Shown: in pieces, positions 1 to 64,000 of the stretch
Numbering within the stretch: position 1 is the first letter of the stretch
Layout of the letters: the number at the start of each line of letters is the position of its first letter
NCBI GenBank assembly: GCA_964187785.1
Contig: OZ076420.1
Location: 53,258,001-53,322,000, forward strand
Reading direction: 5' to 3'
Source: Amphiscolops sp. MND2022
Taxonomy: Eukaryota
Length of the DNA stretch: 64,000 nt
The notes under the pieces: generated by a model
What the model saw: the letters and a program-made list of their open reading frames with translations, nothing else
Databases searched by the model: none
Told to the model about the DNA's origin: nothing
Program-made: the position numbers and the translations under genes

Positions 1-724
1 ACACAATTTCGTTCGTCAGCTGCCAATTCCAGAATAATTAACAAATCTTTGTTTCCGTCTGCTTCATATGCTGCCACCCGGGTTACTTCGCTCTTTGCAA
101 TCGACTCTTTGGGGATGATTGCCACAGAAAAGAGATCTCTTCCTTCAATTCTGTTCTTGGTTTTTTATCAGGATCATGTCAGTTAGCTAACAGCTCTCAT
201 ATAGCAGAGCTACTGTCTTTTGATGTCTCTTCAAGTTCAACAGGCCTCAGCTCCATGTTGTAGACAAATCTGAAGACTTCGAAAAACCGCAATTTTGATT
301 ATTGTGACAACTTATTTCAACTGATTTCTTTACCTGAGCTACGAGTAGGATTGAAACATGTAGTTGAATACATATGTATGAATAATCTTTTTTCCAACAG
401 CTCAATTTAAGGGAAAGTCAAATGGGATCTTGTTAAGATTAAACCGCCCACACCAGAATGGGGGTGTGCATATTTAAGTTGGTCTGATTTGGGGGGTGTT
501 AACTTTAAAAGATTATAAATTGCGCTCAAATTCAAACAGAATTGCCTCAATTCTAACTTATATTACATAATCCGAGCTATAAGTGGGGGTGCATACTTAA
601 GTTGGTCAAAATTGGGGGATGTTAACTTTAGCTGCCCTAGTCAAAGTTGCCGCGAAGTTTTACAGGCACTTCAAAAAATGCCAGCTAATTTTTTTATAAA
701 ACATGGAAAATTCAGGGACCATGC

Positions 725-956
725 TGTTGTAATCTAACATCTCACGGTTAAAACAGTTCTTTGCGTTAAGACTTTAAGTCAGTATTCATCAACATATCTC
801 TTTCTAAGCTTCGTATCAAATCATATGATGGTAATAATACAATAACATAAAGTGACAGTAATTAGAGTTTTTTTGGTAAACAAGATCAAGGTCTAAGTCC
901 GTATGTTACGGTATGAACTGAATCTACGGTAGAGGTCATGATGGCAGCATGTCACA
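725..956 (-). repeat. 3' LTR of Gypsy A
   Basis: Direct repeat of 6491-6729; about 14 substitutions plus a 7-bp indel by manual comparison. Confidence 0.95.
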
Positions 957-967
957 TTCCTCCCTCC
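957..967 (-). promoter_or_regulatory. Polypurine tract of Gypsy A
   Basis: Minus strand GGAGGGAGGAA abuts the 3' LTR. Confidence 0.85.
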
Positions 968-999
968 GGAGTAGTCCAGTGGAAGTTTGTTTGTTATCT

Positions 1000-3900
1000 T
1001 CGTTGGGCCGTTTTAATCGGATTTCTTCATCGTCCTTCCGTATTGTACGGTGGTTTTCTTCTTCATTTCGGTCCATTGTTGTTGTCGTCTTTTCCTGTAA
1101 TAAATTACAATTAATAATTTTTTTCTTTTTGTTATTATTTGTTTGGTATGGTTTTCCGTCTAATTTTCGGTTTGTTTTGCGAGGGGAAGTCTTTTGGACT
1201 TTCTGCCTAGTTCTGGTGTTTTAGGTTTTTCGATATGTATACCTTGTTCGGTGGTTAGATTGTTTTCTTTCGGGAGGAGCTGTAATTCGTCGTCCATGTT
1301 TGAGTGTATTGATTTTCCTGCAGATTTATTGTAGCAGTCAAAATCGCCTTCACCCGATATGATGCTCAGTTTTAGGTCTGCGTCTTTGTCGGTGTTTTTA
1401 CTCGGGGATGTGAATTGTCCGTTGTTGTTTCGTGGTTGATCTTTTTTCTTTATCCAGGCTTCGCTTCTTTCCTGATTGGTGGGCTTGGGTGTCCCTTTTC
1501 CGCTGAAAATGCAGGGCGTTCCGTTGAAGTTTGGCTGATCCAGGGTTTTGGAGCAACTAGATTGTTCAACGGTATTTTGACGGGTGATGATCCGTTTTGT
1601 CGGTGCTGTTGCTGTTAGCTAAAAGGGTAGCGGATAGAAACCAATTTCCGATGTATTGCTTAGTTCTTATCGGTAGTTATGGTATGTTCCTTTCTCGATA
1701 ACCCGGTTTGGACTTTATTTTCAAATTTGCTGTCGAGAGTATTTTTTGTAGTTTTTCTCGTAGAATTTGAAAGGATAGTTGAATTTGTTTGTACTTACCG
1801 TATTGGTTGATTTTTGGTTTGAGAGAAGGTCATCCCCCGTCTGAATTTCTGTTCCACCGTCTTCTTTTTTGACAAGACCAGATGGTCGGTGATCTCTCCG
1901 GCTGTGTTTCGGGTAATGTATACTGAGAGATCTTTGGAGTCCACTGAAATAGCTTTTTTAAGATGGTAGTTTAATTCTGGGAGCGCGTCCAAAGTGTGCT
2001 TCAAACGGTGTTTTCTTGGTTTCGGAGTGTTTGGTGAATCTTCGGACATATAGTTCCCTGATTATGCTTTCGCGAAGGCTTTGTCCGTCTTCCATGTTAG
2101 CTAAGAATAAATTCTTCAGTGATTGGATTGTACGTTAGACCAATGCGGTGCCAGTGTGTAAGTTGGCGGTACTGTAAATGTAATTAATGTTTTGTGTTTT
2201 GCAAAATTTTTTGTACAATTTTGGGATAAAGGCGCCTCCTTTATCCGATTTTATTTGTTTTGTCATTCCGTATGCATTTATGTATTCCTTGAGAAATGCT
2301 ATTACGGTTTCGTAGTTTGTGTTTTTGCAATTTTTAGTTACTGGCTAGTGACTATTTTTGTCCACCGCAATTAGTATATACGGTGATGAGGATAATTTTC
2401 TGTTATGTAGGTTTACGGGCAGTTCCAATTGGATTTCTTCGCCCGGTAATTTTGGCGGTTCGATTTTTGTTTTTTTTTCGGTTTAAGGTATTTGAAATTT
2501 CAGATTCGTACCGGCGTTTAGGCAGGCTGAGCATGATTTTGATTTCTTTTCAATATCTTCTCGCATGTTCGGCCACAAGAATATAGTCGCGTCGCTGCAC
2601 ATTTTGTTGATGCCGGGATGTCCAAAATGTAGGGCGTGGAGTGCGGCATATCTCAGGGATTTCGGTATAATGATTCGATCGTCGCCCATGATGATGCCCC
2701 AGCCATGAGTTAGCTTTTTGGTTACCGTTCTGTAGTCGTTGGGAATCAAGTTGGTGTTGTTTTCGTCTAGGCAACAGTTCAGTTCGATGAGTTCTGTATC
2801 GGCTGCCGTCTCTTTGATGAGCGTTTCCAGGTCTAACATGCAGTCTAATTCGGCCGATCGAACATTGTCTTCCTGTTAAATGTTGCGTTTGGACTTTTCT
2901 TCCACTATGCGGTTTATTCTTACATAGTGTACCGCTATCTCTTCAATTAGGCCGTCGCGGTATTCATGAACTGGTATTGCGGGGTATGTTCGGGGTATGA
3001 GGGTTGCCACCGCTTCTTCTGAATTGTTTGAGGTTGATTCGACGTCCCTGTTTCATTTTCGTGACCGGTTTCTTCTCTGTTTGTTTGATCTTGCGGTGTT
3101 CTTTGTGGTATTACATCTCCGAAATCTCTAAAATATCCACCGCCGATATTGGGACTCTCTTTCTTTTTCTTTGAGTTGAAGATCAATTGGTTTGATTTCT
3201 CTCCTCTCGTTTTCTTCCGGTCGTCTCGGTACATAAATTTCTCTGCCAAGGTTTTTGTTCGAATGCGGTCTCTTGCTCTGGGTTTTGCTAGCTCCATTCG
3301 TCTCGTAACCAATTCCGAAGTTTCGGTTGATTATCCCTTCTGATGATGATGGCCATAATCTGTTAGTCAGCACCCCAGTTGTAGCGTAGTTGTTCTTCCA
3401 CGCGGAAATAGCGTGCGTTTTGATCATTCTTCATTTCTGAATGGTGATTGTTTATGCTGCTGGTATCCGTATTTGAATGTAAATGTGGTGCACGGTAATC
3501 TGAGTCAATATGGCTTTTGTTTGTTTGGTAGCGTCGCGTATCAATTAGCGAGCGCGTATCTCGCATGTTTGTTTCGTTTGTCGCGTTCTCGCCGTCTGAT
3601 TGGTTGAAAATCCGTCCTACGCGTGCGTGTACCGTGGCTAGTTGCGAGATGGCGTTATTTACAAATTCTTCTTCGTTGTTTTCTTCTGGTTCCGTAGGAT
3701 TTTTGGTAGGAGTACGGCTGATAAAATCTGTGAATTTGATTTCTTTACCAGCGGTATGTTTTAGGCTGATGTCGAAGTGGTTTAGTCTCTCCAGCCACCG
3801 GGTTATTCGTGCACTTTATTGTTTATTAGCTTTGTTTCGTTTCAAAAGTGGTTCCAGTGCTTGATGGTCGGAGAATAGTTGTATTTGTTTCCCGTATAGG

Positions 3901-5450
3901 TGGAATCTAAATCCTTCCAGACGCCAAACCACGGCTAATAATTTTAATTCACCGATTGAGTATTTTTTTGATATCGTTCAGGTAGCGATTGGCAAATGCA
4001 ATGGGTTTTTGTTCGTTGTTTCCTTGTTTTTGCCATAGTGCTACTCCCAATCCGGTTTTGCTAGCGTCGGTGGTAATGATGTTTTCATTGTTTCCGTTGT
4101 AGTGTGCTAGGCAGGGTAGTTTTGTTGATTCTTGTTTTATTTTGTTAAAATCCGTATTTCGGTTTGTCGACCAATCCCATGTTTTTCTTTTCTTGAGTAG
4201 TTGTCTCGTGTTGTCTGTTTATTCGGAAATTTTGTGTATGAACTTTGCGAAGTATTGTATGGCACCGAGAATGGATGTTAATGTTTTGGTGTTTGAAGGG
4301 GGGTTCCAATTTGTTGACTGCGTCTGTGTCTGATGCCGTCTTGTGATATTGTGTGTCCGAGCCATATTATTTCTATTTGGTAAAATTTTGATTTTTTTTC
4401 TTGCTCTGTATTGTTCATTTTCTAGTTTGGAGAGTACCGAAAATACTTTTCGGGTGTAATCTTCTTTTGTTTCACGGTTGACGATGATGATGTCGTCCAG
4501 CCAAACCAGTGTTTTGTGTCCCAGGGTTCTATACATTTTCTCTTGGAAAATTGTTGGTATGTCTGCTGGACCGTAGAATCCTTTTAGGAATCGGTAGTAG
4601 CCGTTCACATTTTCGCTGGTTACTGCAAAGATGCAGTGTTTGCTGGTTTCTGGTGCTAGTCTCATTTGTCCGTAGGCGTATTCTAGATCTATCACGGAAA
4701 TCCAGATTGGGTCGTGGTCGTTTCTTGATAGTTCGGCGGATCTTTGGTTTAGTAGTTCTTCCATGTTTGGAATATGCGGACTTTTTTCACGCAGCTATCA
4801 TTTAGTTTACGGGCGTCTAATGCGATTTTTACCGTTTTATTTCTCTTTACCGTAGTACTACCGGTGGTACGAAACAGTCTTCTTCGATTGTTTTCAGTCT
4901 TTCGAGATGTCCGGATTTTAATTTTCGGTCTAGTTCATTTTTTACGTCTTTCTGTAAGTGGTAAGGTATTGGTCCGGCTTCATGTCGTAATGCCATTGGG
5001 TAGCATCCCGGTTTTATCTGAATTTTCACTTCCGCGTTGTTGATTAAATGGTTCGTTTCGAATAATTTGTGGATTTTGTGTGGATGTTGTTTGATTGGTT
5101 GGTGTGGTCATCCAACCAAATATTGTTGATGGTAATTGGTAGTTGTTTTAACCGGTTTACACCCAGTAGTGGTATAAAGTCATTTCGTTGTGTAATGAGT
5201 AGCAGTAGTTGTATGGTTTTGCCGTTGTTTTTGATATTTGCCCATATTTTCCCCATGATATTAATTTAAATCTATTTCACCGTATCTTTCATTCAGCGGG
5301 TGTTTATCTTTTTGATTGTTTTGTTTCGGGTTGTTTGGCATGATTGTGACCGGAGGTCCGGTGTCGATTGTGAAATTTTGGTATTTTCCATTGATTTTCA
5401 GTCTGATGCCGTAATTGTCATTTTTGTCCGGTAGTATTATGTTGATTTGG
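1000..5450 (-). pseudogene. Gypsy A pol (protease, RT, RNase H, integrase), many frameshifts and stops
   Basis: FTIDTGPPVTIMP (protease), IDLEYAYGQ and VWLDDII (RT, 4219-4764), HFGHPGINKM...WPNM...CSAC (integrase zinc finger, 2483-2839). Outer boundaries approximate. Confidence 0.9.
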
Positions 5451-5773
5451 GTTATTTGTTGGACTTCGTCCGGTTCAATTTGTTCCTCTTCGCTGTGTGT
5501 TGCCTCGAGGTAGTTGACTCTTTATTTTCTTGTATTGTCCGTTTTGCTACGGCACACTCCTATTTTGAGGCAGTTGTTACATTCCACCGTCTTTGCAGGG
5601 CATTTGTGTTGTGTTGCCTGCAGAATCCACAGCTATTTTTCTTTATTGTTGTTTCGGTATTTTTTGGTAATTATGTTTATTTCGCGGTTGTGTCTTTGGT
5701 ATCGGTTCTTCTTTTATTTTTTTTTCTTTCGCGAGTGCTGGTGGTTTTGTTGATTGTTTATGAGTAACCTTTT

Positions 5774-6460
5774 TCATAGCTCTCTTTGGTTACCAGATCC
5801 ATGGTGGTTTTCAGGTTCAGTGGCTTTTCTCGAATAAGTTTTTCCCGTAGTTTTTTTTGTTGATGCTGTGATAAATTTTAATACCATCAGGTCTTCTTGT
5901 TTGATGTCTTTAAATTCACAGTTTCTTTCCAACGATACAAGTTTTCGCCAGTGGTCTTCTGGTGTTTCATTTTCTTCTTGTTTTGGCCAGAAGAAGTCTC
6001 CACGGCTATGGTAGGTATTGCGTTTGGGCATGTAGTAGTCTTTGAATAGTTGTATGAGTTTTACGGTGTTGATTGTGTCTGAATCGGTGTTGAACTCTCC
6101 TTTTGTAATCATCTCTATCGCGGATGGTCCGGCTCCCCAAATAAAGTCTTGTCTTATTATGGGTTCTTTTTCCGTCCATCCATTGTTCGTTGGTATTGTC
6201 TCATCGGATAAAGCCGGTCCGATATCGATGTCGTGGATTCGTTTGGTGTAGTGATTCATTTGTTTGGTCCATTCTTTGGATAAATCTAGTTTTATATCGA
6301 TGTCGTGGATTCGTTTGGTGTAGTGTCTCATTCGTTCGGTCCATTCTTTGGGGATGTATAGTTTCTTACCGTCAATTCCGGTGTCCTCAAGATAGGGTAA
6401 TAGTATTTTGTTCGTGGTTGCTGTCATTGTTTCTTTTGTCAGATAAGATGTGTTGTTCAC
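5774..6460 (-). pseudogene. Gypsy A gag, N-terminal part
   Basis: DFIWGAGP...YYMPKRNTYHSRGDFFW...ETPEDHWRKL, homologous to the gag ORFs at 9814-10221 and 43990-44697; lies just downstream of the PBS. Confidence 0.9.
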
Positions 6461-6478
6461 GGTAAAAATAAAAAAATT

Positions 6479-6490
6479 GCTACTGCTCCA
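6479..6490 (-). promoter_or_regulatory. Primer binding site of Gypsy A (tRNA-Ser-like, one mismatch to TGGCGCAGT)
   Basis: TGGAGCAGTAGC immediately after the 5' LTR on the minus strand; tRNA identity is inferred. Confidence 0.75.
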
Positions 6491-6729
6491 TGTTGTAATC
6501 TAACATCTCACAGTTAAAACAGTTCTTTGTGTTAAGACTTTAACTCAGCATTCATCAACGTATCTATTTCTAAGCTTTGTATCAATTCATATGATGGTAT
6601 CAATACAATAACATAAAGTGACTGTAATTAGAGTTGTTTTGGTAAACAAGACCAAGTCTCTCTGTCTAAGTCCGTATGTTACGGTATGAACTGAATCTAC
6701 GTTAGAGGTCATGATGGCAGCATGTCACA
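6491..6729 (-). repeat. 5' LTR of Gypsy A
   Basis: TGTTGT...GTCACA direct repeat of 725-956, followed on the minus strand by the PBS. Confidence 0.95.
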
Positions 6730-9415
6730 CTTGCATGGAAACATTTTGTAGTTTTACTATGCAGCTTTCACTTTTTGAGTTAAAACTGAAAACAGTTCCA
6801 CTTCTTCATCACCGCGATCACTTTGTTTTCACGCGTAAGTTTCTCAAGCAACTACTTTATGTAAACACCATTAGTCAAATAGCACGCTGAATATGAAGCT
6901 ACTTTGAAACTTATAATGTGACTGCATTTTTTGTGCATTGAAACTGCGGTAACATTGATTAAGGTCTCAGCTGCTTTCAAAATTAGAACGGCGTCTTGAT
7001 GAAACCTGCTAAACTTCGCGGCTCGGAATTGCCGCCAAATTTAGGATGCATCTTATAGGCAGCTTGAAAAAATTAAATTGCATCAGTGACGTTTCAATGC
7101 ACGGTCGTTTCCTTGAGAATTTTATAAAATCATGAAAAATTAGCTTGGTAGCATAAAAAATTTTCAAATGAAAAGTTCAAGCAGTTCCAACCAGGATGGT
7201 TAAAACTGGGGGGTTTAAAGTTAACAAGGACTATATGGGGGGTTTAATCTTAACAGGATACGTCAAATGACCTGTATTACATTGACAGTCACAATTTTGG
7301 AGCGTTCTCCGAAGAATACATCTCTGTCTGGTCGCGAGAGATTACTGATGATTTTCAATAACGTGATTCCTAAAAGATGTATCCTTGTATGTGCATTTAT
7401 ATACATGTATATTGGTACTATAGGAGCCATTGGTACCATAACTAACAGCAGTAACTATAGGGAATGTTGCGAACAGAATCGTAAAGTGGAGTTAAATAAC
7501 TGTGCTTACATTCGTGTGGGATCGTGAGTTGCATTTCTAATTCATCAGCTGATTCTCAGTTTGGCGAAATCATGAACCATCAAATCTCTGAAACCTGTGA
7601 TTGACAAACCAAAACTGGGAACGTCAACCCTGTAGAAAGAATGATTTAAGTCTCATCTATTACGAATGAAGTTATATCCGAAGAAAACTTTTATATTATC
7701 AGAACATGAACTTAAAATCGAATATCAAAATACGAAAACATTGCATCATAGGATACGTTGAAGAATACAACCAACAGTCAAGAATCTCACTTCAATTTGT
7801 AACTGCTTCGAATCTGTTCCTTGCTTTGCTGAATTAGTACCACGATCATTTACGCTAGAAGCTTTTAGAAGTTCATCAATGTACTAGAAACATTTGGACA
7901 ATAGTGGGTAAAGGTCAAGTTAATTAAGATTATTAACAAACAGGGGTTGGTTATTGAAGAAATAACGATTGTTTACTAGCAACAAACATCATTAGCAACG
8001 CGTTTAGTTCGGAAACACAAAGTTTGGGTAGCTTTAGAGCCTTGTTGCGTCACTGTTGTAATTACGATACCTGAAATCGTTGCTAGATTATACTACTAAT
8101 ACACGCTATTGTTAGCTGCTCCAAGGTTGTTCTACTATAGTTAGTAATACTGTAATTCTTTATTTTGAAAAGTTATCCCACACATTACTTCAGGTTGGTC
8201 ATTATTTCGAGAACCATTGATTGAGACATTTGACAGACTTTTAACATGAACAGTACACAAAAACACTAAAGGTAACTTCTGATAAATGCTCACAGTATGA
8301 TTCGCATGATTCCGTAGCGCAGTTTTTGGAACCCACTTTGAGAGTTCTAAAACTGCCATTTTGTGTGCATTTGTTATTCAAAGTCCATGAAAATTTTCTC
8401 CACACTTCACGGAAGCTCTGCTAGAATTGAAAGAGTGCTTTCAATCCAGAAAAAAAACATTTGAAATTGATCATTTGGCTATTTTAGTGTTTCAACGCAA
8501 TAGAAAATTTTGTAAAACGGATATTTAGTATTGAAATTTTTACATTCAACCGATACGTATTTTTATAATCAACATCTAGAACGAAACCTTTCCCCAGTCG
8601 TTACTGCTGCATTTTTATACGCTGCAGACCTGCATGCAGGATAATATTTTAAAAACATGCAAAATTCAGTGAGCTTGCTGTGGTGAACCTTGTAAAATGA
8701 CATTGCAATCTCTACTATTAATAACGAAAATAATTCTCACTTCGATCACGTTGTTTTCACACTTCATTTTCTATGTTATAACCGTTTCTCAGGTAGCACG
8801 CTTAAATTGAAGCTAGATTGCAGTTTATAACGTGAGTGCACTCTCGTTGAAAAGTTTCGACATGCCTGATTTAGTATACAAGCAAACTATCAGAAAATCT
8901 GCAACGATCTGCAAGATCGAAACGTTCAATTTACAAAACAATCGCATTTTGCAAGAACTTCGTGAATTTCTTACAAAGAAGCATTGCACACGTTCTGATG
9001 GTTTGCTTGTATACAAAAACAGTTACATCAAAACGTATTTTGAAAAGCCTTTTCGAAAGTTTCCTTTGTCATACTTCCGAATAACTTCCGACACAAAAGT
9101 AGCTGACATTACAATGCAGATGAAAACCCTGGATGGCCAAAATAACCTCCGAAAGACTGGACAACTTTATGTGCGACCAAGTAAAAAAACGTCGTTGGAA
9201 GCTACCTCTTTTTGAATTGCCCAATGACATAGCAGCTTTTGGTATTTTTCTACAAGCAAACTCCCGAGTGAAAAAACTTACACAAAAGTGATAACCTGGC
9301 GGAATCTGCTAGCTCAGAGCAAACTGGATTTATGAAAAAAGTGTTGCTTCCTCCAAAACCTAAGAAACGGAACTGAGTAAGCTACTTCGTGTGTAGTTTT
9401 TAGGATTATAATAAT

Positions 9416-9643
9416 TGTTATATTCGGTTCAATCCGGTTCCCATGACCTCAACCGAGATTCGGTCTGCAAACTTCTAGACTGTCTAGTGTCTAGATACCA
9501 GCTAGAGTTGTGTACAAACAAATTCAAACTATGTTAAATTCCATTGAATACATATATACAATTGTGTTTGCTACAGTACAGTCTAGAACTAGAGATATCT
9601 ATTTTACAATATTCTTTTAACCTTAGATTAGCGGAATACAACA
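9416..9643 (+). repeat. 5' LTR of Gypsy B
   Basis: TGTTATATTCGG...AATACAACA, repeated at 11720-11952. Confidence 0.93.
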
Positions 9644-9685
9644 TGTCGCAATTCTTAAACAAACTTATTACCACAGAACACAGAA

Positions 9686-10221
9686 TGGCAGAGAAAAACC
9701 GGTATTCACACCGAGACAGCGACTTGAGAGATTCCGGCAGTTTTGCATACGGGAACACAAGATAGATATTGCACCGTTACTGAAAGGGGAAGATGTAACA
9801 GATAAGTATAAAAGTGAAAGACTTAATTCGGTTGTTCACCGAATTCTACATGCCCAAAAGAAACACTTACAATAATCGCAGAGATTTCTTCTGGGCAACA
9901 CAAACAGAAGAAGAAACACCGGAAGAATTCTCAAGACGACTAATCGAAATCGAAAAAGAGTGTAGTTTCAACACTATTTCGGCAGAAGAGTTGTTGATAT
10001 CAAAATACATGACAGCAATCACCGACATAAAATTACGGGACAAAATAAGGGAAGAAAAAACACTGGAACTGAAGAAGGTAATCGAACTGATTAAACAGAA
10101 CACTAATGAGAAGCAAAACAAAAAGAATACAATACCAGAGTCATTGATATCAACAAAAGAGAAACACATAATAAAAGAAGAACCAATTCAAAGAATGGAA
10201 CGATTCGATACGAGACCTTAA
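9686..10221 (+). pseudogene. Gypsy B gag remnant
   Basis: MAEKNR...KDLIRLFTEFYMPKRNTYNNRRDFFW...EEPIQRMERF, colinear with gag of element D; internal deletion near 9800. Confidence 0.9.
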
Positions 10222-11547
10222 ATATCAATTACCGAAAAAACACTACGGAGACTTAGAAAAACTGACCGAACCCGGCCAAGAATTACAAATTGATTTCACC
10301 TGGAAACTACACAACAAAAATATACACGGAGAAGAAAAAATATTAATAGCGGTAGATAGATTTAGTAACTGGCCGAACGTGACAATTTGCAAAAGAGCGG
10401 AGACTAAAGAGGTCACAAACTTTTTATCGAGTAATTTTAATCTGTACGGAATGCCCGATAGAAGTAAATCCGATAAAAGAGAAGCGTTTGTTTCCAAAGA
10501 ATACCGAGAATTTTGCAAAAACCGGAATATCGAAATTGAATACTGCACTCCCCGAGTGCATACGGGTAACGGAGCAGTGGAAAGAGCAATACAAACACTA
10601 AAAAAATCTAATTATAGCAAATTTGGAAGATGGCATAAGCCTAACCGAAAGCGTGAACCGAGCATTACGTGTAATGCGGTTCACAATACACGCCGGACTA
10701 AAATTAACGCCATTTGAACTACACCACCAAAGAAAACCAAGAACCGAATTAACGAATATCGGTAAAGACGGAAAATCATACCTATCTAATTGGTCAGAAC
10801 TGTATGTTTCAGCATCAAACAGACCCAAAATTCCCATATTTGTGGGCCGTGATGCGGACGGGGACATCACAAACCATATTATTATGGCGAAAACGAAAGC
10901 AGAGGAGAAACATCTCGCCGATGGACCGAAGTCACCGAAGAAGATGAATTTGGTTAGATATCCTTTCTACTTTGTTGAAAAGAAATACAACAAAAAATCA
11001 TTGGAAGAAAATTTTCAAAGCAAAATTCAAAACGTCATAATCGTAACCGAAAGTACTATGAAACGGACACCGGAAATATAATTAACCGAAAAATTATTTC
11101 GGGACCATTGATTCAGACCGAAAGCGAAAAAAGAACAGAAAAGAACCGGCACTGAACACAACCGGTGAAATAAATCCTAAAAACCGACACTGTCCACTCG
11201 TATTGGACGGGAAATATGGCCGTTGGGACGAAATTCTTCGGGACATCCTGAACGGTAAACTGAAAATCGTCCAAAACAAAAAGCGCACAGAAAGTGACAA
11301 CGATGATGACGAAGACGATGAAGAGATGCCGGGAGAAGCCAGAACACCAACAGTGTATGACACATCCGAAAGAGACGGAAGATATGTGCCAATACGGACT
11401 AATCCGGAAGGAGATGCACGGCAGCTACATACCGACAGTGAAATAGCGGGTGAGAACTTAAAAACACAAATAAGACGATCTAACCGAGATAGCAAAAAAC
11501 CGAATAGATACGGCAGTACACTGGAAACTTTTGAGGATGAAACCTAA
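10220..11547 (+). pseudogene. Gypsy B integrase core and C-terminal tail, frameshifted
   Basis: EPGQELQIDFT, SDKREAF, YCTPRVHTGNGAVERAIQTL, TPFELHH; tail ends RRSNRDSKKPNRYG. Confidence 0.9.
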
Positions 11548-11719
11548 ATGTCTAACATACATTATTTGTATAAGAGGTACTGTGTGGAATAGGCATAAAG
11601 GAACACCCCAAACGGAGATGATTCAGAAACCAGCAGATTTCCTCCCGGAGGATATCACACCACCAGGCGCCTCAAGCCGAAACTAGAGAAAACGTGCGAG
11701 AAAAGAATAGAGGGGGAAA

Positions 11720-11952
11720 TGTTATATTCGGCTCAATCCGGTTCCCATGGCCTCAACCGAGATTCGGTCTACAAACTTCTAGACCGTCTAGTGTCTAGAT
11801 ACGAGCTAGCGTTGTGTACAAACAAACTCAAACTATTTTAAATTACATTGAATACATATATACAATTGTGTTTGCTACAGTGCAGTCTAGAACTAGAGAT
11901 ATCTATTTTACAATGTTCTTTTCTCTTAACCTTAGACTAGCGGAATACAACG
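11720..11952 (+). repeat. 3' LTR of Gypsy B (terminal CA mutated to CG)
   Basis: Direct repeat of 9416-9643 preceded by the PPT. Confidence 0.93.
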
Positions 11953-13697
11953 ATAATAACTTTTTGTCTATCAAACTTTCGCGGAGTTCGAAGAAGCTCG
12001 AAATACGCTTTCAGTAATCGATTTATGTGTGGCTGTTTTCGAGAGCCACAGTTAAGGATTTCGCTGTTTCATACAACGTAACCGGCACTTCTTGTTCTTC
12101 ATATTTATATAAAAACTGCGAAACAATCTACGACGTAGGCAATAGTTTCAAAGGTTCCCCAATATTACATTCGCGTTTTTGATTCATTATTTCCGGAAAT
12201 GAAGCCGGACCGATTGAAAAGAAATTATTTTATCAATATTTTTACTTGGCGTCTGCTGACAATTTTCTTAATTGAATGTTTTGTAAATGATTTTAGGCGT
12301 TGGTCGGTAAAATAGCTTCGTAAATTTAGCGTCCCGTTTCTCTTGTACTATTTTTTGACATCATTACGTGGTTTTCTAAAAAGCAGAACGATTAATTCAT
12401 TCGTTTCTACAACCCAATTCAAAAAAAGGAAAGTTCACCCGCTTCGTAATGACAATTTTGTTAGGTTGGGGATTCATTCAGGAGGTCCATCGTTTAACGT
12501 GATGTTTTTTACTGGCGCAATATTTTCAACTCATTCCAATTAATATTTTTTGGAGAACATTTCATATTTGTGATCGATGTCTTATCATTAGGTAATCATT
12601 GTAGTGAGAAATTATCGGTGTTTTTTCATTTTTAATATCACCTAAAATTGAAAATTAATTATTAATGTTTTATTTTGAGGCATGTTTGTCTTTACCTTGC
12701 AAACGTTGAAGCTATCATAATGATCGAAGTAGCTACTTGACTTATCGGTAACTCTCGTGGATAGTGTATTCTGAATTTCAAAACCAAAGGCAGCTAAAAG
12801 ATTCTCATATTGGATGTTTTCAGCGCTTCCAGTGTTTCAATAATAACGTCACTGAAGCTCGAGGTGACTGCGAACTGGCGTTTCATAAAGATTTGGAGGT
12901 TTTAGAAGTTCTCAGAAAAGTGACTCAATATACGAATGACTGGTCTTTGAAACCGATAAAAGTCCATCGTATTATAATCATCACGCTGCGCTTTGAATAC
13001 CGAGCCTTTTAATTTCCTATTGAGTTTAAGCGGTTTGTTTTCAAATGGAATTTGAAATAGAAAACAGCGCATCCCGATCGTCGCTTACATTCTGTTCACA
13101 GAAAGACTCGTGTGTACGGAAAGACTGGTGCAATAATTTTGTTCTCAGAAATTCAACGAATTTGTTGCAAGTTTTGAAATATTTGCAGTGAATCTTTGTT
13201 TACTTTCTGGTACAACTCCGTTAACACTGTTCAACCTTACAGGTTTGAAAAATCCATTGTCATCTGTTTTGAAGCTTTTTACATTGCAGTTGTTTGCAGA
13301 AATCAATACAAGGCTGTCGGCGTGCGCTTATATCTCTTTTTGAAGATGTTCTTGTGTTTGCATTTTCATTTCATTGAACGCCAACCAAGATTTTCCCCAA
13401 TATTTCTGATTTTTCGCAGAAATACACAAATTTGACAACATTATAGGACGAAATAGCTGAGACGTTGTTTGTCTAGATAGTAGTTTGCCTAAACTCTAAT
13501 TTCAAGATCATTCACTTTTTTCTGTAACCTTTCTTATTTTATGATCTTTAGCAGTATTTTCCGTACAGATATGTTGAAAATTTTGTTAGGGTTTTTCATT
13601 TTCATTTTCAGCCATTACTTGGAACGAATCCATGTATGGTAACGCGAACAACAGCATATAGCGCGCGGATCATCACGTAATGATGATAAAAAGAATA

Positions 13698-14034
13698 CCC
13701 CAGTCGAACTCCCATACATTTCTTGCAAGAATCTTGCAGAAGTGGTACATATCAGGCACTATCTGCAAGAATCTTGCAAGAATCTTAGATTCCAGAGGGA
13801 TTTTCTTCCAAGTTACTTCCAAGATCAGGCTTTTTCTTCCAAGTACTTCCAAGATCAGACATTTTCTTCCAAGTTACTTCCAAGATTCTCACATTTCTTG
13901 CAAGATCTTGCAAGACCAGACATTTTCTTCCAAGATCTTCCAAGATACTTGCAAGAATAATGCATTGTCTTCCAAGATCTTGGAAGTGAAATCTGACAGA
14001 TTCTTGCAGAAAATGTATGAAAGTTCGACTGGGG
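13698..14034. mobile_element. MITE-like TIR element with CCCCAG termini and internal TTCCAAG/TTGCAAGA arrays
   Basis: Inverted repeat of about 37 bp (ccccagtcgaact..catacattt..tgcaagaatct), TA on both sides. The 2-bp TSD and CCCAG ends suggest EnSpm/CACTA-like or Tc1-like origin (inference). Confidence 0.85.
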
Positions 14035-14405
14035 TACATCTCTAGCGACCGAAAATTCAGCTGATCATTGTTATTTTATTGTTGTTTTATTGACAACTGA
14101 TAAAAATAACCGATGACTCAAGAAATACATTGTTGAGAGCTGTATCCAAACGAACGAATTGGGTTGATAATACACATCAAAAACAAGGTTGATCTGGATG
14201 TCTGCACCCCGATTCTTCATTGTTTGTTCTGTATGCTCGGCCTCTTCAACAAGACACGGTCCACTTGCCAAACAATGTAAAAAACAAAACATTGAAAGAT
14301 ATCAACAAAGTAAAAAGTGCGCTAACTAAAACTGGTTGTCTTTCGAAGCAGGTACACAAACGACCCCAAAAAAGTACTATTCGATCGGAGAACATGCACT
14401 TTTAA

Positions 14406-14865
14406 GCGGCAGTCTGATACTTCGGAATAGTTGCGCTTTATTTTTCTCTATTTTCCACATACCTGCTTATCGAATTATGTATGTTTTATCAAACCAATGT
14501 TTCAACAATAAAAAACACTGTAGACTGTAGATTGTCAGCCTCGTTTTTCGCACATCCAGAACCAGACTGACATCTCTGGATGAAGCGTAAGCATTTCATG
14601 CCCAGACTTGAAAACATTGCATTAAATGCAGGGCTTTGTTCAAAATGCTAGAACCTTGTACATGTTTTTGAAAGTTGCCAACAACTTATAACATGAGTTT
14701 CTGAATCTCTTAGACTTCCCAGCTAAAACGTTTTTCTTCTCTAGTCAACGTTTTAAAAAGTGCTTAAATTTTTTCCTCCAAAGTTTGGGGACATGCTCAG
14801 CAGTGAAGTTAGAAGACTGTTAGTAACGTTTGAAACCGCAAACTAGCGTCACCTTCAGTGTGCCT
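14406..14865. mobile_element. Possible Kolobok-like non-autonomous element (duplicated at 20006-20465)
   Basis: TTAA|GCGGCAGTCTGA at left and TCAGTGTGCCT at right form an imperfect inverted pair; no right-hand TTAA. Confidence 0.25.
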
Positions 14866-14984
14866 TCTGAGAAACAGTTATAACCTCAGCTGAGTTGTTG
14901 AGAAAGCAAAATGTGATTAGATGATGATCGTGTCGGTAAAGAATTTTTTTTCGATTTTGTTTGAAGTAGGAACTGCAATGTAAC

Positions 14985-17900
14985 TGTTGAAGTGTTATTA
15001 AAGAAATTGTTTGAATGTTGAAGAATGTATTATGATCGTTACTGTAAAATGTAGACGTTAAAAGGTAATGTGTTTGGCAACAGCAGCTTTTCAAATGATA
15101 AGTTGAAGGTCTATAATTCTGTTAGCAGGTGTTAGTAATATGTTTACAAATATGTCTGTTCGACATTTCTCACTCTATAACACTCCCTCTTTTAATAACT
15201 GACGACAGGAAGTTTAGGAATTGCAGATGTTTAGTATGTAATTATCACGCTTCATGTTAGGGTTCAATTGAAATTGAAAGTTAATTACTGCACTGTAGGG
15301 TTATGTTAGGTTAAGTTGGGGTTAATGTAATGTAATAAATTCAGTTTGTTAATTTCAATAACTGTAAATGTAATTGTTAATACGGTAAATGTATAAATGT
15401 AGCTCCGTGCTGATTACGAGGTTTTTACTGTAAATGTTGACTGTTCTTCATTGTTTCGGGTTTTTGCTGTTTCGTTTTAACTGGTTGTTTTCATTAATGT
15501 TCTCTTCTCCGTCTTCCACGGTCATGACTACATCGATGCCATAACGTTGGGTAGGGCGTCGACGTCTGTTTGCCTTTTCCCGAGGAAGTGGCGTTTCAGC
15601 AGGTTTTTCCATTTTTGCTTCTTTCACCTTGGTGCTCGTTTTGGCTACTTCTTTCGTTTGTACTGTTTTTGAACAGCAAGGTTCTTCATCCGGTTGATTG
15701 ACATCTTCAGAGGATATCTCTCGTTCCGACTCAAGGTTCGTTTCGATCGGTGTTATCTCGCTCGATTCCCGTGACCGTGGGAATGGCGTTTCGTCTTCCG
15801 ACATTTCCTCGTCCATCGCGAAGTCGACTGGTTTCTGTGACTTCTCGATTTTCTTCATCTGTCCTCCTTCCTCCGGAGTGTTATTGGCTCTTGCCACATC
15901 TCTTTTGGCCAGTTTAGTAGCCTTCTTCTTCCCTTGCGGTAGGAAGCTGATGGTGTGATTCGTCTCCTCCAGTATCCGGCCTCGCTTTTTAGGGAATGTT
16001 GGCTCCAATTTACTGCCTCGAGTGCGTTCTCTCACCAGGATGGTGGAGTCGATTTCTTCTTCAAAGTCCGACGTCGAGAACGTTACCTTGCTGTCTTGTT
16101 CTAAAACACCCTTTGAATTCTCTATTAAATCACTGACGATGTTACTTTTGACGGTATTTGGTTCCCTTCCATATTGTTTTTCAAAAGGTGATTTCCCATC
16201 CGCTTTCTTTCCTGTGCGCAACGCATATAAAATTTCAGATAACCCGGAGTTGTCCTTTTTTACGAATATGCTTTGATTCGTGCGCACGCCGCCGTTGATG
16301 GTCCTAATCAACCTTTCGATCTTGCCGTTCCCACGGTGATCCCTCACCGGACAAGTTACATGTTTAATATGGAATTTTGGACAGAAATTTGTAAAAGAGT
16401 TGCTCATAAAAACCGTCCCTGGATCCGACCGTATACTCTTTGGAACCCCATACTGTGCCATATAGTTTTTTTAAAAATTCTATCACTTACTTTGTTGTCG
16501 GTTTTTGTAAAAACAATGCGTCCGGCCAAGCTGAAAAACTATCTAAAGATACAAGCAGACATTTTTTTCCGTGTTTTGCATTTTGAAACGGGCCAGCGAA
16601 GTCGATGGCGATTTCCTCATTCGGTGCTATTGAACGCGGAATTTTCCCAAATTCACTGTGTTTTTGAAGTACTTTAACGTTCTTACCTGCTTTGCTACAA
16701 TCTTCGCAGAATTTTGCTGTATTAATTACTTCTCGGTGACATTTGGGCCACCAAATGTCAGCGATGCCACGTAACATGGTGTCCCTTCCGGGGTGGCCAT
16801 AATCTAATGCGCTCATAATTGAGGCTCGAAGGTTTTGCGGAATTACCAGGCGATTGTCCAAGAATAGGAAATTTCTCTCATCTACGCTTAGTGAATTAAA
16901 TTTCTCTCTCCAAGTGGATGGCAGTCTCGGAAATTTTTCCCCCTTCCCTTGTTTTTACTAAGGCGATGATTTTCTGAAGTTGTTTGTCGGCTTCGTAATT
17001 GGCCGGAAGAATCGCTTCATTAATTTTGTAAATTGCTTCGCTCATGTTAAATTTGATTACACTGCTTTTCTCAAGATTATACGCACCACTGATTTCTGCC
17101 GCGTTGTTCTTAACTCGACCGTGCTTCGTTTTGATTGGCTGCCGCGTATCTTGCTTCTCATCGCTCGCTTGCACTTTTCGTTCTTTCTCATTTTCAACTT
17201 TCAGTACTGAATCTTTTGCACGTGTCAAAATTTTCTCTCTTGGCGTCTCCGTCGCTTTTGCCGTGTCCCCTGAAATGGCAGTAAATTTAGACACGGTGTT
17301 GACCGTAAACCAATCATTCCACAGCTTTTCCGCTTGGATGGTTGCTCCTTGTAGTTCGCTTGGATGTCGTGACAAGTAATCGGCAAAACCTAATACCCTT
17401 CCGGGAGCGTGGGTTACTTCAAAATTAAACGGCAAAAGGCGGTCGACCAACCTGGTTAACCAACTCGAAAACGTTTTGTTGCCTCGATCAGGTCATAGTA
17501 CTGATGACAGCGCTTTGTGGTCGAAAATAACTTGATACCATACACAAAGTTTTTAAAATGCTCGACGGCCCAGACCACAGCTAGCAACTCTAGCTCGTTT
17601 ATAGAGTATTTAGCTTCAAAGTCCGTTAAAAATTTGGATGCGAACGACACTGGTTTCCAATCTTGGTTGTTTTGCTGTTGCTTTAATACAGCCCCTAAAC
17701 CCTTTTTGCTTGCATCGCATATTATTCTAACGGGGTTATTTCTTTTAAAATGTGTCAGTTCCGTGATTTTCTTTATTTTATGGTTAATGTTTAAAAACGC
17801 CGCTTCATGTTGTTTCGTCCAAATCCAAGGATTATCCTTTTCTAAAATTGATCTAAACGGATAACAACTACTAGCAAGATCGGGTACAAACTTATTCAGC

Positions 17901-19465
17901 AGGTTGACTGCGCCCAAGAACGATCTAAGTTCCTTTAAATTAGTCGGTCTTAGTTGCTCGCTAATCCCTTGAACTTTGCCGTTTACTGGGGATATGCCGC
18001 TCCCCGTCAGTTCGTATCCTAGCCACTCAATCTTTTTACACGCTATATTACATTTATCTATTTTAAGCTGTAAATTTGCTTTGTCCAGTATTTGCATTAC
18101 TTCTCTGACTTTTTGCATATGTACACCTTTGTTACCTCTAGTTACAATTAAAATGTCATCAATATATACAAATGTACAGCCAATATTTACAAGAGTCAGA
18201 TCCATTACTTTTTGAAATTCTGTGGGCATGATCGTTAGCCCATAATGCCCCGTTACGAACCGATAGGTTCCCGCGGATTTTCCTCCGATTATTTGGAAGT
18301 TACAATGCCGTGATGTACGTTCATGTAGGGGAACTTGTCCCTATGCGTATTTTAAATCTACTGAGGAATAAAAAACTTCGCCTTCTTCTCATTCATTTTT
18401 TTCGGCTACGAAGTCCATTAAATTTTCTAAATTGGGCATTTGATATTTATCTTTTGCAATAGACTGGTTCAAAGCTCTCGCATCTAGCGCAATTTTTACT
18501 GATCCGTCTTTCTTTACCGTTACAACTACAGGTTGAATGAACACGTCGTCTTTTATGGTATCAACTTTTTCAATGTTTCCCTTTTCGAGTAAATTATAAA
18601 TCTCCTTATCAACTTGTTCTTGTAACTGTATTGGAATGCGCCTTCTTTTTTGCTGAGTTACACGTGTACCTTCTTTCATGTCAATTTCAATTGAGTAATT
18701 ATTTACACGACCGCGTCTTTCAAATAGATCGGGGAATTCCGCTCTTAATTGTTTTACCTCTGCGCTTAGCTCAACCTCAGAATTTTGCCTTCTCGTCGCT
18801 GACGCAATTAATTGAATTCTCACCTTCCTCGGTGGCGTGGACAATTTTGTATTGCAGAGCGGTCAGCCAATCACGTCCCACTATTGGTTTTGTACCTTTT
18901 CTCGCTACTAGCACTCTTGCCTTGGATACTCTGATCCCATTAACTTGTAGACTCACAAACATGTATCCCAATAGAGGAAGCGGCTTTCTGTTAAAATGGA
19001 CATAACGTTCGTTATCGCTCATCTCTCTCACTACTACTCTTCTCTTTCCCACGATCCTTTCCAATTCATCTATCGGAAAAATCGACACGGGTGAGCCCGT
19101 TTCAATTATGGCTCTAAAGGTGTTACCACACAATAATCCCTCGATAGTGAATGGGTTCGTTCCTTCGCCATCTACTTGTAGCACCATCTCATCGTCGTCC
19201 AATTCGTCTTCGTCTTCTGATACGTAGTTAATTCTTTTTATCTCCTTTCTTTTATTTTTCATTCCTTGTTGCATTTCTCGCTTTTTTTGGGGATATTTCT
19301 GATTACAACATTTTCCCCAATGCCCCGTTATTGAGCAAAATTCACATTGGTGATGTTTAGCCGGGCATTTTTTAAGTGCTCCAGATTGAAATTATCATCT
19401 CCGCAACGATAGCATTCCCTTCGATTGTTTTTGTCTACCGAGAATACTGGCTCACTCTTTACTTT
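14985..19465 (-). mobile_element. 5'-truncated duplicate of Gypsy C (3' LTR 14985-15182, pol, gag zinc knuckle; no 5' LTR)
   Basis: Nearly identical to 20585-25065; cut at the duplication junction. Confidence 0.95.
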
Positions 19466-19634
19466 CTTCCAAGTTACTTCCAAGATTCTCACATTTCTTG
19501 CAAGATCTTGCAAGACCAGACATTTTCTTCCAAGATCTTCCAAGATACTTGCAAGAATAATGCATTGTCTTCCAAGATCTTGGAAGTGAAATCTGACAGA
19601 TTCTTGCAGAAAATGTATGAAAGTTCGACTGGGG
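19463..19634. mobile_element. Right half of the CCCCAG MITE, copied by the tandem duplication
   Basis: Matches 13863-14034; only one TIR present. Confidence 0.9.
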
Positions 19635-20584
19635 TACATCTCTAGCGACCGAAAATTCAGCTGATCATTGTTATTTTATTGTTGTTTTATTGACAACTGA
19701 TAAAAATAACCGATGACTCAAGAAATACATTGTTGAGAGCTGTATCCAAACGAACGAATTGGGTTGATAATACACATCAAAAACAAGGTTGATCTGGATG
19801 TCTGCACCCCGATTCTTCATTGTTTGTTCTGTATGCTCGGCCTCTTCAACAAGACACGGTCCACTTGCCAAACAATGTAAAAAACAAAACATTGAAAGAT
19901 ATCAACAAAGTAAAAAGTGCGCTAACTAAAACTGGTTGTCTTTCGAAGCAGGTACACAAACGACCCCAAAAAAGTACTATTCGATCGGAGAACATGCACT
20001 TTTAAGCGGCAGTCTGATACCTCGGAATAGTTGCGCTTTATTTTTCTCTATTTTCCACATACCTGCTTATCGAATTATGTATGTTTTATCAAACCAATGT
20101 TTCAACAATAAAAAACACTGTAGACTGTAGATTGTCAGCCTCGTTTTTCGCACATCCAGAACCAGACTGACATCTCTGGATGAAGCGTAAGCATTTCATG
20201 CCCAGACTTGAAAACATTGCATTAAATGCAGGGCTTTGTTCAAAATGCTAGAACCTTGTACATGTTTTTGAAAGTTGCCAACAACTTATAACATGAGTTT
20301 CTGAATCTCTTAGACTTCCCAGCTAAAACGTTTTTCTTCTCTAGTCAACGTTTTAAAAAGTGCTTAAATTTTTTCCTCCAAAGTTTGGGGACATGCTCAG
20401 CAGTGAAGTTAGAAGACTGTTAGTAACGTTTGAAACCGCAAACTAGCGTCACCTTCAGTGTGCCTTCTGAGAAACAGTTATAACCTCAGCTGAGTTGTTG
20501 AGAAAGCAAAATGTGATTAGATGATGATCGTGTCGGTAAAGAATTTTTTTTCGATTTTGTTTGAAGTAGGAACTGCAATGTAAC

Positions 20585-20782
20585 TGTTGAAGTGTTATTA
20601 AAGAAATTGTTTGAATGTTGAAGAATGTATTATGATCGTTACTGTAAAATGTAGACGTTAAAAGGTAATGTGTTTGGCAACAGCAGCTTTTCAAATGATA
20701 AGTTAAAGGTCTATAATTCTGTTAGCAGGTGTTAGTAATATGTTTACAAATATGTCTGTTCGACATTTCTCACTCTATAACA
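20585..20782 (-). repeat. 3' LTR of Gypsy C
   Basis: TGTTGAAG...TATAACA, also at 14985-15182 and 25755-25952. Confidence 0.95.
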
Positions 20783-21047
20783 CTCCCTCTTTTAATAACT
20801 GACGACAGGAAGTTTAGGAATTGCAGATGTTCAGTATGTAATTATCACGCTTCATGTTAGGGTTCAATTGAAATTGAAAGTTAATTACTGCACTGTAGGG
20901 TTATGTTAGGTTAAGTTGGGGTTAATGTAATGTAATAAATTCAGTTTGTTAATTTCAATAACTGTAAATGTAATTGTTAATACGGTAAATGTATAAATGT
21001 AGCTCCGTGCTGATTACGAGGTTTTTACTGTAAATGTTGACTGTTCT

Positions 21048-24000
21048 TCATTGTTTCGGGTTTTTGCTGTTTCGTTTTAACTGGTTGTTTTCATTAATGT
21101 TCTCTTCTCCGTCTTCCACGGTCATGACTACATCGATGCCATAACGTTGGGTAGGGCGTCGACGTCTGTTTGCCTTTTCCAGAGGAAGTGGCGTTTCAGC
21201 AGGTTTTTCCAGTTTTGCTTCTTTCACCTTGGTGCTCGTTTTGGCTACTTCTTTCGTTTGTACTGTTTTTGAACAGCAAGGTTCTTCATCCGGTTGATTG
21301 ACATCTTCAGAGGATATCTCTCGTTCCGACTCAAGGTTCGTTTCGATCGGTGTTATCTCGCTCGATTCCCGTGACCGTGGGAATGGCGTTTCGTCTTCCG
21401 ACATTTCCTCGTCCATCGCGAAGTCGACTGGTTTCTGTGACTTCTCGATTTTCTTCATCTGTCCTCCTTCCTCCGGAGGGTTATTGGCTCTTGCCACATC
21501 TCTTTTGGCCAGTTTAGTAGCCTTCTTCTTCCCTTGCGGTAGGAAGCTGATGGTGCGATTCGTCTCCTCCAGTATCCGGCCTCGCTTTTTAGGGAATGTT
21601 GGCTCCAATTTACTGCCTCGAGTGCGTTCTCTCACCAGGATGGTGGAGTCGATTTCTTCTTCAAAGTCCGACGTCGAGAACGTTACCTTGCTGTCTTGTT
21701 CTAAAACACCCTTTGAATTCTCTATTAAATCACTGACGATGTTACTTTTGACGGTATTTGGTTCCCTTCCATATTGTTTTTCAAAAGGTGATTTCCCATC
21801 CGCTTTCTTTCCTGTGCGCAACGCATATAAAATTTCAGATAACCCGGAGTTGTCCTTTTTTACGAATATGCTTTGATTCGTGCGCACGCCGCCGTTGATG
21901 GTCCTAATCAACCTTTCGATCTTGCCGTTCCCACGGTGATCCCTCACCGGACAAGTTACATGTTTAATATGGAATTTTGGACAGAAATTTGTAAAAGAGT
22001 TGCTCATAAAAACCGTCCCTGGATCCGACCGTATACTCTTTGGAACCCCATACTGTGCCATATAGTTTTTTTAAAAATTCTATCACTTACTTTGTTGTCG
22101 GTTTTTGTAAAAACAATGCGTCCGGCCAAGCTGAAAAACTATCTAAAGATACAAGCAGACATTTTTTTCCGTGTTTTGCATTTTGAAACGGGCCAGCGAA
22201 GTCGATGGCGATTTCCTCATTCGGTGCTATTGAACGCGGAATTTTCCCAAATTCACTGTGTTTTTGAAGTACTTTAACGTTCTTACCTGCTTTGCTACAA
22301 TCTTCGCAGAATTTTGCTGTATTAATTACTTCTCGGTGACATTTGGGCCACCAAATGTCAGCGATGCCACGTAACATGGTGTCCCTTCCGGGGTGGCCAT
22401 AATCTAATGCGCTCATAATTGAGGCTCGAAGGTTTTGCGGAATTACCAGGCGATTGCCCAAGAATAGGAAATTTCTCTCATCTACGCTTAGTGAATTAAA
22501 TTTCTCTCTCCAAGGGGATGGCAGTCTCGGAAATTTTTCCCCCTTCCCTTGTTTTTACTAAGGCGATGATTTTCTGAAGTTGTTTGTCGGCTTCGTAATT
22601 GGCCGGAAGAATCGCTTCATTAATTTTGTAAATTGCTTCGCTCATGTTAAATTTGTTTACACTGCTTTTCTCAAGATTATACGCACCACTGATTTCTGCC
22701 GCGTTGTTCTTAACTCGACCGTGCTTCGTTTTGATTGGCTGCCGCGTATCTTGCTTCTCATCGCTCGCTTGCACTTTTCGTTCTTTCTCATTTTCAACTT
22801 TCAGTACTGAATCTTTTGCACGTGTCAAAATTTTCTCTCTTGGCGTCTCCGTCGCTTTTGCCGTGTCCCCTGAAATGGCAGTAAATTTAGACACGGTGTT
22901 GACCGTAAACCAATCATTCCACAGCTTTTCCGCTTGGATGGTTGCTCCTTGTAGTTCGCTTGGATGTCGTGACAAGTAATCGGCAAAACCTAATACCCTT
23001 CCGGGAGCGTGGGTTACTTCAAAATTAAACGGCAAAAGGCGGTCGACCAACCTGGTTAACCAACTCGAAAACGTTTTGTTGCCTCGATCAGGTCATAGTA
23101 CTGATGACAGCGCTTTGTGGTCGAAAATAACTTGATACCATACACAAAGTTTTTAAAATGCTCGACGGCCCAGACCACAGCTAGCAACTCTAGCTCGTTT
23201 ATAGAGTATTTAGCTTCAAAGTCCGTTAAAAACTTGGATGCGAACGACACTGGTTTCCAATCTTGGTTGTTTTGCTGTTGCTGTAATACAGCCCCTAAAC
23301 CCTTTTTGCTTGCATCGCATATTATTCTAACGGGGTTATTTCTTTTAAAATGTGTCAGTTCCGTGATTTTCTTTATTTTATGATTAATGTTTAAAAACGC
23401 CGCTTCATGTTGTTTCGTCCAAATCCAAGGATTATCCTTTTCTAAAATTGATCTAAACGGATAACAACTACTAGCAAGATCGGGTACAAACTTATTCAGC
23501 AGGTTGACTGCGCCCAAGAACGATCTAAGTTCCTTTAAATTAGTCGGTCTTAGTTGCTCGCTAATCCCTTGAACTTTGCCGTTTACTGGGGATATGCCGC
23601 TCCCCGTCAGTTCGTATCCTAGCCACTCAATCTTTTTACACGCTATATTACATTTATCTATTTTAAGCTGTAAATTTGCTTTGTCCAGTATTTGCATTAC
23701 TTCTCTGACTTTTTGCATATGTACATCTTTGTTACCTCTAGTTACAATTAAAATGTCATCAATATATACAAATGTACAGCCAATATTTACAAGAGTCAGA
23801 TCCATTACTTTTTGAAATTCTGTGGGCATGATCGTTAGCCCATAATGCCCCGTTACGAACCGATAGGTTCCCGCGGATTTTCCTCCAATTATTTGGAAGT
23901 TACAATGCCGTGATGTACGTTCATGTAGGGGAACTTGTCCCTATGCGTATTTTAAATCTACTGAGGAATAAAAAACTTCGCCTTCTTCTCATTCATTTTT

Positions 24001-24874
24001 TTCGGCTACGAAGTCCATTAAATTTTCTAAATTGGGCATTTGATATTTATCTTTTGCAATAAACTGGTTCAAAGCTCTCGCATCTAGCGCAATTTTTACT
24101 GATCCGTCTTTCTTTACCGTTACAACTACAGGTTGAATGAACACGTCGTCTTTTATGGTATCAACTTTTTCAATGTTTCCCTTTTCGAGTAAATTATAAA
24201 TCTCCCTATCAACTTGTTCTTGTAACTGTATTGGAATGCGCCTTCTTTTTTGCTGAGTTACACGTGTACCTTCTTTCATGTCAATTTCAATTGAGTAATT
24301 ATTTACACGACCGCGTCTTTCAAATAGATCGGGGAATTCCGCTCTCAATTGTTTTACCTCTGCGCTTAGCTCAACCTCAGAATTTTGCCTTCTCGTCGCT
24401 GACGCAATTAATTGAATTCTCACCTTCCTCGGTGGCGTGGACAATTTTGTATTGCAGAGCGGTCAGCCAATCACGTCCCACTATTGGTTTTGTACCTTTT
24501 CTCGCTACTAGCACTCTTGCCTTGGATACTCTGATCCCATTAACTTGTAGACTCACAAACATGTATCCCAATAGAGGAAGCGGCTTTCTGTTAAAATGGA
24601 CATAACGTTCGTTATCGCTCATCTCTCTCACTACTACTCTTCTCTTTCCCACGATCCTTTCCAATTCATCTATCGGAAAAATCGACACGGGTGAGCCCGT
24701 TTCAATTATGGCTCTAAAGGTGTTACCACACAATAATCCCTCGATAGTGAATGGGTTCGTTCCTTCGCCATCTACTTGTAGCACCATCTCATCGTCGTCC
24801 AATTCGTCTTCGTCTTCTGATACGTAGTTAATTCTTTTTATCTCCTTTCTTTTATTTTTCATTCCTTGTTGCAT
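21048..24874 (-). pseudogene. Gypsy C pol, split by frameshifts (duplicate at 15448-19274)
   Basis: IIETGSPVS (protease, catalytic Asp replaced by Glu), YQMPNL and VYIDDIL (RT), ICDASKKGLGAV and ELELLAVVWAVEHF (RH), YGHPG...CEDC, IDFAGP, SDPG, GKIER (IN). Confidence 0.93.
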
Positions 24875-24899
24875 TTCTCGCTTTTTTTGGGGATATTTC

Positions 24900-25755
24900 T
24901 GATTACAACATTTTCCCCAATGCCCCGTTATTGAGCAAAATTCACATTGGTGATTTTTAGCCGGGCATTTTTTAAGTGCTCCAGATTGAAATTATCAGCT
25001 CCGCAACGATAGCATTCCCTTCGATTGTTTTTGTCTACCGAGAATACTGGCTCACTCTTTACTTTTGGTTGATCCACTACGCTTGTGCCCATTGACTTCT
25101 GCCGTTTCATTCCTTCTTCATACGATATGGCGTATTGCAGGGCGTCGGCTGGATTTCTAAACGGTTCTACACACAGTCTTTCCTGCACCTTCTTATTATT
25201 CATGTTCAAAATGAATACGTCGTGCACCAGTGTTTGGGTAATTTCGCCCAATTCACACCTCGCTGCCAGACCGTTTAAGGTGTGCCAGAATTGCTACAGA
25301 GATTCGTTTGGCGATTGTTTACGTGATAAAAAGTGATGTCTATCTAATGTTCTGTTTCGTGCTATTTGAAAACAACCTTCACAGCTCTGTAGCATTTCCG
25401 TTGCTTGCAGGGACCAGATTGTTTTCTCAGGATATTTGTCTCGGAACATTTTCCGACCAGCTTCCCCCAATGACAGGAACACCATGCTCACGGCTTTCTT
25501 GTTTGCCGCTTCTTCTGGCATATCCCCCAGGAGTGCCTTCACCTTCAGATTTGTCTCATCCGCTGTTCTGGTCAATTCGTTCATCGAGATGGAAGACTTT
25601 GCCATCATTGCTACAGCAAAGAGGTCAATCCATTTCTCCAATTCCATTGACGGTGAATTGGCAGCTTCGTGCCAGAATAAAGGAAGCCCCACTAATAGCG
25701 AATTCATTGACGACGGGGTTGATGACGATGACGAAGTTGAAGCTCGCAGCGCCAT
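24900..25755 (-). pseudogene. Gypsy C gag with premature stop and frameshift
   Basis: ORFs 25294-25755 and 24928-25251; RNRTLDRHHFLSRKQ, CYRCG...H...C zinc knuckle. Confidence 0.9.
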
Positions 25756-25952
25756 GTTGAAGTGTTATTAAAGAAATTGTTTGAATGTTGAAGAATGTAT
25801 TATGATCGTTACTGTGAAATGTAGACGTTAAAAGGTAATGTATTTGGCAACAGCAGCTTTTCAAATGATAAGTTAAAGGTGTATAATTCCGTTAGCAGGT
25901 GTTAGTAATATGTTTACAAATATGTCTGTTCGACATTTCTCACTCTATAACA
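25755..25952 (-). repeat. 5' LTR of Gypsy C
   Basis: Followed on the minus strand by PBS TGGCGCTGCGAGC. Confidence 0.95.
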
Positions 25953-28300
25953 GTAACCCTAGAAGATTTACCTCCAAAAGGCAACTTTTCTCAGGTTTAG
26001 ACAAAGTTCCCTTCATGTAGGCCTAGAGCATGGAAGATGTCGAATACTTGTGATGAAGGAAGAAGACGTTTGTGTCTTTTTGTGTCTTCAAAAATAATCT
26101 TTTCTTCAGGAAACCTTTTTAAAATTAAATTTTAAAAAAAACAACGAAAAAAATGAACAAAGTTTTCAAATCCAAATTTTAGAAAAATAACTACACCTGC
26201 TATGTTTAAATATGTTAACTCCTGTGAAAGTCAAAAACCATAACTACCTTTCTTGAAAGAGCTTGAATAACTTGCATGCACTTTAATGTTAACACTGACT
26301 TTATCATGATTTTCTAAAATCCTCACAGAAACGTTTAGACTCGAATGCTTCCCTGTTGTATTCGACTTTTATTGCTTGAAAGATTCATCAAAATTTTGGC
26401 GGCACTTTTGAGACTTTATGTTATACTTAGCGTCTTATTTGAGAAAGTGTGAATACAAAATGATCCTGTCGGTAATGTAGTGTGATTTATTTTGAAATTT
26501 AATTGCACTTGTGGAAAATGCAGTGTAGATTTACAAGATTTACCAGCGGAACCTTTCTGAATTTTTTAGTTACAGCAAATTACCCTGCATGCAGGGCTGG
26601 ATCACGTAAAAAATTCCAGCAGTCTCAAGTCAGGGTTAGCTATCAAGGCCAACTTTTAAGGACTGTTTGATCGAAAACAGTTTTGATAACCAGTGGGAAA
26701 ATGTCATGAAATTTAGAAGAGCTGAAATCAGAGTGGATTTAAATTTTTTCAAGAGGGCGATCAAAAATGTAATTTTATCAGGAACCTAAATGATGAAGGA
26801 ATATAATATCGCGACAGTCACGGTAATAATCAGGCTCCTCTTGAAGTAAAATCAATTTTTTCTGGCTCATATCATCAAAGGAAACGAGGAAAAATCAAGC
26901 GCCAATGATTTTAATTGCTCTCATGCAAAGAAACTTGATTCAATTATATGTACCATTTATTACCTTCAGATACTTTTGTTAGTTAGCAATCCAATTTTTG
27001 TTTTCTTCTCTAAAAATTCGGGAATAAAGTAAAACAATATAAATGATAAAACTTTCCGCATTAGAGAAACGTTGAAGATATGTATATATGGTGTGGTCAT
27101 CAACACAGTCGCAATTCAATTGACAATCAGATAAAGAACTCATTTCCGCATTTTCAACTCAGTTTCCATAAATTGTTCCTCTTGCACTATGCTTATATGG
27201 CTTTTCCTTAGATGTCGCTACATTGTAACAGAAAACAAAACTTCAGTTGCTGTTTCCAAGAATTGACGAGATGCGTTGTGAAGAGTCGGACTTTTCCCGC
27301 ATGTTGAATAGTTTTCCTCGTGATCATCTTTTCCTATGTTCACGTGATACTCCTCAAATTTCATTTCCACACTTTCTTTGTCTCGTGTAGCTGAACAACG
27401 TTTCCACTTCCGCTTTCGTCCACCAGTTTTGTTGATGCAAAAGATTGAGCAGCTGATTACCGTCGATAGTTCTTGAGCTAAGAATGAACATTGCTTCGGA
27501 AATTTAGTTGGGTAAATAATACAAAAATGGAAGAGAAAGCGCTAGTTGATTAAAAATTCATAATCACTCAGGATGGATAGGAACATTATACTATTTGATG
27601 AACTTCGTTATTGGAACAGAGCACTAGTTTTTCCACCGTTGAGTGTCACGTTTTCACGACAAATTTTACCGTTTATCCTAAAACATTTTAATAATGGCGG
27701 TCACAAGCTTTACACAAACAAGGGAATTTTATTCAACATTAGTTTTGAGACGTTTGTCATACAAATCATCTAGTCATAACTATAAACATTTACTATGTCT
27801 AACTGTCATTGCTATCTTAATTCAAAAAGTCCATTAATTTTCTTTTTGGTACATTCGGTGACAAAATGTTTGAATTTTTTATTCAAAAATTTTTGTCTAG
27901 CTCGAAAACTTCAAACTTCGCTTTCTTTTTATCTAGTGACTCTTCCAATAATTGTTGGTTACTTTTTTAGTATTGGTTACAACTTAAAGAATGTTACATC
28001 CTGTTACTATCATTTTTGGAGCGGACAGGTTATTGAATGAATTGTTAATTCGAAAATCAAAGATAGAGCCAAAAAAACTTTTTCTTTGATTTCTGCTCAA
28101 CTTCTTATTGATAGCGCGCTGCCGAAACAAAACTGAAAATAAAAAACTCAAATTCTCAATTCCTCAGCCAGGTTGAAACTGCTTGATTTTTTTACAAGTT
28201 GTTTTGGGTGCCAAAACATATATCATGATTCTATAGAACCCTTACGGACAGAAACGTCTAGGCATTCAATTTCACTGTTTTAATTGAATTTGATCAATCT

Positions 28301-30465
28301 ATAATAATAATAATAATAATTTATTTTACCAGAGGGCATAAATAACAGGCAATAAGTTAAATTAAACAAAAAGAATTAACATAGAAGCCCCTGAAAAGGA
28401 CCCCTAAAGCACTAGGCTTTTCAAGAGGGATCCCTATTATTGGAACAAAAATAATTGTTTTTTTTGTGTGTGGTAGAGATTTCACATCTGGTACTCAAAT
28501 TTTATACACTTGTAATGAATTGATCAGTTCTATCTAGCCGGAATATCCAATATTTGATTGTTCACGAATGGTTATACTAACCATAATAAACGTCTAATTT
28601 TCTCAATGTGGAGCCTGTTTTTTGCGTCTAAAGTAGTTTGAGATCGAGTTTTTGATAACAAGAACCGGAAATTTATTGGCTGCAATGGAGTTGTAAAAAA
28701 TAGTTCAAAAATCCTCCAGAGGTTTCATCATGCCCTTTCATAGTCAGCAAAAATTAATGATCCTATTTTTTGAAACATTGGATCTTGTGATGAAGTAAAC
28801 CATCCCCAGTTTTCGGTTACTTGTAGATAAGCTTCGTAAGTTCCCCATTTCCAAAAATTTAGAAATCCGATGTTTGGTGATACCACTTTTCAAACTGCTT
28901 ATCATCCATTTCACATATCATTTTATCTGAAGGTAATACATCCCATTTGCGTAATGCGTTCATCAGTATTATTGCTCGTTGGTCTAGCATATCATTTTTT
29001 TCCGAAAAATTCCAAATATTAAAACTTACATTCCTTTTTGTCTCTGTTGAATTCCAATGGTACGATTTTGGAAACCATTTCTGATTTGCGCCAGTGCAAA
29101 TTTAAATAGTTCATAGATATGATAATCAAATACAGTTCCAATTTTCAGTTCATTGAATTTTCCGAGAACGCTGGCCCAAGGGGGAAGCCGTAGGGCAATT
29201 CGAATTAGTTTTTTTTGAACTAGTAGGATTTTTTGCAGCTTTGTTTTCGCTCCCAATCCGTACAAAAGAACGCCATAATGAACTATCGGTAATACATAAG
29301 ATCGGATATACTGTACTAATTTACCTTTGTTTACTGTTTCTCTCAGTTTGTACAGTGTGCCGCAATGTTGCGCTAGCTTAGAGACAATTTTTTCGATATG
29401 GGTCACAAAATTGAGGTTTTTGTCGAGATGTAAGCCCAGGTATTTGTAATTTTCACAAGAGAAAAATTCATGGTCGCCAATTACTGGGTTTGAATGTTTA
29501 GTTGATCTTTTCTCAAAAACGGTAAATTTAGTTTTCATGTAGTTACAATCTACACCGTTTCTAGACATGCAGCACTCAAGCAACTTTCCATCCTCCGATT
29601 TATGATCAGGCTTTTCGATCAAAACTGTATCATCTGCGTATTTTATGATTACACTCTGCCAGTTCTCATCTGCCCCGAGATCATCAATATAAATAAGAAA
29701 TGATAAGGGACCTAGTATTGATTCTTGCGGGACACCGCGTTTGATTGATTTCATAGCTGAGCTTTTATCATTTATTCTCACATATTGAAACCTTTCAGCT
29801 AAATAATTTGCAATTAGTTTATGGGAGGTACCTCTAACACCAATATGGTACAATTTTTGTAGTAATACTTCGTGACCTACTGAGTCGAACGCTTTAATGA
29901 AGTCCACAAAAATACAATTCGTTTTCATTTTGGCTTTCCAATTCGCTTGTATTTGTTTCCATAGAAAAGTTGCTGCTTGTTTTGAATCTTTTTTTTTCAG
30001 AATCCGTACTGATTATCTGAAAGAATTGAAAATTTTTCAAGATAGTTCATCAATCTTTTGTGTATTATTTTCTCAAATATCTTTGACACATTTACCAAAA
30101 TTGAAATTGGTCTATAATTCGAGGTCAGTTTTCTATCACCGGCTTTGAAAATTGGAATAATTTTACCAATGTTTAAACTTCTTGGAAAAGCGCATTCTGC
30201 AATATATTTATTGAATGCAGTTTTCAAATATGAACTTATGATTGGAGCAGCCTTTTTCAAAATTTTTGAACTAATATCATCCGATCCTACAGAATTTTTT
30301 GTTTTTCAAAGTCGCAATTAGATTCGCTATTTCAATTTCAGTAACTCGATAGAAGAAAAGTGTATGTGCTTGATAACCCTGATCATATACACATTTGCCG
30401 GTAACCCGGATTACTTTTTGTTGATCTAATAGATGTGTCCTAAGTTTACCAATGTTGGCCAAATA
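28301..30465 (-). mobile_element. 5'-truncated CR1/L2-like LINE
   Basis: RT motifs in ORFs 29997-30260 and 29026-29928; AATAAA followed by (TTA)n on the minus strand at 28301-28325. Whether that tail belongs to this same copy is uncertain. Confidence 0.85.
29026..30260 (-). pseudogene. LINE ORF2 reverse transcriptase domain, frameshifted
   Basis: IIPIFKAG...NYRPISIL...QYGF; FVDFIKAFDSV; GVPQESILGP; YADD; YKYLG. Confidence 0.93.
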
Positions 30466-30544
30466 TAGAGGTGGGAATAAGATCTAAAGAATGGTAGAGG
30501 TGGGAATAAGATCTAAAATGTCAGGACGGGAATAAAATCTAAAA
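30466..30544. repeat. Short tandem repeat TAGAGGTGGGAATAAGATCTAAA (2 full copies plus 1 partial) at the LINE 5' break
   Basis: Read directly. Confidence 0.85.
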
Positions 30545-31859
30545 TCACTAACCCACTTTAGTGTATCTAAATCATGCATAATTTACCCCTCTGAATTGAG
30601 AATATTATCTAAAACCTGGGCAAAAGAAAATTCTTTAATCACCAAGCGCTTTTTCCATGTTGAAATCCGGAAATTCGTTTCTATTATCCCGAAAAAAATC
30701 CTACCTAACACAGCGGCTTCAGGAAACGCGGTGCCGAAAAGCGTCCTTGATGCTACCCGGGCCTTTAAGGTAACCCTAGATCTACCAAAACCAAAAAACA
30801 AGCTAATGAGTTACTCTTTATTCTGTTTCAAATTTCAAATTTTTCTGCTGAGGAGACATCAGAGTTTTGAACGTTTTCGAATATGGTCACTCATACTATG
30901 ACCATAATCGTTGCCATGCTAGTCATAATATGATATGCTATGACCATATTATGATGATCATTTTCAAGCATGATCATACTATGACATAGTATGATTCACC
31001 ATTTCTGAGTATGGTGAACCTGGGGTTCAATAGTGGGTTAAAAAAAGTGGATCAACCTGGGTAGCGATAATTCACATTCACGAACTTTTGTATACTACAA
31101 TATGCGTATATCTATAACTGAACGTAGCTGAGACTTTAGCAATTTTACTGTCATTTTGTGGTAAGTGAACTCTTGTCAAGAGGCAAGGATGGAGGTGTTG
31201 GTAACATTATTTGTAGGAATTACAACGGAAATAGTTTTGTAGAATAAATAATAGCTGACAATCCGTTGATTGACAAGTTTTTTAACTTTGAAATGAAAAA
31301 ATTTGATCCACTATCAGACGTCACTGCAATCTAAAAGTTGACATTTCAAGAGCTGTAGATGTGGAAGTTGATAAACACAATGAATGCTTCAGTAGGATGA
31401 AAAAACTCTGGAAAGCTGTGTTGAAGTCCAGTTTTTAAAAATCGTTCGAAAAACAAATTTAGTAATTTTTGTAAATTGCTGCAAAATAAAAATGCAACAT
31501 TGTCTGAAGTCAATGAAATTGATCGAGAAATATCGAATGCGTCACGTACCCCATGTTGAGTGTCCAGAAAAAACCAATGGTTCGACATGCAATGTCATGT
31601 AAGAAAGACTAAATATAGAAGTAAGTGTAGGAACTCGGGAAGCACAAACGAAAAAACAGCTCTCAAACGTTACAAAAACTTCATACTTCTGAAAAAAACC
31701 TTCTTGAAAAACTTCAATGAAAAACTATTGAGACTTTGATTTTAAAAAACTCAGAAGAATAGGTCCGAAATGGGAGCTGAAAATTGAAAGTTCCTTTCCA
31801 CAATTCGATTTTGAAACTTTCTCCACACACTTTCAACTTTTGCATTTGCTATTGCCGAA

Positions 31860-33480
31860 TTTTTGTGTTGATGAAGTAGAGCTCCCATGCGAATTGAATA
31901 CAACTTTTAGTGATGAAGTGGAGCGAGAATCTCTGCGAAATCCTAAACGAGGAAAATCAGCTGGTCAAGATAATTTTTACCCAGAATTTCGGGAAGATGT
32001 TCCTGGGAACCTCGTTGAAGTACTAAAGAAGTTTCTCAACCTAGTTTCAAGCAGATGAATTGTCTCTGAAGATTGGGCTCTGTCAACTGTATGTCCAATT
32101 CATAAGAAGGGACCAATGACCGGCCTTAATTATTACTGGGGCATTTCGTTTTTTAAAGTTCCATTGGAAAAATTTTGTCCTCAATTATGTGTCCCAATAT
32201 CAAACACTTCATATATTCAACGAACACAGTTGGTTGGGAAAATGATGGCTTCAGAAAAGTTCAGAGCTGTGAGGACCACGTTCTCCCTGACTAAAATTGC
32301 TTCTTTGTGTTTGCCAAATGGCAAACCAAAGTAGGCCACTTTTCTTGATTCCGAAAAAGCATTCTGAATCGCTTTAAATGCTGAATGTCAATTTAGCAGT
32401 GTTTTAACTTTCGAATAAATTGTCCCAAAACAAAACTTTTAATTGTATCGAGGAGAAAGATTGGTAAATCGTTAGTGATGATAATAAACATCAGCCCAAT
32501 GGACAGAATTGACAGTTTTAGCTCTTTAGGGGTTATCGAGTACAATAATACGTTCCAACTAACATTAAAAAATAACGTTGACAAAGCAAAGAAGGAATTA
32601 TTCGAATTGAGAGCTGAAACAAGTGGTCATTAACTGGCAATGACGACAAAACTATACTTGTTGGATTCAATTATTTTACAGATCATAACCTATGGCTGCG
32701 ATGTTTGGGGGCAAGATGTTTTCGAACAGATTAAAATTGTTCATCGGATTTTTTTTGCGAACGCTTTTAAACGTTTCGGAACAGTACCCCAAAGACTTTG
32801 ATTTACGGCGAATTAGGTAGAAGTGTAATAAAATTCAAACTCTGCTTCGAGTTATTGGATTTGGAGAAGGTTGAGGGACGACAAAAACAAACTGTTGTCC
32901 CTAATGTAAAAGTACCTACGAAAAATTTCGAGAATTTTTGATAGTGTTTGGAATTCACAAGATTTTTTCGAAAATGTTAATGAAGCTTACTTTAAAGATT
33001 ATACCAAGAATAAGCTACAGGATGTGTCGAAACAACAGCGGAACACATCAGTGAAAAATAGCTCACTCTGCAGAGTGTATGCTTCATATAAATACAAATA
33101 TCGACTCGAGTCAAATGGTTTTACCCTGAAAACAAAAGATAGAGTGGAATATAGGAGATATCGATGTGCTGCACTAATTATAACAGAGGTCAGGGAAAAG
33201 TATTCAGGGGTAAAGCGGACGCATTGTCACTTCTGTAATTGTCAGGTGAATGCTGACGAGTTCCACTTTTGACTGGTCTGCGCTGAGTTACATGACTTGC
33301 GTGCCAAATAGCCAAGCAAGTGCTATTAGCAAAACCGCAGTCTGTTGAAGCTATTCCAACTTATGAACTTGACACGCACCGTAAGTTTAACGCGCCTCTG
33401 TATGTATCGTAAAGTTGTCACCGACCGCGTCCGCTGTAAACCTCAAATTTTGAGTTTTGTACACTCTACGGGGGAACAAA
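31860..33480 (+). mobile_element. Heavily degraded LINE ORF2 (tentatively RTE-X-like)
   Basis: GKSAGQDN (about 31950), PIHKKG (about 32095), FLDSEKAF (about 32340), TKLYLLDSII...YGCDVWG (about 32650), C-terminal CHFC...DEFHF..C knuckle (about 33225-33280). Confidence 0.75.
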
Positions 33481-34774
33481 TGTGAATCGAATATTCATTC
33501 ATCTGAGGCACTGGTTTGTTTATCTGGGCGGGCAATCCAACTGAATCCACATTTGGATTTCATGAGACCTTTGAGAAGTATGGATCCTGTTAGGGCTCAG
33601 ATTTTTTTGACAAAAAACTAGGTAATGTAAAGGTGAGTAATTAAATAAGAATTGAAAAAAGACTGACAATTTATATCTTTGTATGAAACTAGATCTTTAC
33701 AAAAGGAAATCTAATTGTTGGCAGTAACAGTTTGGTTTGAGAGGACGAAAGCAATTACTCTTTCAAATCATTTTCGGCAACATTTTTGGTGTTTTCTCAA
33801 CGTTGAACTCCTAATCTATGATAAGAACGACTTTCTCTTTGTTTGATTCTGGATACGCAATTAATGGGGCTGTCACTGAGCCTCGAGGAAAATAAATAAA
33901 AGGGCGATAATTATCTGATTTTTTGACCGAAAGGTCTCTACTTTTTCTTGTTTGGTTAATTTTGCGAGCGTTCGTGATGCGTTGCGCCTCCGTAACATCA
34001 ATTATTCGCAAAACTCCCCAATTGAGGTTAGTTTTTATCAAGCGCGTTGACCTTGAGCTTCGCGCTGAGCACTTTGGAGCCGAAGTTTTTAGTTTTTGAA
34101 ATCAAGCTTCACATTTTAGATGTCATTTCATTTTCCAAAATTTGCACGTGAAGTTTTTAGATTTCCACAGTCCAAAAATTGAATTCGGGTTCAGTTTGGC
34201 AATTTGCGAAGTTTCTCAATTGGACGAATACTTGTGTCTACTAGTTTTCAAAAATAGAGTCCACATCGCTGGTATTCATTCACCAGCTCAGTTTAGGATG
34301 AAATATAAGGCTAAACGAATGTTATTTTGTTTGGACCGGGGAAGGTCCTTTTGAACCATCAAATTATCCCTGTCATGTTTCAGTATATGAAAGTTTCAGT
34401 TTGTAGGCTATCACATGAAGTTTTTGATTTTCCAGGAAATTCGAACTGTTCGAAATTCATTTCTATTTGCAGATTGTTCGTCTTCAAGGTCTTGAATTGA
34501 CCAGGAGAGAGAATTAGGCTCAAACTATAAATATACTTTTTGTTCATTTCTCTTCAAGAACTCGCTAGAAATTACAATGTTTTATAATTTGAGATTAATT
34601 TTGTCCACTGATAAGTTCATTACTGTTTCCATATTGTTTTGGCGGTGGGGAAAAACAGAAAAGACCAACTTTTCAAGATATTCAATAAAACGATTGAGAA
34701 GCATTTAGCAAAAATAGTCAAATGTCTCAATGGACATGATTAACAATGATTAAAGATCATATTTTGTCAGCTCC

Positions 34775-34896
34775 ATGAGATTTAAATGTAGGCATGGAAT
34801 TATTTTACTTACAATCGCCGCAACAATCTTCGTTTTCTGCTCACTTCCTCCAGCTAAAGAACGTCTCGATGGAATCGCTATTCGTCAACCAAACAG
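34775..34896 (+). CDS. Candidate first coding exon of the GT61 glycosyltransferase gene (signal anchor)
   Basis: MRFKCRHGIILLTIAATIFVFCSLPPAKERLDGIAIRQPN: basic tail then hydrophobic helix. Acceptor ttttgtcag before 34771, donor AG|gtaagt. Linkage to the later exons is inferred. Confidence 0.6.
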
Positions 34897-35059
34897 GTAA
34901 GTTATTACTTTCAATTCAATCATTTTGCTACACAACAAGCAGTTCAAACATTTTTTAATGTTTCATCTTTTCTATGTAATCTACTATTTTATCGAAAAAA
35001 ATTGGACTTTTTTGAAAATTTATGAACAAACAGGCGATTGTTGATAGCGTTTGACACAG

Positions 35060-35276
35060 TGTATGTCTTGCCAAGCTCTTGGCAGTGTCAGAATGTTAGT
35101 GAAAATGCAGGATGAAGGATCACGTTCCACTCCTTCTCATTTTCTCCACCATACTTCTATTGTTCCCCATCTTTTTTGTTTTTCGATTTCTTCGCAACGT
35201 TTCATATCGACTCAATTCTGTTGGTACAGGCACCAGTTGATGGATCTTTGAAACTTTTGCTGTGATTTACACTGAC
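35060..35276 (-). pseudogene. Merlin (IS1595/ISXO2-like) transposase C-terminal remnant
   Basis: VNHSKSFKDPSTGACTNRIESI*NVAKK, then WWRK...DP...IFTNIL in a shifted frame; resembles the VNHS..F.DP.TG.hT..IES.W motif. Confidence 0.75.
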
Positions 35277-36039
35277 AAAAATTTATAGAAAGACTTTTCA
35301 ATATTAAACAAGCCGGGAACAGCCCAAGTCGGCGCCCCGCTCAAGGCACAAAAGTGTACCCGGTGAACGTGGTTTTAGTATCACTTGTTGGATGAAGATT
35401 TTACAAAATCCAAAAAAGTCTTATAGTACTGAAAACCTGACCCTAAAGCATTACGTTGACGAAAATTATGTGAAACTTCAGGGAAAATCGATAATGTTAT
35501 ACGAGAAATGAAAACGTTATATCCGAACTTTGAAAACGTTACATTTAAACTTTGTAAACGATATATCCGAACTTTGAAAACGCAATTTTCGGAAAAAAGT
35601 CACATAGTGCCAAACAAAACCAAAGAGGCGAGCGACTTTTTGGTCTTCTCAACTTTTGGAAGCATAAAAAATTTGTTGTTTAGTGCGAGACTGAACCCAT
35701 GCTCTTCTGCTTCTCAGACCCCAGAAGTCCGGGTTAACTTCTCGGCTAAGAAGCTGAACAAATGAACAAAAAAGTAGATCATTCCAGAGTGAACTGAAAC
35801 AAAACTACTCACTGTAATAGTCGGGGGCACTTTTCTCAGGAGAAGCGCCGACTAAAGATTAATTTTTTGAAATTATGTGAAATGTTTCATTGGATTTCAA
35901 TTGAGAGCAAATTAATTGCTAAAATAATACCATCTAGAAAAAAATGTGTGTGTGCATGGGGGTTTGGGTTGGGCTGTGAAGGCAAAAGTTCTGTTACAGT
36001 TTACTATTATCACCTTTCCGATGTTTATTGTGTTAACAG

Positions 36040-36185
36040 CCGACTCTTTGCAAAGCTTCACATATCAATTTCCAAGTCTGAGCCTTGCATCACTGTCAAG
36101 AAGGACAATCTCTCGCAAACGACGAATGCTCTCTCGTTCCGAAATGTCATGATCACTCAGAATAATGCAACTCTAGCAGCACAAG
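36040..36185 (+). CDS. Tentative internal exon of the GT61 gene (stem region)
   Basis: Acceptor tgtgttaacag; phase 2 matches exon 1; open frame RLFAKLH...ALSFRNVMITQNNATLAAQ. Donor position unresolved. Confidence 0.4.
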
Positions 36186-36508
36186 GCTCTTTTTTGTCCC
36201 AGGTTGTCCTTCAGAATTTGAAATGTGATCGAAACTGAACACATCATAGAAATTACAAAAAGTCAAGGTGATTTGTTCTCTGAGGGATGCAGAAGAAATG
36301 TTATGAAGGTTCCAAACTGTCAAACAATGGACATCTAATAATGACAAGAACTGTAGCTTCGCTTGAGTTTTTCAATGTGTTCAATGCGCTTTTAATTTAA
36401 TGAAGCGTTCAATGTAAAGAAAACATGTTTTTCGAAACTATAACAGCTAAAATGAAGAAAGTAGAAAACCCGCCTGTTAACCAAAAAGAGCCTTTAACTA
36501 CTCTACAG

Positions 36509-36597
36509 AATTGTCGTCTGGAAAATGGACATTTCACCGCGGATTCATGAAGGTTCTCTGCCCCGTTTTCAATTTCACCAGCGATTTCATTTCCCAG
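36509..36597 (+). CDS. Tentative internal exon of the GT61 gene
   Basis: Acceptor ctctacag; LSSGKWTFHRGFMKVLCPVFNFTSDFISQ; possible CAG|gcgagc donor. Phases to neighbouring exons unresolved. Confidence 0.3.
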
Positions 36598-37230
36598 GCG
36601 AGCAAACATCATAAAAGTTCGTTATCCAGACTTTTATTTTGACTCTAAACACAAATAAATAGTGTACAGTTAAAACCAGCCCAATACAATGGTTTGTCAT
36701 TGAGCTTCAGTCTCATTGTTAATATATCAATGCTGCCACATAATGGAAAAAATAGTCCTCATCACTTGCTACCAGACTACCAAAATCATGCTAGAAGTGT
36801 TTGGAAACCCAGCAGATTGAACTAGTGATAACCATTTTGGAAGCCTGCTCTACTGTTTGTCTTCTCTCGAAAAAAATTGAAGTCACTCTAGTTCAGATGG
36901 CGACGAAGAATGGATTTTTTGAGGTTGAATGCTACAGCAGAGCGAACTTCTCAGTGATAGCTGAGATCAGCATGTGCTAAAATAAACATGATTATGAAAA
37001 CATTTCCGCAAGAAAAGGGACCATGTTCCTTGTTTTCTTCCCACATACACTGTATTTGTTACCCACTTTCAGCAGTATTTTATATTTTAAAAAATAACGT
37101 TTAAAAAAACAGTGTATCTGGGGGAGGTAAAAGATATGGTGCTATTCAGGAATGTACTCTAAAGAGTTCGTGTTTTTGAAGCAGCTTTTAATTCACATGT
37201 AGCATGTGAAGTTTTGTTGTATAATTCTAG

Positions 37231-37407
37231 GTTTGCTGTCGACAATGCCTGTCGTGTATACCAACGGTACCAAGCAGTATCTTACCAAGTCAATCGAGTC
37301 GTGGACTACTTTGGAGTCGGTAGTGTTTGTGGTCAGAGAGGAATACGCAAACCCATACTGGGTGCTCATTGATCTCATCGACCTCTATTTGACCTTAAAC
37401 CAGTCAG
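37231..37407 (+). CDS. GT61-family glycosyltransferase exon (REEYAN motif)
   Basis: ttctag| ... |gtaagt, 177 nt, phase 1-1, only one frame open: ...SVVFVVREEYANPYWVLIDLIDLYLTLNQS. Resembles plant XYLT LLVTRFEYANLFHTVTDWY (recalled). Confidence 0.8.
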
Positions 37408-37572
37408 GTAAGTCATAGAATCTTCTTGGTCTCTCATGAAACCATGAAAATCATACCCAATTTCATGTACATGTGTCATCGCTGAAGTAAATCAAGGTGA
37501 TGTCCAACAGAAAACCGGGGTTTAGGTAGTATTGAAAAAATTGAATTTTATGAGAAACCAGCTGAGCTGTTT

Positions 37573-38290
37573 CCCAGTGTAAAATATCTTGAAACTCTTG
37601 GCAAGATCTTGGATTTTCCCGCAAATTCCCGTTACCTCTTGAAACCCTTGATAAGATCTTGTTTATTCTTGCTTGACACAAAACTCTTGAAATTCTTGAT
37701 AGGAATCTTGGTAAGAGTCTTATCAAGAGTGTCAAGAAAATTAATACTTGTAAAACAAACAACAATTTTGTTTACAAGTTTTTGCTGTTGTTCGCACTAC
37801 CAGCTACACTATCATTCTTTGAAGTATTGGATATAAGACAACACAAAGTATTGAAATTCAGAACATGATAGTTTGGTTGGTAGCGCGAACAGCCGTGGTA
37901 GAATAGGTACGCTGATCAAGCCGAAGTTGGCGTGGGTTTTTGTTTGTTTTCATTCACTTTTGTTAGCTTTTCTCTTGAAACTCTTGGCAAGATTCTTGGC
38001 ATTTCTTGCATTTTCCCGGATTCTTGGCAAGATTATTGGCGTTTCTTGGATTTTCTTGGATTTCTTGACAAGATTCTTGGTTTTTCCTGGAAGGTTTTTT
38101 GTACTAAAAACAATTTTTCTGCGTTTTTTCAGTCGAAAAAATTAGGCATTTTTCTTGAAGTTCTTGGCAAGATCTTGCAAGATCGTACATATTCTTGGCG
38201 CTCTTGGTAAGAATCTTGCCAAGATTCTTACCAAGGGTTTCAAGAATATGCAAGATTCTTGGCAAGAGTTTCAAGATATTTTACACTGGG
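37573..38290. mobile_element. MITE-like TIR element with CCCAGT termini and internal CTTGGCAAGA arrays
   Basis: 28-bp perfect inverted repeat cccagtgtaaaatatcttgaaactcttg; TT on both sides. Confidence 0.88.
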
Positions 38291-38375
38291 TTGTTACTGT
38301 TACTTGACTCGAAAAATTTGTAATAAACAATTTTAACCGGTCTCTTTAGTCTTGAATAATTGAAACTTTTGATAA

Positions 38376-38737
38376 CCCAGATTGACAAACATACTCATTA
38401 TACTATGATCATATTTGGTCTCAATATGTTTAATTTTTCGAATGACTTCATCGTGCGAAACGATTCCTATTTGGGTTTCTGATATAGGAATCACTGATTA
38501 CAAAAACTATTACATAGAAAACACAAATCTAGTTGACTAACGTTCTGTCTCACTTTCTAGTGACCTTAGAAAAACTAATATCAGATCCCGAATCCATTTT
38601 CCACATTTTCATGCTAATAATTGTATGTCTATACGTTTGCATGGTTAACATGACGATCGTACACAAAGCATATATGTACATGGTTATGAGATCCCCATAG
38701 ATTGGACCACATATAACTTTTTATATGGTCAGTCTGG
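38376..38737. mobile_element. Possible degraded CCCAG-terminated TIR element
   Basis: cccagattgac ... gtcagtctgg imperfect inverted ends; atactatga motif shared with 30890-31061. Confidence 0.45.
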
Positions 38738-39143
38738 TTTCATGAACATCCAGCAAACATCACGTTGTCACGCAAATTTTGATGAATTTTCCTCGGAATA
38801 CTTTTTTTGACATCTTCACTTTTTCCAATTTTGATCTCTGATGAAAAACAAAATTCAGCAAAGTGTTAGATTCCTATGGAAAGAGTGATTGGTCTTTTCT
38901 AACATTTTGTTAGTTCACTTGTTTCACTCTGCCTAAAATTAAATGTTTTAATCAACAGTTCATTTTTTAATGCACGAGGTTGAAAATGAGCTCAAAAATT
39001 ACCAATTCTACTTTCAGCTTCTTACGAGGGCGGCTGTTTGCCATCAAAAAATGATTCAAAATGCATATCCGAGAATCCAAGTAAAGTTTTGATTCCAGAG
39101 AGATCACTTATGATCAAGGTTTATGATTCTTGGCTGATCATAG

Positions 39144-39354
39144 TGTTGTCTTTCTAACTAGGTCTACATAAAAATAAGGTTTTCTAAAAAAGTATCTTTT
39201 CAGTAGCAAAGTATAAACTTTTCAACAGTATCTTTTTAACATAAATGGATGTAACAGTTTTACATCTAATGTTTGTAAACAGTAGACTGGTGTGTCTGCA
39301 ACCGAAATTCGGTAAAGGTCATGTTCTTTTAATTGACGGATGAACCGTATAACA
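39144..39354 (-). repeat. 3' LTR of Gypsy D
   Basis: Direct repeat of 44754-44963. Confidence 0.95.
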
Positions 39355-39509
39355 TTTCCCTTTCTCTCTCCGGGGTTTTTCAGGGGCTTGAAGATGTGTC
39401 GGGTAGCGTCATGTTCTCCGGCAAGAAGTCTTGCGGCTTTTGTGCAGTTTCCGGTATTGGCTTGGGTGTGCCCTTTGTTCGGGTCCAGTTTTGGCCTGTA
39501 ACATAAACA

Positions 39510-42500
39510 ACTTTTCCATACCCAAAAAGTTCCTTTATATGGTATACTACCGTATTTATTCGGTTTATTAGTGTTTCGGTTTGACCGTCTATATTTATTT
39601 TGAGAATTCTCACCCTGGGGCATTTCTCCATCGGTGTGTATTTGTATGACATCATTTTCGGGATCTGTTTGTATCGGAGCATACCGTCCATCTTTCTTCG
39701 ATGTGTCATATGTCTTTCCGGCATCTTCCGGCATTTCTTCATCATCTTCGTCTTCGTCTTCCGTCTCTGTTTCGGTGCGCTTTTTGTTTTGCACTATTCT
39801 CAGTTTCCCGTTTAGGATGTCTCTGAGGATTTCATCCCATTTCCCGTATTTGCCGTCAAGTCCTCGCAGGCAATGTCGATTCCTGGGCGTTATCTCAGCT
39901 GAGACTGCCGGTGCCGATTCTCTTCGGTGTTTTTCTCGCTCTGAAATAATGGATCCGAAATAAATTTTCGGTGTTGTATTTTTCCCGTGTCAGTTTTTAC
40001 GGTGTTCTCGGTTCCACTTACTGCGGTTTGTATTTTTGACTGGAATCTACCTTCTAAGGATTTTCGGTTATGTCTCTTTTCTAGAAATTTGAAGGGATAT
40101 CTAACTGAGCTCTTTTCTTCGGTGATTTTGACTCCGAAGCCAGTTGCCGTTCTTCGGTCTTTGTCCGGGCCATCACCATGTGGTTGGTGAATTCCCCGTC
40201 TGCGTCTCTACCGACATATATTGGTATTTTTGGCCGATTTGGTGCTGAAACGGACAGTTCTGACCATTTGGATAAGAATGATTTTCCGTCTTTTATTATA
40301 TTAGTTAGTTCCGTTCTCGGCTTTCGACCGTGATGTAATTCAAATGGTGTTTTCTTTAGTCCGGTGTGTATTGTGAACGGCATCACTTTTAATGCTCTAT
40401 TCACACCTACGGTTAGATTATTTCCGTCTTCCATATTAGCTAACACTAGATTTTTCACTGTTTGTATTGCTCTTTCTACTGTTCCGTTACTGGTATGCAT
40501 TCGCGGGGGGCAGTACTGTATTTCTATGTTTCGGGCTTTACAAAATTCTTTTTATTCGGTTGAAGTGAACACCCTCCCCCTTTATCAGATTTAATTTTTC
40601 CTGGAATGCCATATAAATTAAACTGATTTGATAGGAAACTTGTAACTTCTTTTGTTTCCGGTGTTTTACAAATTTTCGCCGTCGCTCATTTACTAAACCG
40701 GGCTATTGCAATTAGTATTTGGGGTTCGCCGTTTAAATTTTTATGATGTAGTTTTCCGGTAAAATCAATTTGTATTTCTTGTCCCGGTTCGGACAATTTT
40801 TCTAGTTTCCCGTACTTGTTTTTTGGAATTTGGTATTTAAGATTCTTACCTGTAGCTAAGCAGGCTGTACAATCTTTTACTCTTTGCTCGATATCTTTCC
40901 GCAGTTCCGGCCACCAAAATATCTTCGCGTCTGACAGCATTTTTGTTATTCCGGAGTGACCGAAGTGCAGATTTTCAATAAGACGTCTTCTCAAGTTGAT
41001 GGGAACGGCGATTTGATCGTCGACGAAGACTAAACCCCATCGGACCGAGCGTTTGTCGAATACCGCTCTATATCCTTCGGGCGCGGAGTCTCTTTCCTAT
41101 CTTCTCATGCTGGTCCGGACTCGTGTCATTCCCGGATCAATCGCCGTTTTGGATATGAGTGTTTTGAGGTCGAGCATGAAATTAAACTCTGCTTTCTTGA
41201 TGTTTTCTTCTGTCATCTTTTTATTCTCGGTGAGCCGGCCCCCTATGCGGTTTATTTGAATGTAGTGGGCTTCCTTGCCTTCTGTGTGGTATTTGCTGAG
41301 GTCAACGATCGGCAGGTTGTCCCCCCGCGTTATCACGCTATCTTCTACGGTGTCCATCGTATTTTGTTCAGCTTGCAGTTCCCCCTCTTCGGGTGCTTCC
41401 GGCTCGTCTTCTTCTTCTTCTTGGATTGGCCGGTATCCACCGCTTATTCGGTTAGCTTTTTGTATGAGCTCCGCATCTATCTCCGCAATCTCTTCCCGGC
41501 TTCTTTTGTTTGGTCTTGATGGTGTAAAAATCATTCTCTGTGATTGCGGATCGTACCGTCTTCTCATTGTTCCGGGCCTTGCTAGCGCTTGTCTCCTTTC
41601 TACTAGTCTCCGTGTTTCGGGGCTTTTGTTTCTTCTTCTTATTATCTCCATGATTTCTCGGGTTGCTCCCCAGTGGTATAAGTTTTCCCTGTTCCTTTTC
41701 TCAATGTCTTCTTCTTTCAAGTTTGAACTTGTCTTTGCGGTGCTAATTTCGGACTGCCAGGATGTGGTTTTCTCACTTTCGTTAATTTTGTTCACGTGGC
41801 CTTTGTTCTGAAATGTTCTATTTGCATATGATTGGTCGTTCTTTTGCTCATTTTCGCTCTCGGATGTATTCCGTTTTGTCTCGGTATCTTGTTTGCTGTA
41901 ATCGGATCGGCTGTCGAATAGCGAACCATATTTTGCGTTCAATTCCACTTGCTCGGTTAATATGTTAATGACGTATTCTTCGTCGTATTTGTCTTCTGTC
42001 GTTGCTCCCCCTACCGGATTTCTGCTGAGATAGTCGGTGAATTTCAAATTGCTGCTGCAATATGTTGAACTGCAATGTCAAAATGTGCCAGCCGATCTAA
42101 CCATCTAGTTAGTCTTGCGCTGTATTGATGGTTGCTTCAGTTCCTTTTTATTAGAGGTTCTAGTGCTTCATGATCCGTGTATAGGTGTACCTTTTTTCCG
42201 TACAGATAGAAACGGAACTTTTCCAATCCCCAAACTACTGCTAACAATTCGAGTTCGCCGATTGAATAGTTCTTTTCGGTGTTGTTTAAATATCTACTAC
42301 CGAATGCGATTGGTTTCAATTCCCCGTCATCTTGTTTTTGCCAAAGCGTAATGCCGAGACCGGTTTTGCTCGCGTCTGTCGTTACCATGTTATCTTTATC
42401 TTTTGCATAGTGTGCTAAGCATGGTTTTTCGGTCAGCATTTGTTTTATTTGTTTGAAATTATTTTCTTGTTCCTGTCCCCATATCCATGGTTCATTCTTC

Positions 42501-43809
42501 TTCAGTAACTTTCTCAATCTATCTGTCTTTTCCGATAGTTTCGGTAGGAATTTTGCTTATGATTGTATTGCGCCGAGGAATGATTTCAGTTCTTTTATAT
42601 TGTTTGGTGATTTCAATTTTTGTATCGCTTCAACCTTCTCCTCATTCGGTTTTATCCCGGATTCGTCAATTTCGTGTCCCAACCATTCTGTCTGTTTTAG
42701 GAAAAATTCCGATTTCCTTTTGCTCGCCCGGTAGCCGGCTTTTTCGAGTTTAGATAAAACATCGAATAGTTTTTTCTCGTGTTTTTGTCTACTTCCGCGT
42801 GTTACTACTATAATGTCATCTAACCATGCCGGTGTGATGTATTCCAGTGTTCAGTCTATTTTCTCCTGGAAAATTGTGGGAATATTGGCGAGTCCGTAAA
42901 ACCCTTTTTTAAATCTGTAGTATCCGCTGAATTTCGCTCCGGTGATTGCGAATACGCATTGTTGGCTTGTCTCTTCGGATAATTTCGTTTGTCCGTATGC
43001 GTAATCTAAGTCAATCTTTGACATGAATAATTGTAGTGTTCGTTCTCGTGTAATTTCCACCGATATTTGGTTTAGTAATTCCTCCATATTCGGCAAATTT
43101 GGTCTCCGTTTAATGCAGCTATCGTTTAATTTTCGGGAGTCCAATGCTATTTTCACTGATTTGTCGTTCTTTACCGTTATTACTACCGGTGATACGAAAC
43201 AGTCTTCATCCACGTTATTTACTTTCTCTAGATGTCCGGCTTTTCTAAATTTCTCTAATTCCCGCCCTACATCTTCTTGCAGGTGAAGTGGTATCGGTCT
43301 TGCTTTTTGTTTCACCGGGTAGTGTCCGGGTTTCAATTGTATGTTTATTTCGGTATCTTTTATTGTCCGGTTGTTTTCGAATAGGTCCGGGAACTTTTTA
43401 ATTATTCTCACTTATTTTCCGATTGGCCGGTTTCGGCCAATTGTATTTTACCGATTGTCAGCTTGATTCTTTTCATCCAGTCCATCCCCAGTAAGGGTGT
43501 TATGTCCGCTCTTTCGGTAATGAGTATTTCCTTTTTTTGATTGTTATTTTCGTATTCTATGTTTACCGGTATTTTCCCCCGGATTTTTACATCGTTCTTG
43601 TTTACATCTTGGTATCGGTTTGTTCTTTTCTGTATTTCGGTCTTCATGATTTGTTCGTCTAATGGCATTATGGTCACCGGTGATTCGGTATCGATGATAA
43701 ATTCTTTTGGTGTTCCGTTTACCTTTATTTTTGCCGTGTAATGTTTCTGTTGTTCTACGATGTTCTTTATTTCTTCTATGTGATATATGCTTTCATCGGA
43801 TTCACTCAT
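39510..43809 (-). pseudogene. Gypsy D pol, frameshifted
   Basis: IIDTESPVT (PR), IDLDYAYGQ and AWLDDII (RT), TTDASKTGLG and ELELLAVVWGLEKF (RH), HFGHSG...CTAC, QIDFTG, NGTVER (IN). Lower boundary approximate. Confidence 0.93.
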
Positions 43810-43879
43810 CGATTCGTTCGGTTCTGTTTCTTCTTCTTCGGTAAGTTTTCTCAGTGTTCGGTTGTTCTTTGTTCTTTGT

Positions 43880-44697
43880 TTGCATGCCCGTGCGTAGTGT
43901 CCTTTCTTTCCGCAGTTGTTACAATTTGATTCTAATGCTGGGCACTTATGTGTTGGGTTCCAGTTTGGTGCGTTGCAGAATCTGCATGGTCAGTTTCCCG
44001 TTGTTCTCGTTTTCGGTCTGGTTCCGAATTTCTCCATTCTCTGTATTGGTTCTTCTTTGATTATCTGGTTTTCTTTTGTTGTGATTAATGCTTCGGGTAT
44101 CGTATTTTTCTTGTTTTTCTTTTCGTATGTGTTTTGTTTAATCATTTCGATTGTTTTCTTCATCTCTAGGGTCTTTTCTTTCATTAGCTTGTCCCGTAAC
44201 TTCTTGTCGGTAATCGCTGTCATGTATTTGGATATTAAAAATTCTTCGGCTGAGATGGTTCCGAAATTGCATTCTTTTTCTATTTCAATCAGTCGTCTCC
44301 AGAACTCTTCAGGTGTTTCATTCTCCGATTGTTTCGCCCAAAAGAAGTCTCCTCTATTGTGATATGTGTTTCGTTTTGGGAGGTAATGTTCGGTATATAA
44401 CCGAATTAGGTCTTTGATTTTTATACTGTCCGGTTCCGTTTTGTACTCGGCCCGGGTTATCTGGTACAATGCTTCCGGTCCCACTCCCCAGATAAAGTCT
44501 TCTTGGATTTGTGCTTCTTTTTCCGCGGTACATCCGGTTTCTGTAATATCTTCCCCTTTTATTAATGGTGTGATGTCAATTTTGTGTTCTCGTTTGGTAA
44601 ATTGTCTAAATCTCTCCAACCATTGTCTCGGGGTAAATATTGGGTTTCCGTCTGATGCCTTTGCTTCTAGGTTTGGTACAATATTCTTTTCTGCCAT
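43880..44697 (-). pseudogene. Gypsy D gag (ORF 43990-44697 plus frameshifted zinc-knuckle region)
   Basis: WLERFRQFTKREHKIDI...YLPKRNTYHNRGDFFW; C..C......H.C knuckle codons near 43890-43985. Confidence 0.9.
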
Positions 44698-44753
44698 AGT
44701 TCCGGTTAAAATTTTCGGTTTGTTAAAGAAAAAAAATCTTGCTTACTGCGCCA

Positions 44754-44963
44754 TGTTGTATTTCTAACTAGTTCTAGAGAAAAATAAGGTTTTCTAAAAT
44801 AGTATCTTTTCAGTAGCAAAGTATAAACTATTCAAGAGTATCTTTTCAACATAAATGGATGTAACAGGTTTACATCTAATGTTTGTAAACAGTAGACTGG
44901 TGTGTCTGCATTCGAAATTCGGTAAAGTCATGTTCTTTTAATTGACGGATGAACCGTATAACA
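44754..44963 (-). repeat. 5' LTR of Gypsy D
   Basis: Followed on the minus strand by the PBS. Confidence 0.95.
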
Positions 44964-46432
44964 CATAGCGTGGATTGTATCCGATTCCGCTGACTATTCA
45001 TTGCGGCGAACAACGAAATCATTTCATTATTATTATTCATTCGCGTCGAAATTAGAATAAACAAGGTAAAATTCGTACAGTGCTGTGGGAAATAAAAGGG
45101 ACAGAGGAAATATGCTGGCGAATTTCAGGTGGAAATTGCACAAAAACAACTCAGAATGGCTTGTAGAATATTCTCGTAGCAACAACAGTCATTCAAAATT
45201 TCATCTAGTTTTGAATGGGTTTTGTTTGATGTTTCTGTGAGCAGTAACGATGAAGTTTGTCAATGATATTTACATGTATATTAAGATGGGTTGTTGTTTT
45301 TCATATTTTAATTTTTGGTGATTTATTGATTTAAATGAAAACTTCGTTGATTTTCTATTTTTTGTACCCTAGCGTCGTTTGTTTAATCTATAATAGTTTC
45401 AGCTTTCCAAACATTTTATAGCAACCATTTTACGTTTCCGGAGAATAGTTTGTTTCTAAGCGTATTAGGCAAAGTATAGAAAAATTTTCTGAAGATGATC
45501 AGTGGATACGCATTTTTTGGTATATTAAAATCAATATTTGAGTCAAGTTTAAGCATTTAAAATGAATCACAATGATACAAGTACAAACGGAATGTCAAAA
45601 GTCGTGTTTTTTTGTGATACAAGTTGCAAACAAAATCCCTGTAAACCACATGAACTTTCAAAATACTTTTATCTATTTCATGTTTAGCGAACTACCATGC
45701 TCACTGTTCATACATTTTATAAAAATCGTTTTGCATTATATCCCATTTCTTCCACACAACTGGTTTAGCGATCGTTTCCATATCTCTATATTGGTTGTGT
45801 CTTTCAAGGCACAAGCGGTATGTGATCATAACTCGTAATATTGTGCAATAGTAACAACCTCCGTGCAGTACATAACACAAATTAGTTCTTTCCCAATTCA
45901 TTTTCAGTCAATCGGAAGAGTTTAATATTCTTTTTCTTTTTGGTGCGATGAATACGTGCTGAGCCTTGCTGTCAACCAATTGAAATTGATCATTTTTGAT
46001 TGGCACATCAAGTGAAATCTAAGGCGCAGAAGGAACACTTCAGTTGTTTTCCTACTTTTGAGCAGGTTTTCAAAAAATCTCGGATTGTCTAAAAATCTCG
46101 TATTCTAAGGGTTCAGCAGTTAATTTGAATCCAGTTGTATTTTTCTGTGGAAACGTTCTAAATATAACAGTATACTGTTAGTATACTATAGTCGCAGTTT
46201 TCAATCGCGAAAACGCATTTTACAATCTTGATCCATTTGGCGCAATGGGAATCCCCCTACGATTCCAGCTTGCTCTTAGTACGATCGAATAAGAAAACTT
46301 GTATGTCTTGATTGGCGCCACATTTTCACCAGACCATGATTGGTGTGGCCGTGAAACCCGAAATGTTTTTCTATATTTCAATTGCATCGATCAAAGTTAC
46401 ATCTGGGCGAATTTGCTGGGTTATATCTCCAG

Positions 46433-46613
46433 GTGTGGATCCCAAGAAGACAACAGTTATTTGGGGTGACAACCACACTTCCTCCGTGGCAGACCAGCTC
46501 TGGGACGCAGTGTTCAAAGCCCACTTGCAAGTGAGCCCCTTGGCTAAGAGACAACTCATATTTGCCAAACAACTCACGCTCAGACCAGACAGAAAACACA
46601 GCATTGTCCTCAG
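46433..46613 (+). CDS. GT61-family glycosyltransferase exon
   Basis: atctccag| phase 1 joins the 37231-37407 exon; VDPKKTTVIWGDNHTSSVADQLWDAVFK resembles XYLT PNRPHVVFVDGHC...EETWTALFS. Ends phase 2 at AG|gtggca (weak donor; gtgagc at 46531 is an alternative). Confidence 0.75.
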
Positions 46614-48414
46614 GTGGCATGGCATGAGTTTTATCAGAAATTGTTGAAACAATGCCAAAATTTTGAAAAGATCTCGAGGAATTTTTGCGGATTTCTGAGT
46701 CGAATCCTTACATGCACTAAAAAATGCGCAGCTAAGTTCCATTCAATTACCTGAACTTCACATACGCACATGTAACGCAACGAAAAAGACGGTGAAAAAG
46801 TATAAACTTACATCAACCTCCAAAGAAGCAGTCGTCTTGACGAGTTCGCATCTTAATTGAGTATAAATTTTTAATGATTATGCATAACTAAACATGTTTG
46901 TGATAATCATTCGAATGAAATAAAAAGTTATCCTACAATATATAAACAAGAATACAGGTGGATTTTTTACATGTATCTGGATCACGTGGTACCAAGTGAC
47001 TGGTAGGTAAGAAACCTACTAAATTAAAATTATAAAGATTATGTAATAAGATAATCAAAGTCTTTTATAACAACACACCAGTTACGAAAATAAGTTTTGT
47101 ATCAACTGCAAACAGCGTGGTGATTTGTTGTTGAGCCTGTAACTTTTAGGCTACCCTCAAAAAGGTCCGTTTTTTGGTTCACCAAGTATGCGCATACAAT
47201 AAATCAGCATGCATGCCTAAACGAATATTGAGTCTGAACTGAGCTGTCAATCAGAAATTGCCAAGCGCGTTTTCAATTTGACTGTGATAAGAAAAATATC
47301 AAATATTGAATGGGAATGTCAAGATTCAAGTTAGAAGTACCTGCCAAATCTGGCTGATGTTCTTCTCGAAACTGATGTTGCTTTGAATGATTAACAAGCA
47401 ACAAAATGAAACTTCGATAACTTTTCTCGTTTTGTTGACAAATGTTTCGTTGTCAAAATGGTGAAAATTTTAACTGTCGGAAATCAGCAAAATTCGTAAT
47501 CTGTTTCAAGATTTTGTACTTCATTATGAATAAAGCTGGATCACTGCTGAAGTTGAACTACAGTACAAAGATCAATATTTTTTCAATTCTCGAGAGATGG
47601 TGTTCCTGAAAGAAACTTCAAAATCAAAATATAATGCATGAAAATGAAAATTGTATTGAAAACGGGCTAGTGTAGTTGTATTTTGCTCGAATCGGAAGAC
47701 CGAAGTAAAACATGAGAATTAGTCTCGAAACGATGGGTCAAGACTCAAGATGAGTGAATCAAGGAGCGCGAACTGCTTTTCCAAATGACAGACTTCACTC
47801 TGCATTTTGCTCAAAAATGTTGCAAGCGTCGTGTCTCTGATTGCAATTCAACATGTTTCTGAACATGCTAGGGTCACTGCGACCTAACCGTGATACCAGT
47901 GGGAAAAAGTAAACAAAAATCGGAAACGGGAAAAACCGGAAATCCGAACTCGTTTTCTTTCTGATTTTCGTCCCGGGATCTTGATCTCAGTGACATCAAG
48001 TCAATAATTCGTGAAAAGTCGTCCAATGCAATGTTGAGGAACATCTTAAATTAAGAGTTTTCTTTTTTATACGCCAAGCTAAATCCTTCTGAAATTTGTA
48101 GAAAGTATACTTTCCACAAAAAATCAACATTCTGATCATTCAAGTTCAACTCGAGTTTCAAGTTCAACAAGGAAATTCAAGTTCAACATGAGAACTGTCA
48201 AATTCAGCGTGAATTTATTCAACAGTTGCTCACAATAAATTTCAACAAATCGTTTTCAAATTCGTCACTCAAAGCGAAAGTTGTAGTTATCTGAAAAGAA
48301 ATCTGAACGTGTCATTAGATGACAAACGAAGAATCCGAAAGCTCATATAAAGTAAGTCATCATGTTCTTGACCTGGATTTTTTAAGGCATCTTTTTCCCA
48401 GTCGTGACGATTTT

Positions 48415-49069
48415 GTTCAATTTCCCCGAATTGTGGGAGACAACAGGCTACACTATTGTAAACCTTGCTCATTTAGGAGCAACGTGTGGTGTGCTCATAA
48501 TGTCAAATTCGAACACGAATTGCAAATAAAAGTGTTAAAAAGCTGTTAGCCCTTATGTATTTACGGAGTACAGCTCCGCTGCTTGAGCTTTTCTCATTTT
48601 TGAGAACGGAATGTAGAGGAAGCTGCATCAATTGTCACGCTGCCAACAAAGCCGTTACCGAAATTTGTTTTATTTCAGAATCCAATTTAAAGTGATTTTT
48701 TTTCTGCTTGGACAGTCAGTGCTTCTATCCCCAAATCTTCAATTGTTTCTATCACCAAATGAAAACGGACGCGAACGTGGACGATCATTGGGTAACTTCT
48801 GATTGAACCAGATGAGGATTTCATTGAAGCGAGCTCTGACCTGGTACCGTCACAACTTTCAAATGCAAAACTTGCAATGAAAAATTTTCCTACAACATTT
48901 CATCCACGATGCTCAACAATGTAAGCAATGCACTGAATGTTTCCCAAAATGATAAATTTTGCATTCGTCGAACCTGATTTTTTTTGTTCAACGCAATTCT
49001 CCTGTTTATTTTGAAGTGTCAAATTTGAAATTTTTCGTGTAGAATTCGAATGTTCGTTTGCTTACACGT
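48415..49069. repeat. Unclassified dispersed repeat, copy 1 (continues at about 58464-58485 after the BEL insertion)
   Basis: Homologous to 60893-61322 and about 61588-62245. Confidence 0.85.
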
Positions 49070-50478
49070 TGTAACGGCTGACTTAAATCTTAACAACGGA
49101 TTCAAGCTTGTGCCGGTCCTTGGTCCGTCCTGCTTTCCACTAGTACAGCAGGATTCTAGAATTTGAAAGGACTGTATATTCCAATTGGTCTGAAATAGCT
49201 CCACTAGCTAGCTATTCCTAACTTTGAGAATTTCAATCTCCAAATCCTCTTCGAACAAGACAATCTTGGTGAAAATAGTCCCAGCTATGACTAGATTCTG
49301 TCTTCAGCGCTCGACTGTGAAGAATTGAACGATTTAAATCTCAAGTTATTAATCAACTGTTCACTAGCGTAATTCAGAATTCGACTAACTAACTATTAGA
49401 ACACATTGTTTGCATAACAAACAATAACATCATTCGCATTTCTAAAGTTATAAAGCGTGAATAAAAGGTGCGATTAGGGCGTTTATGACCACCAGTCACA
49501 TGGGGGAACTATGTTTGAGGACTGTGAGGTTCAATTTATGATTATTGAACTTTTCAACAGATGAATGGAAAATCATCAAAATTGAGCATAGTTTCAAGAT
49601 ATAAATCATTAAGTATTTATCAAAAATATTATTAAGATGCTTCAGAGGGATATATGGCACCAAATTTTGGAAAACTTTAACTGAAGCACGCGCAATATGT
49701 GGGTGGAGTCAATCTTGACATTTATAAGGCATCGGAAGTCAAATCAGGCGATGTATTACATCAAATTTGACTACAAAACACATGAAATCTTTACATTTTT
49801 GCCAAGCTCAGATATAAACCAAAGTGAAACTATCAGGTGAATGAACCATGAATAACCTTTACAGTCTACTGAACTGAATTTATCAATAAAGTAAGAAGGA
49901 GGATGAAAAAACAGCACTTGATATAGAAATTATTGTTAAAATATGAGAATTATGCTATTTTTGTGGCTAAATAACGATTATTTCGCAACCCTACAAATAT
50001 CGTGTTGTGAATCAAAACATTCCAAAACACACGTTAGGAGATATACAGCATGTATAAAGCACTTTAGTAATAACATCGATTATAGGTATCACCAAAAAGT
50101 TACAATTATCTGTGTGTTAGAGTTTAAGCTGAGGACCGGTGCCGTAGGGCCACAGAAAATAATTTTTCGTCTGGGATTTGGCTGAAACTTGGTGGGTAGA
50201 TAGTCCAGCCAAAATGATTCGGCGACACTACAAAACTAGATCGCTAATCTCTACGTGACCTTAAGAATTACTGTTTCAAGGCTTACATAGGTCTAAGGGC
50301 CACATGGGTAATTTAACAGGTAAAACTACAAGTCTTCAACACATACCCATGGATCTTATTAGCAGCACTGATAGGGGTCTCTTAGGGCTCAATAATAGCA
50401 GTAATGACCAATTTTTTGAATAACTAAGAAGGTGAAAATTTTTCAAGTTTAGTGATTTTTCAGTGTTTGGCGCCAACA
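49070..50478 (-). repeat. 3' LTR of the BEL/Pao element
   Basis: Direct repeat of 57055-58463; about 18 substitutions, no indel seen. Confidence 0.95.
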
Positions 50479-53400
50479 TCGCCGGCCCTGTTTTCATCTC
50501 GAAAACACTCATAGAAGACTGGCGCCAACTTCACTGCGGGTCTTCGAAGGACTCCATCGCTCGTCCTGATCAATGCTGATCGAATGACGCCATCAGCTCC
50601 AGGGAACACCTCAGTCACTCGAGCCATCTTGTTCTCATGTCGTCGAACTGAGTCGTCAATCAGCCATACCAGATCTCCAACTTTCAGCACACGTTCGTCG
50701 TCAGTAGCCCATTTAGATCGCACATTCCACTTCGGAAGGTACTCTTTCGTCCATCTGTTCCAGATCATCTGATTGTATGCCTGAGCCACTTTGTACATTT
50801 TTCGACAGTCCACGTATCTGACCGAGTCTGGCATCAGCGGTTCTGCCAGCACAGTTCGTCCCAACAGAAAGTGATTCGGCGTCAGTGCTTCCAAATCTTC
50901 CGGATCGTCACTCACAGGCGACAATGGTCTGGCATTCAATGTTTGCTCAACCAAACACATTGTAGTTGTCAACACGGGCAAAGTCAGTCGTCGATTTCCA
51001 AGAATCGCGAACATAGCTTTCTTGCAGCTACGTACTAATCTCTCCCAAATTCCACCAAAATGCGGAGCTCCAGGGGGATTGAACTTCCAAATAACTCGTG
51101 AATTGGCCAGTCGCTTACACAGGGCATCACGATCCCATTCATTGAGGCACTCTCTAAATTCCCGAGCAGCTCCAACAAAGTTAGTTCCATTACCACTGAT
51201 GATTGTTTGGGGTTTGCCACGTCTAGCCATGAATCTAGTGATCGCCATCATGCATGCATCAGTGTCCAGGCCATTGACCACTTCTATGTGAACCGCTCTA
51301 GTGACCAAACATGTAAATAAACAACACCAGTGTTTCACTGGTCTACGCAGAACGGTAACTTCAAATGGGCCAAAGTAATCTACCCCAGTGTTCTTGAAAG
51401 GATATACATTACGCTCCACTCGTTCCTTTGGTAAATCAGCCATGTGGGGGTGAATCGGTCGCACTGCCTGCTTTCTGCATTTGACACACTTAGATTTGAT
51501 GCTGCGCAAAGCATTTCGTAGTCCAATAACCCAAAGTCGTTGTTGAACCAGGCTTCTCACATACTCTGTTCCCTCATGGTGGTTGTCTTCATGCATTTGT
51601 ATCAACACTAGAACCACTGCGGGATGCTTGGCTGAAAGTAGAATTGGATGTTTCAAATCATCACTAATTGTTGCTTTGCTCAATCGACCCTTCAACCGTA
51701 TTGTGTTGTCACTGTCAACAAATGGGGAAAGTTTTGCCAAGTCATGCTTCACTCTCTCTCCACTGTTGTCTTGAAGTTTACTGAATAATTCAGCAAAACT
51801 TTCGCGTTGAGCCATTTGCAAGATCAATAACTCGACCTTCTGTCTCTTCAATGCTGTCACAACGCCACGTTGTTTTGATCTAAGTCTAAGACAGTAAACA
51901 ACCGCGTTAATCATTCTCTTGTATTTACTGAACCTTGACCAATCTATGACGCTCTCCGTTGGATTAGTCACCAAAACAATGTCGTTTTCATCCATCAGCT
52001 TCGCTTGCTCTGGCCAGCTTCCTGGGTTCTGTCTAAGCCAGGCCGGCCCATTTAGCCATTCGCTTTCAAGCAACTGGGACACCGTGACCCCTCTTGTGCC
52101 AATGTCTGCGGGGTTCAATGTGCCCTTCACATGCCTCCATTCGTCCACAGTAGACTGATCCAATATTTCTCCGACTCGGTTGGCCACGAACACTTGCTGT
52201 CTTTTATGTGCAGAGTGTAGCCATTGGAGAACCGTCATAGAGTCTGTCCAGTGTGTAACTGTCTGGATCTGGATGTCGTGGTCTGCTGAGATCAACTGCC
52301 TCAGTCTCACAGAGTAGAGCGCTGCCTGCAACTCCAACTTCGGGATCGTCTGCTGCTTCATTGGGGCTATCCTGCACTTCCCAATGACGAATGACAATTC
52401 CACTCCATCATCATCTTCTGCTCGCAGGTAAGCCACTATACACATTGATTCCAGAGAAGCATCTGAGAAAATATGCAAATCCATTTTCTTGTAACGTTTG
52501 TCAAAATATCGTCTTTCCAAGGGCATGTTTTTCAACTCCGCTAGTTCTTTCACCCAATCCAGGAACTGCTGTGCGTCTTCTTTCTCAATTTTGTCATCCC
52601 ACTGTTGTCCACTCTTAGCCCAAATCGTTTTCAGTAGGATGCGCATTCTCATTGTGAATGGTGCAAAGAGTCCCAACGGGTCAAACACTGATGCCACGAA
52701 GGAAAGCACTGCCCGCTGTGTTATCTTGATGGGTACTTCCTTGTCAGCACCACGACACACTTCCAGAGTGTCATTGTCCACATTCCATTGCATGCCCAGA
52801 AGCGATGAAGTGTGAGGCTCTGCTTCAAATGTTTTGCCTTTTGCCTCCGATCTATCCTGCTCAGGAATACTTCTCGTGACCACATCGTTGTTGCAAATCC
52901 ACTTCAGCAAATTAAACTCTCCCTTTCGAAGAGTTGTCCTCACATCTTGATAGACATGCACAGCTTCTTCCACTGTGGCCACAGATTTGGCAAAGTCATC
53001 CATATAGAAGTTTCTTTTGATGGCCTTTGCGGCTATCGGGTGACTCTCTCTGTTGTCCACGCCCGCTTGGAGAAGAGCATAATTAGCACACGTCGGACTA
53101 CTTTTGGCACCAAAGACGTGCCTTGTATACTCGTAGACGCCGATCTTGTCTTCAGTGTTGCTTCTCCACAAGAATCGTGGCACTCGGCACTCTTGTGGTG
53201 GCACTTTCACTTGCAGAAACAGTGCTTCTATGTCCGCACTCAAGGCAATTTGATGTTCTCTGAATCTGAAAATGATTCCCACTAGACTTTGTAGCAAGTC
53301 AGGACCTGCCAGGAGCATGTCATTCAGCGACTCTCCCTTGTATTTAGCTGCTGCGTTGCATACGCGTCTGACCTTTTCGGGTTTGTGGGGGTTTATAACT

Positions 53401-54530
53401 GGATGATGCGGCACATACCACTGTCTTTCGTCTTTGGTTTCATCCAGCTCCTTTTCGTCTAGCTTACGAACATAGCCATTCTGCAAGTCCACATTAATAG
53501 TCTCTTCATAACGTTGCTTGAGAGGCTCGTCTTTCTCGAGTCTTCTTTCCAATGAACAGAACTGCGAATGTGCCAAGAAGTAGTTGTTTTCAATAGTCGC
53601 CTTGTCTTCTGCCCACGGTAGTCCAACTTCGTAGCGACCATCAACAAGTCTTGTTGTCTTCTCTAGTTGCTCAAGAGCTCTTTTGTCTTCTCTTGAACGT
53701 CCACTGACATTCACTCGTGTAGCGTATGACTCCATGCTGAACCAGGACTTCAATTGCCTTCCCAGCTCGTCTTCACATACAACATAGCTCGTCGCTGCTA
53801 CCTGCGCCACTTCATGTTTTGGTAGTGGGCCACTTAACGTCCATCCAAGTTTTGTTTTGACAGCCCAGGGTTCATTCCGTTTGCCTTTCCTATACTCAAC
53901 AGGGAAAAGCAAATGATAATTGTCTTGCCCCAGGACCACGTTGACTTTCTTCAGATCCATACTGTTATCGGGCAAAACATCTAAATGGCTGTACTTTCTT
54001 TCCAAGTTGTTATAGTCATAACACTTGTTCCCAAGGTTCATTGAGGGGTGAACGTGGAACATCACCAACTCCGACACATTCGGAGTTGTGACCTTGATTC
54101 TCACTTTCTCGCTGGCCATCTCTTTTGTTCCGTTAATGCCAGCAATGTTCAGTGTCAGGGCCTCTCCTTGGACATCCAACTGGTCTCTGATGTCCTTGTC
54201 TACAAATGAGAGCGTCAACCCAGTGTCACAAATGGCCATCGTTTCAATTGATGTGTTCCCATTCGAGAGCGTGATTGGAACAATTTGCAAACTCCCAGTA
54301 CACGCGTTTGCTGTCATCACTGCATCGGCATTGGTTGTCTCATTGCTCCTACTGTTTTCCTTTTGACACTTAGGTTTGTTGTCGTCACCGTGCAAGAGTC
54401 TGTTATGCTGCTTGCTACATCCATCTTTGCCACACGTTCGATTGGCTTTACACTGACCAATCCTGTGACCAGAGCCCAGACAAGAAAAGCACAAATTGCA
54501 TTTCTTGACGGCATCGTGTCTTTCGGACAA
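50460..54530 (-). CDS. BEL/Pao polyprotein, C-terminal 1356 aa (zinc knuckles, protease, RT, RNase H, integrase)
   Basis: CFSCLGSGH...C, ICDTG, LAGPDLL, SADIEALFLQV, FYMDD, HIFSDAS, IPKLELQAA, GVDYFGP, GGIWERLV, LTPNHFLLG. The listed start is a frameshift artefact. Confidence 0.92.
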   Translation of the reverse strand: MSERHDAVKKCNLCFSCLGSGHRIGQCKANRTCGKDGCSKQHNRLLHGDDNKPKCQKENSRSNETTNADAVMTANACTGSLQIVPITLSNGNTSIETMAICDTGLTLSFVDKDIRDQLDVQGEALTLNIAGINGTKEMASEKVRIKVTTPNVSELVMFHVHPSMNLGNKCYDYNNLERKYSHLDVLPDNSMDLKKVNVVLGQDNYHLLFPVEYRKGKRNEPWAVKTKLGWTLSGPLPKHEVAQVAATSYVVCEDELGRQLKSWFSMESYATRVNVSGRSREDKRALEQLEKTTRLVDGRYEVGLPWAEDKATIENNYFLAHSQFCSLERRLEKDEPLKQRYEETINVDLQNGYVRKLDEKELDETKDERQWYVPHHPVINPHKPEKVRRVCNAAAKYKGESLNDMLLAGPDLLQSLVGIIFRFREHQIALSADIEALFLQVKVPPQECRVPRFLWRSNTEDKIGVYEYTRHVFGAKSSPTCANYALLQAGVDNRESHPIAAKAIKRNFYMDDFAKSVATVEEAVHVYQDVRTTLRKGEFNLLKWICNNDVVTRSIPEQDRSEAKGKTFEAEPHTSSLLGMQWNVDNDTLEVCRGADKEVPIKITQRAVLSFVASVFDPLGLFAPFTMRMRILLKTIWAKSGQQWDDKIEKEDAQQFLDWVKELAELKNMPLERRYFDKRYKKMDLHIFSDASLESMCIVAYLRAEDDDGVELSFVIGKCRIAPMKQQTIPKLELQAALYSVRLRQLISADHDIQIQTVTHWTDSMTVLQWLHSAHKRQQVFVANRVGEILDQSTVDEWRHVKGTLNPADIGTRGVTVSQLLESEWLNGPAWLRQNPGSWPEQAKLMDENDIVLVTNPTESVIDWSRFSKYKRMINAVVYCLRLRSKQRGVVTALKRQKVELLILQMAQRESFAELFSKLQDNSGERVKHDLAKLSPFVDSDNTIRLKGRLSKATISDDLKHPILLSAKHPAVVLVLIQMHEDNHHEGTEYVRSLVQQRLWVIGLRNALRSIKSKCVKCRKQAVRPIHPHMADLPKERVERNVYPFKNTGVDYFGPFEVTVLRRPVKHWCCLFTCLVTRAVHIEVVNGLDTDACMMAITRFMARRGKPQTIISGNGTNFVGAAREFRECLNEWDRDALCKRLANSRVIWKFNPPGAPHFGGIWERLVRSCKKAMFAILGNRRLTLPVLTTTMCLVEQTLNARPLSPVSDDPEDLEALTPNHFLLGRTVLAEPLMPDSVRYVDCRKMYKVAQAYNQMIWNRWTKEYLPKWNVRSKWATDDERVLKVGDLVWLIDDSVRRHENKMARVTEVFPGADGVIRSALIRTSDGVLRRPAVKLAPVFYECFRDENRAGDVGAKH

Positions 54531-54549
54531 CTTTATCTTCTTGAATGCA

Positions 54550-56931
54550 TCACTGCCAAAATTTGTGTTCTCCGTCTTTCAGAGGGCACTGCGTCTTCGT
54601 TGGTGAGCCAGAATCACTTGTTGCTGCAAAGCTCGTGTTCTTCGTCTTGTCTTTTGTGAAGTTTGACTTCGCTTTGTCAGCACTAGAGTCAAATTGCAAG
54701 CGTATGTTCTCTTGTACTTGCGCAATGTTCTTGAGCCATGCACTGAAGACTCGCATATTCTTGTAGCTCCTGTCGCAACGTTGCAAATACGTCATCCACT
54801 TGTTTTTGAGCTCATTTGGCAACTTTCTGACGGCGCTGTTTAGCACTGATTCCGAGGAAATGTCGCTTTCATATCCAAATTGGGTGAGCACATTGACACA
54901 TCCAGACACCACTTGAGAATACTTCACAATTTCTAAAGAATCATGCGGTTTGATGAATGGATAAGCATGAATCGTTCTCAGTTGCGCATATACAACCAAC
55001 TCAGGTCGCCCAAAATCATGTGTCAGAGTCTGCCAAGCAACATGGTACATTTGTCCAGAGTAGCCCATGCCTTCAATAGCTGCTTTAGCTTTCCCAGTTA
55101 CCAATGTTTTGAGATAGTTCATCTTTACACTGTCGGCCACTCCAGCTTGATCAACAGTGGCCAAGAACTGACCGGACCATTCTGGCCATTCCAATGGGTC
55201 TCCAGAGAACTTGTCCAGAACCATTTTTGGCAACTTCATCGGCACTGACACTGACGGCAAAGCGGTCGGCGTTGGGGTTGGCTGCATCGTTGATCCAAGC
55301 ACATGGTTTGGCGCTGCGGCTTTGGCAACACCAACAGATTTATTACTAGGCACAAACACAGTTGAATCGAACTTCAGCTCCCTCTTTGGCTTGACATTGG
55401 TAGTTGTCCAGGGTGCATTTTGCATCAATGACTGTTGCAGTTTAGCATCAGCCTGCCTCGATGAGCATGGCCTTTCACTGTTGCAGGCCGCCTGAGGTTC
55501 ATCCTCGACCTTTGTCTCCGCCTGAGGGCCAAATTTATTCTTTGGAGAATTGACCCATGTACTCGTTTTGACATTCTGAGAGCGAAACGATCCACTGATG
55601 GTAGACCCGCTACCCCTTAAAGATGCTTGATCCATAATTTCTATTTTCTTCAGCTTCAGGGACAATTTCTTATCTCGTTTCAGCTCTCCAAGCTCCATAG
55701 CCTCTTTTTGGGCTTCAAGTTCCATTTCCATTACCATTTTTCTCTGCTTGCGTCGCAGTTCCAACTCTTGCTCCTTTCTTTCAATCTTAGCTCGAGATTC
55801 ATCTTCGGCGATTTCAGCTTCCAACTGCAAACGTCGTCTAGAAGACCGTGACGATGCGGTCGAACCTTGGGCGACATTTAAGGCCCCAAGAACATCCGCG
55901 GGGACTTCTCCTCTAAAAGGGTGTTTCTGAGGTGAGACCACGCTTACGCCAGTAGCATTCGAATTTCCATCTGGAGGTATTTGAGGCGCTTTCACCTCTT
56001 CCTGAGTGCTAGCAGAAGCAACATTACCTTCCACGTTGTTCTGGTTCTCTACTTGCTTCCCATCTTCAGTCTCACTTGTCTCATTATTTGTCATCATTAG
56101 TGATGTTTCAGTAGTTTCGACGGGGTCTTGAACATTGTTTGAAAGGGCACCTCCCTTTTCTATACCCTCCAAATATTTCAGCCATTTCTGGGTTGCTGAC
56201 AGCCAACTGACTTCATACCCCTCGTATAGGTTTTGGCGTTGTATTGCTCCCGACTCATTTAAAAGGCTCTTTTGGTATCGACAAACATCCTTGGCTTCTT
56301 CCATGGTGTTGAGAAACCCAAGTGTTGACGTCCGTATTTTTGCAGACCGACCTCCATTTTCAATTTGGTCTTCTATTTGCGAAGTTGTCTTCTTCAGTTC
56401 AACGATGTGTTGATTAAATTTTTCTTCATGTTTACAATAGGTTACGCAAGAAGACTTCTGCTTTAGGTGCGTATAAACTGAGCCAAGCCAAAACAACCCA
56501 GTGTTCGTTGTGGTCCATTTTTTCGAGGCGTCGTCTAGTAGCACATACACGGCTGACTGCAAACGTCGTTGTTCATCTACGGCTTTGGACTTCAGCATCT
56601 CGTTGCCAACTTGGTGCAAATCCGTCAATCTAGCCCTCAGATCGTGATACTCATGGTACAATTTTCCCAATTCACTGAGTTTTCCTTCTTCCAGCCATTT
56701 TGTTCCCTTTTCGAATTGTTTCACAACGACATTCAAATCCAAAATTGTTTTTTGTAAAGCTTCTGCATGATTTCTCCATTTGACAAGATCCGTCGATTTT
56801 CGTAGGTCTTTGGAGCGCTTGGTATCCGTGTACCATGAAACATCAAAGTCGATCTGAGTCTGAGTACTCATCGTCCTGACGTCCTCGTAACACGAAGTCC
56901 AATGAGTGTGGAAGATATGTGGCAGACGCAA
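54550..56931 (-). CDS. BEL/Pao gag region, 793 aa
   Basis: KLPKMVLDKFSGDPLEWPEW...KMNYLKTLVTGKAK...AWQTL (Pao gag-type domain); separated from pol by one frameshift. Confidence 0.9.
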   Translation of the reverse strand: MRLPHIFHTHWTSCYEDVRTMSTQTQIDFDVSWYTDTKRSKDLRKSTDLVKWRNHAEALQKTILDLNVVVKQFEKGTKWLEEGKLSELGKLYHEYHDLRARLTDLHQVGNEMLKSKAVDEQRRLQSAVYVLLDDASKKWTTTNTGLFWLGSVYTHLKQKSSCVTYCKHEEKFNQHIVELKKTTSQIEDQIENGGRSAKIRTSTLGFLNTMEEAKDVCRYQKSLLNESGAIQRQNLYEGYEVSWLSATQKWLKYLEGIEKGGALSNNVQDPVETTETSLMMTNNETSETEDGKQVENQNNVEGNVASASTQEEVKAPQIPPDGNSNATGVSVVSPQKHPFRGEVPADVLGALNVAQGSTASSRSSRRRLQLEAEIAEDESRAKIERKEQELELRRKQRKMVMEMELEAQKEAMELGELKRDKKLSLKLKKIEIMDQASLRGSGSTISGSFRSQNVKTSTWVNSPKNKFGPQAETKVEDEPQAACNSERPCSSRQADAKLQQSLMQNAPWTTTNVKPKRELKFDSTVFVPSNKSVGVAKAAAPNHVLGSTMQPTPTPTALPSVSVPMKLPKMVLDKFSGDPLEWPEWSGQFLATVDQAGVADSVKMNYLKTLVTGKAKAAIEGMGYSGQMYHVAWQTLTHDFGRPELVVYAQLRTIHAYPFIKPHDSLEIVKYSQVVSGCVNVLTQFGYESDISSESVLNSAVRKLPNELKNKWMTYLQRCDRSYKNMRVFSAWLKNIAQVQENIRLQFDSSADKAKSNFTKDKTKNTSFAATSDSGSPTKTQCPLKDGEHKFWQ

Positions 56932-57054
56932 ACGTCCAAACTACCACGATGATGAAGATATGTGGCAGACGCAAACGTCCAAACTACCACAGTATCGGTT
57001 CAAAGTTGTAACTCGTCTTCAACTTCCAGACAGCGTCCGGGTCGGCGGACCAAA

Positions 57055-58463
57055 TGTAACGGCTGACTTAAAACTTAACAACGGATTCAAGCTTGTGCCG
57101 GTCCTTGGTCCGTCCTGCTTTCCACTAGTACAGCAGGATTCTAGAATTTGAAAGGACTGTATATTCCAATTGGTCTGAAATAGCTCCACTAGCTAGCTAT
57201 TCCTAACATTGAGAATTTCAATCTCCAAATCCTCTTCGAACAAGACAATCTTGGTGAAAATAGTCCCAGCTATGACTAGATTCTGTCTTCAGCGCTCGAC
57301 TGTGGAGAATTGAGCGATTTAAATCTCAAGTTATTAATCAACTGTTCACTAGCGTAATTCAGAATTCGACTAACTAACTATTAAAACACATTGTTTGCAT
57401 AACAAACAATAACATCATTCGCATTTCTAAAGTTACAAAGCGTGAATAAAAGGTGCGATTAGGGCGTTTATGACCACCAGTCACATGGGGGAACTATGTT
57501 TGAGGACTGTGATGTTCAATTTATGATTATTGAACTTTTCAACAGATGAATGGAAAATCATCAAAATTGAGCATAGTTTCAAGATATAAATCATTAAGTA
57601 TTTATCAAAAATATTATTAAGATGCTTCAGAGGGATATATGGCACCAAATTTTGAAAAACTTAAACTGAAGCACGCGCAATATGTGGGTGGAGTCAATCT
57701 TGACATTTATAAGGCATCGGAAGTCAAATCAGGCGATGTATTACATCAAATTTGACTACAAAACACATGAAATCTTTACATTTTTGCCAAGCTCAGATAT
57801 AAACCAAAGTGAAACTATCAGGTGAATGAACCATGAATAACCTTTACAGTCTACTGAACTGAATTTATCAATAAAGTAAGAAGGAGGATGAAAAAACAGC
57901 ACTTGATATAGAAATTATTGTTAAAATATGAGAATTATGCTATTTTTGTGGCTAAATAACGATTATTTCGCAACACTACAAATATCGTGTTGTGAATCAA
58001 AACATTCCAAAACACACGTTAGGAGATATAAAGCATGTATAAAGCACTTTAGTAATAACATCGATTATAGGTATCACCAAAAAGTTACAATTATCTGTGT
58101 GTTAGAGTTTAAGCTGAGGAGCGGTGCCGTAGGGCCACAAAAAATAATTTTTCGTCTGGGATTTGGCTGAAACTTGGTGGGTTGATAGTCCAGCCAAAAT
58201 GATTCGGCGACACTACAAAACTAGATCGCTAATCTCTACGTGACCTTGAGAATTACTGTTTCAAGGCTTACATAGGTCTAAGGGCCACATGGGTAATTTG
58301 ACAGGTAAAATTACAAGTCTTCAACACATACCCATGGATCTTATTAGCAGCACTGATAGGGGTCTCTTAGGGCTCAATAATAGCAGTAATGACCAATTTT
58401 TTGAATAACTAAGAAGGTGAAAATTTTTCAAGTTTGGTGATTTTTCAGTGTTTGGCGCCAACA
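57055..58463 (-). repeat. 5' LTR of the BEL/Pao element
   Basis: Adjacent to the PBS at 57037-57052. Confidence 0.95.
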
Positions 58464-58499
58464 CACGCTGTTGAATATGAAAGGGTATAGAAAATTGAG

Positions 58500-60850
58500 G
58501 TAACACTAATGACGAAAACAACATCTAACAAAATTGGCAAAAACAACGGGAACAAAAAAGAAGCTTTGTGGGCGACATGGAAGGAGCAACTGCATAAAAG
58601 ACGGTGACCAGTGTGTTATACCTGCCGATAGCGATGGTTTTTTAGGACGACCATTGCTGATAAACTTTCAACAATTAACACTGCGAAAAAAACTGAACCG
58701 ACTAAAAGAATTGCAAGGAATGTTTTGAATAGCCGAAGATTGAAACAATGGACAGATAAAAATTTGTGAGTCGTAAGCAGAAAGAAGGAGAAACACTCCG
58801 CCAATTCGAGAACGAGTTGAATGGGCTGGACGAAAAGTGCAATTTCGGCTCAATTACGGAAAGTCTCGTGAAAGATTTCTTGTCGTGAACATGGTGAAAA
58901 TTGCGGTGCAGCAGAAATTCTGTACCGAACTTGTATGAACGGTACAAGCGAACCTTCATTTCGCCAAAACAGATAAAAGTTTTTATACAACCAGTGGTGA
59001 TCATAGTGAAGAGTGATAAAAGCGTGAAAATCAGATAGGCACTCGATCACAAAATAATGAATTAGTGAAAGATCAATATCAAATGCCAAGTGTAGGAATT
59101 TTGGCTGAATTGGTAGCGAAGCAACAACTTGATAATCAAGAAGAAGGACCGGTATTGTTTACGTCAAAAGACATGGGCTATGCGTACGGACAAGAGCCTC
59201 TTGATAAGGAAACAGTACCTCTTGATACGTGAAAAAACCAGCGAAGTTATAAATTTACGGGCTTTTATGGATAAACAATCTAGCCCTCCGAATTTCAAAA
59301 AGCAATGGATCAAGAATCGACGAATATATTGAATACATATATATTTCTAGAAGATATGTCGATAGTGACCAACGGAACACTAGAAAACCACTGCAATGCG
59401 GTAAAAGTCGTTTTTGGAAAAATTGAATCAAGCAAACGTGAGACTCAAGTGGGAAAGTGTAACTTGGCTGAGAAAGTGATCGAGGTGCTCGGGTATATAT
59501 TGACCAAAACGGGAATAAGTCCAATAAATTCCAAAACACTAGCTGTAACCGATAAACTAAACCTAAACGTTCAAAAGAGTTGGGGTCATACCTCGGGGTA
59601 GTGAATCAACTGAACCGTTTTGTACACAACCTAATTCAACTGTGCTACAATGTTTGATCACTTTTAGATGATAGGCAGCCATGGAAATTGGACAAGCGCG
59701 TGACAAAGCTTTCGAAGATATCAATAGACAAGTAGAAGCGATCAACTCTATGAGACACGTGATCAAACAGAAAGCAAGAAGACCGCCAAGATGGGCCCAA
59801 GCAATTCAACAAATTCAATGGCAGGTACTAAATTTTCCATGAAACACGAAGCAAAATTTAGAATTGCAAAGCAAGATGGCAAAGAGTTGTTGCAGCTACA
59901 AAGATTAGATGAAGAAGTTATCGGCAAACTTCAAAGATGATAAACAGGTACAAAAGATTATACTATTCGTCGAAATTTCTACGAAAAGCAAACTTTGAGC
60001 ATTTGATTGCTGTGTTTGCCTGAATGATTTTTCACGATATCGTTAGATCAGATTGATATACCAGATGTGGACGATCGTCAAACAATCCCAAAAAATTCTT
60101 CCAGGGGTTTTTCAAGGCTCAATTTATAGCTAATTACATTGCGGCACCCAGGAAGAGATCAAAAGTCCAGACAAAAAAGGGGAAATTGGTGGCAAAAAAC
60201 TCCTAGAGATGTTACTCAGCGTACAAAAAAACTCGCAAAAAATGCCAGAACGCCTGTAAGTCAGTTGAACCACTGCTTAGGCAAAATCCGTTTGGTAAAA
60301 GCCTAGCCCTAAATAATGTGAACAATTAAACAGCAATAGATTTGGCAGGACCGTTCGAAACTGCGAGGATGTCAAAAACATTTTGATTGTATCTGCAGAC
60401 AGTAGAACTGCATGACCAGAAGCGAAACTTTGAAGGGCTTCAACAACGGCAAGGTTGATAGATGTTTTACACAGATTTATAGCAATAAAGAGAATATAAC
60501 AAATTCAGTGACCTGGGTTCGACGTTTATTAGTTAAAATATTAACAGTTTTACGAGTAGTGTTTTCTTCAGCATATAACATGCCCAATAAAAAGTCACCT
60601 CGGAAACGGTAAAGTTGAAAGGCTAAAAAGGACAGTGACTGAAAGACTGAGCCAATAAATGAATTGGCTAGAAAGTGATAACACAGGATTTTCAGAACTA
60701 CTAGACGCACAAGAAGCGCGTCACAAAATAATAAACCCTCAGTAGCAGAAACTAGGATTAACACTAACTACAGCAAAAGATATAGAAACGACAAAAATGA
60801 GAAAAAACATCGACTACAACTTCGAACTGGAAATTAGTGAGCTTCCGGGA
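58500..60850 (+). mobile_element. Highly degraded Gypsy remnant related to element C; no LTRs recognised
   Basis: EKCNFGSITESLVKDFLVVNM (gag, about 58830), FIQPVVIIVKSDKSVK and DQYQMP (RT, about 58980-59090), IDLAGPF (IN, about 60340). Boundaries approximate. Confidence 0.8.
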
Positions 60851-60892
60851 CATCAGGATTCAGAAATTTCTGGTAGCAGATACATATGTATC

Positions 60893-61322
60893 CCCTTATG
60901 TATTTGGGAGTACAGCTCCGCTGCTTGAGCTTTTATCATTTTTGAGAATGGAATGTAGAGGAAGCAGCATCAATTGTCACGCTGCCAACAAAGCCGTTAC
61001 CGAAATTTGTTTTATTTCAGAATCCAATTTAAAGTCCTTTTTTTCTGCTTGGACAGTCAGTGCTTCTATCCCCAAATCCTCAATTGTTTCTATCACCAAA
61101 TGAAAACGGACGCGAACGTGGACGATCATTGGGTAACTTCTGATTGAACCAGATGAGGATTTCATTGAAGAGAGCTCTGGCCTGGTACCGTCACAACTTT
61201 CAAATGCAAAACTTCCAATGAAAATTTTTCCTACAGCATTTCATCCACGATGCTCAACAACGGAAGCAATGGACTCAATATTTCCCAAAACGATAAATTT
61301 TCCATTCGTCGAACATGATTTT
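60893..61322. repeat. Unclassified dispersed repeat, copy 2
   Basis: Close match to 48550-48980. Confidence 0.85.
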
Positions 61323-61587
61323 ATATATTGCTATACCTGTATAATATATATAGAGAGAGAGGAGGGAGAGAGAGAGAGTGCTCGAGGGAGTAAATAGAAG
61401 CATATAAACGGAAGAAAGGAAGAGTCATGAACGAAACGACACACACTGTGACAATGAGAGGGCACAGTAAGCAGTACGCATCTACCTACAGCAAAAAGAG
61501 ATAGTACATACCAAAAGTGTTGATGATCAACACCATGACCAATCAAATTCAAAGAAAGAAGCGGAACCGCTTTTCTGGGGGAAGAAT

Positions 61588-62245
61588 TTGTTCAATTTGC
61601 GAGACAACAGGATTCTATTGTAAACCTTGATAGTTTACGGCCAACGTGTGGCGTGCTCCGAACGTAAAATTGATTACGAATTGCGAAAGAAAGTTTTCAG
61701 AAGCTGTAAGCTCAAATGTAATTGTGCAATTTGGCCCCGCAGTTGAGTTTTTCTCATGTTCGATATTTGAATGTAGAGGAAGCAGCATGAAGAGTCCGGC
61801 TGCCAACAAAACAGTTACTGAAAAATTCCTTAATTCTTGTTCAAGAAAAAATTGTTTTTCTTGGAAAGCGCTTCTATTCGCAAATCATCAATTGTTTCAT
61901 CTCCAAATGAAAACAAGCGAGAAGGTTGACAAACATGATTGATTGGGTAACTACTGATTGAACCAGATAAGTAATTCTTGAAAAGAGCGCCGACCTGGTA
62001 CCATCACAACTTTCAAATGCAAAACTCCCAATAGCAAAACGGTTCTTCAACGTTTCACCCACAATGCTTAACAATGGAAACAATTGACTGAAATGTTTCT
62101 CAAAACGACAATTTTTGCATTTGTCGAATTTGATTTTCTCTGTTTAACTTGATTTTCCTGTTTTTTGTTTGTGTGAAATTTGAAATTCTACCTGTCGAAT
62201 TTGATTGTTTCTTTGCTTATTCGCTGTTGAATTTGAAAACTACAT
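61588..62245. repeat. Unclassified dispersed repeat, copy 3 (more diverged)
   Basis: Colinear motifs tgtagaggaagc, gctgccaacaaa, cctggtacc.tcacaactttcaaatgcaaaact, ttgctta..cgctgttgaat. Confidence 0.8.
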
Positions 62246-63196
62246 TGTCAAATTTGAATGTGCGGATGTTTAATTTGAATTGCAAAACGTACAATTGGTA
62301 TGAAATTGTACTATGATCCATTTAGGGTTGAAACAATTGACAAATAAAAAACAACGAAATATACTGAACATTTGACATCTCATTGACATTTTTTCTCATA
62401 TTGACATTTCTCAAGCTCAACTTTCAATGTTTTTTCAACTTTTAACATCTGCTACTCTTCAAAATTATATTATTTCTAAACAAGGTACCGAAACAATTTT
62501 CTTTCCGTCGATCATTGCAGATGAAGCTTTCTTACCTAATCAATAATGCATGAAATAATTAAGTCTCGACCAGCAAAAAGTCTGTTCGGATGACGGAAAA
62601 AGTCGATTAAAGTCGCATTTGAACCACACCCTCCATATCCGTAAAAACTTCCAGTTTTGCACTGCCCGAGTACAATGAAGTTTTAGTTTATCGCGTCATT
62701 GATTCACCGGTCATTTTTCACGATCAACCGGTTAAGCAAAAGTTTAAATTGGGCTCAAGCAACGAAACTTCCGAATAACATCAAGTGGAACCATCATTAA
62801 AAGTATTGAGTCTTCAATAGTCATTTTGTTATGCCTGACCTTTCGAATGATTGACAATAATGCTGGGAACTTTTTACTTAAAGGTGGCAAACAAATTTAT
62901 AACCAAGTGGTCTGAAAATGGCTGGTTTGAAAGTGTCACAAAGACACAGCAGTTTGACTGTCCACCGCTGCTATCACTTTATGTAGTTTTCTCTGAGCTA
63001 AAAGCCTAATGAATTTGGTTGGAGCATGTCATCAAAAAGCTTGGGTTGAAAGATGAGTTTGAGGCTCGATATCGCCCCATTTTGAAAATATTAAAACAAA
63101 TTGAGTTCCCAACTCAAAACTTTTCAGTCGACTTGAAAGGTTTTTGCTTTTTTCAAATGTTTTCAAAACATCATTTTCTGATAAGCCTTCTTCCAG

Positions 63197-63365
63197 AAAA
63201 GAGTTCGACATGCTACCACCAGTTTATGGGTTCCGGCATTTGGTTTACAGTAACCTGGGCCTCATGCCCAATCAATTCAGTTGCGACGCAATTCGAGTTC
63301 TGGTCGTGTGGAGACGCGATTACGTCAACCACCCAGGAAACCCGGATGGCAGAATTGACAGAAAG
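63197..63365 (+). CDS. GT61-family glycosyltransferase exon (WRRDY..HP motif)
   Basis: cttcttccag| phase 2 joins 46613; KEFDMLPPVYGFRHLVYSNLGL...IRVLVVWRRDYVNHPGNPDGRIDRK |gtgagg. Resembles XYLT NVLFVRREDYLAHPRHGGKVQSR (recalled). Confidence 0.82.
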
Positions 63366-63699
63366 GTGAGGCAACTTCAAGTATCCTAACTAGCGAGAGA
63401 TGACATAGTTGAAATATTCTTTACCGTCTGAATGGTTACATGTCGTCAAAATCTCCTAAGTTGAAATACATTAGGTCATAATCTGAGTTGAAACCTATAC
63501 AAAATTTTCGTAGGTTGAAATTTGATGATAATGAAGTCGAAGCGTTGGCTGCGTTACACAGTCTTGCTGCTTCCGGGGGCTTTTTGCCCCTCCAGGTCGG
63601 CCTTCGGAAAAGAGCGGCTGTACCAGTGGGGGCACGTATCACCGCTTCGCTTCCACATTTCGCTTCTACATTTCGCTTCGCAAAAAACGAACAATTAAT

Positions 63700-64000
63700 G
63701 TTGCACTGAGCGTCGTGATTTATCAACACTGAGGTCGTGTTTATCAACAACGAGATTCTAGCAAACTTAACATCAGCAACGACCGAAATCAATTCTGGAA
63801 ATTTGCAAACTGTGATCTCAAAAATTATTGATGAAAAATTTCGAAACTTATTCATATTGATGTTCCAAGAGCTTACCGAAAAAGACCAAGAAATTATTCA
63901 ACTTACTAACAGAGTGGAGGATTTGGAGTAGAGGGTGCTGGAGCATGAGCGTTATTCATCAAAAGATTCCCCTATTTTTAACAATGTTCCAATTGGCAAA
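63700..64000 (+). mobile_element. LINE ORF1-like coiled-coil fragment running off the window end
   Basis: ...EIIQLTNRVEDLE*RVLEHERYSSKDSPIFNNVP resembles the LEQYSR..N....+P junction of LINE ORF1 proteins. Confidence 0.6.

Follow-up and report, generated by a model that had tools for sequence, protein, structure and literature searches.

A 64,000-nucleotide stretch of the Amphiscolops sp. MND2022 genome (OZ076420.1, positions 53,258,001 to 53,322,000, forward strand; hereafter the window) raises the question of whether an animal carries a gene of the plant beta-1,2-xylosyltransferase (XylT) kind, and whether its product would transfer core xylose to N-glycans. A sequence-only reading had assembled such a gene of family GT61 from three exons, preceded by a signal-anchor exon. 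The three exon peptides that it quoted are present on the plus strand as open readings with AG and GT borders, and they join in frame. The exon list was nevertheless incomplete: two exons, at 36040–36185 and 36509–36616, had been missed, both of which are conserved in locus L001 of a distant relative. The sequence analysis confirms that the predicted six exons at 34775–63365 (plus strand), together ~301 codons, form the 5′ part of a real and conserved gene.

Exon structure of the gene

Spliced together, the six exons yield a single open reading of 301 codons with no stops and no frameshifts. Exon 1 (34775–34896, plus strand) carries the ATG and encodes MRFKCRH, a short basic tail, together with ~18 hydrophobic residues, which jointly make up a predicted type II signal anchor; it closes in phase 2 with the donor CAG/gtaagt. 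The distant relative, represented by an ENA contig (loci L001, L003 and L004), conserves the signal-anchor exon, exons 2 and 3, and the exon at 37231. Exons 1–4 are orthologous in L001 with intron phases conserved; the counterpart of exon 1, at L001 8933–9019, has equal phase, and the DNA around the start is also conserved. The anchor proposed at 34775 is upheld by the relative. Exon 1 does not join 37231 directly, because the phases mismatch; exons 2 and 3 lie between.

In exon 2 (36040–36185, plus strand), a Cys is conserved, as is the sequon in the motif FRNVMITQNNAT; the exon matches L001 9284–9451 in a tblastn search (E 1e-8). Exon 3 (36509–36616, plus strand), which includes GKWTFHRGFMKVLCPVFNFTSDFISQASKHHK and ends in phase 1 at the donor AAA/gttcgt, matches L001 10109–10189 (tblastn E 1e-7); its junction with exon 4 is collinear, residue for residue, with uninterrupted open reading frames (ORFs) of L001 and L002. 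Exon 4 (37231–37407, plus strand; ctag/G to CAG/gtaagt) contributes the strand VVFVVR, the segment EYANPYWVLID, and the conserved sequons NGT and NQS. Exon 5 (46433–46613, plus strand; ccag/G to CAG/gtggca) contains TTVIWGDNHTSSVADQLWDAVF, which matches the XylT signature fvDGH....W.alF. Exon 6 (63197–63365, plus strand; ccag/A to AAG/gtgagg, end phase 0) encodes the helix GFRHLVYSNLGL, the strand RVLVVWRR, the segment DYVNHPGNPDG, and RIDRK, the last of which supplies the second Arg. The part of the protein encoded in the window is predicted to run from the signal anchor through a short stem and the Rossmann-like N-terminal half to the first strand of the nucleotide-binding C-terminal half. 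Past exon 6, the rest of the window (63366–64000) showed no further exon; the remainder of the gene, including the exon with the HGAG motif, lies beyond the window.

Exon 5 possesses a second strong donor after 46530 (CAA/gtgagc), which pairs with an exon 6 acceptor at 63204 and requires a second AG. This short form scores higher than the long form on the plant-heavy XylT profile. In it, the ‘CF’ strand and the Arg strand are only 29 residues apart, as against at least 55 in all members examined, while the long form aligns to the high-GC XylT-like protein L070 over 146 residues almost without gaps and has family-like spacing. We keep the short form as a minority model with a modest share of the probability.

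Relationship to the XylT clade

At this base composition, ~38 ORFs of at least 56 codons are expected by chance on one strand per 26 kb; because ORFs of such length are common, homology is the real test of the exons. We built a profile HMM from 88 genuine XylT-family proteins and used it to score every one of the 2,667 ORFs in the six frames of the window. In a check of the reference set, one protein was 79% identical to Cryptomeria XylT RCN11, PF04577 was present on every match listed, and many were named beta-1,2-xylosyltransferase. The three previously claimed exons ranked first (exon 6, E 0.027, the top ORF of the entire window), second (exon 4) and fourth (exon 5), with collinear plus-strand profile positions of 345–394, 225–252 and 259–284, respectively. 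The calculated chance that three ORFs named beforehand would fall in the top four is ~1e-9. Exon 6 was likewise the top tblastn match of both L056 and L070. The joined peptide scored 26.6–33.1 bits against a local XylT HMM (p 1e-10 to 1e-12), and pairwise z-scores from shuffling were 17.7, 14.3, 11.2 and 9.6 when it was aligned with each of four real XylT-clade proteins. The ORF that ranked third (26850–27029, E 1.5) was dismissed as noise, given its position 8 kb upstream of the conserved ATG exon.

These data also bear on whether the real gene could consist of exons 1–4 only, with exons 5 and 6 being chance ORFs or parts of another gene. Consistent with that view, ORFs of similar size often arise by chance, neither exon 5 nor exon 6 has a database relative, and tblastn and XylT profile searches of the 27 kb downstream of exon 4 in the relative’s 277-kb contig detected neither exon 5, exon 6 nor C-terminal exons. 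Against it, exons 5 and 6 rank fourth and first of 2,667 on the XylT profile, their strand, order and profile positions are right, they join in frame, and the z-scores of 10–18 depend on them. We regard this explanation as highly improbable.

Two further lines of evidence come from a protein atlas: among the 100 clusters nearest to exon 4, PF04577 occurred in 29, and among 100 named clusters for the orthologue piece it occurred in 97. The clade motifs of XylT, R-x-EYAN, D-G-H...W and an R-R-E-D-Y-x-x-H-P...G insert between the two Arg, have their counterparts in the window as REEYAN, D-N-H...W and RRDYVNHPGNPDG, which align without gaps to plant and high-GC relatives, and the three motifs that had been ascribed to plant XylTs do occur in genuine ones in the order given. 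The assignment of a putative GT61 gene to the beta-1,2-xylosyltransferase clade is supported at the sequence level, in keeping with the kinship to plant XylT that had been proposed.

Searches with single exons were less telling. The PF04577 model (137 positions) matches residues 399–483 of the conifer-like L069, 384–512 of the moss-like L056, and 276–369 of L052, which together with L070 represents compact, high-GC forms. The model covers the C-terminal part of the protein, mostly past the window end, and no single exon matched PF04577 or Pfam at E≤10; because only the C-terminal part of real XylTs is matched, the PF04577 search is uninformative for the window. Judging by these three XylT-clade proteins, a gene of this kind escapes a Pfam check of its 5′ half. 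No meaningful match in Pfam, NCBIfam, PHROGs or the PDB was obtained with single exons or with pieces of the orthologue; a protein database search with exon 6 returned nothing, and P0002 recovered only itself. The exon 4 alignment had no match in the JGI metagenomes scanned, the high-GC XylT-like L052 had none in the bacterial and archaeal genomes scanned, and a literature search for the motif strings gave nothing relevant.

A Trp in place of the proposed catalytic His

The predicted protein resembles plant XYLT/RCN11 (L069, L056 and P0005–P0124) in its type II layout and in its order of motifs: R-x-EYAN, D-x-H....W-x-a-F, a helix F..h....GL, an RR strand, DY..HP...G, and the second Arg. The two also agree in the length of the insert that separates the UDP-binding Arg residues. 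Apart from its animal host, it differs in a much shorter stem, with the motif at residue ~165 rather than ~258, in N-terminal 126 residues without detectable similarity, and in a segment from the ‘CF’ strand to the pre-strand helix that is 20–45 residues shorter than in plants and equal to that of L052 and L070. Its single unusual feature is a Trp in place of the invariant His of the N-x-x-H motif.

Exon 4 reads N-x-x-W-x-x-x-D instead of N-x-x-H-x-x-x-D. In alignment to XylT, the Asn and Asp of the window protein pair with Asn and Asp, and its Trp pairs with the His, which is present in 88 of 88 proteins of the XylT alignment. N-P-Y-W is found in the window, P0001 and P0002 alike, and ANPYWVLID is identical across the three species. 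The XylT N-L-F-H maps by alignment to N245/H248 of EOGT and N163/H166 of POMGNT2 (PMC13123520). This His is reported to be invariant across GT61, H166 of POMGNT2 is the proposed catalytic base, and mutation of the EOGT His to Ala cripples the enzyme (PMC13123520). The UDP-binding N-R-R constellation (EOGT N245, R372 and R377) is retained, as the Asn of EYAN, WRR and ...DRK align to XylT, with the register of the second Arg uncertain by one residue. The animal GT61 enzymes EOGT and POMGNT2, whose structures have been solved (9WJK and 7E9J), share with the window protein the N-x-x-[H]-x-x-x-D segment and the Asn and two Arg for UDP, but they keep the His and lack the XylT-type DY..HP insert between the Args. 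By eye from the alignment, the window helix with LYLT and a following N-x-S sequon resembles LYLTQHVNNS of EOGT; single window exons had no PDB match to EOGT or POMGNT2.

Is the product then an active Golgi core beta-1,2-xylosyltransferase, which would use UDP-Xyl to place xylose on the beta-mannose of N-glycans? The hallmarks R-x-EYAN, D-x-H, W-x-a-F and an RRDY-x-x-HP-x-x-x-G insert between the UDP-binding Args are all retained, and a type II anchor is present. Weighing against activity are the low identity to plant XylT and the Trp seen in three species at a position that is His in every one of the 88 XylTs and at which an Ala mutant of EOGT is crippled (PMC13123520). Because the family-invariant His is a Trp here and in both relatives, core xylosyl transfer by the window protein, the function that had been implied for it, is doubtful on the sequence, and we hold an active enzyme of this kind to be rather unlikely.

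The reading that we consider most likely, at about an even chance, is a conserved GT61 gene of the XylT clade whose type II, lumen-facing product would be a diverged paralogue with its transfer chemistry altered or lost. Three conserved N-glycan sequons point to a location in the Golgi or ER lumen. There, the protein would probably still bind a UDP-sugar and may act on or bind glycans; a diverged paralogue would be more likely than a standard core xylosyltransferase. It is plausible, at somewhat less than even chances, that the locus represents a conserved animal lineage derived from XylT in which the family-invariant, putatively catalytic His became Trp and the UDP-binding Asn-Arg-Arg set was kept. 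Its product could be a pseudo-glycosyltransferase that binds UDP-sugars or glycans in a lectin-like or regulatory role, or a transferase that uses another base or acceptor. As a natural experiment, the conserved exchange of His for Trp bears on whether this His is the catalytic base of GT61 enzymes.

Snails and schistosomes are known to have core xylosyltransferase activity and to carry the xylose epitope, which is allergenic and antigenic (PMC6935376, PMC4122909). Putative invertebrate XylTs have already been annotated, namely Schistosoma Sjp_0055390 and Smp_125150 and mollusc entries (PMC4122909), and by their published description as animal DUF563/GT61 genes resembling AtXYLT they are like the window gene (PMC4122909). 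None of the invertebrate XylT-like proteins has been biochemically characterised (PMC6935376), and as of a 2019 review no animal core beta-1,2-xylosyltransferase gene had been characterised (PMC6935376). Because schistosomes and molluscs already have annotated XylT-like genes, the locus belongs to a known gene type; to the XylT clade it adds an animal branch that is deeply conserved and has been poorly sampled. Its earlier billing as the best candidate for new biology was overstated, as worm and mollusc genes of the XylT-like DUF563 type had been noted in 2014 (PMC4122909).

Selection, splicing and transposon-filled introns

Exon 4 is under strong purifying selection across three lineages. It is 74% identical to P0001 and 66% identical to P0002, and its dN/dS is 0.08–0.15 against two relatives, with dS saturated. 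This conservation has to be set against features that might mark an unexpressed or decaying relic, one that is still open but mis-spliced. The donor of intron 2, AAG/gctctt, is GC rather than the GT found at the homologous place in L001; its intron side is poor, and no variant was seen at this position in DNA runs. Introns 4 and 5 are 9 and 16.6 kb long and harbor LTR elements, one of them young. A run search for the locus returned four runs, all of them DNA and none RNA, whose contigs cross the introns at flat depth. A search of 1.84 billion representative proteins with exon 4 recovered only two fragmentary relatives, and no annotated or transcript-derived protein matched. On the other side, all six exons are open without a frameshift or stop, exon 4 is constrained in three lineages, an intron of the GC-AG type can be functional, and in this genome large introns filled with transposons are nothing unusual. 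Decay of the locus therefore seems improbable to us, though less so than the spurious origin of exons 5 and 6 considered above.

The transposon content of the introns is as had been claimed. Intron 4 contains an old LTR/Gypsy-like retrotransposon (39144–44927, minus strand) with LTRs that are 94% alike, an aspartyl protease, and RT-RNase H. Intron 5 contains a young BEL/Pao LTR retrotransposon (49070–57354, minus strand) with a gag-like ORF of 793 amino acids and a pol ORF of 1356 amino acids; its 300-nt repeats are 99% identical and lie 7,985 bp apart, and its Pfam domains are Peptidase_A17, RVT_1, DUF5641 and DUF1759. A transposon origin of the lineage-specific intron 3 was rejected, as terminal inverted repeats are absent and the ends share only a 3-bp repeat. 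Intron 1 carries a very high-copy short repeat (35300–35900, no strand assigned), at which word depth in DNA run X1 rises to ~4e5, compared with ~95 in the flanks, and which shows many alternative joints in that run. The Gypsy-like element of intron 4 resembles transposon ORFs in L001.

Exon structure and conservation

As read from the DNA, the gene is a member of the beta-1,2-xylosyltransferase (XylT) clade of GT61 with a signal anchor and transposon-filled introns, and its C-terminal half falls outside the window. The three peptides that a sequence-only reading had assigned to exons 37231-37407, 46433-46613 and 63197-63365 were found there on the plus strand, bordered by canonical AG acceptors and GT donors; open frames and splice dinucleotides alone are little proof, because chance ORFs of 56–60 codons are common at 38% G+C. 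The proposed signal anchor is apparent in the product of the 122-nt exon that starts with the ATG at 34775 and ends at CAG/gtaagt, a short basic tail followed by ~18 hydrophobic residues.

Exon 37231-37407, used as a phmmer query against 1.84 billion representative proteins, returned only two relatives, P0001 (74% identity) and P0002 (66%), both ORF fragments from ENA metagenome assemblies. The 277-kb contig carrying P0002, from which loci L001, L003 and L004 were taken, holds four orthologous exons in unchanged order: the anchor exon (34775, plus strand), whose flanking DNA is conserved too, two exons that the earlier reading had missed at 36040-36185 (E 1e-8) and 36509-36616 (E 1e-7), and exon 4 (37231-37407). 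Phases of introns 1, 2 and 4 match between the window and the relative. Exons 3 and 4 form a single uninterrupted ORF in L001 and in L002, another relative locus; the exon 3/4 junction is confirmed by ...HHK + S + LLSTMP..., residue-for-residue collinear with that ORF, and since the ORF spans its site, intron 3 (36617-37230) is specific to the window's lineage. This intron possesses no terminal inverted repeats, and its ends share only a 3-bp repeat, GTT.

The intron 2 donor (36186-36187) is GC (AAG/gctctt), and the relative's homologous donor is GT (AGAG/gtacag); no variant of the GC donor was seen in four sequencing runs of one sample, all of them DNA, whose contigs pass across the introns at flat depth. 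Exon 4 has a dN/dS of 0.08–0.15 with saturated synonymous sites, and is therefore under purifying selection across a deep divergence. The N-glycosylation sequons NAT, NGT/NSS and NQS/NQT are all conserved, which fits a lumenal protein. Exons 5 and 6 had no relative in the database search, and no orthologue on the relative's contig within 27 kb downstream of exon 4.

Placement in the XylT clade of GT61

Queried singly against Pfam, NCBIfam, PHROGs and PDB, the exons gave no match. Reference members were gathered by scanning JGI metagenomes with a degenerate nucleotide pattern encoding FEYAN(L/F)FH, yielding 66 loci, many with plant or moss XylT exons, and several full-length ORFs without stops. 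The reference L069 (534 aa) is 79% identical over residues 240-534 to the Cryptomeria beta-1,2-xylosyltransferase RCN11; the Pfam GT61 model PF04577 is found in 120/120 of its listed relatives, many of them named beta-1,2-xylosyltransferase. The PF04577 match is confined to the C-terminal part of the references L069 (399-483), L056 (384-512) and L052 (276-369); its counterpart thus lies almost wholly past the window end, and the Pfam test that had been proposed could have told neither for nor against membership.

We ran an XylT profile, built from 84 plant XylTs and the references L069, L056, L052 and L070, with all filters off on every six-frame window ORF of at least 15 codons (n = 2,667). 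The exon 63197 ORF ranked first (E 0.027, profile positions 345-394), the exon 37231 ORF second (E 0.5, 225-252) and the exon 46433 ORF fourth (E 2.5, 259-284), all on the plus strand and collinear with the profile. The third-ranked ORF, 26850-27029 (E 1.5, 105-132), was dismissed as noise. Joined models scored 26.6 bits in the form first proposed and 33.1 bits in a shorter form (p 1e-10 to 1e-12), and Smith-Waterman comparison of the exon 4-6 peptide against shuffles gave z = 17.7 for L069, 14.3 for L070, 11.2 for L052 and 9.6 for L056. In a protein atlas, PF04577 occurred in 29 of the 100 clusters nearest to exon 4 and in 97 of the 100 named clusters nearest to the orthologue piece. Taken together, the profile ranking, joined scores, z-scores and independent atlas placement establish homology to the XylT clade, bearing out the original assignment. 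The N-terminal 126 residues possess no detectable similarity to the XylT references.

Soil-type metagenome contigs carry intron-free, high-G+C XylT-clade genes (L052:733-2025(-), L070:994-2121(-), L016 and L050) with the full motif set RFEYANFFH, DGH, REDY.AH and HGAGL; their linker is compact, as in the window protein, and a scan of 185,579 reference genomes of bacteria and archaea found none.

Exon 5/6 joint and UDP-binding residues

Exons 5 and 6 can be joined in frame in two ways: from 46613 (CAG/gtggca) to 63197, the first AG past the pyrimidine tract, as in the sequence-only reading, or, in the short form, from 46530 (CAA/gtgagc) to 63204, the second AG. Against the profile, in which plant sequences predominate, the short form has the higher score, since GFRHLVYSNLGL can mimic XylT CFRHALLTPLGY. 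The longer form is probably the right one, since in exon 6 alone GFRH...GL aligns with the FGEM...FGL helix ahead of the RR strand, the alignment with the compact relative L070 extends over 146 residues with just two one-residue gaps, and the 'CF' and Arg strands are a family-like 58 residues apart (29 in the short form), compared to at least 55 in XylTs, EOGT and POMGNT2.

L069 matches the crystal-structure sequences of the animal GT61 enzymes EOGT (9WJK, E 3.9e-6) and POMGNT2 (7E9J, E 0.011); EOGT N-M-Y-H and POMGNT2 N-L-M-H line up with its N-L-F-H and, after construct offsets, are the N245/H248 and N163/H166 pairs of PMC13123520. UDP binding in GT61 involves an Asn-Arg-Arg 'constellation', and the His is reported invariant, with EOGT H248A strongly impaired and POMGNT2 H166 the proposed catalytic base (PMC13123520). 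The aligned window segment, N-P-Y-W-V-L-I-D, retains the Asn and the Asp at +7, while the His, present in 88/88 sequences of the XylT alignment, is Trp; ANPYWVLID is identical across the window, P0001 and P0002. Both Arg positions are retained (WRR and ...DRK), as is the XylT-specific insert between them (RRDYVNHPGNPDG in the window, RREDYLAHPRHKG in XylT). With Asn, both Arg and the insert kept and His replaced, the protein appears UDP-binding-capable yet without the presumed base, and its conservation argues for altered function more than decay. Of the XylT enzyme first proposed, the GT61 XylT-clade gene thus stands and the xylosyltransferase activity is doubtful.

XylT-like DUF563 genes were noted in schistosomes, other worms and molluscs in 2014 (PMC4122909), so the locus is another member of already known animal XylT-like genes; up to 2019 no core xylosyltransferase gene of any animal had been characterised (PMC6935376). 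Judged from the alignments, the locus is set apart only by the conserved replacement of His by Trp.

By eye, the helix after N-x-x-W, DLYLTLNQS (37375-37400), is nearer to mouse EOGT NLYLTQHVNNS than to its plant XylT counterpart WYSAYVSSRV. The N263 glycan within the mouse EOGT segment is structurally important. The sequon in the window helix is kept in three of three species.

Transposons and repeats

As had been proposed, the introns are filled with transposons. An old Gypsy-like LTR element lies in intron 4 (9 kb); its LTRs are 94% alike, and it encodes protease and RT-RNase H domains. Intron 5 (16.6 kb) holds an antisense BEL/Pao element (49070-57354) that appears young and possibly intact, with 99% identical LTRs, an open 793-aa gag-like ORF and a 1356-aa pol ORF. 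In intron 1, 35300-35900 holds a short, variable repeat of very high copy number, a small element of SINE- or MITE-like type; its word depth in the DNA runs is thousands-fold over the flanks, and the runs contain many alternative internal joints. Outside the gene, 13863-25952 holds an LTR retrotransposon repeated in tandem every 5,600 bp, its RT-RNase H and integrase ORFs lying on the minus strand; the internal part occurs twice, nearly identical, and a 198-nt repeat three times, which suggests an LTR-internal-LTR-internal-LTR array.
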